IMG/VR virus record: IMGVR_UViG_3300042910_000004
DNA: 42,328 nt
Reading direction: 5' to 3' (one strand)
From: a virus
Shown here: piece by piece, positions 1 through 42,328 of the stretch
How positions within the stretch are numbered: the stretch's first letter is position 1
How the letters are laid out: each line of letters begins with the position of its first letter
Program-made: the position numbers and the translations under genes
The notes under the pieces: generated by a model
What the model saw: only the letters and a program-made list of their open reading frames with translations
The model's database searches: none
What the model was told of the DNA's origin: nothing

Positions 1-285
1 AAACCCAAAATTAGAGCAAAAAGCAAAACCTTGTGGCTGAAAATCAAAACCACAAGCCTAAACTAAACCATAAAAGCTTAAATTTTTCTCGATTTTTCTA
101 TCTTTTTTAACCTCATAACTGCAAAAATTAAGAGCCAAAACCCATAAAAAACAGCCTTTAACCCATAAAAACCCGCAAAGTTCGCAAAATGATTATTTTA
201 CGAACTTTAAAAACGAAAAAACAACTAAAAAATCGCAATTTTTGAGCTTTGAAAATTTAAAAGACTTTTAAATCTTGGGGGAGTA
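1..285. repeat. Left copy of exact 285-bp direct terminal repeat
   Basis: Bases 1-285 read identically to 42044-42328 (aaacccaaaattagagc ... aatcttgggggagta). Confidence 0.95.
139..171. repeat. Two AACCCATAAAAA boxes spaced 21 bp apart, inside the terminal repeat
   Basis: aacccataaaaa at 139-150 and 160-171. Confidence 0.8.
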
Positions 286-361
286 TATAACCCTTATTTT
301 TGGAGTATATAACACTTATTTTGGAGTATATACCCCTTATTTCTGGTGCATAACCCTATTT
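280..361. repeat. 3.5 imperfect tandem 21-22-bp iterons (GGAGTATATAACCCTTATTTT)
   Basis: Units at 280-301, 302-322, 323-344 and a degenerate unit at 345-361. The array starts at the inner edge of the terminal repeat. Confidence 0.9.
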
Positions 362-414
362 GGTAGTTTTTAAACTCACCCTTAACCTTACTTTTTTTTG
401 ATTGTTAAAAAAAG

Positions 415-438
415 AGCCCGAGCCGTTAAGCCCGAGCC
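415..438. repeat. Direct repeat AGCCCGAGCC x2 separated by 4 nt
   Basis: agcccgagcc at 415-424 and 429-438; GC-rich in an AT-rich non-coding stretch. Confidence 0.85.
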
Positions 439-519
439 CTTTAAAAGTTAATAATTGACCTTATAAAAATGTTATTTTTGATTGATTGACATCGTGAAAA
501 TTAAGACCCAAATCATCAG

Positions 520-750
520 CTATAGAAAGTAAAATCTCCAGTTTTCTATCAGTACTCCAACCAGCCTCGTGATAATATCCTTTTTTTCATTCCAAGCAGA
601 CCCTCCAACTACTTTTTTTATTGTCCCATCCTCGCCTAACAAGTAAAAATTCCAGCCCGTTATTCCGTTCCCTGTAATATTCGCAATCGTGAAGATATAA
701 TTTTTAGCCTTCAAAAATTCGTCTTTTGTGATGTTTAAATCTCTTTTCAT
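520..750 (-). CDS. Hypothetical protein (76 aa)
   Basis: ORF preceded by the AAGGTCAATAATTAAAAATT...ATG junction cassette; TAG stop. Confidence 0.6.
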   Translation of the reverse strand: MKRDLNITKDEFLKAKNYIFTIANITGNGITGWNFYLLGEDGTIKKVVGGSAWNEKKDIITRLVGVLIENWRFYFL

Positions 751-780
751 TTTTTAATTTTTAATTTTTAATTATTGACC

Positions 781-897
781 TTAACAAAAAGGAGTGCCAA
801 AAATTTCTAAGCATTTTTCAATAGCATAATTTAAAAGTAAGCTGAAGATAAAGCCAGAAACAACAAGGAAGCCCAAAAATAAAACACTTTTAAGCAT
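781..897 (-). CDS. Small hydrophobic peptide (38 aa, MLKSVLFLGFLVVSGFIFSLLL...)
   Basis: Hand-translated ATG-to-TAA ORF with one predicted TM stretch. Its stop is embedded in the next junction cassette. Confidence 0.35.
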   Translation of the reverse strand: MLKSVLFLGFLVVSGFIFSLLLNYAIEKCLEIFGTPFC

Positions 898-901
898 TTT
901 T

Positions 902-979
902 TTATTTTGAGAGCCACCAAAGCCACAACAACACCAGCCCGACAATTAATAAATCTTCAAAGTTCATATTGGCCCTCAT
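902..979 (-). CDS. Small hydrophobic peptide (25 aa, MRANMNFEDLLIVGLVLLWLWWLSK)
   Basis: Hand-translated ORF directly after AAGGTCGAAAATTAAAAA cassette (cgacc at 991-995). Confidence 0.3.
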   Translation of the reverse strand: MRANMNFEDLLIVGLVLLWLWWLSK

Positions 980-1075
980 TTTTTAATTTTCGACCTTGAA
1001 AGAGACCCCACCCCTGCCTCCCTAATTCTTTTAGTGTCCTTTCTCTTCAACATAAATTTTTTAAACCCTACTCAC

Positions 1076-1105
1076 ATTATACCATACAACCCACCAACCC
1101 GTCAA
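1076..1105 (-). promoter_or_regulatory. Sigma70-type promoter TTGACG-N18-TGgTATAAT
   Basis: Reverse complement of 1071-1110 reads gtggaTTGACGggttggtgggttgtaTGgTATAATgtgag. Confidence 0.6.
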
Positions 1106-1242
1106 TCCACACTTCAAAACATAAAAATTTAATCCTGAAGCTTTACTTCTAAATTAGTTCAGTTTAATTTAGTTCAGTTCAATCAAAGAAAATTTTAGAG
1201 AGCAAAGCAAAGAAAAAAATTGATAAAAGATAAATTATGATA

Positions 1243-1851
1243 TCATTCATTTTTTACGACCTTACTATAAATAGCCTCACCATTAGAAAAAATACCATCT
1301 AATTGATAAACATCTACAATTTCTCCAAATATTTTTTCTAATTTTTTAGTTTCTTTATCTACGATTTTCATAATCTCATCATATACTTTAGAACAATTTT
1401 TAACAAGATACTTACCTATATAATAATCTACTGGATGTTTATCAGTATTACCCTCATACACAAAACCATCTTTTAAATAACAACCATAATCTTTAATATC
1501 TTTATCTGTTAGTTCTCCACTCTTAAAATAACTTCCATCTTCTAAAATAAAATCCCAATCCCAATCTAAATTTATCCCTTCATAATAACCAATTCTAACA
1601 ATAACATATATTCTTAAAGAACCCCACCCTATTTTATCTTTACCATAATAAAAACCAATATCTTTTCTTGCTATTACAAAAGCATCTTTTTCAATCCACT
1701 CTCGCCATCCCTGTTTATCAGAGAAGACATAACCAATTTTTTCTAATTCCGACCCTAAATTTAAATAAAAATACTCATATTCAATTTCAGTTTGACCGAT
1801 AAAAACATAATAAAATGAAGCATTTTTCTTATAAAAATTACAAGTAGCCAT
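1243..1851 (-). CDS. Hypothetical protein (202 aa)
   Basis: Long ORF with AT-rich codon usage like its neighbours; cassette upstream (cgacc 1876-1880). Confidence 0.7.
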   Translation of the reverse strand: MATCNFYKKNASFYYVFIGQTEIEYEYFYLNLGSELEKIGYVFSDKQGWREWIEKDAFVIARKDIGFYYGKDKIGWGSLRIYVIVRIGYYEGINLDWDWDFILEDGSYFKSGELTDKDIKDYGCYLKDGFVYEGNTDKHPVDYYIGKYLVKNCSKVYDEIMKIVDKETKKLEKIFGEIVDVYQLDGIFSNGEAIYSKVVKNE

Positions 1852-1871
1852 TTTTCATTTTTCATTTTTAA

Positions 1872-2081
1872 TTAACGACCACAATTAACACACAAAATTT
1901 TTCTAATATCTTTTAATGTTTTTACTTCATCAACCCACACACCATTACAAAAACCAAAATCATCTTCAGTTATCTTTTTTGCTTTTTTAAAAGCCTCTTC
2001 GCTGTTTTTAGCCATAACTAAAAAAACATAATAAGGAGCATTTTTGATAACTCTTGCCATTACTAAATAAAGTTTTTTCAT
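1872..2081 (-). CDS. Hypothetical protein (69 aa)
   Basis: ORF in the same-strand gene array; cassette-like upstream sequence. Confidence 0.55.
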   Translation of the reverse strand: MKKLYLVMARVIKNAPYYVFLVMAKNSEEAFKKAKKITEDDFGFCNGVWVDEVKTLKDIRKILCVNCGR

Positions 2082-2111
2082 TCTTAATTTTTAATTTTTT
2101 AATAACCGACA

Positions 2112-2396
2112 TTAAAATAAATTTTTAATTTCATCTGGTAAATCAACTTTAGAAAGACATTCAGAACAATAAAAACCATCTATTTCGCTATTTATTTCAA
2201 TATCACCAGCATCCCAAGTTTCTCCAGTTTTAACATTAAAATTCCATAAATAAGCAGTAGTATAAACATCAATAACGCCATAAGACCTTTTACCACAATG
2301 AGGACAAATAAAATAATCATTTCCCCATTTTTCAACCTTTTTTGCTTTTAGCCTTCTAAATTCATCTTTTTCATTAACTTTTGCTGGATAGTTCAT
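2112..2396 (-). CDS. Zinc-ribbon protein (94 aa)
   Basis: CPHCGK ... CSEC cysteine pairs; cassette AAGGTCATTATTAACAATTAAAAATTAAAAATG upstream. Confidence 0.6.
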   Translation of the reverse strand: MNYPAKVNEKDEFRRLKAKKVEKWGNDYFICPHCGKRSYGVIDVYTTAYLWNFNVKTGETWDAGDIEINSEIDGFYCSECLSKVDLPDEIKNLF

Positions 2397-2432
2397 TTTT
2401 AATTTTTAATTGTTAATAATGACCTTAAAATT

Positions 2433-2648
2433 TTAATAATCTTCTTCATCCTCTTCTAAATAACCACTTTCAATTTCATCTAAAGCCTCTTGTAATTCTT
2501 GATATTCATAATCGCTCATACCGCCATTAAAAATCTCACTAATAACCTCATAATCAGCTATACAACCTTCTCTTAAAAAGTTCTTCACAACTTCAAAATT
2601 AATATAACCATTATTTAAAAGAATTTCTTTATAATCTTTTTTTCTCAT
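2433..2648 (-). CDS. Small acidic protein (71 aa)
   Basis: ORF after promoter 2695-2723 and cassette (cgacc 2671-2675); C-terminus EEDEEDY. Confidence 0.6.
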   Translation of the reverse strand: MRKKDYKEILLNNGYINFEVVKNFLREGCIADYEVISEIFNGGMSDYEYQELQEALDEIESGYLEEDEEDY

Positions 2649-2694
2649 TTTTCGTTTAATTTTTAATTATCGACCTTTTAATTTTTCTAAACCA

Positions 2695-2723
2695 ATTATA
2701 TCAAAACATTAAAGAAATTTCAA
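2695..2723 (-). promoter_or_regulatory. Sigma70-type promoter TTGAAA-N17-TATAAT
   Basis: Minus strand reads TTGAAAtttctttaatgttttgaTATAATtgg. It lies just downstream of the RNase H terminator. Confidence 0.6.
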
Positions 2724-2759
2724 CTTCAACCTTTCAAACTTAATTTTTGAAAACAATTT

Positions 2760-2797
2760 CAAAAATGCTCTAAATTAGATCAGTTTAAATTAGAGCA
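2760..2797 (-). terminator. Rho-independent terminator after the RNase H gene
   Basis: Minus strand reads TGCTCTAATTTaaactgatctAATTTAGAGCAttttt: an 11-bp stem with one mismatch, then a T-run. Confidence 0.55.
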
Positions 2798-2806
2798 GTT
2801 CAACAA

Positions 2807-3235
2807 TCAAAGTTTCTTATAGAGAACAAGTTTAACTAAACTATCGCAAATTTTGTTTTTCTCTTTTGGTATCCATTTAATTTCCCAAGATTTAAAACTA
2901 GACAAGAAATTTCTTAATTCTTTTAGCCATTTTTTAAACTCTTCTTTTTCAACTTGCCAAAGACCATTCACTTGATTTACAACTAATTGACTATCGCTAT
3001 AAATAACTAAGTGATATTGAGAAGGTTCAATAAGGTAAAAACCATAAATCCAACCTAAAGACGCTAATAAAGCTTCATATTCTGCTTCATTATTGGTAAC
3101 TTTTTTCCCTAAAGTCAGAGCAGATATCTTTCTTTTATCGTCCCATTCGATAACAAAAGCAATTGCTCCTTTGCCAGGATTTCCACTTGAACCTCCATCT
3201 ATCCAAATTTTAATTGTTTTTTCCTGATTTGACAT
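2807..3235 (-). CDS. rnhA: Ribonuclease HI
   Basis: Motifs IWIDGGSSGNPGKGA, TNNEAEYEALL, IYSDSQLVVNQVNG and ICDSL match the RNase HI DEDD pattern. Confidence 0.85.
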   Translation of the reverse strand: MSNQEKTIKIWIDGGSSGNPGKGAIAFVIEWDDKRKISALTLGKKVTNNEAEYEALLASLGWIYGFYLIEPSQYHLVIYSDSQLVVNQVNGLWQVEKEEFKKWLKELRNFLSSFKSWEIKWIPKEKNKICDSLVKLVLYKKL

Positions 3236-3533
3236 TAAAGTTTTTTAATTTTTTAATTATTTCTCTAAATTGTTTAGGATCCCAAGTTTCTTTAAACAAT
3301 TTAATCAAACCATTTAAAATAATCCCACATTTTTTACAGACTATTAAAAAAGTTTTATCTTCTTTTTCCTGATTAATCCAAGCCAAAACATAATTAGAAA
3401 CAACCTTTGTTTTATATTTAACCTTAAAATAATGAAATTTTTTTCCACAAAAATCACAAATAAATTTATCATTAACTCTTACAAGGCGATAATTATAATA
3501 AACATTTTTCATACCATAAAACTTATTTTTCAA
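3210..3533 (-). CDS. Zinc-ribbon protein (107 aa as tracked, TTG start). The frame continues upstream to an ATG at 3683 across one TAG
   Basis: CDFCGKK ... CKKCG. The upstream in-frame stretch 3534-3683 is open except for a TAG at 3621-3623. Confidence 0.6.
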   Translation of the reverse strand: MKNKFYGMKNVYYNYRLVRVNDKFICDFCGKKFHYFKVKYKTKVVSNYVLAWINQEKEDKTFLIVCKKCGIILNGLIKLFKETWDPKQFREIIKKLKNFNVKSGKNN

Positions 3534-3672
3534 AATTTCTGAAGCAAGATATTCTGCTCTTGCGTCTTCGCCAAATGGAGCAACAACATAAAAATATCCT
3601 TTCTCATCTCCTACTTTATACTACACTAAATATACTGGCAAATAATCTAAATTACCTTTCAAATGAGAAAAA

Positions 3673-4107
3673 TTAAATTCCATTTTTAATGTTCTTTTTT
3701 AATACGACCTTTAATTTGTTAGGCATAATTTTTTCTAAAGTTTCATCATCTGCTCCCATTTCTTTGTAAAACTCATACAAATGATGACAAACTTTACCAA
3801 CTTTTCTTGCTGATTTATAACCTAAACAGGTGCACCTCAATCTTCCATCTCTCGTGTAGTAAAAAATTATGTGTTTTTTGTTGATAATTTCACTTAAAAA
3901 TTCTTCTTTGTCTTTCCAACCATATCTTTTTTTAATTTCAGGTGAAATATTGTCCCACATCGGCTCATAAATTTTTCTTCTAAATTCTTTCGTTTCATTT
4001 GACGGCTCAACCTCCTTAAGAATAACTTTGTAAATTCTGAAATTTTTGAGTAAGTTTTTCCAATCAACTAATGATTTATACATTGTTTTTAGATTTCCCC
4101 AATCCAT
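3673..4107 (-). CDS. SWIM zinc-finger protein
   Basis: CTCLGYKSARKVGKVCHH fits the CxCxnCxH SWIM pattern. Confidence 0.65.
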   Translation of the reverse strand: MDWGNLKTMYKSLVDWKNLLKNFRIYKVILKEVEPSNETKEFRRKIYEPMWDNISPEIKKRYGWKDKEEFLSEIINKKHIIFYYTRDGRLRCTCLGYKSARKVGKVCHHLYEFYKEMGADDETLEKIMPNKLKVVLKKNIKNGI

Positions 4108-5135
4108 CTATAGGTAACATATTTGCCTTTCTTTTCTGACCTTATTTTACCTTCCTCTTTGTATTCACGAATAACAACTTGGAACAAGGTTAAGGACAAA
4201 CCTAAACTTTTTGCAAGTTGAAGAGCCTCTTCTCTTGATAAAGCAAAATCATCTTCATTTTTAATTGCTGACTCAAATTCTTTTTTGAACTTTTCTTTAA
4301 GTGTTTGTGAAATGGAGTAGTCTATACAGGTTATGTTTTCCCAATCTGTAAAATCAAACTTTAGATTTTTGATTTCTGGGCCAAATCTGTTTTTGTCTTG
4401 GCTTAACATAATTTCAAAACCATCTTTGCCCATAATTCTGATAATGGTATAGACCATATCAGCAGAAGCCCCAATATCTGAAGAACCTCGAGAATAAAGA
4501 GATTTAGGTTTTTTGAAAATTTCTTTCTCATTGTTTTCGTAAGTTGAGCCTTTACTCCAATGATGGGTGAAAATGAAAGTTATTCCTTGATTACTAAAGT
4601 ATTTCCTAATGTTTTCGGTTAAGCGTCTGATATCAGAAGATTTGTTTTCATCGCCTTTGAAAAATTTTCTTAGTGGGTCAACGACTAAAATGTTAAAACC
4701 TCGTTTTTTTAGAAGATAGGATAGTTGTGCTATTTGGATATCATCATCTAAAAATATCGTTTCATTGCCATAATAGAAATTTTCATTCTGAAAGTTCAAA
4801 AGTTTCAATTTTTCGCCTATAACTTCTTTAGGGTCTTCTCCTAAATAGCAAATCTTGTAATTGCCAGGGAAAACCCTGAAATGATAAAATTGGCCTTCCA
4901 AAATAAGTTTGCAAAAATAAAGAAGTAAGGTTGTTTTTCCTGAAGCATAAAAACCTGAAAAAAGATTTATACCATTCCTGGCAATTATGTTTTCGACAAT
5001 AAATTTCTCCTCTGGATTAAAAGAAAGTCTCTTTAACTCTTCAGCATTTAAAAATTTTTCAACAATTTCATCGACTTCTTTGGCTTTTTCTATTGGACTT
5101 TTTGCTATGTCTTCTAATCTTCTGAAATCAGACAT
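4089..5135 (-). CDS. RecA-like P-loop ATPase (AAA_25/RepA-DnaB-like), probable replicative helicase
   Basis: Walker A GFYASGKT, Walker B ILVVDPL, FIFTHHWSK. Adjacent to the primase-type zinc-finger gene. Confidence 0.7.
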   Translation of the reverse strand: MSDFRRLEDIAKSPIEKAKEVDEIVEKFLNAEELKRLSFNPEEKFIVENIIARNGINLFSGFYASGKTTLLLYFCKLILEGQFYHFRVFPGNYKICYLGEDPKEVIGEKLKLLNFQNENFYYGNETIFLDDDIQIAQLSYLLKKRGFNILVVDPLRKFFKGDENKSSDIRRLTENIRKYFSNQGITFIFTHHWSKGSTYENNEKEIFKKPKSLYSRGSSDIGASADMVYTIIRIMGKDGFEIMLSQDKNRFGPEIKNLKFDFTDWENITCIDYSISQTLKEKFKKEFESAIKNEDDFALSREEALQLAKSLGLSLTLFQVVIREYKEEGKIRSEKKGKYVTYRWIGEI

Positions 5136-5907
5136 ATTTGTTGTAAAGATAATTAACGGCTTCGTAAAAATCCATTTTATAGAGGTTTTTAATGAAGTTA
5201 ACTACATTACCTCCTCTTTGACAGCCAAAACAATAGAAAGAGTTAGTCTTCCTATAGACAGCAAAAGAAGGATTTGTATCATTGTGGCCTGGCAATTGGC
5301 ATTTTATTAATGCTGGTTCTTTAGAGGGTATTTTTACCCCAAATTCGTCTTCAACAACCCTCTCAATATCGAGTAATAAAACTTTTCTGACCTTATTTTT
5401 GAAATTTTCTCTTTCTTCAGTGAAATCTGTTTTTTCAGGTATTTTTTTGTAAGTTTCTAAAAATTCGATAAGAGATGATAAAGTTTCAATTCTTTCAATC
5501 AAAAAGTTGTATCTTTTTGAGAATTCGTGCCAAATAGGAAGGCCTTTTTCTCTTGCTTCCTCCAATTTTTTAATGTTTTCCCAAAGAAAAACATCTAAAG
5601 CCTCCTTTTCTTTGATGAAATTTTTTAAGTTTTCTCGTAGTGATTCAAGAATATATTCGGGATTGTTCATTAAGTCAGGAAAGAATTCAACCATAACCTG
5701 AACATCGTTTTTCTTTTCAAAATCCCTATTTTCTTCCTTCCATTTCTTGTATTCTTCGTCCAAAATCTTTATGTAATTAAGAACTTCGGCTAAGTCTTCT
5801 TCTGACAGAAACTTAGAACCTATTGTCTCGATATCCTCTAAATCAAAACCCCCATAAACATACAAATCCACTAGGAATTGCTTTCCAAAAAGCAAAGTTG
5901 TATTCAT
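5128..5907 (-). CDS. Protein with a C-terminal DnaG-type CHC2 zinc finger and no TOPRIM/AEP domain
   Basis: CQLPGHNDTNPSFAVYRKTNSFYCFGCQRGGNVVNFI near the C-terminus; helical acidic N-terminal 190 aa. Confidence 0.7.
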   Translation of the reverse strand: MNTTLLFGKQFLVDLYVYGGFDLEDIETIGSKFLSEEDLAEVLNYIKILDEEYKKWKEENRDFEKKNDVQVMVEFFPDLMNNPEYILESLRENLKNFIKEKEALDVFLWENIKKLEEAREKGLPIWHEFSKRYNFLIERIETLSSLIEFLETYKKIPEKTDFTEERENFKNKVRKVLLLDIERVVEDEFGVKIPSKEPALIKCQLPGHNDTNPSFAVYRKTNSFYCFGCQRGGNVVNFIKNLYKMDFYEAVNYLYNKYV

Positions 5908-5916
5908 TATGATAAC

Positions 5917-5945
5917 ATTATAAACGTTTTGAAAGAAAATGTCAA
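5917..5945 (-). promoter_or_regulatory. Consensus sigma70 promoter TTGACA-N17-TATAAT (leftward early)
   Basis: Minus strand reads TTGACAttttctttcaaaacgttTATAATgttatcataATG; only 9 nt lie between the -10 box and the ATG. Confidence 0.75.
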
Positions 5946-6010
5946 GATTTGGCTAGTACTTGACAAAAGACAATTTCACTCTTGCAGTTCCTAGATACAA
6001 TTGAAAAATT

Positions 6011-6200
6011 ATGTAATTGATAGAAAAAATATAGGAAAAATAAGGAAAAAATAATAACACCATAATAATTACACTGTGTAATTGTTCTCGTAGAGTGCAA
6101 TTGTTGTGATGTTATTATTTTTGCTCGATTTTTCGAGGTTTTTGCCATCAATTACACAATTTTTCTTGTGTCTCAGGAGGGGGTAGGGGTTGTGTAATTG
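6011..6200. promoter_or_regulatory. Array of GTGTAATTG / CAATTACAC operator-like boxes
   Basis: Boxes at 6012-6019, 6067-6083 (perfect 17-bp palindrome AATTACACtGTGTAATT), 6095-6103, 6149-6159 and 6190-6200. Confidence 0.7.
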
Positions 6201-6280
6201 TTAACCTTTAATTGCAATCATTAAAATTTCATTATAGTTTCAATGAAAGTTTAAGCCACAATTTATCAACATCAACACTC

Positions 6281-6310
6281 TTGACAATCAACCATTCAGT
6301 ATGTTATAAT
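6281..6310 (+). promoter_or_regulatory. Sigma70 promoter TTGACA-N18-TGtTATAAT (rightward early)
   Basis: ttgacaatcaaccattcagtatgttataat. Confidence 0.7.
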
Positions 6311-6330
6311 GGTGTTGAAGTTAAGAATTC

Positions 6331-6358
6331 AAGGTCGATAATTAAAAAAGACAAAATA
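6331..6358 (+). promoter_or_regulatory. Representative gene-start junction cassette AAGGTCGATAATTAAAAAAGACAAAATA-ATG
   Basis: One of more than 20 similar cassettes. This one lies inside the predicted 5' UTR downstream of the 6281-6310 promoter. Confidence 0.6.
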
Positions 6359-6595
6359 ATGGGAAACGAAACTTATCTTGGTTTGTTTGAAATTGCTAAA
6401 AGGCTAAACATTACTAAAAATCAAGCAAAATGGTTTGCTAGAAGGTATATCAACGAAATTAGATTTCAAAAAAGAAACATAAAAGACAAACTTTACAACT
6501 TTGAAGACTTTAAAAGGGTCGTAGAAGAAAGAAAAAAACATTGGCAACTTAAAACAGAGTCGTTATTAAAGAAGAACAAAAAAAATGGCCTATAA
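6359..6595 (+). CDS. Small HTH DNA-binding protein (78 aa)
   Basis: Start moved to the ATG after the cassette. LFEIAKRLNITKNQAKWFARR is helix-turn-helix-like. First gene of the rightward operon. Confidence 0.55.
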   Translation: MGNETYLGLFEIAKRLNITKNQAKWFARRYINEIRFQKRNIKDKLYNFEDFKRVVEERKKHWQLKTESLLKKNKKNGL

Positions 6596-6911
6596 GGAAA
6601 TTTCTGGTTTTGACGAAGAGAGAAAACCAATTAAGGAATTTTGGAGACCTAAAAATGTTGGAGACTCCTTTGAAGGCATTCTTAGAAAAGTTATACCTAA
6701 TAGGGGAAAGTATAAAAACAGAAATATGTATCTTTTTGAAAACGAAAATGGAGAAATTATAGGAATTATGGGTAATACCGTCCTAGACAAAATCTTCAAC
6801 AAAAACCTCTCTATTTGTCTTAACAAAAAAGTTAAGATTGAGTATCACGGTGTAGGTCTAAACAAAAACAATGTTGAATATCAACTTTTTAAAGTTTTCG
6901 TTGAAGAATAA
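6585..6911 (+). CDS. Hypothetical protein (108 aa)
   Basis: ORF in an operon with an 11-nt overlap. Confidence 0.6.
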   Translation: MAYKEISGFDEERKPIKEFWRPKNVGDSFEGILRKVIPNRGKYKNRNMYLFENENGEIIGIMGNTVLDKIFNKNLSICLNKKVKIEYHGVGLNKNNVEYQLFKVFVEE

Positions 6912-6946
6912 TCAATAGGTCAAAATTAAACATTAAAAATGAAAAA

Positions 6947-7318
6947 ATGTTAAAATCAAAAATTTTAATAATTTGGAAACCAACCCCCGAAAAAGAAAGA
7001 GAAGACGTTGTTTATGTAGATGTTACTCAAGATTTAATGAAAGAAAAAATTGTTTATGACTATTTGAGAAAATTCTACGAAGACGATATTCCTGATAATG
7101 AATTTTTAAAAGAGTATGTAGTTAAGGAAATTAGAAATTTGGAGATAGTTTTTTTATGTGATTTATGTGGGAAAGAAGTCAAAACGCTAAAAAGAATATC
7201 CCTTGCTTGCTCTGATTATGAAGTTTGTGAAAAATGTTTAGAAGAAATAATAAACAACGTCAACTTAATTAAAAAGGAAAACTTCAAATGGATAACCAAT
7301 ATTCTTGGGAACAAATAG
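6947..7318 (+). CDS. Zinc-ribbon protein (123 aa)
   Basis: CDLCGKE ... CEKC; cassette upstream (ggtca 6918-6922). Confidence 0.6.
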   Translation: MLKSKILIIWKPTPEKEREDVVYVDVTQDLMKEKIVYDYLRKFYEDDIPDNEFLKEYVVKEIRNLEIVFLCDLCGKEVKTLKRISLACSDYEVCEKCLEEIINNVNLIKKENFKWITNILGNK

Positions 7319-7599
7319 AAGAAAGAGCAAAAAGAAAGGAGCAGCAAATTCAAAAACTCCATTATTCGAAGGAAAGACAAGTTATCAAAACATCAATTTT
7401 CAATCAAGCGCAAGAATGGGCTAGACTTCAAGCAGAGCTTGGTCTTCCTGACGATGAAATTGAAAGGCTCATCAAAAAATGGCTTAAAAAACTTTACTAC
7501 GAATACAAACTATGGGATGAAGAATTTGACGAACTTTACTTTCAAAACATCAAAGAAAAAAAAGAAAGGTCAGAATTAAAAAACAAAAATGAAAAATGA
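7288..7599 (+). CDS. Hypothetical protein (103 aa)
   Basis: ORF in an operon, overlapping its neighbours. Confidence 0.5.
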   Translation: MDNQYSWEQIEERAKRKEQQIQKLHYSKERQVIKTSIFNQAQEWARLQAELGLPDDEIERLIKKWLKKLYYEYKLWDEEFDELYFQNIKEKKERSELKNKNEK

Positions 7600-8039
7600 A
7601 AGATGAAAAATTCGAAAAAATCTATGACTTTATAGACGAAGTTATGGATGTCACTGATGATTTGATTGACAAATGGATACTCGATTGGGAAATTGCTGTT
7701 GATTACGAAGCCAGAGAAGAAGTTGAAAAAGAATATGGAATGCCTTGGTGGAAAGTTTTAAGCGGAGACGATGATTATAATCCAGAAAATAACGACGAAG
7801 AAAATGAAAAAATTGTTGAACTTAAAGATTGGAATGATAAGAATTTTAGGTATTTTAAGGTTGTTCCTTCTGAAAAATCTAAATTAGAATTAGGTCTTCC
7901 TAATGATTTTTACTACATCGTTATTGTTGATTTGAAAAGAAATAAGATATCTTGCGATTGTTTGGGTAATTTAACAAATGGTTATTGCAAACATATCCAA
8001 ATGGTCGCAGAAAAATTAAAAATTAATTATCGAAAATGA
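7596..8039 (+). CDS. SWIM zinc-finger protein
   Basis: CDCLGNLTNGYCKH fits the CxCxnCxH pattern. Confidence 0.65.
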   Translation: MKDEKFEKIYDFIDEVMDVTDDLIDKWILDWEIAVDYEAREEVEKEYGMPWWKVLSGDDDYNPENNDEENEKIVELKDWNDKNFRYFKVVPSEKSKLELGLPNDFYYIVIVDLKRNKISCDCLGNLTNGYCKHIQMVAEKLKINYRK

Positions 8040-8713
8040 AAAAGAAAATAGAAAAAGTTGAATGGACAGAAATTAGAAAAAGAGAAATCAAATATCTCAT
8101 AGGACACTATTACAGAATTCAAAAACACAGGATTGCTATGGGTAACCAAATTTTTGCCCTTAATCAACAGAAAAATCCTGATGCCCCCATTAATCATTTC
8201 TACAAGAGAATTTTGGGGATTGAAAAAGAGATAAAAAAATACCTGAAAAACAGCCTAAAAGGAGTTCCTATATGGGAAGAATGGTTGAAAAAAGTCAAGG
8301 GAATTGGTGAAGTTTTAGGATGTGCTCTAATTGCCTTAATTGATATTAAAAAAGCAAAACACCCCTCAAATATCTGGAGTTATTTTGGATTAGCGCCTAA
8401 TCAAAAAAGAAAAAGGGGAGAAAGGGTAAATTATAATCCTTTGGCAAAGACAATTGCTTGGAAAATTGCCGATTGTTTTATCAAGTCGAAATCTCCGTAT
8501 AGAAAGGTTTATGAAGTAAGAAAAGCATACGAACAAGAAAAACATCCTGAATTTACAAAAGGACACATTGATATGAGGGCAAAAAGATATATGGTGAAAA
8601 GATTTCTTGTTGATTTATATGTCAAATGGAGAGAATTAGAAGGATTACCAGTATCAAAGCCTTATGTAGTTGATGTTTTAAAACATCAGATGGAAGATAT
8701 GATTGTGGAATAA
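8036..8713 (+). CDS. HhH protein resembling only the C-terminal (Transposase_20-like) half of IS110-family transposases
   Basis: VKGIGEVLGCALIALIDIKKAKHPSNIWSYFGLAPNQKRKRGE...NPLAKTIAWKIA resembles the IS110 C-terminal domain. I see no DEDD/RuvC-like N-terminal domain. Confidence 0.5.
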   Translation: MKKKIEKVEWTEIRKREIKYLIGHYYRIQKHRIAMGNQIFALNQQKNPDAPINHFYKRILGIEKEIKKYLKNSLKGVPIWEEWLKKVKGIGEVLGCALIALIDIKKAKHPSNIWSYFGLAPNQKRKRGERVNYNPLAKTIAWKIADCFIKSKSPYRKVYEVRKAYEQEKHPEFTKGHIDMRAKRYMVKRFLVDLYVKWRELEGLPVSKPYVVDVLKHQMEDMIVE

Positions 8714-8716
8714 AAT

Positions 8717-8869
8717 TTTTAGCCAAACGAAGGTAGAAAACCTTATCAAACAAGCGAGCCATTAATTTCAAGTAACCCTTAAGTAAATAGCGAGCCAAAT
8801 TTTACCAGAAACCCCGATGAGGTGAGCGAGCCAGAATTATATATCAACCCCAACCTTTCAAGCGAAAAT
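8717..8869. repeat. Five-unit, 36-bp phased repeat array (AGCGAGCCA ... AACCC)
   Basis: agcgagcca at 8753, 8789 and 8825; degenerate copies at 8717 and 8861. A second AACCC box sits 21-22 nt into each unit. No ORF in this region. Confidence 0.85.
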
Positions 8870-8921
8870 TAAAAACCAATGTTAAAATTAAAAAAGTCGG
8901 CATTAAGGTCAATCCTTAAAA

Positions 8922-9374
8922 ATGAAAACCTCGCCGTCTAAAAAAGCCAAGATTTTGCTTATATTTTTGGCAGTCTTGGTCTTAACAACATCGATATGGC
9001 TTGTAAAAAATAATATCAAAAAAGTGAAAAGTTCATTAGTCCAGTTGTTTATTATAGAAAAACAGGATGAAAGTTATTATAGCGAATTGGCAGAGAAATT
9101 GATAATGTGCGAAAGTTCGGATAATTGTCTGGCAATTGTCCCTTTTGATGGTGGGTCGGCAAGTCTCGGTTGTCTCCAATGGAAAATTGAAACATTTAGG
9201 GAATATGCCGAAAAATACGGAGTAATTGGAAAGAACGCAAGCTGGAATTATGTCGCTACCATTATATGGGACAAAAAAGTCAACAAATATCTAGCAATTC
9301 AAATATTAAAAAATGAGCCAGAAAAAGCAAAACAATTATGGTATAACTGCTGGAAGAAAATCAATAAAAAATGA
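8922..9374 (+). CDS. Membrane-anchored SLT-like lytic transglycosylase
   Basis: N-terminal TM stretch ILLIFLAVLVLTTSIWLV; CESSDNCLAIVPFDGGSASLGCLQ resembles the ES...GLMQ motif. Confidence 0.55.
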   Translation: MKTSPSKKAKILLIFLAVLVLTTSIWLVKNNIKKVKSSLVQLFIIEKQDESYYSELAEKLIMCESSDNCLAIVPFDGGSASLGCLQWKIETFREYAEKYGVIGKNASWNYVATIIWDKKVNKYLAIQILKNEPEKAKQLWYNCWKKINKK

Positions 9375-9664
9375 ACAACCAAATCTACCAAACAAATGAT
9401 ACCCCAGAAGCAGCTTATCTTGTTTCCTGTGGGTTTAACTATAAAGAGTTATCTTTTATTGACGACGAAATAATCACTTTTATTTTTGACGCAAATAAAG
9501 AACTTTTAGAAGAAGTTAAAAAATTCAAAGCAGGGAAAGCACTTGTTGAACCCACAAAATTTCTCTATAACTACAAGAAATTAATATCTGAAGTTATTTC
9601 TTTAAAGAAAAAATATAGATGGCAAAAACCAAAAATTTATCGTCCATTCAATTCTAAATGGTAA
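9371..9664 (+). CDS. Hypothetical protein (97 aa)
   Basis: ORF with ATGA overlap to the upstream gene. Confidence 0.6.
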   Translation: MNNQIYQTNDTPEAAYLVSCGFNYKELSFIDDEIITFIFDANKELLEEVKKFKAGKALVEPTKFLYNYKKLISEVISLKKKYRWQKPKIYRPFNSKW

Positions 9665-9682
9665 GAAATTAACATCAACCAT

Positions 9683-9710
9683 TTGACTTTTCAGAAAACT
9701 TTAATAAAAT
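9683..9710 (+). promoter_or_regulatory. Sigma70-type promoter TTGACT-N16-TAAAAT in front of the foreign island
   Basis: ttgacttttcagaaaactttaataaaat. Confidence 0.5.
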
Positions 9711-9748
9711 TTTTTTCAAGAACCCTAAAATAGTAAGGAGATGAGAAA

Positions 9749-10660
9749 ATGCGGAAGGAAAAAATCATCTCGCAGTTGGCTGCGGAGTTAATCAATCTTG
9801 CGGACGAAATCGTTCCTCGTATCTCCCCTGTATCACTTAAGCAAGCAAAATATGGAAAGGGGGATGAGGAAGTTTTCGTCCTGCTTTTGAGCGACTTTCA
9901 AGTTGGTATCAAGACTTCGACTTACAACACCTCCGTATTCGAGGAGCGGTTCTCCCGCTTGACCCGTAACGTTCTCAAAGTTCTTGCTCTTCATCGTCGG
10001 TCCCACCCAGTCAAGAAGTTGGTTGTCTTTTTGCTGGGGGATTTGGTCCATAACGAGGAGGTGGCTCGCTTCCTGTCTATCGATGAGCTGGATGTAGTGG
10101 TCCACGAACAAGTCTTCCAATACGCCATCCCCGTCCTACAAGGCTTCTTCGTCGAGATGCTACGAAACTTCGAGAAAGTCGAGGTTTATTGCGTTCGTGG
10201 AAACCACGGCCAGTTCTCGAAGCTACACGCAACTACCACCAACATTGACGACATCATCTACCACTTCCTTCGTGCTTCGTTCTCCCGTGAGAAGCGTATC
10301 AAGTTCCACATCGCAGAAACCTTCTATCAAATCGCTAAAGTCTATCGATGGAAGTTCCTCCTCGTTCACGGAGATACTATCCGAATGCACTATCAAATCC
10401 CCTGGTATGGTATCACCACTCGAGTGATGCGCTGGCAAAACTCCATCGAAGATTTCGACTTCGCATGCATTGGTCACTTCCACTCCTTCTCCGTTCTTGA
10501 TTGGGGAGGGAAAACCATCGTTATCAACGGAACCTTCCTTTCCGACGATGATTGGAGCAAGCAACGTCTCGGCCTAACATCTTCAGTGTGTCAGGTCCTT
10601 CTCGGAGTTCATCCAAAGCGTGGTATCTCCTTCATCCGCAAAATCTTTCTGACGAAATGA
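9749..10660 (+). CDS. Calcineurin-like metallophosphoesterase
   Basis: Motifs LLLSDFQVG, LLGDLVHNEE, VRGNHG, LVHGD and GHFH. Canonical SD taAGGAGatgagaaaATG. C-ending codon bias unlike the rest of the phage. Confidence 0.85.
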   Translation: MRKEKIISQLAAELINLADEIVPRISPVSLKQAKYGKGDEEVFVLLLSDFQVGIKTSTYNTSVFEERFSRLTRNVLKVLALHRRSHPVKKLVVFLLGDLVHNEEVARFLSIDELDVVVHEQVFQYAIPVLQGFFVEMLRNFEKVEVYCVRGNHGQFSKLHATTTNIDDIIYHFLRASFSREKRIKFHIAETFYQIAKVYRWKFLLVHGDTIRMHYQIPWYGITTRVMRWQNSIEDFDFACIGHFHSFSVLDWGGKTIVINGTFLSDDDWSKQRLGLTSSVCQVLLGVHPKRGISFIRKIFLTK

Positions 10661-10673
10661 AAGGAGGTGTGCT

Positions 10674-11324
10674 ATGTTCTCCCAAACTATCAAGCCTATC
10701 TTCCGTATCAATAAGCGTCAGAAGCGCCGAAAGCAGTTTAAGGCTGCTCCTCCTATCAAGGCATATCAGTTCATCCCTCCACTTGTCCGCAGTTTCGTCT
10801 GTTCTGTCATCGTTGAAACTGAAAAAGAATACGCAGTTGGAGGGGGATGCCTTACTACAATCGGGCTTCTGACTGCCGCTCATAACCTTGAAGGTGACAT
10901 CAAAAACATCTATGCTGACTTCTGCATCAACGAGTTCGTTGGTTTCACCATCCAGCTTCGAGAAGCAATCTGCTTTAAGGCTCTTGACCTTGCTGTCTTC
11001 GAAGCTCCGCAGCTAACCTTCCCAGGCTTAAAGCCAGCAAAGGTAATCATCGACAACGTCAATGAAATCAAGAAAATCATCTCCGAAAATCCCATCTACT
11101 CCTTTGGATGTCCTCAAGGCATCTTTGGCTTGACCTGGGAAGCGCTTCCCGTGTATCTCGACAACAGCTGTATCTATACTATCGGGTTTGGCTGGTTCGG
11201 AGTTTCAGGGGGCCCCATCTTTGCAGTAATCGACAATGAGCCAATCGTTTTAGCAATCAACTCCGAGCTGGCTTTCCCGACAATGACTCTGCTTTCCAGG
11301 CTAATCAACCTGAAGGCATCGTAG
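10674..11324 (+). CDS. Trypsin-like (S1/chymotrypsin-fold) serine protease
   Basis: LLTAAHNL (His), LDLAVF (Asp), GVSGGPIF (Ser). Canonical SD aAAGGAGGtgtgctATG. Confidence 0.8.
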   Translation: MFSQTIKPIFRINKRQKRRKQFKAAPPIKAYQFIPPLVRSFVCSVIVETEKEYAVGGGCLTTIGLLTAAHNLEGDIKNIYADFCINEFVGFTIQLREAICFKALDLAVFEAPQLTFPGLKPAKVIIDNVNEIKKIISENPIYSFGCPQGIFGLTWEALPVYLDNSCIYTIGFGWFGVSGGPIFAVIDNEPIVLAINSELAFPTMTLLSRLINLKAS

Positions 11325-11350
11325 GGGAGGCTCTGTCCTCCCCTTTTTCT
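11324..11350 (+). terminator. Rho-independent terminator closing the island
   Basis: GGGGAGGctctgtCCTCCCCttttt, overlapping the TAG stop. Confidence 0.8.
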
Positions 11351-11485
11351 GTTAATAACTTGTTAATTCAAGTTAAAAAATCCTTTTAAAATCTATATTT
11401 TTTGAAAATGTCAAATTTTTAAAAAATTTTGAAAAACTTTTTAAAAATTTAAATAGGTCGGAAATTAATCAATTAAAAATGAAAA

Positions 11486-11692
11486 ATGAAAAATATTTGT
11501 AAGTTTTGTAAAAGTGAGTTTTCAACTGAAAAACCACAAAAAGACTTCATATGCTTTGAATGTTTATCAATGGGAGCAGACAAGGATTTATTCACATATC
11601 TCAAAAATCGGGCAATGAGACTTATGGCAAAAATTGATTGGAAAATAGACGAAATTAAAGAAGTCGTAGATAATTTTCTAAAAAATGAATAA
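11486..11692 (+). CDS. Zinc-ribbon protein (68 aa)
   Basis: CKFCKSEF ... CFEC; cassette upstream (ggtcg 11456-11460). Confidence 0.55.
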   Translation: MKNICKFCKSEFSTEKPQKDFICFECLSMGADKDLFTYLKNRAMRLMAKIDWKIDEIKEVVDNFLKNE

Positions 11693-12026
11693 GAAATACA
11701 TAAAAGGGAGAAACTTTGAATACCAAATTAACAAAATATTGAGTAAAAGTGGGTTTCAAACGATACGTTCTGCTGGTTCTCACGGATTATTCGATATTAT
11801 AGCCTTCAAAAAACTTGGTGACGAAATAATGACTATTTTCATACAAGCAAAATCATACAAAAAATCATCGAAATTAGATACTCGTAAAATTCTAGAAAAT
11901 ATACTAAAAAAATTAAGTATTTTACCACAAGAAAATAACTTTTTCCATTCAAAAATTGGAAGGAAAATAAACGTTTTTTACTATGTTTTTAACCCTTATA
12001 CAATTTTTGCTGTTTTTGCCAAATAA
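11685..12026 (+). CDS. Hjc-type (archaeal-like) Holliday junction resolvase homologue
   Basis: KGRNFEYQINKILSKSGFQTIRSAGSHGLFDIIAF...FIQAKS parallels Hjc KG..ERE...GF..VRSAGS..D..A...IEVK. Confidence 0.6.
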   Translation: MNKKYIKGRNFEYQINKILSKSGFQTIRSAGSHGLFDIIAFKKLGDEIMTIFIQAKSYKKSSKLDTRKILENILKKLSILPQENNFFHSKIGRKINVFYYVFNPYTIFAVFAK

Positions 12027-12031
12027 ACCCC

Positions 12032-12105
12032 CTCTAAAATCGCGTGAGACAAAAGATTTTTTCTTGGAGGTATTGTAATACTAGCCCTTAAAAAATCTTT
12101 TGTCT
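12032..12105. repeat. Structured repeat element E1: 30-nt box shared with 41751-41780, plus a nested hairpin
   Basis: ctctaaaatcGCGtgagacaaaagattttt matches 41751-41780 at 27/30 nt. Perfect 16-bp outer stem 12047-12062 / 12090-12105 around a small inner hairpin. Confidence 0.8.
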
Positions 12106-12186
12106 GGTGGCAAAATTTCTAAACTTTTATGTTAAATCGAATGTAAAAACCCTATAAAAATCGAAGTTTTTTAAACCATTAAAAAA

Positions 12187-12222
12187 CCCCCTGGAAGTTT
12201 TCTCCTCCAGGGGGTTTATTTT
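12187..12222. terminator. Bidirectional rho-independent terminator between convergent operons
   Basis: aaaaaaCCCCCTGGAagttttctccTCCAGGGGGtttatttt. Confidence 0.8.
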
Positions 12223-12238
12223 ATGATTAGTTAGGGGT

Positions 12239-12292
12239 TTACCTTGAAGCTTTTTTACCCCTTCTTGCGGAACTTCTTGCTCTTCTTGCCAT
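12239..12292 (-). CDS. Possible 17-aa arginine-rich peptide (MARRARSSARRGKKASR)
   Basis: Hand-translated ORF after GGTCGAATTAAGAAGTAATTAAGAA-ATG; last ORF before the terminator. Confidence 0.2.
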   Translation of the reverse strand: MARRARSSARRGKKASR

Positions 12293-12299
12293 TTCTTAA

Positions 12300-12611
12300 T
12301 TACTTCTTAATTCGACCTAAAACTCCGTTATAAAGGCTTCTTTTGCCTAAATCCCAAAGTCCACTTGTATAAAGACCAATAAAAACACCAGAGGCAAAAG
12401 CCAATAAAGGATTTTCAATATAGCCGTAAAAATAAGACCAAAGAGCCAAACTAACTCCCCAAAAAACCGAAACTAATGGGGCATAATCATTAAAATTCTG
12501 TATTCTCTTACTTAAAATTCTTTTAACTACTTCTGTCATTCCCATAACTAAAAGGACAACGAAATGAAAACTTAAAAGTTGGTTTGCAGTTAATACCCAG
12601 CTTCCTTCCAT
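12300..12611 (-). CDS. Holin
   Basis: 103 aa with about three hydrophobic helices and a charged C-terminus; lies near the endolysin in the lysis cassette. Confidence 0.7.
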   Translation of the reverse strand: MEGSWVLTANQLLSFHFVVLLVMGMTEVVKRILSKRIQNFNDYAPLVSVFWGVSLALWSYFYGYIENPLLAFASGVFIGLYTSGLWDLGKRSLYNGVLGRIKK

Positions 12612-12639
12612 TTTTTAGATTTTTTTAATCAACGACCTT

Positions 12640-12774
12640 TTAAAATTGAAAATCCATTTCGCTAAATTCTTCTTCTTCGCTTTCTCTTTCTTCTTCTAAT
12701 TCTTCTTCTTCAGTCTCAACGGGTTTTTCTTCAAGATTTACATCTTCTTCAAAAAGGTATTCTGTATCTACCAT
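12640..12774 (-). CDS. Possible 44-aa extremely acidic peptide (MVDTEYLFEEDVNLEEKPVETEEEELEEERESEEEEFSEMDFQF)
   Basis: Hand-translated. Cassette upstream (cgacc 12797-12801) and another cassette right after its stop. Confidence 0.4.
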   Translation of the reverse strand: MVDTEYLFEEDVNLEEKPVETEEEELEEERESEEEEFSEMDFQF

Positions 12775-12792
12775 TTTTCTAAAATTTTTTAA

Positions 12793-14910
12793 TTATCGAC
12801 CAAAAATTTCATTAAATTTTTTAATCGTATTCAAATCTGCTGTTCCAGTTACTAATAACCCATAATTTTTTTGAAAATCTCTAACGGCTTGACGGGTAAT
12901 GCCTCCATAATAGCCCGTACACTCTTGATTAGCAGGAAAATATCCTAACCATTGAAGACCAATTTGAAGTTTTACTACTTCTGATCCTCTATCTCCTACA
13001 TTGAGATAATTAGCATTTATAAACATCTTTGGTTTATTAATCTTTTGAGGTTCGTATTTGAAATCAACAAGATAAACTCCCAAAACAACTCCATTTTTAA
13101 ATTGTTCTTCGTTGATAATTCCTAATCCATTAATACCCCAATCATCTCTTCCCCAAGAATTTTGAAAAATTAATGCTTTTTTGCCATTGTAAAGAGTATA
13201 ATCAGTTGCACAGTTATGTACCGCAACATTTTCTGCCATATAAGAATTATCATTTTCAACTTCCAAATTGAAAACTTTTCCGACATATTTTATTTTTTCT
13301 ATCTTTTTTATTCTTTTTAATTCACCTATTTTGTGATAAAAGTTCCTCGTTTTTATTTTATTGGCATATGGGGAAATGAGAAAATCGAATCCTCCACTAC
13401 TTTTAATTCTTCTCGTTATGTTATGGGCTGGTTTTCTATGAAAGACACTATAAACCATATTTAGTTTTTGCAAAATAAGTTGTATCTGTAATGCTAATTT
13501 TTCATCTGAAGTAAAAAGTCTCCAATAAATATTTTGATTTTTATTTCCTATTTGAATGGAACCATCTCCATCTATCCATCCTTCTAATAATGACCTTAGG
13601 ACATCTTTAGGTGAGTTAAAAATAATTCTATAATCTAATCTTTTTTTGTTGGGCCTTCCAGCAATTTTAGCAAACCAATTCGCTATTTTTGTGCTATAAA
13701 AAATAACCTGAACTGCTTTATTCCTTGGGGAATAATAAAATTTGGGTTCTAAATTAAATTTACTTTTCATTATTCGAACAACCTTCTCTATTATTTTACT
13801 ATCTTTTTCTCTATTTAAAGAAAATCTAACAGCAGCAAATCCTTTATAATACTTTCCGTTCACAAAATTCCTTTTCAGATTACCATCTGCCAAATAAAGA
13901 CCTACTAAATAAGCAATATCTTCATCAAATAAAGCATAATTTCTATCTAATTGGGTTATTGGAGAAGTAAAATTTGCCAACAAAAAGTCTTTTATTTTCA
14001 AATCTTCGGCTTTTTTCCACATAAATCCCCTTGAGATAGCATAATCCTTTCTTACATATTGAGAACCATTTATAACATAAAAAGGATGTTCTGGGGTTGC
14101 TAAAATGGGTCTTATTTGATTCTTGGCATATATTTTAAATAAATAACCCTCATAATCTCTTTCTAAAACCCTACTAACCCTTTGCCATCTTCCTTTGTGC
14201 GTTAAAACATAATCACCTGCTTTAATTTCAGTTATTTTTTTATAACCATTCTTTGTGAGAATTAATGTATCTGGATGGAAACAAATAGCATGTCCGAATA
14301 TTCCGTTTTTATCCAAAACTACTTCAGGTTTAGAAAATCCTCCTTGATTAAATCTCACCCCTAAAAGAATTCCCTTTTTTGTTTGCTCTATTATCCCAGC
14401 AATTACATCAATATCGAGTGGAAGAAAAACATAAGAATTTGCCTTATAAATTTGTGCTACCCATCTAACATTAGGAGTTTCATCATCTCTCCTTCTCATT
14501 GCGTTTTCATTTAATCCTATAGATGGCATCTGCTGTTCTAAACAGGTTCCTTCTTTTCTGGCAATTTCTAAAGCCTGTAGATAATACATTCCTCCATCTG
14601 GTTCAACATATCCACGAGAATAAATAAATCTTGCAGATAAAATCTCAAATTTCCCCTCTTCTAAATAGTTTTCTATCCCAAGAGCAAGAGCAAGTGAATG
14701 AGCAACGCAACTTCCCGATGTTGATTGGTTTCTAATTGGTTCAAATTTTCTCCATTCTGATGGTTTTTTCTCAATCCAATTAGGAGATGGATATGATTTA
14801 AAGATTTCTTCTGTGTGATAATTTCTTTCGTCAAGTTGTTCTCTTTCATCTCCAACCCATCCATAACCAAATTGCTCTTTTCTCAAAAATCTTTTGAAAA
14901 ATTTCCACAT
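12793..14910 (-). CDS. Endolysin: papain-like (C1) cysteine peptidase plus PG_binding_1 domain, interrupted by an intein
   Basis: QSTSGSCVAHS (Cys motif); GHAI (His motif); NSWGRDDWG after the intein; C-terminal GDRGSEVVKLQIGLQWLGY...ITRQAVRDFQ. Holin close by. Confidence 0.8.
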   Translation of the reverse strand: MWKFFKRFLRKEQFGYGWVGDEREQLDERNYHTEEIFKSYPSPNWIEKKPSEWRKFEPIRNQSTSGSCVAHSLALALGIENYLEEGKFEILSARFIYSRGYVEPDGGMYYLQALEIARKEGTCLEQQMPSIGLNENAMRRRDDETPNVRWVAQIYKANSYVFLPLDIDVIAGIIEQTKKGILLGVRFNQGGFSKPEVVLDKNGIFGHAICFHPDTLILTKNGYKKITEIKAGDYVLTHKGRWQRVSRVLERDYEGYLFKIYAKNQIRPILATPEHPFYVINGSQYVRKDYAISRGFMWKKAEDLKIKDFLLANFTSPITQLDRNYALFDEDIAYLVGLYLADGNLKRNFVNGKYYKGFAAVRFSLNREKDSKIIEKVVRIMKSKFNLEPKFYYSPRNKAVQVIFYSTKIANWFAKIAGRPNKKRLDYRIIFNSPKDVLRSLLEGWIDGDGSIQIGNKNQNIYWRLFTSDEKLALQIQLILQKLNMVYSVFHRKPAHNITRRIKSSGGFDFLISPYANKIKTRNFYHKIGELKRIKKIEKIKYVGKVFNLEVENDNSYMAENVAVHNCATDYTLYNGKKALIFQNSWGRDDWGINGLGIINEEQFKNGVVLGVYLVDFKYEPQKINKPKMFINANYLNVGDRGSEVVKLQIGLQWLGYFPANQECTGYYGGITRQAVRDFQKNYGLLVTGTADLNTIKKFNEIFGR
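13213..14283 (-). mobile_element. Intein with LAGLIDADG homing endonuclease (357 aa, residues 210-566 of the lysin ORF)
   Basis: Begins CFHPDTLILT, has TPEH, LVGLYLADGN and LLEGWIDGDGS, and ends NVAVHN followed by a +1 Cys. The codons at both junctions were checked on the sequence. Confidence 0.85.
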
Positions 14911-14931
14911 TATTTAAATTTTACAAATTAT

Positions 14932-15390
14932 TTATTCTTTCTCCAATATTTTCTTTAATTTTAGCAAAAATTCGTCTAAAGCAGAAAAAGATTTTTCTTC
15001 GTTAGAGCTAAAATTAAGATTTCCTAAACCAAAATATTCTTTCACAAATTCAAATCTTTCGGGAATATTGTTTTTGTAACTTCTATTTAAAACCATATCT
15101 AATTGCCAATGAAAACCATTAAAAACAATTTTCTTTGTATTTTCAAATGCTTTTTGAAAGGCTTCTTCTAATGTTTCTCCTGCTCCCGTAACCACTGCTA
15201 CATTATAGTCATAATTGGCAGTTTCTAATCCTTTAGAAGTCTTTTTGACGTCCCATAACCAAATATCTTTGTCAAATCCTTCTGGCAAAATAATATCTTC
15301 TGATTTAATTTTATCTCTAGGTTGCCCAAATACTGCTACTCTAAAAATTCTAAATGAAGCTCCAAATCTTTTACATTCTTTAGGGGTCAT
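14932..15390 (-). CDS. PurD (GARS) C-domain-like protein, second part of a split ATP-grasp enzyme
   Basis: NVAVVTGAGETLEEAFQKAFENTKKIVFNGFHWQLDM parallels PurD GGRVLCVTALGHTVAEAQKRAY...CFCRKDIG. Confidence 0.6.
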   Translation of the reverse strand: MTPKECKRFGASFRIFRVAVFGQPRDKIKSEDIILPEGFDKDIWLWDVKKTSKGLETANYDYNVAVVTGAGETLEEAFQKAFENTKKIVFNGFHWQLDMVLNRSYKNNIPERFEFVKEYFGLGNLNFSSNEEKSFSALDEFLLKLKKILEKE

Positions 15391-16435
15391 AAATATCTTC
15401 TCCCCTCAAAAGTTTTTCAAAATAATAGCCAACAGAAGGAAGGGTAGAAAGTTCGGTAAATAAAGCGTTATAGCCAGGTCTTATACAATACTCAGTAAAA
15501 AAGAAGCCTTTTTTCTTTTTATCATAAATAGTTCCAGCATCCCATATAGTTAATTCATTTTCTCTCAGCATTTCTTTTTCTAAAGGCCTAAGAAAAGCAT
15601 CATAAATTCTTTCCCCCTCTTCTTTGGTAAGCCAAAAAATAACGTCTGCTGTTGCTCCAGTCTGCCCTCCATATCCTCTGTTTCCAGGAGCATAATTTTT
15701 AATTTCAATGTCAATATTCATCCCTCTTACAATTTTGTTGAAACTGATTGCTTCTGGCGTAAATTCTAATATATCAGTTAACTTTTCTTGTAAATCAAAG
15801 CCTTCTGCTTCATAAAGTTTTTTATTCATTTCCAAAGCATTGATAATCTCCAATTTTGCTATTTCTGGTTCATCAGAAATAGGGACAATAGTTGGGGCAT
15901 CTGGATGATTACCTTTTAAAACCCAGCATTTGTCGGTTGCTTCTAAAAATTTTTTTGCCTCTTCTATAGTTTGGAACTCATAATGTTCTTTCTTTGAAAA
16001 TATTTCATACCTTTCTTCAACTAATTTTTGCGATTTTTCCCTATCTTCTTCTAATTCCCAGTCTTCTTTGTGAGGTAATAGTCCCCTAAAGCCTGCCTTT
16101 CTTAATTCTTCAGCATATTGCCACATAAAAGGAAAGTCAAAAATTATAAAGTATCTATCTTTGTTTTTGACTTTAAGCAGAGCATTAAATAATTCTTTAC
16201 CACTTTTTTTATCTAACAAACCATCATAAAGAGACATCCTTTGTTCCTTTTCCTTTTCTTCTTCTCCTTTACCCTCCAAATGATAAAATTGCCCTACATA
16301 GACCTTGTAGCCTTCTTCTTGTAATCTAAAAGCGACAGGTAATCCATGCCCATCATATGTAAATAAGACAAAGATTGGTTCTGGATTTAACAATCTGAGA
16401 TTTATTTGTTGTTTTGTTTGTGTTTCAATTTCCAT
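15380..16435 (-). CDS. PurD-like ATP-grasp protein (N and A domains)
   Basis: CWVLKGNH, EFTPEAISFN, DIEIKNYAPGNRGYGGQTGA and IWDAGTIYDKKKKGFFFTEYCIRPGYN align in order with PurD motifs. Confidence 0.6.
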   Translation of the reverse strand: MEIETQTKQQINLRLLNPEPIFVLFTYDGHGLPVAFRLQEEGYKVYVGQFYHLEGKGEEEKEKEQRMSLYDGLLDKKSGKELFNALLKVKNKDRYFIIFDFPFMWQYAEELRKAGFRGLLPHKEDWELEEDREKSQKLVEERYEIFSKKEHYEFQTIEEAKKFLEATDKCWVLKGNHPDAPTIVPISDEPEIAKLEIINALEMNKKLYEAEGFDLQEKLTDILEFTPEAISFNKIVRGMNIDIEIKNYAPGNRGYGGQTGATADVIFWLTKEEGERIYDAFLRPLEKEMLRENELTIWDAGTIYDKKKKGFFFTEYCIRPGYNALFTELSTLPSVGYYFEKLLRGEDIYDP

Positions 16436-19400
16436 TATTCTTCCAAATCAGGGTGAGATAATACTTCGTATAAAGAATTCCATCTTTCAATTAAGTATGA
16501 CCTTTTTGTTTTTTCGCTCCTTCTCAAGAGATAATCTTGTATCTTTAACTCATTTATCCTTCTTAAAATTTCTTCCCTTTTCTCTTTGTCTTTAATTTTT
16601 TTTGCTTTTGCTTCTAAATACCTTAATTTTGTTGATGTTCTATCGAGATATTGAGCTATTCTCGAGGGAGTTGTAGGGTAATTAGGAGTAGTTTCAGCTT
16701 CTTTAATAATCTTCCATACGGTTTCCCAATCATCTTTAACTATTGCCCTTCCAATTCTTTCAAAAATCTCATTTTCGGCTTCTGTAAGTTCTTTTGCCTC
16801 TCTGTAAATAGCAGAATTTAAGAAAACTCCAGGCTCAAGATATCTTGTTGCCATTAATGTGCCACGAACATCAGCTTGCTCTTTTACGAATGCTTTTCCT
16901 ACTTCAAACAAAGCATTAATCCAGCCTTTAGGATTTGTATATCCGTATTCTTCTAAAATATCTGTCATCATCTCATAACCTTCTGCCTGCATTAATGGCA
17001 AAATAGGAGACAAAAATGTTCTTTCCGCTAAATATCTCATTTGAATTTCTGCTTCATAACTTGTTCCCTTGAGTTGTTCAGGAACTATTTGCTTACCAGT
17101 AAAGAAGTCTTTATTTGCTTGAATGGAAATAAAAGCCTGAATTACAGGGTTAAGCATTGATAGAACCTTACCAGTAATGTGGGCTCCTTCTCCAAAAATA
17201 AGTTTTTTTGCTGCTCCTTCAGCATCTAATCTTCCATTTTTGAAATCATCAAAAACTCTTATCCAATGGCTCCAACCAATCAAATCAATAGCAGTATGAA
17301 AAGGATGAACAATCCTAAAAATTATAGGAATTCCTTTCTTTTCATCAATACCAGCAATTATAGTAATTGCTCCATATTTATAAAATGGAGGTAAATTATC
17401 ATAAATTTGAGATATTTGTTCATTTCTGTGGTTCCAAACATAAGTTGCAGCATACATTCCTCCAAGCATTGCTGGAATAATTAATGCTCCTTCTTTTGTA
17501 GTAATATAACGAGCATAACTATCTAATCTTGCTACATACCAATAGCTAAATGGAAAGAGAAATTCTCCAAACCATTTTCTAAAAGCTTGGGGCCTTATCG
17601 AGTAATCCACATGTATCCAGTTTCCATAATCAATAATAGCATCTAACCAAAATTCTTTGTCTCGAGCCAATTTTTTGATATATTCTGGAGCTCCCCTGAA
17701 AATTGGAGTTTCTCCCTTTTCAACCCTTACTAGATTATCAATAATTGAGGCTACTCTTGGGGTTGCTTCTCTGACAGCATTGAGATATTCAATCCAATCT
17801 CTAAAGTTTTTCCATACTTCTCCCCACTGAAATTCTTTTAGGCTGTTCATAACTTCTCTAAACCTTGCTCCTTCACCTAAATAAGGATAAAGTTCTAATT
17901 CTGTGGAAATTGTTCCTAAAATTCCACTTTGTCTAATTTTCGAAAGGAAAAATTCTCTAAATTCTTCTCTTGTCATACCTGCTTTTTCGGCTAATCTACC
18001 TTCTGGGATGCCATAAGCTTCCAAAGTCCCTATTTCCCCTCTAATTAAATCACTCATAAATTTCTGTGCTTTTGACATTTGCTTTATTGCTTCTGGATGA
18101 AACATTACTAGACCCCCTAAAAAGTCACCAATGAAGTTATTAATCATAAACCTCAAGGGAAAGCCAACAGTTACATAGATTTTCCACCAATGAGTGAATT
18201 TTTTAAGAGGATTGGCCCAACTTGCTTGATTAAAACCATATATTTCGTTCTCAAGAAATTTGATAGTTTGAGCTAAATTATGAGGAAGTAAATAGTATCT
18301 TTGTCTCAAAAATGCCCTTGAATCAGGGGGTAAAATCTCTGAAACGATATCTACAATTTTTGAAGCTTCTGGGTCTCCTAATTTAGATCTTAAAATTCTG
18401 TTCGTGTCCCAAAGCTGAACATATTCAGTTTTATAGGTTTGTCTTATATAATCGGCAACTTCTTTAGGCAAATATTCAATACTTATTGGCCTTTCAAAAC
18501 CCAATTGATGAACTTCAGGATTTTGTAAAAACTTTTCGATTTCCTTTCTTGTGCCTCTTTCTCCATAAAACCTTTTGAAAACATTAAAAACATCGTATCT
18601 TTTTGCCAAAGAATCAGCAGTTTCTATTAGGGTTTGCCAATAATTAGCTTGAAAAAGCATAGTTCTCCAAAGGAATAAGGGGTCGTCAATATGTTTATAA
18701 AAGCCTCCTATCCTTTGATAAGCAAAAAAGGGCTTGAAATATTTCATAAGACGAGGGTAAAGATTATTTAAATAACCCCTCTCAACCATATCTCCAAAGA
18801 TTTCCATAGAAATGTGAGGATAGTAAATGTTCCAAAAACTCCATTCTCTTTGATGAGGGACAATTCTATTTAACTCCTTAAGAACATTTACCCAGTCTTC
18901 TAACATTCCATTTCGTGAAAGATTGTTTATAATTTTGTCTTCGTATTTTTCTTTAAAACCAGGTTCCATACGCTCCAAAACATCTCCTAAATGGTCTGTA
19001 AATTCCTTCCATATTCTTGCAAAATCTTTTCCATAACCATCAAGAGTTTTTAAAGAATTTAAGAATTTTCCTAAAAGTTCTTTTGGTTCTCCTTCTAATG
19101 GATGAGTTAGTCCCATACTTTTGACAAGAGCAGCATCACCATATCTCCAAAAGTTATTGAAGAGTTCCTTGGCCTTTTCAGGATTTTGGACGAAATATAG
19201 GGCTCTTTGTTCTACCGTGTCTAAAGCTTTAATTAACGAATCAGTAAATGCTCCTCCGTTAATAAGTTTGTAATAAACATTTAAAGCAGGGAAAGTATTT
19301 CTTATTTCCATAGAAGCAAATCTCCCCAAAATCAAATCAAACCAACTTCTTACTTTTACAGCTTTATCAACAGCAGCCAATTTCTCTCCTATGATTTTTT

Positions 19401-19473
19401 CGGGGTTTATTTCTAGTTTTGAAGCAACTTTTTGTGTGACTTTTTGTAAAAATTCTCCTAGCGGGAGTGGCAT
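16435..19473 (-). CDS. Large virion/ejection-type protein (1012 aa) with hydrophobic segments
   Basis: Very long ORF in the late operon; TM-like stretches such as WWKIYVTVGFPLRFMINNFIGDFLGGLVMF. Confidence 0.6.
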   Translation of the reverse strand: MPLPLGEFLQKVTQKVASKLEINPEKIIGEKLAAVDKAVKVRSWFDLILGRFASMEIRNTFPALNVYYKLINGGAFTDSLIKALDTVEQRALYFVQNPEKAKELFNNFWRYGDAALVKSMGLTHPLEGEPKELLGKFLNSLKTLDGYGKDFARIWKEFTDHLGDVLERMEPGFKEKYEDKIINNLSRNGMLEDWVNVLKELNRIVPHQREWSFWNIYYPHISMEIFGDMVERGYLNNLYPRLMKYFKPFFAYQRIGGFYKHIDDPLFLWRTMLFQANYWQTLIETADSLAKRYDVFNVFKRFYGERGTRKEIEKFLQNPEVHQLGFERPISIEYLPKEVADYIRQTYKTEYVQLWDTNRILRSKLGDPEASKIVDIVSEILPPDSRAFLRQRYYLLPHNLAQTIKFLENEIYGFNQASWANPLKKFTHWWKIYVTVGFPLRFMINNFIGDFLGGLVMFHPEAIKQMSKAQKFMSDLIRGEIGTLEAYGIPEGRLAEKAGMTREEFREFFLSKIRQSGILGTISTELELYPYLGEGARFREVMNSLKEFQWGEVWKNFRDWIEYLNAVREATPRVASIIDNLVRVEKGETPIFRGAPEYIKKLARDKEFWLDAIIDYGNWIHVDYSIRPQAFRKWFGEFLFPFSYWYVARLDSYARYITTKEGALIIPAMLGGMYAATYVWNHRNEQISQIYDNLPPFYKYGAITIIAGIDEKKGIPIIFRIVHPFHTAIDLIGWSHWIRVFDDFKNGRLDAEGAAKKLIFGEGAHITGKVLSMLNPVIQAFISIQANKDFFTGKQIVPEQLKGTSYEAEIQMRYLAERTFLSPILPLMQAEGYEMMTDILEEYGYTNPKGWINALFEVGKAFVKEQADVRGTLMATRYLEPGVFLNSAIYREAKELTEAENEIFERIGRAIVKDDWETVWKIIKEAETTPNYPTTPSRIAQYLDRTSTKLRYLEAKAKKIKDKEKREEILRRINELKIQDYLLRRSEKTKRSYLIERWNSLYEVLSHPDLEE

Positions 19474-19491
19474 AGTTTTAAAGGGTTATTA

Positions 19492-22400
19492 TTAATCTCG
19501 CCAAATTAATGGGTCTTTTAAAAGTTCAATAATTTCTTCTATACTTGGCCTTCTTCCTTTCATATTTTCGATGGTTTTGGCCGTATATTTGAGCCATAGA
19601 GCAAATTCTTTGGTTACAGGTATAGTCTCCTTTTCCCCTGTTAAGCTTACTAAATAAACCATTGTCCTTTCGCCTTCTTGGAATGTTTTAGTAGTATCTA
19701 TATCAAACATTTTACCCTTAAAAGTCAGAGGGAAAGAACCAACATCTGAAAGTTTTTTGGAAATTTTAGGCATAATTTGAGATAATTCGGTAATATTAAC
19801 CCGTGATAGGTTTTTAAAGGCTTCAATATTTTCAAGATAAGAAACTAATTTGTTATGGACTTCTTTTGATTTTTTACCCCAAAATTGTTCTAAAACTTTA
19901 AATGTTGGAGAAATTTCCAAATTAATCAGCGAAGTTACTTCAGATTTAGAAGCTTTTGTTAGCTCTTCTTCGGCTATTTCTCTTATTGCTTCTTTTGTTG
20001 CTTCTGTTGCCCTTACTAAATCGTGTTGATTAATCCTGAAAAATTGTTCTAAAAACTCTTTTTTAGAAACAAATGGGTCTATACCACCATTTCTTACTGT
20101 TGCTTCCATTCTCATTCTTAAAGCATCGTCTTGAAGAGCCCTTATGGCATTTATGAAATTGTCGACAGAATATTCTTTAGGCAAAGAAGGGATAGATTTT
20201 TTCAAAAAATTGTAAATAATCGGATATTGTTTGTCTAAAAACTCGGATAGGGTCCCGTTTATATAAGCACTAACATATCGACTGACAAAAAGAGTTTGTG
20301 CTTCCCTGCTATCAAAAACTCTATAAGCAAAGGATAAAAGTCTTTCTTCGTCTGTTATTCCTGAAGCAAGAACCCCCTTTAATAATCCTAATTTATCTGC
20401 ACTTGTTATTCTTTTTTCTCTATTTTCGGCTAATTTTTTGCCAACAAAACTATGCCTTCCCAAAAACTCAAATAAATCTTGACCGAGAGGGTCTACAGAC
20501 ATTCTATCAATCTTTTTTGCCAAATCAACAACCTCATCTAAAGCAGGTTGTTTTGATAGCCATTCTCTTATAGTTTCTATTCCTCCGTATCTCAAAAGTG
20601 TTTGGATATTATAAAGAAATTCTTGGGTTTTTTCTGGTATTTCTTCCCATTGAGCCAGTACTTCTCCATAGCGAGGACGAATTTCATTCTCAACAAACTT
20701 TTTAACATTTTCCATATTAGACCAATCAAAAACATTAGAAATTCTTTGTCCCAAAGTCTTTTCGATTTCTTGGGGTGCCTGTTTTACAACTTCCGCTACA
20801 TTTTTGATATTTAAATTCTCATCTAAATTAAACTTTATTCTTGAAGCTAATTCTTCTCCTTTTAACAACTCTATTTTTGCCTTTTCGCTAAAAATTTCTT
20901 TTATATCATCTGGTAATTGTTTCCATAAAGGAAGAAGTTCTTCGTCAAAAAGTTTAGTCAGTTTATCAAAAATAGCATTTCTTTTTTTCAAAATATCTCC
21001 AATTGTTTCTGTAGCCACATAACTTAAGGCTTCTAATAGTTCTGGCCTATTAAAAAGTTCATAAGCCAATTGTTGCCTCGTAGCATTACTAACTTTAGCA
21101 AAATCTTTTGGAGTTTCGTGAACAAATCCCATAACTTCTAGCCAATTTTTTAAAGCAGCAAAAGACCAAGATGGCATTGCTTGCCCCTCTTTACCAAAAA
21201 TTCTTTCTGCTATTTCGGGAATTAACTCGCCATAAAGTTCCCTTCTTAAAGTTTCATCTATACTTTCTATTGCTTTTATAAGTTTGGGAGCCAATTCTGG
21301 AATTTTATCTTTGACGGCTAATAATTCTTCAGGATTTTTGAATAAATATTGAAGCCCCAAATCATCTCCCAACATTTCAACAAACCTTTTTAGTTCTTTA
21401 ACATTACCCATAAATCTCTCAAAATTGTCTCCCAAAATACCCCTAACTTTTTGAAAATAAGAAAAATCTTTTAAGGCATCAAGGGCATCGTATAAAAACG
21501 CTATTTTTTCTGGAGTTGACTTCATAAAAGTATCCAAAGATTGTCTTAGAATGCCTAAGTTATAAAGGGTTTTTCCTATGTTCTCAGGGTCAAAATCGCT
21601 CATTTTCTCTAAAATTCCTCTAAGATGTAATCCTTCATTGACATCTTTAACAAATTCGTCAATTGTTCTTATTGCTTTTCTGGCAGTTTCATCGTCTATA
21701 GGTGTTCCAAAAATTTTTTCTGCCTCTTTTGCCAATGTTTCTACTCTCTTATCCATTAATCTCCAGGCTTGATATCTATTCCATCCTCTTGTAATGCCCC
21801 TTCCTATTAAAGTCATAGCAGGTCCAGCGGCGAAAATGGTAAATGGCAGTGCCCTAGCAGTTCCTTCAATCCAATCTGAAAGAGTTGGACTTTCCCCAGC
21901 CCATCTCATTTCTCTAACTGCGCTATAGCCAGCCCAAGGAGCCATTTCTAATCCTAATTTAAAACTATCCCAAATGAACTTATTAACATTACTTTTATGG
22001 AGCCACTTGTAAAACCCATCTCTAATTAAGGGATTGGTAATTTCCCTTTCAATAACTTTATCAATACCTAACCTTTCTAGAAATCCTAATGCTTTTACCC
22101 CTTTGCCAGCAAAGCCTAATATTCTTGCTCCTAAGGGAATTTGTGCTAAAAATCCCAACCCTTCCGCTAAGCCAGCAAGAGAAAGACCATAATCAGAAAT
22201 TAAAAATTTGTAAAGAGAGTTAATTACGGGAATATTAAGTTGCTTATACAATAAGCCTCCTTCTTTTTCGGCAATTTCAGGGGGAGGAGCATCATTGGAA
22301 TAAAGACCAAAGGTAAATGTTCCCAAAGCGTGATGCCATAATTTAGCCAACCAACCAGTCTTTTTCCATTTCTCAATATCTTGATTGATTTTTTGAAGTT

Positions 22401-22551
22401 GGTTTAAAACAGTCAAATCTTCTGGAGATAATTCAATACCATAATATCCCATCACGCTTGGGTCAAAACCAGTCATTTCAATCTGATTTTTGATAAACTC
22501 TTCCAATTTTCTTTGTCTAATAGGGTCAAGGGTTATTTCTTTTTCAGCCAT
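19492..22551 (-). CDS. Large virion/ejection-type protein (1019 aa)
   Basis: Very long ORF in the late operon; Gly/Ala-rich hydrophobic N-terminal region. Confidence 0.6.
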   Translation of the reverse strand: MAEKEITLDPIRQRKLEEFIKNQIEMTGFDPSVMGYYGIELSPEDLTVLNQLQKINQDIEKWKKTGWLAKLWHHALGTFTFGLYSNDAPPPEIAEKEGGLLYKQLNIPVINSLYKFLISDYGLSLAGLAEGLGFLAQIPLGARILGFAGKGVKALGFLERLGIDKVIEREITNPLIRDGFYKWLHKSNVNKFIWDSFKLGLEMAPWAGYSAVREMRWAGESPTLSDWIEGTARALPFTIFAAGPAMTLIGRGITRGWNRYQAWRLMDKRVETLAKEAEKIFGTPIDDETARKAIRTIDEFVKDVNEGLHLRGILEKMSDFDPENIGKTLYNLGILRQSLDTFMKSTPEKIAFLYDALDALKDFSYFQKVRGILGDNFERFMGNVKELKRFVEMLGDDLGLQYLFKNPEELLAVKDKIPELAPKLIKAIESIDETLRRELYGELIPEIAERIFGKEGQAMPSWSFAALKNWLEVMGFVHETPKDFAKVSNATRQQLAYELFNRPELLEALSYVATETIGDILKKRNAIFDKLTKLFDEELLPLWKQLPDDIKEIFSEKAKIELLKGEELASRIKFNLDENLNIKNVAEVVKQAPQEIEKTLGQRISNVFDWSNMENVKKFVENEIRPRYGEVLAQWEEIPEKTQEFLYNIQTLLRYGGIETIREWLSKQPALDEVVDLAKKIDRMSVDPLGQDLFEFLGRHSFVGKKLAENREKRITSADKLGLLKGVLASGITDEERLLSFAYRVFDSREAQTLFVSRYVSAYINGTLSEFLDKQYPIIYNFLKKSIPSLPKEYSVDNFINAIRALQDDALRMRMEATVRNGGIDPFVSKKEFLEQFFRINQHDLVRATEATKEAIREIAEEELTKASKSEVTSLINLEISPTFKVLEQFWGKKSKEVHNKLVSYLENIEAFKNLSRVNITELSQIMPKISKKLSDVGSFPLTFKGKMFDIDTTKTFQEGERTMVYLVSLTGEKETIPVTKEFALWLKYTAKTIENMKGRRPSIEEIIELLKDPLIWRD

Positions 22552-22552
22552 T

Positions 22553-23614
22553 TTATTTTCTTAAAAATTGAGTTTGAATTGTGTAAACCTCTGGCTCAGT
22601 TTCTATCTCTACTGGTTCTCCAGTAGCACTTTGAACATCTAAGGAAATAGAATAAATCCCTGCTTCTAACATTCCTGCTGCAGAACCCTTTTTAGTTAAG
22701 GAATGATAGAGAATTTTAATTTCAGGAGGTGGTTCTTTTTTAAGAAGTTTATATCCTCTATAAACACTTGCTATCCAGCTTTCGGTAAGAGCCCTCTGTC
22801 TAGGGTCTTTAATGTTATTCAAAGTAAGTTCAGGGAATATAAAATCTAAGATACCTTGTCTATAGAAAGTGTAAATATTATCAAAAGCCTTTGCGTGCAT
22901 ACCATCTAAAACATCTGCTCCATCTACATTAACTCCCATTTTTTGAAGTTCTTCAGCATATGATTGAGACCACTCAAGAAGATTTAAGGCTTCATCTATG
23001 TGGTTAATCTGCCAATTGGCAAAGAAAAACCAAGAGGGAATTTTGCTGTTAGGACTTGTCTCTATAACCTGTAATAGAGGGGACAATAGATGAAAATAGT
23101 GTTCGGGATTATCTCTAAAAAATCCCCTTTGAACAAGGCTATCAAATTTTTCCCGAACTTTTTGCATTGTCTCTATGGCTTCTTGTTGTGCTATTTCCTC
23201 TTTTGTAGGAGCAAATGAAGGAGTAGTAGCAGAAGTAGCCACTTCAGGCGAAACAGGAGGAGTAATTTTAATTTTTGAAAAATCAATTGGTTGGGTTTCG
23301 ATTTTCATTTTTTCCTCTTTTTCTTTTGCTCTTTTTTCGAAATAAGTAGCGGCACTTTCTATTGTTTGAGTATCTCCAGTAAATGCAGCAGCTGTTGCTT
23401 TGCCTAAAATTAATAAATCTTTCAGACTTTTTACATTTTCAGCAACCCATTCTTTGATACCAGCCCTATTAATATCTGAAAGTAACTGAAAACCAGCTCC
23501 TACAACCTCTGCTGGGACTTGTAAAAGACCACTTACAAAAGCACCAGGAATTTTTATAATTCCAGGAACTTTCTCTGGTTTTGAGGGAGTTGTTTGTTTT
23601 TCTTCTTGAGGCAT
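22553..23614 (-). CDS. Hypothetical virion-module protein (353 aa)
   Basis: ORF tightly packed in the late operon. Confidence 0.65.
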   Translation of the reverse strand: MPQEEKQTTPSKPEKVPGIIKIPGAFVSGLLQVPAEVVGAGFQLLSDINRAGIKEWVAENVKSLKDLLILGKATAAAFTGDTQTIESAATYFEKRAKEKEEKMKIETQPIDFSKIKITPPVSPEVATSATTPSFAPTKEEIAQQEAIETMQKVREKFDSLVQRGFFRDNPEHYFHLLSPLLQVIETSPNSKIPSWFFFANWQINHIDEALNLLEWSQSYAEELQKMGVNVDGADVLDGMHAKAFDNIYTFYRQGILDFIFPELTLNNIKDPRQRALTESWIASVYRGYKLLKKEPPPEIKILYHSLTKKGSAAGMLEAGIYSISLDVQSATGEPVEIETEPEVYTIQTQFLRK

Positions 23615-23618
23615 ATTT

Positions 23619-24620
23619 TTATTTAGCTATAGGTGTTGTTGACCCTGCGGCAGATAAGTCTGGTGAGGGGAAAATATCTGGTAATAAAGGATTTCTTCTT
23701 GAACTTGCTTGTACCCTGCTTTTTGTAAGACTTGGGTCTATCCAAGTATTTAACTGACCATTTTCATCTAAGACAATAAACATCGTTCCCTGGTCTCCAA
23801 CAATTGTTGAAACTTGACCTACTCTTGGCTTTTGTGAAAGAATTCCTAACAATTGTCTGTAAACAACATTAGCATCTGCTCCTAATAAATTAGATAGGTT
23901 TTGAGAAAAACTTCTCAAAAATGTTCTCTCTTCAGGTCTCAAGTCTGCCTCTGATTTAATCTTGCCTAATCTTGGAGCAAATACTTGTCTAGCAAATTCT
24001 ATTGAAGCAGAAGCTGCTTGAAGTCTTTGAACCATTGTAGCTGCTTGGAATTGTTGTTCTTGATAAGGGAACAATCTCATTTGTGCTACCGTATTTAAAA
24101 GATTTGCCATTGTATTAATATAAAGATTTCTTTCTTGAACAAAACTCTGATATAAAGCCGCCTTTGTTTGAATTAATGTCCTTGCAGTTTCTAAATCTCC
24201 AGTAGCAATGGCCTGGTCATAAGCAAGCTTAATTTCGGCATCTGTTTTTGTAATTATCTCCCATTGTTTCATCATTCTATCTAACATTTCCTGAGAAAAT
24301 CCTCCAACATTATGCATAGTAGCAATAAGTTGTTGGAAAAATGGTCTTTCTGCTTCAACCCTTTCTCTTGCTAATCTTACCGCTTCTTCCCTTCCTCTTT
24401 CTAGGGTTTCTCTTGCTCTTTCCGCATATCTTTGAACATCTTGCAAAATAGCAGTGGGGGTAATTTCCTGAGGAATTTGTTGTGGTGGTTGAATACCTAA
24501 AGCGCCAGCAAGTTGTTGTGCTGGTTGCATAAAACTTGAAACAATCCCAGAAGTTGTTGAAGGAATTGCATAAGGATTAATTTGCGCAGTTGTATTTTGT
24601 GGATTAGTTTGTTGGGGCAT
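23619..24620 (-). CDS. Hypothetical virion-module protein (333 aa, Q/P-rich N-terminus)
   Basis: ORF tightly packed in the late operon. Confidence 0.65.
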   Translation of the reverse strand: MPQQTNPQNTTAQINPYAIPSTTSGIVSSFMQPAQQLAGALGIQPPQQIPQEITPTAILQDVQRYAERARETLERGREEAVRLARERVEAERPFFQQLIATMHNVGGFSQEMLDRMMKQWEIITKTDAEIKLAYDQAIATGDLETARTLIQTKAALYQSFVQERNLYINTMANLLNTVAQMRLFPYQEQQFQAATMVQRLQAASASIEFARQVFAPRLGKIKSEADLRPEERTFLRSFSQNLSNLLGADANVVYRQLLGILSQKPRVGQVSTIVGDQGTMFIVLDENGQLNTWIDPSLTKSRVQASSRRNPLLPDIFPSPDLSAAGSTTPIAK

Positions 24621-24621
24621 A

Positions 24622-25794
24622 TTATCTTGTCAAAGGAGGCTTAACCCGACCAAATCTCGTAAATATTCTTTTAGGGGGATAAAAGTTTCTGGCCTTCATA
24701 TAATAAGACTGATAAAGAGAATTGATATAGGACTTATCCACGACACTTGCCCCTCTATAATGCTGTATTGCTAAAAGTGCTATTAAAGAAAGCGTAAGTT
24801 CATTCTGAATGATAAGAACATCGTCTGTATTTGTTGTGACTAAACTTTTTAGATTACCTGAATTATCTCTAACTACTAAGTTCGTATAGTATTTTACAAC
24901 TATGGGGTCATAGACTACCACCTTTATATCATCTAAGAACCAATTATTTGAACTTGTAAATGCCGATGTGTAATCTATATCAAGCTGTATATAGCTTATA
25001 TTCTCTGAATTAGGATTTCCAACTATTATAGCATCTTTCCAATTAAATTTTAAGAAATTCCAGCCAACTACAAAAGGAGAACCATCTGCTTGAGTAGTAA
25101 CGGTTGTTTTGTAATAATTGGCAGCATCAGTAGCCCAATTTAACGAAATGGAAGTTAAGTTAGTAGTTTGACGAATATAAAGCCATAGGGTAAAAGAGCC
25201 TTTGTTTTCGTATGTTTTTAAGTTCAATGAAGGTGTAAATGTTCTTCTTACGCTTGCTCTATTTAAAGCAGAAGCACCAACATCAATATCGAACTTGATT
25301 GATTTATCCCCTTCTTTCTTGAAAGCGGAGCTTGTCCCTAAATTAACAGCATCATTCAAAACACTAAATCCATCTGTATTTTCACATTTCTCAATTGACA
25401 AAGGTGGATAAACATTTTTAGTTAAGATGTAAATTTTGTTTCCTTCTAAAGAATACAAGACAGCATCTGCGGGTTTCTTGCCAAGCTTTATTAAGGTTTC
25501 GGGTGTTTCAAAAAGCCAATCTCTTCTATTATTTTCAGAAATGTATGGTTCTGATGAGTTATCGTAAGACAAACTAATCAAATAAACAAAGTCTGAAGGT
25601 AAAGAATAAACTAGTTGGTCTTCTGAGAATTCTAGGGTTATGGTTTTTGTTGAATTCTCAAAATCAAATTCTCCTATTAGAAAAGAGAGAGCACTATTAA
25701 TAGCAGAAATCTTTTGGTTTTGTTCTAGCGTTGTATCAGTTCCAGAATAACCTAAAAAATCATTGATTTTATTTAAGATTTTATCAACTGTCAT
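24622..25794 (-). CDS. Hypothetical tail-module protein (390 aa) with a jelly-roll/CBM-like middle region
   Basis: ATGA overlap with the upstream gene; beta-rich central segment. Confidence 0.6.
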   Translation of the reverse strand: MTVDKILNKINDFLGYSGTDTTLEQNQKISAINSALSFLIGEFDFENSTKTITLEFSEDQLVYSLPSDFVYLISLSYDNSSEPYISENNRRDWLFETPETLIKLGKKPADAVLYSLEGNKIYILTKNVYPPLSIEKCENTDGFSVLNDAVNLGTSSAFKKEGDKSIKFDIDVGASALNRASVRRTFTPSLNLKTYENKGSFTLWLYIRQTTNLTSISLNWATDAANYYKTTVTTQADGSPFVVGWNFLKFNWKDAIIVGNPNSENISYIQLDIDYTSAFTSSNNWFLDDIKVVVYDPIVVKYYTNLVVRDNSGNLKSLVTTNTDDVLIIQNELTLSLIALLAIQHYRGASVVDKSYINSLYQSYYMKARNFYPPKRIFTRFGRVKPPLTR

Positions 25795-27299
25795 ATTTCG
25801 TCATCATAGGTAATAATGACCTTTTTGAAAAGAAATGGTTCTTGATTAGAGGAACCTCTATAAGAAAATTTGAGTTTAAACTTTGAAGCTACTAAACCTA
25901 TATTTTCTATCCTTTGATACCCACTTTGCGTTATTGAAGGAAGGTCCAATGTGCCTCTTTCTCTTGTTTTTTCTCTCATAAATTCTATTGAAGCAGTTAT
26001 AGTTCTCCCCGCTAAATTTTCCGTAAAAACCTCTATTGAATGTATTTTAACATAGTTTGAGTTATTTAAATTAAGCCAATTAGTTTCAACATAAAAATCT
26101 TCATTTAAAGTTCCAGTTCGAAAACTATATAAATAGTTGCTCACGTCTAATATATCCATCATAATTCTGGTTCCAGCATCATTCAAATAGAAAATTAGCA
26201 ATTGGTCTTTTAGTGCAAAAGCATAATAAGCAGAAACATCATTAGTATTGGTTGTGTTTCTTTTAGGGTCAATTTCAACAATTAAATCGTCTTCTGGATA
26301 CCATAAAATTACGCCTTTAGCATTTGAACTGACGGAAGAATAAAATGTAGGAATAACAATGAAATTTTGACCCGCACTTATAGAAGAAAGAGGATGATTC
26401 TCAACGCCGATCAAATCTCTAGTAACTCTTAGATTTTGAATTCTTCTAACAAATTTTAGTCCCGATGGAGAAAAGGCATATATGTCGGTATTTTGTATAT
26501 CGTCAAAAAACAAGTATGTTATTCCGTTATAAAGGACATTCCCTCTTAACTCCTTATTAAATTGCAACCTATGAAAATAAATATTTAGCCAATTTCCATC
26601 CCATAGATAAATTCTTCTTGGTGGCTCAAATGAATTTTTGTTTATCACAACTATTCCTAAATAAGAATCATTGAGGTTGATTAAAGCATAAACACCTTCA
26701 GTAACTGCCAAATTCAAAGTTCCAACCGTGCTTGAAAAATCTGGTGCTAAAACTTGTATTCTATTGTCGTTAGGAGAAGCAATATACCAATAATTTTTCC
26801 AAAACATAAAAACACGAGGATTGTTAATGATAATTGTTCCCGCAGGAGTAAAATTTAGAAGACCGCTTAAATTATCTTCGTTTTTCCAAAAAATTTGATT
26901 TTGTGTTCTTGAAAAACCAGCAATCCTGTTATTACCAGCATCAAGCATATGATAATTACTACCAGAATCACCAAAACTACCTATGCTTCCCAAAAAACTA
27001 TTATCAGTTATGCCCAAAACTTTTGCAGTATTGGTTTCTACATACAAGCGATAAGGATCGTATTTAGAATAAGCAAAACGAACTATTTTGTTACCACTAA
27101 CAGATGTAGATGCTATTTCAGTAGACGAATACTTAGCATTTGCTAAAGAAACATAGCCACCCTCAAAATTCCTATTGGAACCAATCATAGGAACACCCCT
27201 CAAATGCCTATACAAATTTTGATTACCAGAAAGAACAATTTCATAATCCCACCCAGTTCTTTCTACAAAATTAGTTAAAGTTAAAGTTTTTAACGCCAT
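25791..27299 (-). CDS. Hypothetical tail-module protein (502 aa)
   Basis: Long beta-rich ORF in the late operon. Confidence 0.65.
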   Translation of the reverse strand: MALKTLTLTNFVERTGWDYEIVLSGNQNLYRHLRGVPMIGSNRNFEGGYVSLANAKYSSTEIASTSVSGNKIVRFAYSKYDPYRLYVETNTAKVLGITDNSFLGSIGSFGDSGSNYHMLDAGNNRIAGFSRTQNQIFWKNEDNLSGLLNFTPAGTIIINNPRVFMFWKNYWYIASPNDNRIQVLAPDFSSTVGTLNLAVTEGVYALINLNDSYLGIVVINKNSFEPPRRIYLWDGNWLNIYFHRLQFNKELRGNVLYNGITYLFFDDIQNTDIYAFSPSGLKFVRRIQNLRVTRDLIGVENHPLSSISAGQNFIVIPTFYSSVSSNAKGVILWYPEDDLIVEIDPKRNTTNTNDVSAYYAFALKDQLLIFYLNDAGTRIMMDILDVSNYLYSFRTGTLNEDFYVETNWLNLNNSNYVKIHSIEVFTENLAGRTITASIEFMREKTRERGTLDLPSITQSGYQRIENIGLVASKFKLKFSYRGSSNQEPFLFKKVIITYDDEI

Positions 27300-27300
27300 T

Positions 27301-27531
27301 TCAGAAAATGATTAAGGCAGTGATAGTTGAATTATCGCTTGTGCTTGTAGAACGAAAGGTTATTTTTCCGTCTTCTAGGGTATAATAAAGGATTCCTGCT
27401 GTTCCCGAAATGCTTCTGTGGGTCAATAATGCTCTTGAGGTAAGCTTTATTCTGTCGTCATTATAAACAAACACTCCTCCTGAAAGGACAAAATCTGACA
27501 CCATCATTATCGGGCTGATTATCTTCTCCAT
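27301..27531 (-). CDS. Beta-rich small protein, possibly the 3' part of a frameshifted gene
   Basis: ATG at 27531. Shares the h-h-Y-x-(E/D)-D repeat pattern with the upstream overlapping ORF. Confidence 0.45.
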   Translation of the reverse strand: MEKIISPIMMVSDFVLSGGVFVYNDDRIKLTSRALLTHRSISGTAGILYYTLEDGKITFRSTSTSDNSTITALIIF

Positions 27532-27661
27532 AGAAAGCAAATATTAACTTGTTAGTTCCAACATCAAAAGACTTAAAAAAATATATGGATTTTCCTAACG
27601 GAATTACAACATTTTCGTCAGTTTGTCTGCTGTGAATTGGTATCTCCGGTAGATTTATCAT
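27461..27661 (-). CDS. Small protein, possibly the 5' part of a frameshifted gene
   Basis: ATG at 27661. Overlaps both neighbours; each is offset by +1. Confidence 0.4.
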   Translation of the reverse strand: MINLPEIPIHSRQTDENVVIPLGKSIYFFKSFDVGTNKLIFAFYGEDNQPDNDGVRFCPFRRSVCL

Positions 27662-27848
27662 TTTTTCTTTCAACAATATAAATTTCGGGAAAAATCCCTA
27701 AATCTGTAACCCTCAATTTAACAGCAAAATCCAGGTTGTATTTTTCTACTAATTGCCTGTATTCTTGGATAAATTTATCCCTTCTTTCCTGAAGTTCTTT
27801 CTTTCTGCCAAATATTTTTTTAGCCATCTCTTTTATTTTACTTAACAT
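27618..27848 (-). CDS. Hypothetical protein (76 aa)
   Basis: ORF after a structured roughly 110-nt leader. Confidence 0.55.
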   Translation of the reverse strand: MLSKIKEMAKKIFGRKKELQERRDKFIQEYRQLVEKYNLDFAVKLRVTDLGIFPEIYIVERKNDKSTGDTNSQQTN

Positions 27849-27869
27849 CCCTTTATTTTGACCTGTAAG

Positions 27870-27921
27870 GCACTATTTTGGCTTACCAAGTATTCAGATA
27901 CTTGCCAAACAAAAATAGTGC
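27870..27921. other. Nested hairpin element E3 (outer 10-bp stem, inner CAAGTAT-tcag-ATACTTG)
   Basis: gcactatttt at 27870-27879 pairs with aaaatagtgc at 27912-27921. The inner hairpin matches the core at 41787-41806. Confidence 0.75.
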
Positions 27922-27999
27922 GAATGGCGAGATTCTAGAGGCAATTTTTTAATTGCGACCTTTAAATTGTTTTAAAAACCCCTTTAAAAACTATGAAAA

Positions 28000-28260
28000 T
28001 TATACCTGTTTTCCGTTAATTTTTGCCTCCAATCTACTAACCCTCTCTGACAACTCCATTACAATATCCTCTAGCCTTTCTATCCTACTTTCTAAGGATT
28101 TTAAATGATTATTTTCCAATTCATCTATCTTCTTGATTAAACCCCCTCCATTCTTATTTTTTACGATTTCCGATATTTTTGACAAGACGAAATATAGCGA
28201 AATTAACACAGCAGTTGCTCCTCCATATTGAATTGATAATTTGATAAGTTCCTGCTCCAT
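28000..28260 (-). CDS. Single-TM, coiled-coil small protein (86 aa)
   Basis: Start moved to the ATG at 28260, forming an ATGA overlap with the fibre gene stop. GGATAVLISLYFVLSKI TM stretch, then heptad-like LESRIERLEDIVMELSERVSRLEAKI. Confidence 0.55.
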   Translation of the reverse strand: MEQELIKLSIQYGGATAVLISLYFVLSKISEIVKNKNGGGLIKKIDELENNHLKSLESRIERLEDIVMELSERVSRLEAKINGKQV

Positions 28261-30392
28261 CAGTATGTTGAAAGTAATAATCTGCGACGAGCGCTTGTTA
28301 ACAAAGTTTCTTCTGCCCCAACGCTTGTTGTTGGTTCTGGAGAAGTGTATTTGCGAACTCTTATCCAATCCCAGTATGCTTCATAAGATTGTGCTGTGTA
28401 GTATCCGTCATATCTTCTTCCTAGAGCAATTGGTTCATTAGAAACCGTATTTGCTATATTTGAAACACTTTGATAACTTGCTCCAGTATTATAATTTGTG
28501 ACAGATAAGTCAACTTGAGTAGATGATTTTACAGTAATTTTTGTTAAAAGGTTTGTTGCTGACGGCGATGTTGGTCCTAATTGAACCCAAGTGGCATCAT
28601 TTCTATAATAGTCTGTACTTGGGTGGTTAAGGAAACCAAAACCATCACTTGTTGAAATAAAGAAGCCACCTATTTGATAACCATTAGGAGGTAAAGATAT
28701 GTAGCGAGATTTAATTTCTAAAATAATACCAGGATTAAAAGTTGGGATTGAAGTTAATCGCCCTGTTGTATTAGTGCCTTTTAATTCTCCACTAACAATG
28801 CTCCATCCAGTTGTATCTGTTATAATCCATTTACTTGTATCTACTGAAGTTCCTAAGAAATCATCAAAGAAATCAAAAGTAGCATCTCCATTACTTAAAC
28901 TTGTTGCACTTGGATTTCCATAATAAACATAAATTGTTTTTGATGAGTTTGCTGGAATTGAAGGAACTTTTACCCATATTTTTGTTGAAGCAGTGTTGCA
29001 ACCAGATTCTATCCAATAATTTAGTAAAGTTGAACCATCTGAATCTGTAAACCTTATATCTCCACAATCAGTTTTCATTTTTCCAGCAGAAATTAAGCTT
29101 TGAGTATCTAGGGTTACCAAAACTTGATAATCTGTCAAAGAATTTGAATTACTTGAATTATTTATCGTAATTGGTCTTCTATATTGCCAGCCAATAAGCC
29201 AAGCCATTATACTTGATTCTTGATTTGTATAACTAACAAGAGCCTTTGACGACCCAACATACTTAATAATAATTTCCATTGTTTTATTAGCAGTTGTAGA
29301 AGTTGGTAATGAACTTCCAATTCCAACATAATGACTCCCCCAAGATATTGACCTTGCTGTGCCATTGTCAGTTATATAAATCACAAAAGTATCTCCAACA
29401 GAAGGAGAAGTTGCGTTGTAGATTGTAATGTCGTTTGCTAAAGCAGTCACATAATACTCATCATATTGAGACTTGTCAGGAGTGATTGATGAAGGAGAAG
29501 TTTGAATTGATTGGCGAGGATAAATTCTTTTGTTTGAAAGGGATTGGGGAGTATCAACCCCCACTAATGTTGTAGAAGCATCGGGAAAAGTAAAGATTCT
29601 TGAAGCAGTTAAACCAGAGGCAGATAAAACCAAATTCCCAATAGTTAAAGTAGAAGTATTAAAGGTCCCACTTCCTCCAACAAACAAATTACCATAAATA
29701 GTTAAAACTCCAGAAAAAGTATAAAAATTATCGGTAACTACCCCACCAGTTGTATATAATTTTCCATCGTTTTCTATAAATAGAAGATTATAAGTATTTG
29801 AAGTATCTCTAACCCTAAAAACAATCCCTGATGTTGCCTTATAAAGAGTTAGCTCAGCAAATTGAGGCGTTGCTCCAGTATGAATATCTTGAGGAGTTGA
29901 TAAAGTTATAGTTGAGTCAGTAGTAGAAACATTTATTTGATTAGTAGTTCCTTGTAAGGTTATAGCACCAGTAGCAGTATTTAACGAAAGAACTCCCGTG
30001 TTAGTAATAGTGACATTGGTGGTTCCAGTTATAGATATACCACTCCCAGCAGTTAATAAAGAGGCAATTGGCGTAAATTGTAAAGCATTTTCCGAAGAAT
30101 TAACCTGAACTAATTTCAATCCGTGGGTAGCATAAGAAGATGGAGTATCCGTAAGGTCTAAAAATGTTGTTGCTCCTCCTCCACCTGAAGCCCATTCTAG
30201 TCCAGTTCCATCAGAATTAACTCTTAAATATTGCCCTGGCAAACCACCATTATTAGAATTCATAAGCACAACATTGTTAGCATTCCCAGCAGAACGAGAA
30301 TTGAGATTTTGAATAAAAGCAATTTCTTGAGAAGTCAAAACAGAACTTGCTAAATAGTTGGGTGGAATTTGTCCTATGTTTCCAAAAGCCAT
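28260..30392 (-). CDS. Tail fibre / receptor-binding protein with C-terminal DUF2341-like and LamG-like domains
   Basis: 710 aa, T/S/G/N-rich beta N-terminal half; WQYRRPITINNSSNSNSLTDYQVLVTL...IWVKVPSIPANSSKTIYVYYGN is DUF2341-like. Confidence 0.65.
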   Translation of the reverse strand: MAFGNIGQIPPNYLASSVLTSQEIAFIQNLNSRSAGNANNVVLMNSNNGGLPGQYLRVNSDGTGLEWASGGGGATTFLDLTDTPSSYATHGLKLVQVNSSENALQFTPIASLLTAGSGISITGTTNVTITNTGVLSLNTATGAITLQGTTNQINVSTTDSTITLSTPQDIHTGATPQFAELTLYKATSGIVFRVRDTSNTYNLLFIENDGKLYTTGGVVTDNFYTFSGVLTIYGNLFVGGSGTFNTSTLTIGNLVLSASGLTASRIFTFPDASTTLVGVDTPQSLSNKRIYPRQSIQTSPSSITPDKSQYDEYYVTALANDITIYNATSPSVGDTFVIYITDNGTARSISWGSHYVGIGSSLPTSTTANKTMEIIIKYVGSSKALVSYTNQESSIMAWLIGWQYRRPITINNSSNSNSLTDYQVLVTLDTQSLISAGKMKTDCGDIRFTDSDGSTLLNYWIESGCNTASTKIWVKVPSIPANSSKTIYVYYGNPSATSLSNGDATFDFFDDFLGTSVDTSKWIITDTTGWSIVSGELKGTNTTGRLTSIPTFNPGIILEIKSRYISLPPNGYQIGGFFISTSDGFGFLNHPSTDYYRNDATWVQLGPTSPSATNLLTKITVKSSTQVDLSVTNYNTGASYQSVSNIANTVSNEPIALGRRYDGYYTAQSYEAYWDWIRVRKYTSPEPTTSVGAEETLLTSARRRLLLSTY

Positions 30393-31099
30393 TTTTTATC
30401 AATAGGAATTTGGGTTGCCTTAAAAACTTTAATGTATTCTTGGTTAAGGCGACTAGCAATAACCCTTAAATCATTTTCTAAAATTTTCAATTCCTTCTCT
30501 TTTTCCGACAACAAAGTGGAGAATTTATGAAGTTCTTCCTTTTGCTTTTGTATAAAAGCAAGTTCTGTTTTGGCTTTTTCTAGTTCTTTTGCGATAATTT
30601 CTTTTTCCTTTTTCAGATTATAGACCTCTACTTTTAATCTTCCCAATTTTTCCTCTTCTTTTGAAATATCTGAAACAACTCTGTTTAAAACCCCTTTCTT
30701 TTCCCTTAAAACTTCCAACTCTTTTAAAAGTTTTTCTTTTTCTCGTTTTAAAAACTCTATCTCAGATTTTAGAAAATCAACTTCTTTTAAAACTCCTTCC
30801 CTTTCTTGTTTTAAGGCTTTTAATTCTTGCCTCAGTCGAGAAAGAAAAAGTGTGTTATTTGAAATTTGCTCTGAGATTTTCTGGAGCTGGCCTTCTAATT
30901 CTCGCTTTCTCTTCTCTAATGTTTCTATTTCTGCTTTTAAATCTTTCGTTTTTAATTCCTTTAGTTCATCAAATTCCTTCTTTTTGGTTTCTATCTTCTG
31001 TTCTAAATTTCTCAATTCTTTGCTCTTTTGTTCTATTTGAGAAACTATAGAAGCAAGGTCATTCTGAAGAGAAATTAAATCTTTTTCTAAAACTTCCAT
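30374..31099 (-). CDS. Coiled-coil protein (241 aa)
   Basis: K/E/L-rich heptad sequence throughout. Confidence 0.65.
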   Translation of the reverse strand: MEVLEKDLISLQNDLASIVSQIEQKSKELRNLEQKIETKKKEFDELKELKTKDLKAEIETLEKRKRELEGQLQKISEQISNNTLFLSRLRQELKALKQEREGVLKEVDFLKSEIEFLKREKEKLLKELEVLREKKGVLNRVVSDISKEEEKLGRLKVEVYNLKKEKEIIAKELEKAKTELAFIQKQKEELHKFSTLLSEKEKELKILENDLRVIASRLNQEYIKVFKATQIPIDKKWLLET

Positions 31100-31350
31100 T
31101 AGTAAATAACCACATAATCAAAGGTAGCATTAGTAGCAAGAGCAGTAGCAATGTTTATAGTAAAAGAAGATGAAGTTTTATTTGAAACCCACCATAAAGC
31201 AGAAAGAGAAGTGGTTGGGGTAACAATTACGGAATAAGAAGAAATACTAGTTGGTAAATTCACAACAACAGAAGTAAAACCAGCATTAATAGTTGCTGAA
31301 CCTCTTATCAAATTGAAACCTGCTACAGATGTTGGATTATTGTAAGCCAT
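31099..31350 (-). CDS. Small beta-rich structural protein (83 aa)
   Basis: ORF with ATG/TAA overlaps on both sides. Confidence 0.6.
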   Translation of the reverse strand: MAYNNPTSVAGFNLIRGSATINAGFTSVVVNLPTSISSYSVIVTPTTSLSALWWVSNKTSSSFTINIATALATNATFDYVVIY

Positions 31351-31814
31351 TAGTTTGTTCTTAAGGCTAAATGAAATTCAGTTATTGAGCTTCCAGTGTT
31401 AGTCCCGCTAACACTGGCTACCTCTATTCTAATACCATCGCAAGGAGGAATAGGAAACTCATATTGATATCTACCGTTAGGAATATCTGTATTATTCAAA
31501 ACTAAAGTCATTGGCTTTAATACTTGTTGCCCTCCTTGAAATGTTGAAGCAGTTTGTTGATATGCTTGATTAAGCCTGTAAAAACTAATTCTTAAAACTA
31601 TCTGGGTTAAAGAGCCATAAGTAAGATTAAACCCCAAGGTTCCTTGACTATTGCTTCTTAAAGCGTCAAGATAAGCCAATCTGACATTCTCATCAAAAGC
31701 AGGAGAAGAAGAAGATGGAGATAAATCTAATAAAACTGCGTTAGAACTTACAGGAGATAAATTGTTCCCTCTTATGATTGTTTGTGAAGATGGGTAAGTT
31801 ATAGTAGTTGTCAT
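31350..31814 (-). CDS. Hypothetical structural protein (154 aa)
   Basis: ORF with overlapping start/stop codons in the late operon. Confidence 0.6.
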   Translation of the reverse strand: MTTTITYPSSQTIIRGNNLSPVSSNAVLLDLSPSSSSPAFDENVRLAYLDALRSNSQGTLGFNLTYGSLTQIVLRISFYRLNQAYQQTASTFQGGQQVLKPMTLVLNNTDIPNGRYQYEFPIPPCDGIRIEVASVSGTNTGSSITEFHLALRTN

Positions 31815-32056
31815 TATTCAGAAACCTCCTCAGAAACGACCTCTTGTTTTTTGGAAGGCCTTCCCCTCTTAGGTTTTTCCTCAGAATGTTCTTCTTCCTC
31901 TTCCTCTTCTTCCAAAACTAATTGAACTTTGCCAGGATAAGAAACCAGAACCCTTGAAAGTTGTGGTTCTTCTAAATCAACAACTTCTCCAGGTTCAATT
32001 ATAATGCCAAAGTATGGTTCTATAATTCTTTCTCCTGAAATATTTTTAACTTTCAT
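31814..32056 (-). CDS. Small protein with a poly-Glu tract and a KPKRGRPSKK AT-hook-like motif (80 aa)
   Basis: Start moved to the ATG 22 nt after the AAGGTCG cassette (cgacc 32077-32081). Confidence 0.55.
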   Translation of the reverse strand: MKVKNISGERIIEPYFGIIIEPGEVVDLEEPQLSRVLVSYPGKVQLVLEEEEEEEEHSEEKPKRGRPSKKQEVVSEEVSE

Positions 32057-32089
32057 TTTTTGATAAATGATAAACACGACCTTATTTTA

Positions 32090-32122
32090 CCCAGCCCCAC
32101 CTCGTAAAGAGATGGGGCTGGG
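32090..32122 (-). other. GC-rich 10-bp-stem hairpin immediately after the capsid gene, followed by TAAAATAA
   Basis: cccagcccca ... tggggctggg. The same TAAAATAA tail follows the hairpin at 34366-34385. Confidence 0.6.
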
Positions 32123-32134
32123 CACAATTAACTA

Positions 32135-33148
32135 TTAATCTGTGATTGTTGAACCATTACCTTCAGAAACAACTACTCCTCTCCAGTTAAATGCTCCAAC
32201 CTTCCATTCTCCGTGAACATCAAAAACATAAGTCTTAGTTACATTGTCAAACCAGTCTTCTGCGGTAATATCTTTGAAAACTACGTGAACGAGAGGAGAA
32301 TTAGCCCCATCAACCAAGAACCATCTTGTATTGCTGCCACCTTGAGGAGCACCAAGATATGGACTTGTAACTACAATATATCTTCCTTGAAAGATGTTAG
32401 CTACAAAGTTGTTGGTATATGGAGTATTGGGTGTTTCAGCAATCTCCATAGCTCTTCTTACTAATGCTGGAGGAACTACAAGATAAATTTGCCCTGACAT
32501 ATAAGGCATTGGCTTTCCTGTATCATCAACTGTGTTCTGTGCTAAAAGGATAGCACTTTCCAAGGCATCAACTGATAAGGCAGGAGAAGTAGCAAGGATG
32601 TTAGAACCAACTCCACCACCAACTAACGGATGTTGAGTAGAAGCAAACTTAACCCCATCCCCATAAGGGAAGAGTTGAGGGGGTAAGTCTGCTGGAGCAG
32701 TTCTAACATAATTGAACCAATCAAAAATGTGTTTAGAAGCAGTTAAAACTGCATTTTGTCTAACTTTTTTTGCTTCATCTAATGCTGCGGCATATTCTGG
32801 GCTTCTTCTTTCATAACTTTCTCTGGTTACTCTAATTGAACGAGCAAACTGATATGGTTGAACTTCTGTTATTATTCCTTTGAGATATTCAGACATTGGA
32901 AATGGTTGTCCTTCTGCTCTTGGTTCTAAGTAACCTACTAAACCAGTTGTGTAAGTTGTTTCAAGTTTTTGTCTTCCAGCAGCATTAATTCTTCTAACTA
33001 AGGGAGCAACATTTGTCATCGCATCAAATAAAGAAACGGCATCAAAAAGCCTCAATTGCTCATCTCCCTGAGAATAAACTTCAAAGAACTTTGCTCTTAC
33101 TCCTTCAAGAAAAGAATCAATGTAGGAAGTAGTTATAGGATTAGCCAT
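32135..33148 (-). CDS. Major capsid protein
   Basis: 337 aa; sits after the scaffold and decoration-like genes (lambda-like Nu3-D-E order); followed by a strong hairpin. Confidence 0.65.
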   Translation of the reverse strand: MANPITTSYIDSFLEGVRAKFFEVYSQGDEQLRLFDAVSLFDAMTNVAPLVRRINAAGRQKLETTYTTGLVGYLEPRAEGQPFPMSEYLKGIITEVQPYQFARSIRVTRESYERRSPEYAAALDEAKKVRQNAVLTASKHIFDWFNYVRTAPADLPPQLFPYGDGVKFASTQHPLVGGGVGSNILATSPALSVDALESAILLAQNTVDDTGKPMPYMSGQIYLVVPPALVRRAMEIAETPNTPYTNNFVANIFQGRYIVVTSPYLGAPQGGSNTRWFLVDGANSPLVHVVFKDITAEDWFDNVTKTYVFDVHGEWKVGAFNWRGVVVSEGNGSTITD

Positions 33149-33185
33149 CGATTGAGAATTATAAGTTAATTAAGACCTAAAAATT

Positions 33186-33671
33186 TTAGAAGAGTCTTGA
33201 ACGAATTTTAACCTTACCAACTGTGTCAGAAACTTTTTCAACTAAAACAACTTCTTTGGGATAACCAGCACCACCTGGAGCAACTCTTGTAGAAGCATCT
33301 ACTGCTCTTCCACCTGCGGCAAGAGAATAAGAGTCACCTACATTGTGTGTTGCGATTGAGCCAGTAAAATCTGCTTCTAAAGTAACATCTCCATTTAACA
33401 TTGCTACTTTTGCCCAATATGTTTTAGTAGTTGTATTGTCTGCTGGAGTAGTAACGCTATCCCCAACGCCTTGACCAACCACTTTTCCGTCTTTACCAGT
33501 AAAACCGACAATAACTCCTAAGATGTTTGTAGCGCCAGCAGAAGCAGGAACTACAACACCACCAGCACCAAAAACTACTGCTTGGTTAACATAATAGGTT
33601 GTTGAATCAGCAAGTAAGAATTCTTTTTCCAAAATTAAAGAATATGGACCTCTATCGAGTTTAAGAGCCAT
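33186..33671 (-). CDS. Head decoration-like protein (161 aa, G/A/V-rich)
   Basis: Position between the scaffold and capsid genes; composition typical of small capsid accessory proteins. Confidence 0.45.
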   Translation of the reverse strand: MALKLDRGPYSLILEKEFLLADSTTYYVNQAVVFGAGGVVVPASAGATNILGVIVGFTGKDGKVVGQGVGDSVTTPADNTTTKTYWAKVAMLNGDVTLEADFTGSIATHNVGDSYSLAAGGRAVDASTRVAPGGAGYPKEVVLVEKVSDTVGKVKIRSRLF

Positions 33672-33700
33672 TTTTAGATTTTAGAGAATAACGACCAAAT

Positions 33701-34357
33701 TTAGTATTCCAAAATAGGTTCGTTACCTTTTAAGAGAGTTGATTTTTGTTCTCCCTTTCTCAATCTTGCTATAGTTTCAGGACTAACACCCAATTGTGCT
33801 GCTTTTATTCTATCTTCTTGAGTAATTTCTGAAGGTTCAACTTCTTCTGTAGTTTCAGAGGAAAGATTTTGAGATTTTTGAATAAATTCTTGTTTAGCAG
33901 CCTCTGCTGTTTTCTTTACGTTCAAAAGTTCCTTTAATTCCTGTGGTTTAAGAGACATATAAGCAAGAAGTAATTGATTTTCTAATTCTCCTTCATCTAA
34001 GGTATCAGTAGCGTATTTTTGCTGCCAAACCTCGAGAACTTGTTTTTTAATATCCTCATTGGTTAAAGCAGTGAGGGTATTTGATAACTTTCCAATTACT
34101 TCACCAACTTTTGCCATTTTATAGGCATCAAATTTGCTTTGGTCTTGCTCTCTAAGTTCTTTTATTTTCTCCCTTGTCTCATTAAGTTTAAATTTCAAAG
34201 CAGAAATTGCATCTTCTAAACCTTTCTTTTGTTCTTCATAATCTGAAACTTCTTTAGATAAAGATTGTTTCTTTAGTTCCAATTCTTTTATCTCTTCTTC
34301 TAAAGATTTTTGTTTGTCTAAAAGTTCTTGTAATTCGTCCATTTTAGAAAAGCCCAT
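33701..34357 (-). CDS. Scaffolding protein
   Basis: 218 aa, strongly coiled-coil E/K/L-rich, lying upstream of the decoration-like and capsid genes. Confidence 0.6.
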   Translation of the reverse strand: MGFSKMDELQELLDKQKSLEEEIKELELKKQSLSKEVSDYEEQKKGLEDAISALKFKLNETREKIKELREQDQSKFDAYKMAKVGEVIGKLSNTLTALTNEDIKKQVLEVWQQKYATDTLDEGELENQLLLAYMSLKPQELKELLNVKKTAEAAKQEFIQKSQNLSSETTEEVEPSEITQEDRIKAAQLGVSPETIARLRKGEQKSTLLKGNEPILEY

Positions 34358-34434
34358 TTATTTTACCCCGCTGGCTTCACGGGGGAAATTATTCGTAATC
34401 ATTATAAACGACCTTTTTATCCTTGTCAATAATT

Positions 34435-34674
34435 CTATCTTCTTCGACTTCTAACTCTAATTGGTTTTAACGTAGGAATTTTGACTTTAGGAACTTTAAT
34501 TTTAGGAACTTTAACAACTAACTTACTCACGTGTTTAGGATAATGAGGAACCTTTAAGGCGGGGATTTTAGGAGTAGAAGCCTTGGGCATTTTAGGCCTT
34601 TTATAAGAAAGCTTAACCATTTTAGGACTTACTCCTCGCAAAAAACGACCTAAAAAGCTTGTATCTATCACCAT
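34435..34674 (-). CDS. Highly basic proline/lysine repeat protein (79 aa)
   Basis: VKVPKIKVPKVKIPTLKPIRVRSRRR. Confidence 0.55.
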   Translation of the reverse strand: MVIDTSFLGRFLRGVSPKMVKLSYKRPKMPKASTPKIPALKVPHYPKHVSKLVVKVPKIKVPKVKIPTLKPIRVRSRRR

Positions 34675-34892
34675 TATTTCTTTTTCTTTTTCTTGCGACC
34701 CGCTTTACCTACTCCATATTTACCATAAGCAATTGCAGCGGCTATTTTTTGTGCGTGTTCCAAGCTTCTGGGCTTATATTCTGCTCTGCTAGTTGTCATC
34801 TTCCCTGTTTCTTTGTATTCCCTTAATAAAGTCTGTATTTCCTTGCTTATTTTTTTCTGTTTTTCTTTGGAAGTTTTTCTTTTTTTAGCCAT
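34674..34892 (-). CDS. Highly basic small protein (72 aa) ending in a poly-Lys run
   Basis: Start moved to the ATG at 34892, 23 nt after the GGTCG cassette (cgacc 34914-34918). Confidence 0.55.
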   Translation of the reverse strand: MAKKRKTSKEKQKKISKEIQTLLREYKETGKMTTSRAEYKPRSLEHAQKIAAAIAYGKYGVGKAGRKKKKKK

Positions 34893-35298
34893 TTTGATTT
34901 TGTTGATTAAGGACGACCATCTTTTTGAGCTCCTTCTTGATTTGCGAAACATCAGGAATTGTTTCCTTTTCCTTTGTAACAAACTGCTTACTTTCTGGAG
35001 TTTTTTCAATAAGCTTTTTTATAATTTCCCACTCGGTCACAATAGCACGAAGTTCTGAAGTATGTTTATCATCGAGCCAAGATTGTTTAAGTAAGAAATT
35101 TTGCCTTGAAGTTATCCACTTAACCAATAAAGGTTCTCTCTGAGCTATCCTTCTCCATAATTCTTCGGTTTCTTTGGCATCAAACTTCATACCCTCATCA
35201 TCAAAATATGTAGAAATCCTTTTATCGATTAATTCCTTCTCAATTTCTTTATCAATAAGTAGTCTGATAAGAAATTTTTTAAATTGTTTCAGCCACAT
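34885..35298 (-). CDS. Hypothetical protein (137 aa)
   Basis: ORF between the portal and the basic proteins. Confidence 0.6.
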   Translation of the reverse strand: MWLKQFKKFLIRLLIDKEIEKELIDKRISTYFDDEGMKFDAKETEELWRRIAQREPLLVKWITSRQNFLLKQSWLDDKHTSELRAIVTEWEIIKKLIEKTPESKQFVTKEKETIPDVSQIKKELKKMVVLNQQNQNG

Positions 35299-37294
35299 TT
35301 AATAAGTCAGTTAAATCAGCGAAAGTTGTTTTTCGTTTTCTTGAACCATAACCAGGCCTTCCTCCTCTAACTCCTTGTGCTACGCTTTCTCCTCCTGCTC
35401 TTGTTAACATTTCAGTAAATGGTTGAACTCCTCCTTGGGTTAATTGAGATTGGATTGGAACTCCTCCCAAAAGATATTCAAAAACTCCATCTATAAGCCA
35501 ATCACCTGGGCTTTCATTCCAAATTTCAAATAATCTAACAGCGGCTTTTCTTCTATCAATTATATCTGGAAACATTTGAAGTAATAATTGGGCGAATTCC
35601 ATAAACAAAGCCTTTTGAACTTGTGGAGTTTGTTCTAAATCAAACTTAATAGCAATGTCAAAATCAAGATTTCTTAACATTTCAGCAGAAACTTCAATAA
35701 TTTCAATATTTTCTTTATTGCTAATAGCCCTTAAAAGTTTTTCTTGTCTCAACATTTCAGAAGTAGCAAGGACCTCTTCGTTTTCAGCCACCCTTATTTC
35801 AAGATTAGTTATACCAGTTGGAGACGGAACCTCGTTAACCCTAATAATGTTTTTAAACTTTCTTTCTCCAACAACTTTTTGCATATCAATAGAAGTCATA
35901 AATTGAAGAAGATTTTTGATTTGAAGTCTTGCCTTTTGTTCTAATAAGTCTTGATAGAAGATTTTAGGAAGGGAGAATGATTGTTGGATTGCTTGTTGCC
36001 TTAAAAGGTTTTCTGCTGCTGATTTTGGCTGTCTTGTAGGAGTAGCAGGAGGAGTTAATGGAGTTGTAATTTTTTCTAATGAACCTTGTAAGAAAACATT
36101 CATATTCCATACACTTGGGTCCAAGGGGTTCATTTGAATTTCTCTAAAGGTATCAGCCATAGGAAAGCTATAAATTTTCCCTCCTTCCAATGAAAAGTTA
36201 CTTTCAGGAACTGTTGGGTCAGCAGTTACAATTGGAGGGTTAATGGCCTTCCATATTCTTTCTAAAGACATCTCAATTAAGTTTTCGATTGCTTCAACTG
36301 GAGATTTGATTTGATGAACAATAGAAGCGCCATAGAAAAAGTTGTTTGAAATTGGCTTATAAACTGTGTAAGCAAAAGGAAGTTCTTTATGGTTCCAAGG
36401 TAAAGGAGATTTAACTAATTTTTTACCTTCTTTAACTGGATTAATCCAAATACCATTAGCTATTACGACGAACTCATCTTTAGATCGATTGTAGTATTTA
36501 AGAATTTCAACCTTATCCTGCATTAGCATTGTTTTATCCATCAGTTTCGCTATCAAACTATCAGGAGAAAGTCTAATACCAGGATAAACATATTGAGCGT
36601 TCGGATATTGTCCAAACTTTCTTTTAAACTCGGTCCATTTCATATATACTCTTTCCAAAACTTCTTCCTGTTTTTGAATATCAGGTTCATAAACCTTAGG
36701 GAAGAAAAAGTCATCTAAATTGATAATTCTTTCCTCTTTGTCAAAATACTTTTCTTCTTTCTCTTCATACTTGATTTCATAAGTTTGAGGGTCAAAATAA
36801 GTTATATCTTTAAACTTTCTTGTTTTGTATTGAGCATCAACATAAACAACCACAGTTCCATCTACAACTGCTTGCCAAAATTGTAAAAAGTTTCTAATTT
36901 TATCTTTGGTAGCACGATATAAAAATTTATAAAGTCCATTCAGTAAGGAACTTAACTGAACATCAAAGCCCTCAATGCCGTAAAATTGGGGGTTAAGAGC
37001 GAGATTGACAATAAAGGTTACAACTCTTTCTACGGCAACTCTATATTCTTGAGAAAAGTAAAGTTTTCTTCCTGCAAGTTCGTAAGCAGTAGAAATAGGA
37101 ATTTTGCCGTAAAATTTATCTCTTGCCTCTGAAATATATTCTTTTAGAGTTTTACCTCCAAATTCATCGAAGGTAGCATAATGAATGTTCCTCCAGCGAT
37201 AATACTTGTCATAAATTTCAGCAATAACCTCAATTTCATCGTCTGTAAAATGTTTTATTTTTTCTAAAACAATTTTTTCGTTGTTATTTGCCAT
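35279..37294 (-). CDS. Portal protein (by size and position)
   Basis: 671-aa ORF downstream of TerL, separated from it by one small gene. Confidence 0.55.
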   Translation of the reverse strand: MANNNEKIVLEKIKHFTDDEIEVIAEIYDKYYRWRNIHYATFDEFGGKTLKEYISEARDKFYGKIPISTAYELAGRKLYFSQEYRVAVERVVTFIVNLALNPQFYGIEGFDVQLSSLLNGLYKFLYRATKDKIRNFLQFWQAVVDGTVVVYVDAQYKTRKFKDITYFDPQTYEIKYEEKEEKYFDKEERIINLDDFFFPKVYEPDIQKQEEVLERVYMKWTEFKRKFGQYPNAQYVYPGIRLSPDSLIAKLMDKTMLMQDKVEILKYYNRSKDEFVVIANGIWINPVKEGKKLVKSPLPWNHKELPFAYTVYKPISNNFFYGASIVHQIKSPVEAIENLIEMSLERIWKAINPPIVTADPTVPESNFSLEGGKIYSFPMADTFREIQMNPLDPSVWNMNVFLQGSLEKITTPLTPPATPTRQPKSAAENLLRQQAIQQSFSLPKIFYQDLLEQKARLQIKNLLQFMTSIDMQKVVGERKFKNIIRVNEVPSPTGITNLEIRVAENEEVLATSEMLRQEKLLRAISNKENIEIIEVSAEMLRNLDFDIAIKFDLEQTPQVQKALFMEFAQLLLQMFPDIIDRRKAAVRLFEIWNESPGDWLIDGVFEYLLGGVPIQSQLTQGGVQPFTEMLTRAGGESVAQGVRGGRPGYGSRKRKTTFADLTDLLNVAETI

Positions 37295-37583
37295 TTATTT
37301 CAATTCCGTGTTTAAATCCTGGCTTAAACCTTGTTCTTTGCCAAGTTTTTTCCAAATGGTATGCCAATGAAGGAGCTTTTATAACAATAAGCCTTCTTTT
37401 AATTTCATCGATAATAATTGGAAGTTTTTGAAAAACTTCTTCAGAACTTTCAAATGTGTATGTTCCAATTATCACATTATTTCTGTAAAAAGTCAATTGT
37501 TTGTTTTCAGGATACCAAGAAGCACCAATTTTCCCGTCTAATTGTTGAACTCTTGAAACTAAATATCTAATAGCGCTTAGCAT
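37284..37583 (-). CDS. Hypothetical protein (99 aa)
   Basis: Start moved to an internal ATG to reduce the overlap with TerL. Confidence 0.45.
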   Translation of the reverse strand: MLSAIRYLVSRVQQLDGKIGASWYPENKQLTFYRNNVIIGTYTFESSEEVFQKLPIIIDEIKRRLIVIKAPSLAYHLEKTWQRTRFKPGFKHGIEINGK

Positions 37584-39150
37584 AAGTTGTAACCTTAGGG
37601 CCTCCCAATGTATTGCCCTTGAAAAATACATCGAAACCCAAACAAAACATTTCGTGCGCTGACCTTAAATCTGCTTCAGGAGATATATGTAATGGAACTA
37701 TTTTCCCATCAGTTGTGCCCTTTAAAGTCCTTTCTGAAATTTTTGCTGACTTGAGAGCATCTAAAAGTCTTAAAGAACCGCTATCATTAGCATTGAACTT
37801 TGTAATCTTTAAATACTTTTGAACTGCTCGCTTTCTAATTTCGTGTGAAGTTCCTATGTTAACTATGAGGAAGTTAATGCCATTTTTTCTTAATATTGTT
37901 TCAAATGAGTATCCTGCTACTTGTGAAACTTGCCTATGCGCTGGTTCTCCAAAAACTATTTTAGGCTTACCCCAACTTCTCACTTTTTCCAAAAATTCTC
38001 TTTCATACTCATTATACCACATCTTATCATAGGGAATTTCTGGATTTAAAAATGGGAGCCACCAATCTATAAGAAGTTTGTTTGGCATCAATCTTCCGTG
38101 GGCTGCAATAGCAGTAAGGTTTCTAATTTCGTTTTTCAGTGGGTCATATTGGTACCAGCATAAAGCAGTGTAGTCCTGAAAACCAGCAAAGTCTGCTGAA
38201 GCATAAAGTGGCAATTTAGGGTCAAATTCTATTGGTTCTACTTGACATTCATAGGCTTCTGGATAATATCTTAATTTTGGGTCTACATCGTAAGAAAGTT
38301 CTAATTCTGCTAAAAATGATAATGGGTCTTCTTTTCTTAACTCAAATTCCTTTCTATACCATTCTTCATCCTTAAACGGATGCTGTTTCCAGTGTAGGGT
38401 CAAAACTTTGTTTTGTTCCCTCAAATTATCAACAAATCTTTTGAGGAACTGATTTTCTGTTGGAGTTGAGATATAAATCTTAACTTTTGATGTGTCTTGG
38501 CAACTTCTCAAACTTTCTTCCAAATATGGCCAATAGGCTAATTCATCCATTATGACTACTGAAGTTCTATGACCTCGCCCAAAGTTAGGATTAGCACTTT
38601 CTCCATATAATACGCTCCCATTTTCGGGGTTGATTAACTTCATATGATTGTCGTGAAACTTTTTCTTAAAGTTTTTAGGGAAAAGCCATCTCGGTTGAGC
38701 GTAAATAAGATATCTTATCTTCCCAAAAATGCTTGAAATTGCTTTGTTATCAACTTCTGCTTCCTTTCTCGAACCTATTAATGCTGAAAATTTATCAGTA
38801 AAAAGCCAATGATAAACTAACCAATGAACGATAGTCCAAGTAACTCCCATATCCCTTGATTTTTCAATGTAGAGAACATCGCCATCATAAAATGTTTTTT
38901 CGAGCCTGTAAATCAGGTCTGCTTGATAGTCGAAAGGAACAAAAATAATATCTGGTTCCTGAATGTTTCTTGGTTCATAAACCCAACCACAAATTTCTAT
39001 CCATTTATAGATGTTTTTCTGAAATTCCCTGTAAAGATAAACTCTTGCTTCATAAGAAAGTTCAGCAGTTTTCAAAAGTTCAAATCTTGTGTCTATGTAT
39101 TTTTGATACTCATCTGATTTGAGAAATTCCTGAAGTTTTTCGAGGTTCAT
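37567..39150 (-). CDS. terL: Terminase large subunit
   Basis: 527 aa; Walker-A-like IEKSRDMGVTW, Walker B SVVIMDELAYW, C-terminal nuclease-like half. Confidence 0.8.
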   Translation of the reverse strand: MNLEKLQEFLKSDEYQKYIDTRFELLKTAELSYEARVYLYREFQKNIYKWIEICGWVYEPRNIQEPDIIFVPFDYQADLIYRLEKTFYDGDVLYIEKSRDMGVTWTIVHWLVYHWLFTDKFSALIGSRKEAEVDNKAISSIFGKIRYLIYAQPRWLFPKNFKKKFHDNHMKLINPENGSVLYGESANPNFGRGHRTSVVIMDELAYWPYLEESLRSCQDTSKVKIYISTPTENQFLKRFVDNLREQNKVLTLHWKQHPFKDEEWYRKEFELRKEDPLSFLAELELSYDVDPKLRYYPEAYECQVEPIEFDPKLPLYASADFAGFQDYTALCWYQYDPLKNEIRNLTAIAAHGRLMPNKLLIDWWLPFLNPEIPYDKMWYNEYEREFLEKVRSWGKPKIVFGEPAHRQVSQVAGYSFETILRKNGINFLIVNIGTSHEIRKRAVQKYLKITKFNANDSGSLRLLDALKSAKISERTLKGTTDGKIVPLHISPEADLRSAHEMFCLGFDVFFKGNTLGGPKVTTYAKRY

Positions 39151-39181
39151 TAATTATTTGCTTTTCCTTTGCTTATATCTT

Positions 39182-39221
39182 CCCATTTGACGTTACTCCT
39201 TCTAACATACTTTAGCAAAAA
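39182..39221. repeat. Decayed copy of the 3' end of gene 39648-40340 (33/40 identical to 39647-39686)
   Basis: cccatttgacgttactccttctaacatactttagcaaaaa compared with cctatttaacattactccttctgacatattttaataaaaa. Confidence 0.8.
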
Positions 39222-39252
39222 TATTTCTGTAATTTTTTTTAGGTTCGTTTAT

Positions 39253-39624
39253 TTAGAAAGTTGACCTTCTTATTTTCTCTCTTATCTTTGATTTCAAAGA
39301 TCTTTTGTTAAGCCACTTAATAAAATCTTCCTCAGTATCAAAAACCTTAAACTTTCGTTTTTCTTGAAACAATGGGTCTGCCCAATCCATAATTTTCCTA
39401 TAAGGAAGCCCTTTTTCCCCACCTCCACTTGTCAAAATTTCATAATAATGCACTCCTTTATATGGTGCTCTAAAACCTAATTTAACTCCTTTTTTACTTT
39501 CAATACCTATAAATTTGCCCTCTAGCAAATGTTTTGTTGCTTCTTCAGGTGTTAATGTTCTTCCAAATCTTCTTAAGCCTTTCCTAAATAAAGTGCCAAT
39601 TTTTTTAAATGGTAATTTTGGCAT
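39253..39624 (-). CDS. Hypothetical basic protein (123 aa), apparently inserted between terS-position gene and terL
   Basis: Bracketed by the roughly 40-bp direct repeats at 39182-39221 and 39647-39686. Confidence 0.6.
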   Translation of the reverse strand: MPKLPFKKIGTLFRKGLRRFGRTLTPEEATKHLLEGKFIGIESKKGVKLGFRAPYKGVHYYEILTSGGGEKGLPYRKIMDWADPLFQEKRKFKVFDTEEDFIKWLNKRSLKSKIREKIRRSTF

Positions 39625-39646
39625 TTATAAAAAAAATTAATTGCGA

Positions 39647-39686
39647 CCTATTTAACATTACTCCTTCTGACATATTTTAATAAAAA
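39647..39686. repeat. Partner of the 39182-39221 direct repeat (functional 3' end of gene 39648-40340)
   Basis: See the aligned 40-mers. Confidence 0.8.
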
Positions 39687-40340
39687 CTCTTTCTTTCTTT
39701 CGGGGTTATTTTGGTCTTGTTCCACAATCTTCAAACTTTTTATCATTTCTTCATCAGGCTTGTAATCAATGGAAAGAATATGATACAGCGAAGACATTGT
39801 TTTTAGGGAGGTAAAGAATGTTGCTGGGTGTTCTTTGGCAAGTTTTTTTAGGTATTGAGGAGTTATTAGGTCCAACATATAAGCAATTTTTTCTTCTGCC
39901 CTCTTTAAGAGGTCTAAACCTCTAATAGTTTGGATTGATTGCAAATCTCTAAGTCTTCTCTGAGTTGGCACAATAGCTCCAGTTTTAGTGTCAATCTGAT
40001 AATGTCTAACAACCCAATAGAAACTTTTAAGTTCTGAAAGAGCATTATACATTTTTGTCGTTACATATTCAGGATTTCTTTGCAAAAACTTACCAAGATT
40101 AGTTGCTAACATTCTCGCTATTCCTATACTTCTCTGAGGGTTATAGCCAAAAACTTCTTGGAACTTTTCATCAAACCATTCGGGAATAAGTTTTTTCTTG
40201 TCTTCCTTATTTTTTTCTCTTGCAATAATTTCTTCGATTTGAAAAAATTCAATGAGCCTATCTTCTCCAATAGTCTCAATAAACTTTTCCAGTTTAGAAT
40301 CACTAAAAAGTTGTCTAATGTTTTGATAAGCTTTGGCCAT
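39648..40340 (-). CDS. Hypothetical protein (230 aa); small terminase subunit possible from position only
   Basis: Lies upstream of terL in the late operon. No motif recognised. Confidence 0.55.
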   Translation of the reverse strand: MAKAYQNIRQLFSDSKLEKFIETIGEDRLIEFFQIEEIIAREKNKEDKKKLIPEWFDEKFQEVFGYNPQRSIGIARMLATNLGKFLQRNPEYVTTKMYNALSELKSFYWVVRHYQIDTKTGAIVPTQRRLRDLQSIQTIRGLDLLKRAEEKIAYMLDLITPQYLKKLAKEHPATFFTSLKTMSSLYHILSIDYKPDEEMIKSLKIVEQDQNNPERKKEFLLKYVRRSNVK

Positions 40341-40358
40341 TTAGAGAAAATCTAAAAA

Positions 40359-40616
40359 TTAAGACTTGTTATCTGGTTTTAGGACAACCAAAACATTAGC
40401 ATCATACTGATATTTGCCCATAATTTTTATGATTCTTCGAAGGGTTTTCATAGTTCTTCCTCTTTTCCCTAATATTTTCCCCTTTTGCTCTTTAGCGCAA
40501 TCTATAACAACTTCTAGGCCTTTTAAAGTTTGCTTTGAAGTTAAACTTACATCTATTCCAAAAACTAACTTTATTAAGTTTTTAATTGCTTGTTCTATTT
40601 GGCTAACTTCTGCCAT
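40359..40616 (-). CDS. KH-domain RNA-binding protein (KhpA/YlqC-like, 85 aa)
   Basis: GKILGKRGRTMKTLRRII contains the KH GxxG loop in a beta-alpha-alpha-beta context; size matches KhpA. Confidence 0.6.
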   Translation of the reverse strand: MAEVSQIEQAIKNLIKLVFGIDVSLTSKQTLKGLEVVIDCAKEQKGKILGKRGRTMKTLRRIIKIMGKYQYDANVLVVLKPDNKS

Positions 40617-40626
40617 CTTCCCTCAA

Positions 40627-40655
40627 ATTATAATCTTGTTTTTCGAAATTGTCAA
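40627..40655 (-). promoter_or_regulatory. Perfect consensus sigma70 promoter TTGACA-N17-TATAAT for the late operon
   Basis: Minus strand reads TTGACAatttcgaaaaacaagatTATAATttgagggaagATG. Confidence 0.75.
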
Positions 40656-40682
40656 TCTTTCTAAGTTAAAATTTCATTTGAA

Positions 40683-41756
40683 ATGAAAAGTATTGAAGAG
40701 TTTAAAAATAGAATTATATGCGGAGATACTTTAAAAGTTTTGAAGGAAATACCCGACGAAAGTATAGATTGTATAATTACATCTCATCCATATTGGTCAC
40801 TTAGAGACTATGGCGTTAAAGGGCAAATCGGCTTAGAACCCTCACTTGAAGAATATCTCGAAAAACTTTTAAGAATTACTGCCGAACTTAAAAGAATTTT
40901 AAAGCCTACGGGGATTTTATTTTGGAATCACGGAGATTGTTACGGTGGGTCATTACAAGGATATGGTGCTAAAAAACCAAGTGAGACTGGGTTTCAAAAA
41001 CCAGCTGGTATAGACCCAAGATATTCAAAAGAAAAACCTCCTACAGCCAAATTAAAGGCTAAATGTTTAGCATTACAAAATTGGCGCTTAATTTTACGAA
41101 TGATTGACGAACAGAGTTGGATTTTACGCAATGTGATAATTTGGCATAAACCTAACCATATGCCTTCTTCTGTTAAAGATAGATTTACCAACACTTATGA
41201 GCCAGTTTTTATGCTTGTAAAAAGAAAGAAATACTATTTTAATTTGGATGCGGTAAGAGTTCCCCCAAAAACATTAGAAAATAAAACATTAAGTTTCAAT
41301 TATCGTGTCCGAGATGCCGAAAAAAAGTCAAAACAATGTCCACAATTTAAGGCTACAAAGGAAGAAATTGAAAGATATAAAGAAGAAAAGCCCTATCATC
41401 CTTCTGGTGATCCAACAATACACGGCCAAAGACGACCACCTCAACCAAATCAAGAGGGAGCATTCCATCCTTTAGGGAAAAATCCTGGAGATTTATGGTC
41501 AATTTCTACCCAACCTTCTCCTCCAGAAGCACGAGGAAAACACTTCGCAATATTTCCAGAAAAACTTGTAGAACCAATGATTTTAGCAGGTTGTCCTAAA
41601 GACGGAATAGTTTTAGACCCATTTTGCGGTAGTGGAACAACTTGTGTAGTTGCCAAAAGATTAGGAAGAAACTATATAGGAATTGATATTTCAAAAGAAT
41701 TTTGTGAAATTGCTGAAAAAAGACTAGAAAAAGTTCAAAAACTGCTCCCTCTCTAA
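40683..41756 (+). CDS. Beta-class N4/N6 DNA methyltransferase
   Basis: Motif IV-like ITSHPYW near the N-terminus; motif I FCGSGTT near the C-terminus. Confidence 0.8.
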   Translation: MKSIEEFKNRIICGDTLKVLKEIPDESIDCIITSHPYWSLRDYGVKGQIGLEPSLEEYLEKLLRITAELKRILKPTGILFWNHGDCYGGSLQGYGAKKPSETGFQKPAGIDPRYSKEKPPTAKLKAKCLALQNWRLILRMIDEQSWILRNVIIWHKPNHMPSSVKDRFTNTYEPVFMLVKRKKYYFNLDAVRVPPKTLENKTLSFNYRVRDAEKKSKQCPQFKATKEEIERYKEEKPYHPSGDPTIHGQRRPPQPNQEGAFHPLGKNPGDLWSISTQPSPPEARGKHFAIFPEKLVEPMILAGCPKDGIVLDPFCGSGTTCVVAKRLGRNYIGIDISKEFCEIAEKRLEKVQKLLPL

Positions 41757-41827
41757 AATCTTCTGAGACAAAAGATTTTTAAAAGGCCAAGTATTAAGAT
41801 ACTTGGACAATTAAAATAGTTTGTTTA
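41751..41827. repeat. Structured repeat element E2 (partner of E1; inner hairpin shared with E3)
   Basis: ctctaaaatcTTCtgagacaaaagattttt. Inner hairpin CCAAGTATtaagATACTTGG at 41787-41806. Confidence 0.75.
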
Positions 41828-42043
41828 ATAGGCAAAATAAAGGCATCTAAACCTTAAATCAAGCTCAATCATCGTCAAAAAATCATTTATTTTTGGCATT
41901 TTTTAGCTTGAAGGACAGTAATTTCAAAAGTTCATTTTTTCAAGAAAAATCGAGCAATTCAAAAAGTTCATTAAAAAAGGGGGTATTAAAGATAAAATTT
42001 GAAGACTTCAAGGCCAAAAGGGGTCACATAATAAGGGGGGAAT

Positions 42044-42328
42044 AAACCCAAAATTAGAGCAAAAAGCAAAACCTTGTGGCTGAAAATCAAAACCACAAGC
42101 CTAAACTAAACCATAAAAGCTTAAATTTTTCTCGATTTTTCTATCTTTTTTAACCTCATAACTGCAAAAATTAAGAGCCAAAACCCATAAAAAACAGCCT
42201 TTAACCCATAAAAACCCGCAAAGTTCGCAAAATGATTATTTTACGAACTTTAAAAACGAAAAAACAACTAAAAAATCGCAATTTTTGAGCTTTGAAAATT
42301 TAAAAGACTTTTAAATCTTGGGGGAGTA
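42044..42328. repeat. Right copy of exact 285-bp direct terminal repeat
   Basis: Identical to 1-285. Confidence 0.95.

Follow-up and report, generated by a model that had tools for sequence, protein, structure and literature searches.

A GGTC-centred motif preceding start codons in a low-GC phage and its relatives as a possible RNA-level element of translation initiation

The DNA analysed here, referred to as the window, is a 42,328-nt stretch from a virus (IMG/VR virus record IMGVR_UViG_3300042910_000004). This phage is uncultured and has a low GC content, and about half of its genes carry a short sequence motif, as do about half of those in distant relatives. The conserved core of the motif is aaa-[G/A]GTC-[G>A,T], also written aaa-RGTC-K, and r(AAAGGUCGUU) is an RNA sequence that contains it. 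An earlier note on the same DNA described a longer cassette, of which the core is upheld by comparison with relatives, but the ATTAA(A) half is confined to the window lineage and the contig L023 and is missing from the other relatives.

Minus-strand copies near the left end comprise GGTCA at 776..780, 30 nt before the ATG of gene 520-750 (whole cassette GGTCAATAATTAAAAATTAAAAATTAAAAAATG), GGTCG at 1876..1880 (29 nt before gene 1243-1851), the variant TGTCG at 2107..2111 (30 nt, gene 1872-2081), GGTCA at 2420..2424 (28 nt, gene 2112-2396) and GGTCG at 2671..2675 (27 nt, gene 2433-2648), all distances being counted to the ATG. The junction in the relative L006 that is orthologous to 1876..1880 retains GGTCG within a wholly different 5' flank. 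GGTCA at 4137..4141 (minus strand, 34 nt, gene 3673-4107) is a doubtful copy, and its L006 counterpart is GGTCC. Two further minus-strand GGTCG cores precede micro-ORFs, one at 991..995 lying 16 nt before the ATG of a 25-aa hydrophobic product (902-979) and one at 3705..3709 lying 26 nt before that of a 20-aa product (3621-3683).

Plus-strand copies start with GGTCG at 6333..6337 (26 nt, gene 6359-6595) and continue with AGTCG at 6558..6562 (27 nt, gene 6585-6911; within the upstream ORF, GGTCG in L006), GGTCA at 6918..6922 (29 nt, gene 6947-7318; lost in L006, which has GGGCG), GGTCA at 7568..7572 (28 nt, gene 7596-8039; within ORF 7288-7599, AGTCG in L006) and GGTCG at 8003..8007 (33 nt, gene 8036-8713; within the upstream ORF). 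Gene 8922-9374 has both AGTCG at 8895..8899, 27 nt before its ATG, and a second copy, GGTCA, at 8907-8911. Past a terminator at 11323-11344, the first gene (11486-11692) is preceded at 30 nt by GGTCG at 11456..11460, and the next (11685-12026) at 23 nt by AGTCG at 11662..11666, within the upstream ORF.

The remaining copies are again on the minus strand. GGTCG at 12633..12637 stands 26 nt before the holin-like gene 12300-12611, and GGTCG at 12797..12801, within the final part of the endolysin ORF, stands 27 nt before a 44-aa ORF (12640-12774). Three cores lie within upstream ORFs at 23640..23644 (GGTCA without the ATTAA block, 30 nt, gene 22553-23614), 24647..24651 (GGTCG, 31 nt, gene 23619-24620) and 25817..25821 (GGTCA, 27 nt, gene 24622-25794; AGTCG in L012). 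Among the genes around the capsid gene, GGTCG occurs at 31837..31841 (27 nt, gene 31350-31814; within the upstream ORF) and, directly past the hairpin behind the capsid gene, at 32077..32081 (25 nt, gene 31814-32056), where L002 and L011 have GGTCG at an unchanged distance despite strong divergence of the flanks. The major capsid gene itself (32135-33148) has GGTCT at 33173..33177, 29 nt before its ATG, a variant kept in L001 and L002. GGTCG follows at 33692..33696 (25 nt, gene 33186-33671), at 34696..34700 (26 nt, gene 34435-34674; within the upstream ORF), at 34914..34918 (26 nt before the ATG at 34892; within ORF 34885-35298 and kept in L001, L002, L019 and L022) and at 39644..39648 (24 nt, gene 39253-39624), where the upstream stop codon, TAG, overlaps the first G. 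AGTCT at 40362..40366 (26 nt, gene 39648-40340) is a weak variant. Two orphan copies complete the set, also on the minus strand: GGTCAATTATTAAC at 456..460, which stands past the final gene of the leftward early operon with no ORF behind it and directly followed by a terminator hairpin (433-414), and GGTCGCAATTAAAAAATTGC at 27956..27960, which has no ORF within 100 nt and is kept in L001.

All 16 core coordinates named in the earlier note are GGTCR on the strand given there, but 27956-27960 lacks an ORF, and 3705-3709 and 991-995 have micro-ORFs only. Absent from that list were the sites at 2420, 8003, 23640, 24647, 25817, 31837 and 34696 and the AGTCG, GGTCT and TGTCG-type variants at 2107, 6558, 8895, 11662, 33173 and 40362. 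In 26 of 55 genes the motif RGTC[G/A/T] begins 23-34 nt upstream of the ATG, with a mode of 26-27 nt; the spacing of 21-26 nt given earlier counts only the bases that separate the 5-mer from the start codon. Given a chance of 0.035 for one match per gene in a 17-nt window, a rate taken from CDS bodies, the binomial tail is 1.7e-23, which confirms the observation at a greater strength than the earlier note gave it. Relative to dinucleotide shuffles within strand blocks, GGTCG occurs 25 times in sense and twice in antisense orientation (6.1 and 5.8 expected), and GGTCR-N0-4-ATTAA 16 times in sense and never in antisense (0.69 and 0.45 expected; maximum in any shuffle, 5), while AGGTC and GGTCG are the top 5-mers in an unbiased count over -40 to -11.

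Conservation among relatives follows the core. At orthologous junctions the core is retained and the flanks have diverged, with G/A swaps at positions 1 and 5 and an invariant GTC. The motif is the top unbiased 5-mer in L010 and in L013-L016, and recurs at the same distance in relatives whose capsid and terminase proteins are only 57-60% and 42-44% identical, respectively, where it precedes non-homologous early genes. In IMGVR 3300026509_000003, aaaaaGGTCG precedes the ATG of almost every early gene by 21-25 nt, and the 68-kb contig L023, which is unrelated, has the motif as well. It was not found in the relatives L007 and L008 (40% and 45.5% GC), whose TerL and portal proteins, at 44-50% identity, are as close as those of the low-GC relatives; these genomes have TGnTATAAT 6-8 nt before the ATG, which points to leaderless starts in place of the motif.

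Shine-Dalgarno cores (AGGA, GGAG or GAGG in -20..-4) occur in 6 of 54 genes of the window, compared with 13.8% of random CDS windows, and are no commoner than background. Two of these six genes belong to the GC-rich island and another encodes a KH-domain protein; gene 31350-31814 has a GAGGAGG site in addition to the motif. The two promoters that the note described upstream of the motif are confirmed as predicted sigma70-type promoters, and the layout recurs in relatives. TTGACA-18-TATAAT with a TG extension (12/12) at 6281..6310 on the plus strand places the motif at 6333..6337 22 nt downstream of its -10, and TTGAAA-17-TATAAT with a TG extension (11/12) at 2695..2723 on the minus strand places that at 2671..2675 19 nt downstream. 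The near-leaderless primase-domain gene 5128-5907 lacks the motif, and its promoter (TTGACA-17-TATAAT, 12/12; 5917..5945, minus strand) ends 9 nt before the ATG.

These arrangements bear on whether the motif acts in DNA or in RNA. Across 13 promoter-proximal cases drawn from the window, L010, L016, L017, L019 and L023, the gap from -10 to motif spans 9-22 nt (mean 15.2, SD 4.6) and that from motif to ATG 21-31 nt (SD 2.3); the motif is thus locked to the start codon and not to the predicted promoter, downstream of which it lies. At 10 of 22 coupled junctions the upstream ORF runs over the core before it ends, in frames 0, 1 and 2 (p~1e-9), and the core is kept there under coding constraint. 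The looser promoter spacing, an information content confined to one block of some 10 nt with no -35-like second block, the embedded copies, the background level of Shine-Dalgarno cores and the sharing of the motif by early, lysis and structural genes speak for an RNA-level role, and a single-block, -10-like phage promoter for a modified polymerase is improbable. Other observations weigh against an RNA element: gene 11486, behind its strong terminator, has no recognisable sigma70 promoter before the motif, and in L036 and L029 a sigma70 promoter ending 8 nt upstream of the ATG has the motif within its spacer, so that the motif would be absent from that transcript. On balance we favour an RNA-level role, as the earlier note did, on a wholly geometric argument. 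That note also offered an RNA processing site, which we consider very unlikely, since cleavage at the embedded copies would remove the stop codon of the upstream gene. Its suggestion of re-initiation through a stop codon within the motif is unsupported; only some five copies (776, 2420, 4137, 32077 and 39644) have a stop directly next to or overlapping the core, fewer than the note's "often" implies. A stop is rarely part of the core, and stops just happen to lie within the A-rich 5' flank.

We therefore put at about one half the probability that the cassette acts in cis at the RNA level, in connection with translation initiation. The motif would be a single-stranded mRNA signal, aaa-RGUC-K, to which the window lineage adds AUUAA(A) and a tract rich in A/U, and would form part of the initiation region of mRNAs without Shine-Dalgarno sites, in 5' UTRs and at cistron junctions. 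Its reader may be a sequence-specific RNA-binding factor that sits immediately beyond the 30S footprint and promotes or gates the loading of ribosomes onto the unstructured, A/U-rich leader. The two orphan copies with no gene behind them argue against a role in initiation, as does the distance, because to our knowledge 21-31 nt upstream is beyond the specificity-conferring reach of any known bacterial ribosome-mRNA contact. In agreement with the earlier note, no description of the element was found in the literature searched, Rfam or PHROGs.

The leading candidate for the reading factor, one that the note had already raised, would be the phage's own KhpA-like type II KH-domain protein (85 aa; 40359..40616, minus strand). 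It matches Pfam PF13083 at 36.4 bits (cut-off 32.1), its AlphaFold model (pLDDT 91) has an alpha-beta-beta-alpha-alpha-beta fold with Foldseek matches to uS3-KH, KhpB and Era, and the GXXG glycines of the KH proteins are invariant. KH genes are present in all motif-bearing lineages, in L023 at a different genomic position, and none was found in L007 and L008 (21 of 48 kb covered). The link is imperfect: L020 and L021 have a KH protein (55% identity) with the motif absent at 14 junctions of structural genes, more distant KH-bearing contigs have the motif at 0/14 to 3/12 genes, and the KH gene of L016 has a GGTCT copy upstream. Alternatively, the reader would be a host factor, either a ribosome component or host KhpA/KhpB. 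As regards the phage KH protein, its gene in the window is preceded by TTGACA-17-TATAAT-10 nt-ATG without the motif, and 9 of 10 KH-gene upstream sequences examined have TTGAC(A/T)-17/18-TATAAT, 5-17 nt to the ATG and no motif. With a usually near-leaderless, motif-free mRNA and a consensus promoter, this protein could be the first to be produced, by the host machinery without any aid. The site of a KH domain spans four nucleotides, and KhpA occurs in both homo- and heterodimers (PMC11261784); about 4 nt per domain together with dimerisation would fit a bipartite GGUC plus AUUA site.

The window represents a tailed-phage genome of approximately 33% GC, consisting of a 42,043-bp unit and a 285-nt exact terminal repeat. 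Genes are oriented leftward in 1-6200, rightward in 6201-12150, leftward in 12151-40640 and rightward beyond. The recognized products cover structure and packaging (terminase, a portal-sized protein, capsid (PF25209) and tail proteins), replication and modification (primase/helicase, RNase H and a DNA methylase), lysis (an intein-containing endolysin with a PG_binding_1 domain) and RNA binding (an 85-aa KH-domain protein). No tRNA genes were found in the window, and Rfam 15 gave 0 matches to it at gathering score. No close cultured relatives were identified by DNA, MCP or portal; TerL matches among cultured phages reach only ~30% identity and are to phages of unrelated hosts. A scan of genome contigs for a host link returned only an Aenigmatarchaeota MAG contig, apparently mis-binned, and the homologues of the island protein (from the island described below) were all located on phage-like contigs in the host search. 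A hot-spring or Aquificae host is our guess from the sample context and the leaderless expression pattern (PMC3160421).

Several other features of this genome were recorded. The exact 285-nt direct repeat at the two ends (1-285 and 42044-42328) is either a circular-assembly overlap or else a genuine direct terminal repeat. Between the early operons, the divergent control region of 190 nt (6010-6200) holds four copies of TGTGTAATTG, one mismatched and one inverted, which could be operators or iterons, and AGCGAGCCA occurs three times at a spacing of exactly 36 nt (8753-8833; 0.03 copies expected in the whole window) within the 208-nt gap ahead of gene 8922-9374. The island at 9749-11344 (41% GC) contains two genes, for a metallophosphatase and an unknown protein, and carries canonical Shine-Dalgarno (SD) sites as well as a strong terminator. 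Several other phage-size contigs, including L023, have homologues that share the AAGGAG site, and the island appears to be a mobile module that retains its own SD-type translation signals. The 705-aa endolysin (12793-14910, minus strand) combines a papain-like peptidase with PG_binding_1 and is split by a Hint/LAGLIDADG intein, whereas its L023 homologue (67-70% identical, 347 aa) is free of the insert; LAGLIDADG inserts also occur in the terminase genes of the related contigs L022 (888 aa) and L020. Very small hydrophobic ORFs of 23-38 aa lie in the leftward early region (902-979, 781-897 and 1180-1250, minus strand), some with an upstream copy of the motif considered below. Tandem AAAAATG units end the leaders at 1851-1875, 6939-6949, 7590-7605 and 11476-11488, placing out-of-frame ATGs a few bases ahead of the annotated start, an odd arrangement for accurate start choice.

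An earlier note on this DNA had proposed that a GGTC(G/A) cassette precedes genes on both strands in place of SD sites. Every coordinate that it listed reads GGTCR on the strand concerned, and the core is clearly enriched upstream of starts, with GGTCG occurring 25 times in the sense and twice in the antisense orientation versus 6.1 and 5.8 expected from shuffles preserving dinucleotides and strand blocks. The longer form GGTCR-N0-4-ATTAA occurs 16 times in sense and 0 times in antisense (0.69 and 0.45 expected from the same shuffles). The proposed start-codon spacing was borne out as well: in a simple gene model, 26 of 55 genes have a core whose first base precedes the ATG by 23-34 nt (mode 26-27), for which a chance rate of 0.035 per gene gives a tail probability of 1.7e-23. 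Among 5-mers counted without bias over -40 to -11, AGGTC, ATTAA and GGTCG ranked first. SD cores, described in the note as essentially absent outside the island, were present at 6/54 genes, not exceeding the 13.8% of random coding windows; two of the six genes lie in the 41%-GC island (9749-11324) and one encodes the KH protein.

Other parts of that description required revision. The GTC core is real, but the ATTAA(A) half is lineage-specific, and the conserved core is better written aaa-[G/A]GTC-[G>A,T] (RNA forms of the cassette, r(AAAAGGUCGAUAAUUAAAAA) and r(UAAAGGUCGUUAAAUA)). Most of the listed copies are credible gene signals, but those at 27956, 3705 and 991 precede no gene or only a micro-ORF, and the upstream stop codon, thought to be often part of the motif, abuts or overlaps the core at only ~5 sites. 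When sites are aligned on the core, the information is confined to a single block of ~10 nt; between -40 and -4, counted from the core, it is ~0 throughout, and the stretch where a -35 element would sit shows no conservation. The core starts 21-34 nt upstream, leaving about 16-29 nt between core and ATG, and the genes that carry it span the early (776-12026), lysis (12633 and 12797) and structural (23640-39644) classes. In 22 genes the start codon is separated from the upstream stop by no more than 4 nt or overlaps it. Of these, 10 have a core at -19 to -35 (p~1e-9), and these ten cores fall inside the upstream ORF, within its last 8-10 codons and in all three reading frames, so that selection acts on the nucleotides rather than on a peptide. 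Unpaired probability is 0.42 for the core and 0.60 for its flanks; this lower accessibility is the expectation for G/C in an AU-rich context and is uninformative.

Two copies on the minus strand stand apart from genes. That at 456-460 follows the last gene of its operon and is directly followed by a terminator (433-414), and that at 27956-27960, which is kept in the close relative L001, precedes 100 nt of non-coding sequence containing a hairpin. In all lineages the major capsid gene is followed by a GC-rich hairpin that lacks a U-tract and stands just upstream of the next motif copy (32082-32115, minus strand, in the window; also in L010, L014 and L016), a layout typical of differential mRNA stabilization.

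Relatives were gathered through TerL, capsid and KH-protein similarity. They comprise close relatives with 90-98% capsid identity (contigs L001/L006/L012, L002, L011, L019 and L022), distant low-GC relatives with 57-60% capsid, 42-44% TerL and ~45% portal identity (L010, L013, L014/L017/L018, L015 and L016), and two higher-GC relatives, L007 and L008 (40% and 45.5% GC), with 54-55% capsid and 48-50% TerL identity. The core keeps its distance at orthologous junctions, including those where neither flank is recognizable any longer (31814-32056 versus L002 and L011; 1243-1851 versus L006), and the changes within it are G/A swaps at positions 1 and 5, with GTC constant. The early genes of the distant low-GC relatives are non-homologous to those of the window, yet tAAAGGTCGTt is their top enriched word, 20-27 nt before the ATG. 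In IMGVR 3300026509_000003, aaaaaGGTCG lies 21-25 nt before the ATG of almost every early gene, and the 68-kb L023, a different phage sharing few mosaic genes with the window, carries RGTCG-N1-3-ATTAA 19-28 nt before its starts. The motif is absent from L007 and L008, though their divergence in TerL and portal does not exceed that of the low-GC group; many of their ATGs are preceded at 6-8 nt by TGnTATAAT, which is a leaderless-gene signature (PMC3160421). In the contigs L036 (~5930-5980) and L029 (~4420-4472), GGTCGTAATTA lies within the 17-nt spacer of a TTGAC(T/A)...TATAAT promoter ending 8 nt before the ATG, and the homologous site of L031 reads GGCCG. One close relative, L011 (JAVVFY010000014.1; 96% capsid identity to the window phage), is filed at NCBI under a 'Candidatus Aenigmatarchaeota' MAG and is probably a mis-binned phage contig, in view of the bacterial-type promoters and the peptidoglycan-binding endolysin of the window.

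Consensus sigma70 promoters are present in the window at 6281-6310, 5945-5917, 2723-2695 and 1105-1076, and upstream of the KH gene. The motif is distinct from these: it lacks two hexamers 16-18 bp apart, and the true sigma70 promoters are separate and upstream of it. In 13 cases from six genomes, the core is preceded at 9-22 nt (mean 15.2, SD 4.6) by TATAAT, usually in the form TGnTATAAT, and in the same 13 genes the distance from core to ATG has an SD of 2.3. The larger variance on the promoter side indicates that the motif is tied to the start codon and not to the promoter, and it is predicted to begin at +3 to +16 of transcripts from the upstream sigma70 promoters. For the primase-domain gene (promoter 5917-5945, ATG 5907) and the KH gene (promoter ~40620-40660, ATG 40616), the promoters end only 9-10 nt before the ATG. 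Leaderless or near-leaderless mRNAs are widely used by this phage group.

Several further interpretations were considered and rejected. Expression of the Bacteroidetes type (SD-less, with -33 TTG / -7 TAnnTTTG) is ruled out, as is such a host, by perfect TTGACA-17/18-TATAAT promoters in the control regions of the window and by consensus sigma70 promoters at the KH genes of nearly every lineage examined. An archaeal BRE/TATA reading, prompted by the Aenigmatarchaeota MAG match, would place transcription starts within genes, and the bacterial promoters and the PG_binding_1 domain of the endolysin also speak against it. As a -35 element or MotA-box-like activator site, the motif is too near the ATG, such that transcription would start inside the gene; its genes are not leaderless, since by inspection TAnnnT is absent at -12 to -7. 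The core also resembles, in the same sense, the tRNA variable-loop/T-arm sequence AAGGUCGUC and the 16S sequence AAGUCGUAACAAGG, similarities that suggest no mechanism.

A candidate protein to read the motif is the 85-aa product of the KH gene (40359-40616, minus strand). It matches PF13083 (KhpA/KhpB) with 36.4 bits against a cut-off of 32.1 and belongs to no PHROG family. The predicted structure (pLDDT 91.4) has the alpha-beta-beta-alpha-alpha-beta order of a type II KH domain, with modeled elements H4-19, E24-30, E33-39, H42-49, H51-71 and E75-79. The GXXG loop falls between the two central helices, its G50 and G53 being invariant, and Foldseek matched the model with the KH domain of uS3, KhpB (3gku and 9lrg) and Era. 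An HMM of the homologues located a KH gene just upstream of the terminase genes in every motif-bearing lineage; in L023 it occupies another position, beside the endolysin, and in L007/L008 none was found by HMM within the 21 kb examined of contigs of 48 kb. The KH gene itself has no motif in 9 of 10 upstream sequences examined, and instead carries TTGAC(A/T)-17/18-TATAAT ending 5-17 nt before the ATG, a distance that makes it near-leaderless; the L016 gene is preceded by a GGTCT copy. A near-leaderless, motif-free gene is the arrangement expected of a factor made before motif-dependent expression.

The binding site of a KH domain spans four nucleotides, and proteins of the KhpA type dimerize (PMC11261784), properties that would fit a short, sometimes bipartite, single-stranded site. 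Co-occurrence with the motif supports the KH protein as candidate reader, albeit imperfectly. Contigs L020 and L021 encode a KH protein and lack the motif at 14 structural-gene junctions, and more distant KH-bearing contigs have it at 0/14 to 3/12 genes. Widening of the KH set via two sub-alignments gave 12 further short contigs, with mixed motif use; the combined KH alignment contained no block conserved enough to widen the set. The position beside the terminase genes would also fit a packaging role. A link between protein and motif is, on present indications, possible but doubtful.

A different interpretation places the motif at the level of transcription, as a single -10-like block, aaaGGTCGtt, read by host RNA polymerase together with a phage-encoded or phage-modified specificity factor; leaders would then be AU-rich and 12-20 nt long, and the start-codon register would reflect a preference for short leaders. 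A contiguous, oriented motif before many genes recalls T7-like or T4 late promoters, and the -10 elements to which it may be likened are the GTC of ECF-type -10 boxes and the T4 late TATAAATA. At six early window sites GGTC is followed by -10-like (G/A)ATAAT, GAAAAT or GTTAAT, at two of them with a -35-like hexamer at 16-18 nt (6315-6342 and 800-771). Gene 11486 comes after a strong terminator, and no other promoter was found for it; a short RNA could arise from the orphan copy at 456-460 and its terminator, and the spacer copy in L036/L029 suits a reading at the DNA level. However, a second conserved block is absent, sequence after the core is not -10-like in distant relatives, and strong sigma70 promoters lie directly upstream, at distances that vary. 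Scans of ~40 window proteins with Pfam or PHROGs, many proteins being unannotated, including two of ~1000 aa, detected no RNA polymerase or sigma-like protein. Phage promoters are usually class-specific, whereas early, lysis and structural genes all use the motif, and 26 copies are packed into 42 kb, many at operon junctions of 0-30 nt and 10 within ORF ends. A signal acting at every cistron fits better than a promoter with the single block, the use by all classes, the short intra-operon junctions and the lack of a detected polymerase or sigma factor, and we consider the promoter explanation unlikely. Far less probable still is a DNA site unrelated to per-gene expression, whether a regulator operator, a primase site or a module-exchange linker. 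The L036/L029 spacer copy would be compatible with such a site, as would the placement around small, poorly conserved early genes in the manner of the PeSL cassettes of T4-type phages and the encoding of a primase by the window phage, GTC being the T7 primase trinucleotide and GGGTC/TGGTC the sequences recognized by T7-type primases. Yet the motif is non-palindromic, always faces the same way with respect to its gene and keeps a fixed register with the ATG; its ORF-internal copies are kept in three reading frames; the core persists while both flanks diverge, although recombination linkers need longer identity; and hardly any copies fall within the 6 kb of 16435-22551, a region in which lagging-strand priming would still be required. 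Primase recognition in particular was rejected on the ATG register and the sparseness of the motif in long genes.

At the RNA level, two further possibilities compete with a protein-read initiation signal. The motif could be a processing or stability site, with a host or phage endoribonuclease cutting at or near RGUCK, or a bound factor blocking 5'-3' decay, such that polycistronic RNA is converted into units with a defined 5' leader of ~25 nt. Its placement at gene junctions, the several copies directly after U-tract-less hairpins behind the capsid gene (window, L010, L014 and L016) and the orphan copy at an operon 3' end would all be accommodated. Cleavage at the ten copies in the last 8-10 codons of upstream ORFs would instead generate non-stop mRNAs, neither the inverted repeat of an RNase III-type hairpin nor the GGAG of a RegB site is present at the motif, and elsewhere in sense coding sequence the motif is not depleted (~8 non-start GGTCG versus ~6 expected); processing is consequently rated as distinctly improbable. 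We place at a similarly low level the proposal that the motif is an unusual SD equivalent that docks the 30S subunit by pairing with host rRNA, through a divergent 16S 3' tail or another exposed segment. The motif occupies the place left by the lacking SD, pairing is possible between AAAGG and the CCUUU end of the canonical tail, and a U in the rRNA would tolerate the observed G/A alternation at positions 1 and 5, although the T at position 5 of GGTCT is unfit for such pairing. Presence of the motif tracks genome GC, and so presumably the host, more than phage relatedness, and in L007 AAAGGAGG and AAAGGTGT occur at the same unusual distance. With the canonical tail, which may not be that of the host, RNAduplex gives -5.5 to -6.1 kcal/mol for the motif; a real SD reaches -19.3, and the shuffled motif -3.2 +/- 1.6. 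The gap of 16-26 nt between core and AUG is two to three times too long, SD sites lying 5-13 nt upstream of the start codon (PMC3160421); conservation of the anti-SD core throughout the prokaryotes has been reported (PMC10783764); and the genes of the GC-rich island have normal SDs at normal spacing.

Overall, the motif works most like a ribosome-binding or translational-operator element, and we rate it as a cis element of the translation-initiation region. No published description of it was found, and a literature search on the motif or on phage KH proteins returned nothing relevant. As a specific model, to which we assign a probability of roughly 0.2, we propose an SD-less phage clade with its own initiation code, in which the KH protein binds aaaRGUCK ~25 nt before the AUG and recruits or licenses ribosomes. 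The KH protein would be made first, from its near-leaderless and motif-free mRNA, and would then bind aaaRGUCK on about half of the phage mRNAs; once bound, it might recruit or license host ribosomes, providing a virus-specified, protein-mediated substitute for SD:anti-SD pairing. For the question of how start codons are chosen on SD-less bacterial mRNAs, which are the majority in several phyla, the motif offers a concrete, mutable test element, as it is sharply defined, non-SD, start-locked and kept across divergent phages and within coding sequence. If read by the KH protein, it would represent the first case of a phage supplying a sequence-specific initiation factor for most of its own genes, and a portable translation control module. 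Should it instead prove to act as a promoter or as a signal to the host ribosome, it would nonetheless expose the expression code, aid host assignment for an uncultured phage group and improve the prediction of gene starts in these genomes.

The motif can be compared with several known systems. Similar to an SD site, it is a short sense-strand motif before first and internal starts, has constrained spacing and may sit in the preceding ORF. It differs in that it is not complementary to the anti-SD core (CCUCC in the canonical tail, which may not be the host's), in its distance from the AUG (16-26 nt versus 5-13) and in its invariant GTC, which is without counterpart in GGAGG. The AU-rich S1-dependent enhancers and A-rich 'Kozak-like' leaders of SD-poor bacteria share the A/U-rich, unstructured tract between core and AUG and the absence of an SD, but these are compositional, whereas the motif has a specific G/C-containing core with an invariant GTC at a fixed distance. 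T7-like 23-mers, T4 late promoters and PeSL cassettes are likewise repeated oriented consensus sequences, especially before small early genes; in contrast to such single-block phage promoters, the motif lies downstream of host-type promoters, serves all temporal classes and is ATG-locked, and a phage polymerase or sigma was not found. The phage KH protein resembles KhpA/KhpB in its match to PF13083, its type II fold, its intact GXXG and a single-domain size like that of KhpA, but it is phage-encoded and outside the PHROG families, and it is a candidate only for binding the motif; for cellular KhpA/B we know of no such defined target motif. In phage T4, the RNA-binding protein RegA and the nuclease RegB act on the initiation regions of many phage mRNAs, RegA sites overlapping the AUG and repressing, and RegB cutting GGAG within SD sites. 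The likeness is one of logic, in that one small phage protein could read a recurring RNA motif at dozens of genes; the motif has another sequence, its core leaves at least 16 nt free ahead of the AUG and so, unlike a RegA-type operator, stays outside the ribosome footprint on the upstream side, and the candidate protein has a KH fold. Chloroplast PPR proteins such as PPR10 leave footprints ~25 nt upstream of starts in intercistronic regions, and caliciviruses have TURBS motifs. These, too, are protein- or rRNA-bound sites ~20-30 nt before an AUG at junctions that define or activate downstream translation, although they are eukaryotic or organellar, involve unrelated proteins and sequences, and serve as analogies only. 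By analogy, then, the nearest counterparts of the motif would be the protein-bound sites ~25 nt before chloroplast starts and the many-target RNA-binding proteins of T4.

Follow-up and report, generated by a model that had tools for sequence, protein, structure and literature searches.

A compositionally distinct cassette of a predicted metallophosphoesterase and a predicted serine protease, with a swappable upstream nuclease, in a clade of AT-rich uncultivated phages

The window analysed here is the whole 42,328-nt stretch of viral DNA held as IMG/VR record IMGVR_UViG_3300042910_000004, and all features described below lie on its plus strand. Gene 1 (9749..10660) encodes a 303-aa protein that was assigned to the metallophosphoesterases (MPE) from PF00149, phrog_284 and AlphaFold/Foldseek, while gene 2 (10674..11324) encodes a 216-aa putative chymotrypsin-fold serine protease, assigned from family conservation and AlphaFold/Foldseek. 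The two genes are separated by 13 nt. A sigma-70-like promoter candidate, TTGACT-N16-TAAAAT (9683..9710), matches at 10 of 12 positions and is a prediction only. The Shine-Dalgarno (SD) sequence AAGGAG (9735..9740) is located 8 nt ahead of the start codon of gene 1, and a second SD, AAGGAGGTG (10661..10669), lies within the 13-nt gap preceding gene 2. Gene 2 is followed by a predicted intrinsic terminator, a GGGGAGG-loop-CCTCCCC hairpin (8-pair stem, 6 G-C pairs) and then TTTTT (11323..11349). The nuclease gene and the protease gene, each behind its own SD, are enclosed by promoter and terminator, and the block appears to be an autonomous transcription unit with predicted signals. The short gap and the shared promoter-like site and terminator agree with the preliminary description of this DNA, which had treated the two genes as one unit.

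Promoter-like matches are not enriched in the AT-rich region (27 vs 20.5±4.5 in shuffles), and the promoter candidate alone is therefore weak evidence. Both of its hexamers are kept in two sibling genomes, L004 and L011, and the intergenic region upstream of gene 1 shares 96% identity with L004 and 84.5% with L011, compared to 85–89% for the coding flanks. The hairpin (11323–11344) with its T-run is the top terminator-like site within positions 5800–12800, and in the siblings its stem is kept while the loop varies. All of these signals (promoter-like site, SDs and terminator) are kept in the two siblings at 12–15% nucleotide difference. The promoter and the GC-rich terminator of the preliminary description could thus both be located, the promoter as a consensus match. 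Its statement that the block holds the only two strong SDs stands in so far as both are present, but one or two of the 40 other genes in the window have a comparable SD; most have none.

The Pfam model PF00149 (Metallophos) matched gene 1 with 23.9 bits (cutoff 21.5, E 6.6e-5), and the motifs S48-D49-F-Q51, G97-D98, G151-N152-H153, H207-G-D209 and G242-H243-F-H245 could all be identified in the protein. This agrees with its earlier reading as a calcineurin-like phosphoesterase in which Gln replaces the His of motif I. The D-F-Q variant had been called unusual, yet D-x-Q rather than D-x-H is found in 24/32 aligned family sequences (window protein counted) and is the family norm. The GD, GNH, HGD and GHFH motifs are invariant across the family, and the motif I Gln is accompanied by H, Q or E at position +3 of motif II. 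Residues 9–301 of gene 1 aligned to positions 101–394 of the 398 positions of the phrog_284 profile ('exonuclease') with an E-value of 1.2e-40. An AlphaFold model of gene 1 (pLDDT 88, pTM 0.90) retrieved, in Foldseek order, PolD DP1 (E 1e-10), the Pol zeta B-subunit, Vps29, LpxH and Mre11. Single-sequence searches with the gene 1 and gene 2 proteins against PDB sequences gave chance-level matches only. By its sequence and its model, gene 1 can be assigned to the MPEs of PHROG 284, a phage 'exonuclease' family, and its predicted fold is DP1/Mre11-like.

Relatives of gene 1 are common in phages, and tblastn found them in 262 phage records. PHROG 284 members, which share their catalytic motifs with gene 1, occur in Clostridium phage phiCD211 and Staphylococcus phage 6ec ('exonuclease'), Streptomyces phage Dagobah ('putative DNA repair nuclease') and Bacteroides phage BU2-2 (gp41). 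Compared to the PHROG 284 profile, gene 1 is without the N-terminal part of ~100 residues, and gene 1 and its near relatives carry Gln, not His, in motif I. MPEs of this type are found in replication modules, for example in BU2-2 between an SSB/annealing protein and HNH + PolA, and members of the MPE family lie beside terminase genes in some other phages. No PHROG 284 member paired with a protease was seen among the deposited phage genomes examined.

The structural likeness to PolD DP1 (TM ~0.55) covers the calcineurin-like metal-binding core, and Mre11 was matched with an E-value of 1e-7. Sequence identity to DP1, the B-subunits and Mre11 is only 12–14%. Gene 1 is also shorter than PolD DP1 and the B-subunits (303 aa vs 400–460 aa), and the target-normalised TM reaches only 0.34–0.42. 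Unlike PolD DP1, it has neither a DP2 polymerase nor an OB domain in the window or in related loci, and unlike SbcD/Mre11 it has no SbcC/Rad50 partner in the window or beside the MPE in the related loci examined. No DNA polymerase of any kind was detected in the window. The preliminary description had allowed that the genes might be ordinary core genes of the phage lineage, for example an SbcD/Mre11-type nuclease. For gene 1, the widespread PHROG 284 family and the DP1/Mre11-like fold come close to this, with the role in replication or repair being putative.

The best-studied functional analogue is gp47 of mycobacteriophage Bxb1, an MPE required for phage DNA replication that has weak 3'-5' exonuclease activity and moonlights as recombination directionality factor (PMC11795197). 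Like gene 1, gp47 is a small phage MPE from a replication region with a DP1/Mre11-like predicted fold. Sequence homology between the two was rejected, as gp47 belongs to phrog_221 and hhalign against the gene 1 family gave a probability of 0.5%. Moreover, gp47 is without a protease partner, and a large serine integrase was not found in the present window.

The gene 2 protein contains a putative catalytic triad (H70/D105/S178), an FGCPxG..W motif and a basic N-terminal extension of ~45 aa. Its family is very small, with 16 representatives, and shows an invariant D105 together with conservation of at least 90% at H70 and S178, the Ser lying in a GxSGG context. In an alignment with plasmin, the three residues fall in its catalytic regions. 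No Pfam model matches the window protein even at E≤1, while Trypsin_2 is matched by 13 of the 16 family members (best E 4e-8), and the family profile finds S1 proteases in the PDB at E ~3e-5. The AlphaFold model (pLDDT 83, pTM 0.84) gave 600 PDB matches in Foldseek at E≤1e-3, with S1-type proteases among the matches listed (TM ~0.6). Apart from the N-terminal extension of ~45 residues, the model is all protease domain, and no sensor domain is seen. The trypsin fold with a full His/Asp/Ser triad proposed earlier is therefore well founded, as the triad is conserved in the family and the model matches S1 proteases. Gene 2 most probably encodes a small, cytoplasmic and stand-alone chymotrypsin-fold (PA-clan, S1-like) serine protease, judged from family conservation and the modelled fold. 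No match to it was found by tblastn against deposited phage genomes. Copies of the pair in bacterial defence islands, which the preliminary description had thought worth looking for, were likewise not found, as a pattern-based scan of genome contigs for the protease gave no cellular copies.

The block stands out sharply from its surroundings by composition. Its G+C content is 48.1% (9749–11324; 48.5% for gene 1 and 47.5% for gene 2) compared to 32.4% for the rest of the window, and outside the block no sliding 500-nt window exceeds 39%. GC3 is 0.59 for gene 1 and 0.55 for gene 2, while the 40 other genes have a mean of 0.234 (sd 0.048, maximum 0.35; z ~7). C-ending codons are likewise more frequent, with C3 values of 0.39 and 0.38 for genes 1 and 2 vs 0.11 elsewhere. 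Arg codons are used in a CGN:AGR ratio of 26:1 in the block and 64:484 elsewhere in the window, and the block has higher shares of ATC for Ile (96% vs 16%), AAG for Lys (68% vs 21%) and TTC for Phe (78% vs 20%). The block is also overlapped by eight ORFs of 50 aa or more in alternative frames. Sliding-window G+C and codon usage thus bear out the compositional break, the preference for C-ending codons and the spurious overlapping ORFs that had been noted from the sequence, and the two genes can be said to have a codon dialect of their own. The block is not flanked by convincing repeats, direct or inverted, and an IS- or att-type mobile element was rejected on this ground. Neither the block nor its flanks gave an Rfam match at gathering thresholds, and a structured RNA was rejected accordingly. 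Searched as nucleotides, the block had no match among deposited phage genomes.

Phage morons, as described by Hendrix and colleagues, are autonomous promoter-gene-terminator units of deviant composition between phage genes. A classical moron usually consists of one gene, is expressed from the prophage and varies in its presence. The block resembles them in its own promoter-like site and terminator (both predicted), its deviant composition and its position between conserved genes. It differs from them by having two genes, by its conservation, in diverged forms, throughout a clade and by its place inside the early operon. It is common to three sibling genomes, and as its divergence from the siblings equals that of the flanks, the cassette is an old resident. 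The foreign composition and the self-contained signals of the moron proposed in the preliminary description therefore remain, but the block is no unique, recent insertion, being shared by three siblings and, in diverged versions, by the clade.

The codon dialect suggests that the cassette was brought in from a gene pool richer in G+C, at a time before the split of the three siblings. No GC-rich donor genome or context was found for any family member. A host-derived composition was rejected, as a cellular contig from the same sample has 33.8% G+C. It is conceivable, though on balance doubtful, that the GC-rich dialect is no relic of transfer and is kept by selection, either on mRNA stability or structure or through a special SD/rare-codon translation regime. 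The absence of a GC-rich donor context for any family member would fit this, and the GC excess recurs among lineages whose proteins are only 30–70% identical. When the substitutions in the block are polarised, net decay is not apparent (GC>AT 75 vs AT>GC 64, p=0.40), and there are fewer GC>AT changes than a simple decay model toward 32% predicts (p=0.002). This polarisation test is unreliable, however, as the flanks give an implausible excess of AT>GC changes (79 vs 47 GC>AT). Against such selection, the strength of the dialect is graded among cassettes in a way that resembles differing residence times, and in relatives at ~39% G+C the MPE matches its own background. Furthermore, the dialect is lacking both in the capsid-region genes, which are the highest expressed, and in a gene for a ribosomal protein from a contig that may belong to the host. 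Translational selection for C-ending codons was rejected because GC3 in the capsid region is ~0.2, because G-ending and CGN codons are enriched in the block as well, and because the ribosomal protein gene is written in the AT dialect. The GC island persists though the proteins have diverged by more than 50%, and simple amelioration and translational selection both fail to explain it.

Diverged cassettes fill an equivalent slot across a whole clade of AT-rich uncultivated phages. The slot is located at the 3' end of the early/replication operon, adjoining the lysis genes, and in the window the neighbours of the cassette are DUF5659, a zinc-ribbon protein and an Hjc-like resolvase. All protease contexts belong to this one clade of related phages, which have lysis and early genes in common. 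In 10/10 phage contexts examined, the protease gene is immediately preceded by a nuclease gene, which encodes an MPE in two, a Cas4-like PD-(D/E)xK nuclease in six and a DnaQ-like 3'-5' exonuclease in two. The protease is thus the constant component and the upstream DNA nuclease the swappable one. The eight MPE- and Cas4-type cassettes share the same layout with a nuclease-protease gap of 13–30 nt, and in these types the GC island consists of exactly the nuclease and protease genes. In L044 a clear rise in G+C is seen in the nuclease gene only. A strong SD between the two genes was found in 9/10 diverged cassettes with boundaries read (the exception is L012), and a GC hairpin with a T-run follows the protease gene in L005, L013, L033, L034, L036, L041 and L044.

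The content of the slot varies and can be MPE + protease, Cas4 + protease or MPE + small ORFs, and the slot was not seen empty in any relative. MPE orthologues with 49–63% identity occupy the same slot without the protease in L007, L008, L009, L024, L026 and L030. In comparison with the protease-linked copies, these protease-less MPEs contain no insertion or deletion. It thus appears that the MPE does not need the protease and has no obvious zymogen insert.

A parallel to this gene order comes from cellular genomes. Prokaryotic linked protease-effector modules combine a trypsin-, caspase- or subtilisin-like protease with an adjacent effector, which can be an MBL nuclease, alpha/beta-hydrolase, Pepco, EACC1 or MPE-like protein; in one module a nuclease zymogen is activated by the adjacent trypsin-like protease, while MPE-like effectors were flagged and not studied (bioRxiv 10.1101/2025.11.14.688446). 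As in these modules, the effector gene of the cassette adjoins the gene of a trypsin-like protease, and the effectors are swappable (10/10 contexts, three nuclease folds). The described modules are, however, sensor-fused (STAND/Avs and others) and cellular, whereas the gene 2 protein is sensor-less, 216 aa long and phage-borne. The protease-less MPE orthologues have no extra segment, and the absence of indels between them and the protease-linked MPEs speaks weakly against a latent zymogen activated by cleavage. PADLOC gave no match for the gene 1 MPE and matched gene 2 to the Lamassu LmuA model PDLC03855 (E 1.4e-9, profile positions 10–109 of 425). This is a domain-level match only. LmuB (SMC-like) and LmuC are absent beside gene 2, which has half the length of LmuA.

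We favour, at a probability of about 0.45, the reading that the block is an imported cassette of a DNA nuclease and a protease that are functionally coupled and possibly gated by proteolysis. DNA would be the substrate of gene 1, because Cas4-like or DnaQ-like nucleases replace the MPE in cassettes of the same family. The same replacement by other DNA exonucleases, together with the DP1/Mre11-like fold, lends indirect support to the homology-based exonuclease annotation. The MPE, an enzyme of the Mn/Mg type, would act either on host DNA or on DNA ends while the phage replicates or recombines, and the protease would work with it as a functional pair. Most likely, proteolysis would control the nuclease (licensing or timing), or the protease would strip proteins from the DNA substrate. 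Linked protease-effector modules make such coupling an established logic in prokaryotic immunity. If the genes do work together, the cassette might be a minimal, phage-encoded and sensor-less version of it, a compact system with interchangeable DNA nucleases in which protease control of a nuclease could be studied, and a first functional handle on the widespread phage MPE family. Against the import stands the missing GC-rich donor, and against the unit as a whole that its promoter is a consensus match only.

Several observations tell against coupling, and the two genes may instead be independent neighbours, which we consider the less probable case but a serious one. The MPE would then be a replaceable recombination or replication exonuclease, and the protease an unrelated enzyme that, for example, cleaves host proteins during takeover or processes a phage protein, so that the block would amount to an ordinary phage exonuclease beside an orphan protease. 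In keeping with this, at least six relatives have the MPE in the same slot without the protease and with no indel. The MPE family is widespread in phage replication or packaging neighbourhoods that contain no protease, and with all protease contexts in one clade, the adjacency could be inherited synteny. The missing sensor domain also sets the protease apart from characterised protease-effector modules. What independence accounts for poorly is that the phage protease is never without a nuclease directly upstream (10/10), across three unrelated nuclease folds, and that the short gap, internal SD, single terminator and pair-confined island have been retained in the eight MPE- and Cas4-type cassettes. 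That the cassette is a hitherto undescribed mobile, sensor-less and proteolysis-gated module of protease and swappable DNA nuclease for phage-phage or phage-host conflict, which passes between phages as an autonomous unit with a codon dialect and translation signals of its own and so is a viral counterpart of the bacterial modules, goes a step beyond the coupled reading and seems unlikely. Rather improbable, too, is a latent toxin of the defence type carried as a moron, in which the protease would sense a competing phage or stress and unleash the nuclease, killing the cell or destroying incoming DNA, for superinfection exclusion or abortive infection. The order of an effector upstream of a protease, with swappable effectors, mirrors described defence modules with MPE-like effectors among them; the LmuA match (presumably to a protease-type Lamassu effector) involves the N-terminal part of the model, and the autonomous signals and foreign composition are moron-like. 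The protease lacks a sensor domain for such a task, though, and the cassette lies inside the early operon and not in a lysogeny region. Neither an integrase nor a repressor, as would point to lysogeny, was found in the window, and both the PADLOC result for the MPE and the scan for cellular defence-island copies of the protease were negative. Counter-defence, with the MPE hydrolysing CBASS, Thoeris or type III CRISPR messengers and the protease cleaving a host defence factor, is very improbable. The cassette is accessory-like and compositionally foreign, and the MPE superfamily does include cyclic-nucleotide phosphodiesterases. The nearest structural relatives of gene 1, however, are DNA exonucleases and polymerase B-subunits and not cNMP phosphodiesterases, and the folds of known anti-CBASS and anti-Pycsar enzymes, 2H and MBL, are different ones. 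As DNA nucleases take the MPE position in sister cassettes, cyclic-nucleotide hydrolysis is disfavoured, and the second-messenger degradation suggested in the preliminary description finds no support. Finally, a scan of genome contigs for the MPE identified one contig of a Parcubacteria MAG with 41% identity, which gives a weak hint of the host.

The GC-rich block formed by gene 1 (9749–10660) and gene 2 (10674–11324), which encode a metallophosphoesterase (MPE) and a trypsin-fold serine protease, belongs to a cassette family that is new here: the protease is constant and sensor-less, the nuclease is swappable, the expression signals are autonomous and a GC-rich dialect persists. Contexts were examined for every protease-family member for which they could be retrieved, and in 10/10 phage-type contexts the gene immediately before the protease gene encodes a nuclease. 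This nuclease is an MPE in the window group and the related loci L005/6, a Cas4-like PD-(D/E)xK protein in L013/19, L033, L034/35, L036/37, L041/42 and L044/45, and a DnaQ-like RNase_H_2 exonuclease in L012/18 and L016, where a small Cys-rich, zinc-finger-like ORF follows. The Cas4-like protein matched phrog_1706 (3.6e-10) and, weakly, PDDEXK_1; D..ExK and QxxxY motifs and conserved Cys residues can be seen by eye in its alignment. Several cassette loci are syntenic with the window (150-aa protein, DUF5659, Hjc-like resolvase, and convergent holin/lysin genes). MPE- and Cas4-type cassettes are laid out alike: an AT-rich promoter-like region and a strong Shine-Dalgarno (SD) site lead into the nuclease gene, another strong SD sits in the 13–30 nt separating it from the protease gene, and a GC hairpin plus T-run closes the unit.

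The same slot holds an MPE without the protease in L007, L008, L009, L024, L026 and L030, with small unknown ORFs after it. In L008, a relative of 33% G+C, the MPE slot is followed ~1.7 kb further on by a TnpB/OrfB_IS605 (Cas12f-like TNB) gene of 55% G+C (10609–11676), a further GC-rich import at this hotspot. Two cellular protease homologues, P0042 and P0049, lack the cassette layout. The triad is intact in P0042, whose gene (L043, 4880–5774) follows GTCTGCATA-type tandem repeats and has no adjoining nuclease. It lies on a cellular contig with rpS11, rpS13 and apgM (33.8% G+C), recovered from the JGI sample that also yielded the sibling phage L004. This homologue may represent a host or domesticated copy. 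P0049 (L040, 1731–2435) is the most divergent family member and no longer has the catalytic Ser or His; it is found beside the exonuclease VII genes xseA/xseB, in divergent orientation, on a cellular contig of 23% G+C.

The phage-like window has ~33% G+C overall; its minus strand carries a terminase gene along with structural and lysis genes, and it also has two divergent early operons. Only at 10001–11000 does G+C reach 47–49%, all other 500-nt windows of the whole-window scan being ≤39%. Gene 1 has 48.5% and gene 2 47.5% G+C vs 32.4% for the rest of the window, a difference that lies mainly at synonymous sites: G+C at third codon positions (GC3) is 0.59 and 0.55, ~7 sd from the 40 other genes (0.234 ± 0.048, maximum 0.35), and C at third positions is 0.39 and 0.38 vs 0.11 elsewhere. 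These figures confirm the preliminary description of the block as compositionally foreign. The C-ending codon use described there is present, but too narrow a characterization, as CGN, AAG and CTN shift as well. CGN:AGR for Arg is 26:1 in the block and 64:484 in the rest of the window, CTN:TTR for Leu is 39:10 and 427:664, ATC makes up 96% of Ile codons vs 16% elsewhere, and AAG 68% of Lys codons vs 21%. The block is thus written in a separate dialect, beyond a mere preference for C-ending codons.

All the proposed expression signals are present, and together with the common layout they bear out the idea of a self-contained unit. A consensus-matching promoter-like sequence, TTGACT-N16-TAAAAT (9683–9710), precedes the SDs of gene 1 (AAGGAG, 9735–9740) and gene 2 (AAGGAGGTG, 10661–10669), and a terminator-like hairpin of 8 pairs, 6 of them G-C, with a T-run lies at 11323–11349. 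Such promoter matches are not enriched over shuffled sequence, so this one is weak evidence alone, yet two sibling genomes differing by 12–15% retain the hexamer pair, the SDs of both genes and the stem of the terminator. A recognisable SD precedes just one or two of the 40 other window genes; the remainder begin behind A-rich TTAAAAA-type leaders (TTAAAAA(TG)AAAA, e.g., upstream of 1243–1851, 6947–7318, 7596–8039 and 11486–11692). This near-absence of SDs suggests a host with SD-independent initiation. When species-representative genomes were scanned for the MPE, the sole match was a Parcubacteria MAG contig (L038, 41% identity). Two perfect (12/12) sigma-70 consensus promoters lie divergently at the early-operon boundary, at 5917–5945 (−) and 6281–6310 (+). 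Past the terminator, the AT-rich intergenic region 11345–11485 has sibling identities of 94% and 88% vs 84–88% in neighbouring coding sequence, and may contain regulatory sites or the promoter of the genes that follow.

The block is also found in three sibling genomes (L004, L011 and the fragment L015), with nucleotide identities of 88–89% to L004 and 84–85% to L011. Its flanking genes are diverged to the same degree, and it is therefore older than the siblings' common ancestor. The more distant L005/L006 have the same gene pair (70% and 45% protein identity) at ~35% G+C within 23% G+C flanks. Rather than the one-off moron insertion first proposed, the block is an old clade-wide cassette. L011, L014, L023 and L028 are one and the same IMG contig. 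In L023/L028 (IMG/VR UViG_3300005851_000004, 41,736 bp), closely related to the window, the MPE gene was found at both contig ends, a terminal overlap indicating a complete, circularly assembling genome of ~41.3 kb.

Where MPE- and Cas4-type loci were measured, the GC excess tracks the cassette whichever nuclease is present. Nuclease, protease and flank G+C are 0.53, 0.51 and 0.33 in L034; 0.49, 0.49 and 0.31 in L036; 0.44, 0.41 and 0.29 in L033; 0.41, 0.41 and 0.28 in L013; and 0.37, 0.34 and 0.21 in L041. MPE-only islands behave likewise (L007, 0.45 vs 0.31; L030, 0.45 vs ~0.33; L009, 0.41 vs 0.31), and in relatives of ~39% G+C the MPE equals the background. The CGN, ATC, AAG and CTN dialect is common to the cassettes, graded in strength. 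Host mimicry and translational selection both fail to account for the island, because the same-sample cellular contig has 33.8% G+C and an rpS13 gene in AT dialect, and the capsid-region genes of the window phage have a GC3 of ~0.2. We favour import from a GC-richer pool, with residence times differing among lineages. No GC-rich donor was found, and selection for GC that keeps the island is therefore a live alternative. Polarised sibling substitutions in the block show no net decay (75 GC>AT vs 64 AT>GC, p = 0.40), and under a simple model of decay to 32% more GC>AT changes would be expected than are seen (p = 0.002). We do not lean on this test, since it behaves oddly in the AT-rich flanks (11486–13209 vs L004 and L011), where AT>GC changes exceed GC>AT (79 vs 47, p = 0.006), unexpectedly for 30% G+C; this may be a parsimony artefact or real upward GC drift.

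Gene 1 encodes 303 aa, scores above the Pfam Metallophos threshold and matches PHROG 284 "exonuclease" (E 1.2e-40); 262 deposited phage genomes encode relatives. These matches place it in a common phage "exonuclease" family; it is not a likely second-messenger hydrolase. In an alignment of 32 family sequences GD, GNH, HGD and GHxH are invariant, and motif I is S-D-x-Q in 24/32 and S-D-x-H in 8/32. The D-F-Q noted in gene 1 is thus real, but a clade character and not a single-gene oddity. The Gln (Q51, 9899–9901) accompanies H, Q or E at the third position past the Asp of motif II (H101 in gene 1, 10049–10051), while a motif I His pairs mostly with D, S, T or G; this covariation may be a compensatory metal-site change. 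The confident predicted model (pLDDT 88, pTM 0.90) has as its nearest structural match DP1, the proofreading exonuclease of archaeal PolD (E 1e-10), followed by the Pol zeta B-subunit, Vps29, LpxH and Mre11. The best-studied functional analogue is Bxb1 gp47, a phage MPE with a DP1/Mre11-like fold and weak exonuclease activity that is needed for DNA replication (PMC11795197), although it belongs to a separate sequence family.

Gene 2 (216 aa) alone had no match in Pfam, PHROG, PDB sequences or phage genomes, and an exhaustive search yielded a family of just 16 representatives. The trypsin-fold call is nevertheless correct: D105 is invariant, H70 and S178 (inside GxSGG) are at least 90% conserved, and 13/16 members match Pfam Trypsin_2. 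An FGCPxG..W motif is conserved as well. In the family profile the His, Asp and Ser regions align to plasmin, kallikrein, SplE, V8 and Deg proteases. The predicted model (pLDDT 83, pTM 0.84) gave 600 PDB matches at E ≤ 1e-3, those listed being S1-type proteases, and also matches viral serine proteases in BFVD; in PADLOC, gene 2 matches the N-terminal region of an LmuA model (1.4e-9). Gene 2 has no sensor domain or signal peptide, and outside the protease domain there is just a basic N-terminal extension of ~45 residues.

That three unrelated nuclease folds occupy one position, that the gene 1 model is DP1/Mre11-like and that PHROG 284 members elsewhere sit in replication modules together make DNA the likely substrate, on which the cassette nuclease would act. 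The proposed counter-defence role, in which gene 1 hydrolyses cyclic nucleotides, accordingly fares poorly: its product falls in an "exonuclease" PHROG and is swapped for other DNA nucleases, so that such hydrolysis is unlikely and the counter-defence reading highly improbable. The invariable nuclease adjacency, the single transcription unit and an island confined to the pair suggest that protease and nuclease would work together, and a coupled nuclease-protease module is our leading, still tentative reading (probability roughly 0.45). Mere synteny would leave this adjacency as neighbourhood only and is the next candidate, though a doubtful one.

The nearest known logic is that of linked protease-effector modules in prokaryotic immunity, in which a latent effector is licensed by a trypsin-like protease encoded next to it. 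Their effectors include a nuclease zymogen of the MBL fold and, listed but uncharacterised, MPE-like proteins (bioRxiv 10.1101/2025.11.14.688446). Unlike these modules, the cassette is phage-borne and its protease has no sensor domain. Moreover, MPE orthologues without the protease neither lack nor gain any segment relative to protease-linked copies, which weakens a zymogen model. We regard a defence-type latent toxin as unlikely.

Searches across the whole window revealed no integrase, DNA polymerase or SbcC/Rad50. A 225-aa protein (8036–8713, +) matches phrog_4285 'transposase' (2.3e-40), and in Pfam just the C-terminal Transposase_20 (IS110-family). The endolysin gene (12793–14910, −), with PG_binding_1 and a weak Peptidase_C1 match, is interrupted at ~13210–14287 by an intein with a LAGLIDADG homing endonuclease (Intein_splicing, 2.3e-11; LAGLIDADG_3, 5.3e-12). 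In the siblings L004 and L011 the lysin is ~348 aa long and has no intein, and the alignment has a ~1.08-kb gap at the intein site.

Follow-up and report, generated by a model that had tools for sequence, protein, structure and literature searches.

A predicted LAGLIDADG intein at the catalytic histidine motif of a phage endolysin

To our knowledge, inteins have been described almost entirely in proteins of replication, repair, nucleotide metabolism and virion assembly. Phage lysin genes are interrupted by another kind of element: in phages of Streptococcus thermophilus, they are split by group I introns. The same was described for the lysin genes of Staphylococcus phages K, G1, ISP and A5W (PMC5526547). 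Of 224 mycobacteriophage Lysin A genes surveyed, none was found to contain an intron or intein (PMC3314691). No report of an intein in an endolysin, lysin, peptidoglycan hydrolase or papain-type peptidase was found in the literature searched. Some inteins are condition-sensitive: that of Mycobacterium smegmatis DnaB has been described as a sensor of oxidative stress (PMC6195587).

The DNA analyzed here, referred to as the window, is a stretch of 42,328 nt representing a complete genome of 42 kb from a tailed phage, with terminase, capsid and tail genes. Its sole recognizable endolysin gene is interrupted by what is very likely a canonical LAGLIDADG intein, a selfish and dispensable homing element for which splicing and DNA cleavage are predicted from sequence.

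The endolysin and its intein

The endolysin precursor is encoded on the (-) strand, next to a holin gene. The host protein and its neighbor consist of the following features:

12793..14910, (-) strand, endolysin precursor ORF, 705 aa and 82 kDa, made up of N-extein, intein and C-extein
14284..14910, (-) strand, N-extein, residues 1-209
14707..14730, (-) strand, NQSTSGSC in the N-extein, with the papain-type oxyanion Gln62 and catalytic Cys68
14284..14295, (-) strand, GHAI (residues 206-209) in the N-extein, with catalytic His207
12796..13212, (-) strand, C-extein, residues 567-705
13210..13212, (-) strand, +1 Cys567, the first C-extein residue
13150..13164, (-) strand, QNSWG in the C-extein, with the catalytic Asn
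12817..12990, (-) strand, PG_binding_1 domain in the C-extein (Pfam, 5.9e-16)
12300..12611, (-) strand, holin of 103 aa (PHROG phrog_1299, 2.3e-8), immediately downstream of the endolysin

The sequence left after in silico removal of the intein is 348 aa long and combines a papain-type (C1) peptidase with PG_binding_1. The Pfam Peptidase_C1 model matched this spliced product at 31.8 bits (cut-off 20.7), with a match unbroken across the junction, compared to 21.5 bits for the unspliced ORF. Q62, C68 and H207 were unchanged in an alignment of 79 homologues. A profile of the lysin family matched cathepsin K and procerain B (E = 1e-17 to 3e-16) with the His and Asn motifs aligned; H207 of GHAI fell on the catalytic His of cathepsin K and procerain, and the QNSWG motif on the NSWG of cathepsin K. 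The AF2 model of the extein (pLDDT 92.9) matched xylellain (2.8e-13) and procathepsin K in Foldseek. Gln, Cys, His and Asn in the expected order, together with a papain fold from both the profiles and AF2/Foldseek, place the protein in peptidase family C1.

The endolysin and holin are a lysis cassette, and the endolysin/holin gene order is identical in a sister phage, L001. A catalytic domain joined to a cell-wall-binding domain, an adjacent holin and a location in a phage genome are all features of an endolysin. Pfam was run on 38 of the 45 listed ORFs, including the endolysin, and no second lysin domain was detected in the other 37, all of at least 100 aa, among the families listed (the best 25 of 27 matched). 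The host gene is a predicted phage endolysin and the only recognizable one in the genome. Given its fusion to PG_binding_1 and its place in a phage lysis cassette, the extein presumably acts as an endopeptidase on peptidoglycan and not as a general protease.

The first-pass annotation had proposed an intein at residues 210-566, and both its boundaries and the hallmarks listed for it were found to be exact:

13213..14283, (-) strand, intein, residues 210-566, 357 aa and 42 kDa, a HINT domain with a nested LAGLIDADG endonuclease (predicted)
14254..14283, (-) strand, block A, CFHPDTLILT (residues 210-219); Cys210 is intein residue 1 and the N-terminal nucleophile
14086..14097, (-) strand, block B, TPEH (TxxH; residues 272-275); alignment A6 shows no variation at intein T63 or H66
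13879..13908, (-) strand, first LAGLIDADG motif, LVGLYLADGN (residues 335-344); the catalytic Asp is intein position 133
13558..13590, (-) strand, second LAGLIDADG motif, LLEGWIDGDGS (residues 441-451); the catalytic Asp is intein position 240
13213..13275, (-) strand, blocks F and G, VFNLEVENDNSYMA and NVAVHN (residues 561-566), ending in His565-Asn566

In A6, an alignment of 17 homologous inteins, C1, T63, H66, D133, G134, D240, G241, H356 and N357 were unchanged, and the +1 Cys was also invariant. Profile searches, which had been suggested as a check on the annotation, returned matches in both Pfam and NCBIfam. With Pfam, the segment matched Intein_splicing (1.9e-12), LAGLIDADG_3 (9e-13) and Hint_2 (9e-9); with NCBIfam, the 705-aa ORF exceeded the cut-offs of intein_Nterm TIGR01445 (1.7e-8; 35.4 against 24.5 bits) and intein_Cterm TIGR01443 (17.9 against 15.6 bits). 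The AF2 model of the intein (pLDDT 87.5) matched PI-SceI (4e-18), the TliVMA intein (1e-16) and PI-PfuI (4e-15) in Foldseek, as well as I-DmoI and I-Tsp061I at 1e-6 and the PI-SceI endonuclease domain. Two LAGLIDADG helices, each with a catalytic acidic residue, and an alpha-beta-beta-alpha-beta-beta-alpha fold are characteristic of a LAGLIDADG endonuclease, and the motifs and fold matches of the segment agree with this. Blocks A, B and G, the +1 Cys, the HINT fold and an insertion missing from orthologues are those of class 1 inteins. The segment is a canonical (class 1) LAGLIDADG intein, with splicing and endonuclease activity predicted.

Block F (VFNLEV, NDNSY) contains Asn at positions that are Asp or His in many other inteins. 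These substitutions are probably tolerated, since they are common to relatives. No tRNA or Rfam elements pointing to an intron were found, and the DNA methyltransferase of the window, an ordinary N6_N4_Mtase, was checked and contains no intein. The computed masses of the spliced enzyme (40.0 kDa) and excised intein (42.0 kDa) agree with earlier estimates of about 40 and 41 kDa.

The intein is located between Ile209 and Cys567, two residues past catalytic His207. As first annotated, it directly follows GHAI, the peptidase His motif with the invariant H207. In the AF2 model, the junction falls halfway along the beta-strand containing His207, and the precursor has Cys68 and His207 on one side of the intein and the Asn of QNSWG on the other. 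Because these residues are parted and the junction lies inside the His207 strand, the earlier proposal that the lysin is inactive before splicing is sound, and splicing is very probably needed for lysin activity.

From the known chemistry of inteins, the following pathway can be proposed. The 82-kDa precursor would be made late in infection. Cys210 would carry out an N-S acyl shift, followed by trans-thioesterification by Cys567 and cyclization of Asn566, helped by His565. This would free the 42-kDa intein and ligate a 40-kDa active lysin reading ...GHAI-CATD..., which, as is usual for cytoplasmic endolysins, would then await the holin. Either the precursor or the released intein may act as an endonuclease that cuts an intein-less allele at the GHA codons during co-infection, and repair would then copy the intein into the related phage (homing). 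The catalytic motif would have been the site of choice because it is conserved and an intein there could not be imprecisely deleted, and not for the regulation of lysis.

Intein-less relatives and related inteins

The intein is missing from about 80 homologues, 346-350 aa long, with which the spliced product is collinear at up to 92% identity. The genome of L001 (87% nucleotide identity) has a single clean 1071-nt difference at the position of the intein. L166, a syntenic genome with 86% nucleotide identity, likewise lacks exactly 1071 nt. DNA alignments of both genomes to the window break exactly at 14284/13209. The intein-less site of L001 reads around GGACACGCAGTG and GTAGCAACTGAT on the two sides of the insertion point, and the corresponding empty-site duplex is ...TACGGACACGCAGTG followed by GTAGCAACTGATTAC... 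The +1 position of intein-less alleles is V, T, C or N. The 80 or so proteins and these two genomes fix the insertion point and do not bear out a native domain. The closest relatives, with a protein 92% identical and a genome 87% identical, do without the intein, which is therefore dispensable.

A second intein-bearing allele, L002/P0019, was assembled independently and is 84% identical in nucleotide sequence. Overall, two of about 20 close alleles contain the intein. Of 19 close lysin clusters, 18 lack it, as do the genomes most similar to the window. The N-extein of intein-less L001 is nearer to that of the window (87.1% identity) than that of intein-bearing L002 (83.6%), showing that the distribution is patchy and not congruent with the relatedness of the exteins. 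Between the window and L002, omega was 0.13 for the intein (0.10-0.17 across both domains), and 0.10 for the endonuclease half versus 0.07 for the N-extein. Purifying selection on a homing endonuclease that seems to be intact is what marks a selfish mobile element. The intein dS (0.70) approached that of the extein (0.95) and thus gave no sign of very recent transfer. No co-conversion tract or raised identity at the junction was seen between the two intein-bearing alleles, which differ at 10 of 45 nt just upstream. Recombination with empty alleles, and hence loss of the intein instead of gain, could also account for the patchiness.

Wider searches were conducted for both parts of the protein. 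The exact 705-aa sequence had no match in an assembly index, and a single-protein scan of IMG/VR had none either. By tblastn against 50,697 phage records, the precursor matched only via its intein part (22-29% identity), and the lysin itself was found in no cultured phage. Scans of metagenomes and IMG/VR with the intein alignment yielded about 155 distant inteins with 21-31% identity. These scans used short N-terminal patterns, which are not exhaustive for close alleles, and no close copy of the intein was found with them. The lysin profile had no matches among the host ORFs of the roughly 155 related inteins. A Pfam sample of 59 of these ORFs included DNA methylases, thymidylate synthases, portals and the like, with no peptidoglycan hydrolases.

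A genome scan for lysin relatives, using a 20-sequence alignment, was also conducted. In public metagenomes, homologous inteins occupy the equivalent His site in at least 16 further divergent clusters of papain-like peptidases, and uncultured members of the lysin family also have inteins at the catalytic Cys and after NSWG. The intein in papain-type lysins is, therefore, not a one-off: the His site and two other catalytic-motif sites have been invaded, which is new. A lysis enzyme had been called an unusual host for an intein; the literature and the hosts of the 155 or so related inteins agree with this, but it is not unique, since it recurs in uncultured relatives. One-codon register shifts were seen among the His-site inteins.

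Selfish element or lysis switch

The first-pass annotation had also suggested that splicing could couple lysis timing to redox or temperature. The intein would then be an adaptive switch, with temperature- or redox-responsive splicing via Cys210, Cys567 or Cys68 tuning the moment of lysis. With its catalytic triad divided by the insertion, the lysin should require splicing for activity, and both junction nucleophiles are cysteines. The source bins of relatives are thermophile-associated (KatS3mg096 MAG, Candidatus Calescibacterium MAG). Condition-sensitive inteins are also documented, with mycobacterial DnaB as an example (PMC6195587). However, nearly all close lysin clusters and the genomes nearest to the window have no intein, which indicates that lysis works without it, and it is not kept across the lineage, as a regulatory intein would be. 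The intact endonuclease motifs point to selfish homing instead. The intein is under purifying selection, which would fit a switch but is equally expected where failed splicing kills the carrier. As far as we know, insertion at catalytic motifs is a general rule for inteins, and in the canonical holin-endolysin scheme, it is the holin that sets the timing and not the amount of lysin. With an intein that is optional in the closest relatives and an endonuclease intact under purifying selection, the suggested coupling was not upheld, and we regard a switch as unlikely.

A broader version of this idea seems similarly doubtful. It would treat the inteins at the Cys, His and Asn motifs of papain-type lysins as safety catches, with temperature- or redox-dependent splicing as a second checkpoint independent of the holin. 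If true, the lysin would be inert until splicing in phages of thermophile-associated bins, and the Cys-site inteins would use the enzyme's own catalytic cysteine as a splicing nucleophile.

Another explanation is that the intein has decayed and either no longer splices, leaving a disabled lysin, or has a dead endonuclease and is a fixed, immobile remnant. Homing endonucleases commonly degenerate once fixed (PMC13619312), and neither the lack of visible recent transfer nor the Asn substitutions in block F would be surprising in such an element. Against this, the ORF is intact, the intein has all residues essential for splicing as well as the two LAGLIDADG Asp residues, none of which varies in the family, and the omega values are low across both domains. 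A dead lysin should also be lethal, as Pfam detected no alternative endolysin among the ORFs scanned. Decay is, thus, very improbable. The least credible reading, for which we see almost no chance, is a native lysin domain or a cleavage-only bacterial intein-like (BIL)/Hint domain: weak, sub-threshold Pfam matches to PT-HINT and Vint would fit it, but the segment is precisely missing in about 80 homologues, its nested LAGLIDADG endonuclease, C-terminal His-Asn and +1 Cys are hallmarks of inteins and not of BILs, its position is a catalytic motif and not a variable region of a non-conserved protein as for BILs, and its top structural matches are true inteins.

A selfish homing intein remains the preferred reading. 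In one family of phage lysins, the Cys, His and Asn motifs are all targets of related inteins, which widens the intein host range. This supports the view that invasion depends on an active site that is conserved and belongs to a gene that co-infecting phages exchange, and not on a DNA-related function. The precursor is predicted to be a naturally self-activating lysin. The window and L001, as an intein-plus and intein-minus pair, provide a ready system for studying the fitness effects of a late-gene intein and its homing from phage to phage. Should the source prove thermophilic, heat-stable tools could be made of the intein and its endonuclease.

Comparison with known systems

The extein shares its fold and catalytic Gln/Cys/His/Asn motifs with xylellain, cathepsin K and procerain B at about 20% identity, but it differs from them in its fusion to PG_binding_1 and its location in a phage lysis cassette.

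The closest solved inteins, PI-SceI (VMA1), TliVMA/PhoVMA, PI-PfuI and PI-PkoII, share its two-domain architecture, a HINT domain with an inserted double-LAGLIDADG endonuclease. They also share blocks A, B, F and G and the Cys1 ... His-Asn / +1 Cys arrangement. Solved inteins matched the lysin intein in Foldseek at 4e-18 to 9e-14 with TM-scores of 0.6-0.7, and the profile of 17 related inteins matched PI-PkoII at 2e-22, although sequence identity was only 12-16%. The hosts of the solved inteins are V-ATPase, ribonucleotide reductase and DNA polymerase, in contrast to the phage cell-wall peptidase predicted here. The lysin intein is compact, with 357 aa compared to 361-537 residues in the matched chains. 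This length suggests that it is without the large extra DNA-recognition region of PI-SceI.

Among cultured phages, the nearest inteins are those of P1 Dmt, the Lactobacillus phage Nyseid methyltransferase, Lactococcus phage 949 NrdD and Aeromonas phage PS1 ThyA. They are 25-29% identical over their full length and are also full-length LAGLIDADG inteins at conserved motifs, but unlike the lysin, their hosts are all genes of nucleotide or DNA metabolism. The group I introns of lysin genes are similar in being homing-type elements in an endolysin gene that are spliced out before an active enzyme forms. The introns are removed at the RNA level, whereas the lysin intein would be translated and removed at the protein level. 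The DnaB intein resembles the lysin intein in its position at a functional site and in splicing that would gate the host protein, and the Cys nucleophiles could, in principle, sense redox. In contrast to the regulatory role of the DnaB intein, the lysin intein is optional among close relatives.

Intein and splice junction in the lysin gene

Features of the lysin precursor (residues of the 705-aa ORF)
12793..14910, minus strand: lysin precursor ORF, 705 aa
14760-14910, minus strand: lysin residues 1-50
13213..14283, minus strand: intein, residues 210-566 (exact residue-to-coordinate match)
Residues 210-219: CFHPDTLILT
Residues 272-275: TPEH
Residues 335-344: LVGLYLADGN
Residues 441-451: LLEGWIDGDGS
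Residues 561-566: NVAVHN
Cys567: residue following the intein's NVAVHN

The first-pass annotation had placed an intein with these motifs at 13213-14283, and all of them were present at the exact coordinates. Residues 210-566 matched the Pfam families Intein_splicing (1.9e-12), LAGLIDADG_3 (9e-13) and Hint_2 (9e-9), and the NCBIfam N- and C-terminal intein models both scored above cut-off on the 705-aa ORF. The intein in the lysin ORF is confirmed, well above chance. Its AF2 model (pLDDT 87.5) matched PI-SceI (4e-18), the TliVMA intein (1e-16), PI-PfuI (4e-15) and also PI-PkoII, which was matched by the sequence profile as well (2e-22); the middle part of the model matched I-DmoI. Across 17 aligned homologous inteins, C1, T63 and H66 of block B, the LAGLIDADG pairs D133/G134 and D240/G241 (with the two catalytic Asp), K214, H356 and N357 were invariant, which supports an intein that probably can both splice and act as an endonuclease.

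An insertion immediately after the GHAI His motif had also been proposed, and intein-less homologues and alignments fixed the junction there. Homologues read GHA[VI]-x-x-[TV]D and the window reads GHAI/intein/CATD, with V, T, C or N at the +1 position of empty alleles. In-silico removal of residues 210-566 left a 348-aa protein in which the Peptidase_C1 match was continuous over the junction (residues 53-243; 31.8 bits vs 21.5 bits for the unspliced ORF) and the PG_binding_1 domain was retained at the C-terminus. A search with this spliced sequence gave 84 relatives, nearly all of 335-365 aa, and the top one (92% identity) was exactly 348 aa. Q62, C68 and H207 were invariant in 79 sequences. 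The lysin family profile matched procerain B and cathepsin K (1e-17 to 3e-16), its 'ygHAv' aligning with their catalytic His and its 'SWG' with their Asn-Ser-Trp-Gly, and the AF2 model of the spliced lysin (pLDDT 92.9) matched xylellain and procathepsin K. In this model, His207 and the splice junction (209/210) share one beta-strand, residues 205-217. The alignments, profile and model place the intein two residues past the catalytic His, where it puts the catalytic Asn on the other side from Cys68 and His207. Because of this separation, we infer that the precursor would be inactive before splicing.

The top Foldseek matches of the lysin model included proenzymes, namely xylellain with its N-terminal region and procathepsins K, L and B, suggesting that the first ~50 lysin residues might act like a propeptide that covers the active site.

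Genome and lysis cassette

Window bases 1-285 are identical to 42044-42328, which points to a complete genome of ~42,043 bp that was assembled as a closed circle (or is terminally redundant). Its genes include those for a large terminase, capsid protein, tail proteins, primase/helicase and DNA methyltransferase. The holin is a 103-aa ORF downstream of the lysin (phrog_1299, 2.3e-8), and no further peptidoglycan-hydrolase domain was found by Pfam among 37 other scanned window ORFs of at least 100 aa; the intein-split gene is therefore the phage's endolysin within a normal lysis cassette. Relatives were binned with hot-spring-type MAGs ('KatS3mg096', Candidatus Calescibacterium), and a thermal origin of the phage is suggested.

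A very acidic 40-codon ORF (MVDTEYLFEEDVNLEEKPVETEEEELEEERESEEEEFSEMDFQF) lies between lysin and holin (window 12612-12792, minus strand), and a 40-aa gene is called at the matching place in L001, an intein-less sister phage contig. At window 14932-16435 (minus strand), overlapping ORFs of 351 and 152 aa correspond to a single 496-aa ORF in L001; the split protein had no family match. The shift in frame lies at ...GACCCCTAAAG..., close to 15385; judged by the frame of the L001 protein ...YDPKECKRF..., the window seems to hold one extra C there. This could be an error of sequencing, a genuine frameshift mutation or programmed slippage. An extra four-gene block of 2.77 kb just upstream of the L001 lysin (L001:7121-9892; one gene matches Pfam Gp80) is missing from the window (14923-14946) and from L166, an intein-less IMG/VR sister genome, and is a second indel polymorphism adjoining the lysis cassette. 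GC content is 0.48 at window 10001-11000 vs ~0.33 in the remaining genome; this GC-rich region takes in ORF 9749-10660 (Metallophos-like in L001) with a portion of ORF 10674-11324, and may have been acquired recently.

Occupied and empty alleles, and lysis timing

L001 is a 43-kb JGI contig with 87% DNA identity to the window across nearly its whole length, and the sole break in the alignment, at 14288/13209, is a clean 1071-nt difference. An equivalent break was found with L166 (86% nt) at window 14284/13209, so that both sisters lack the 1071-nt segment; seven more related loci had no intein at this site either. The same intein was found in the same place in L002 (protein P0019), an independent 3-kb contig binned with Candidatus Calescibacterium, with 84% nt identity in the lysin region and 81% aa identity in the intein.

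Nucleotide identity and omega by segment
N-extein, window vs L002 (intein-bearing): 83.6% nt, omega 0.07
N-extein, window vs L001 (intein-less): 87.1% nt, omega 0.10
Intein first 219 codons, window vs L002: 84.2% nt, omega 0.13
Intein codons 1-110 (splicing part): 87.0% nt, omega 0.17
Intein codons 111-219 (endonuclease part): 81.3% nt, omega 0.10

The N-extein (lysin residues 1-209) of the window was nearer to that of intein-less L001 than to that of intein-bearing L002 and, thus, the distribution of the intein does not track extein relatedness. Between the window and L002, no sign of a co-conversion tract or very recent transfer was seen; dS was 0.70 in the intein and 0.95 in the extein, and the 45 nt immediately before the junction contain 10 differences. 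The intein is thus dispensable, patchy and functionally constrained in both domains, the profile expected of a homing intein.

The reading best supported by these sequences is that a selfish homing intein of canonical type, probably active, occupies a new class of host gene. We infer every step of its mechanism from standard intein chemistry. Translation would yield an 82-kDa lysin precursor, in which Cys210 would undergo an N-S acyl shift, Cys567 would receive the acyl group and Asn566 would cyclise, releasing the lysin and the endonuclease, with predicted masses of 40.0 and 42.0 kDa. The freed endonuclease would then cut the empty alleles of co-infecting relatives.

The first-pass annotation was right about an intein at the endolysin's catalytic His motif. 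Its suggestion that lysis timing could be coupled to splicing is not supported. It is opposed by the optional presence of the intein in close relatives and by the conserved endonuclease. Catalytic motifs are the usual preference of inteins and the clock in holin-endolysin lysis is the holin, which also speak against such a role; splicing-dependent timing is quite unlikely.

For experiments, the window and its intein-less sister L001 offer a clean, naturally occurring intein-plus/intein-minus pair. The precursor may serve as a self-activating lysin, and the intein may give a compact endonuclease that would be heat-stable should the source truly be thermal.

Inteins at catalytic motifs and their other hosts

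The precursor was searched exhaustively against 1.84 billion cluster representatives and junctions were then inspected. In at least 16 clusters, the catalytic His was directly followed by a homologous LAGLIDADG intein (27-46% identity).

Junctions of His-site inteins (P-handles are proteins from the searches)
H/C: P0115, P0130 (+1 Ser), P0231, P0189, P0174
HA/C: P0085, P0110, P0221
HA[VIM]/C: window, P0019, P0107, P0108, P0145, P0213, P0244, P0154, P0216
HY/C: P0123

The closest non-allelic relative, P0085 (44% identity over full length), follows the catalytic His in a papain-like lysin of quite another kind, which has an SH3 domain and is encoded on an unrelated 37-kb phage-like contig. Homologous inteins also lie directly after the GH motif of P0189, whose extein matches Transglut_core (transglutaminase-like cysteine protease), and of P0174, whose extein had no Pfam match and resembles that of P0189 by eye.

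His-site inteins occur in three adjacent codon registers (H/C, HA/C and HAV/C, e.g., P0115, P0085 and P0108), and the His-to-GY spacing of the spliced exteins is constant across them, even between P0085 and the closely related P0108. One-codon 'sliding' or compensating indels could explain the differences in register. P0107, a papain-like lysin of 1023 aa, appears to hold two inteins, one ending ...VLTGQ/S (C-terminal Gln) and the other at the His site.

Other lysins of the window's C1 plus PG_binding_1 family hold a distinct intein, which shares 29% identity with that of the window and directly precedes the catalytic Cys. At L170:1819-3723 (IMGVR_UViG_3300005857_000014), a 328-aa LAGLIDADG intein lies between Ser67 and Cys68 (NQSTSAS/CFHGS...LAVHN/CVAHS) and, therefore, the peptidase's catalytic Cys is the intein's +1 nucleophile. 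Besides L170, related Cys-site inteins were found in at least nine papain-like peptidase clusters, including P0109, P0114, P0156 and P0165 of this family and P0100-P0104, which are more divergent peptidases. A third insertion site was seen in P0131 (L172:2120-4303, ENA ERZ27315285 k141_17037), a 43% identical member of the family, directly after the catalytic-Asn motif (...DNSWG/CYDENTEILT...AVWSGN/SDWGFNG...). This insertion ends in Gly-Asn, not His-Asn, and LAGLIDADG_3 is its only Pfam-confirmed domain; from junction motifs read by eye, it is intein-like and a putative intein. With the putative NSWG case, inteins of uncultured phages thus appear to target each of the three catalytic motifs (Cys, His and Asn) in this class of enzyme.

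The nearest inteins of cultured phages were 22-29% identical, with DNA methyltransferases, NrdD, thymidylate synthase and hypothetical proteins as hosts. For 155 distantly related inteins taken from metagenomes and IMG/VR, the lysin profile matched no host ORF, and no wall hydrolase was found among the 59 host ORFs sampled by Pfam, where the families were DNA_methylase (33), Thymidylate synthase (11), Phage_Mu_F (6), portal families (5), DHFR (4), Ribonucleotide reductase (1) and Terminase (1). A full-text literature search found no published intein in an endolysin. Payne and Hatfull reported that 0 of 224 mycobacteriophage Lysin A genes were interrupted by introns or inteins (PMC3314691), and lysins go unmentioned in the main mycobacteriophage intein survey (PMC5050341). 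Group I introns are known in staphylococcal phage lysin genes (PMC5526547). An intein in a lysin should be a mild surprise for intein and phage-lysis specialists: its host and insertion sites are new, and its mechanics are canonical.
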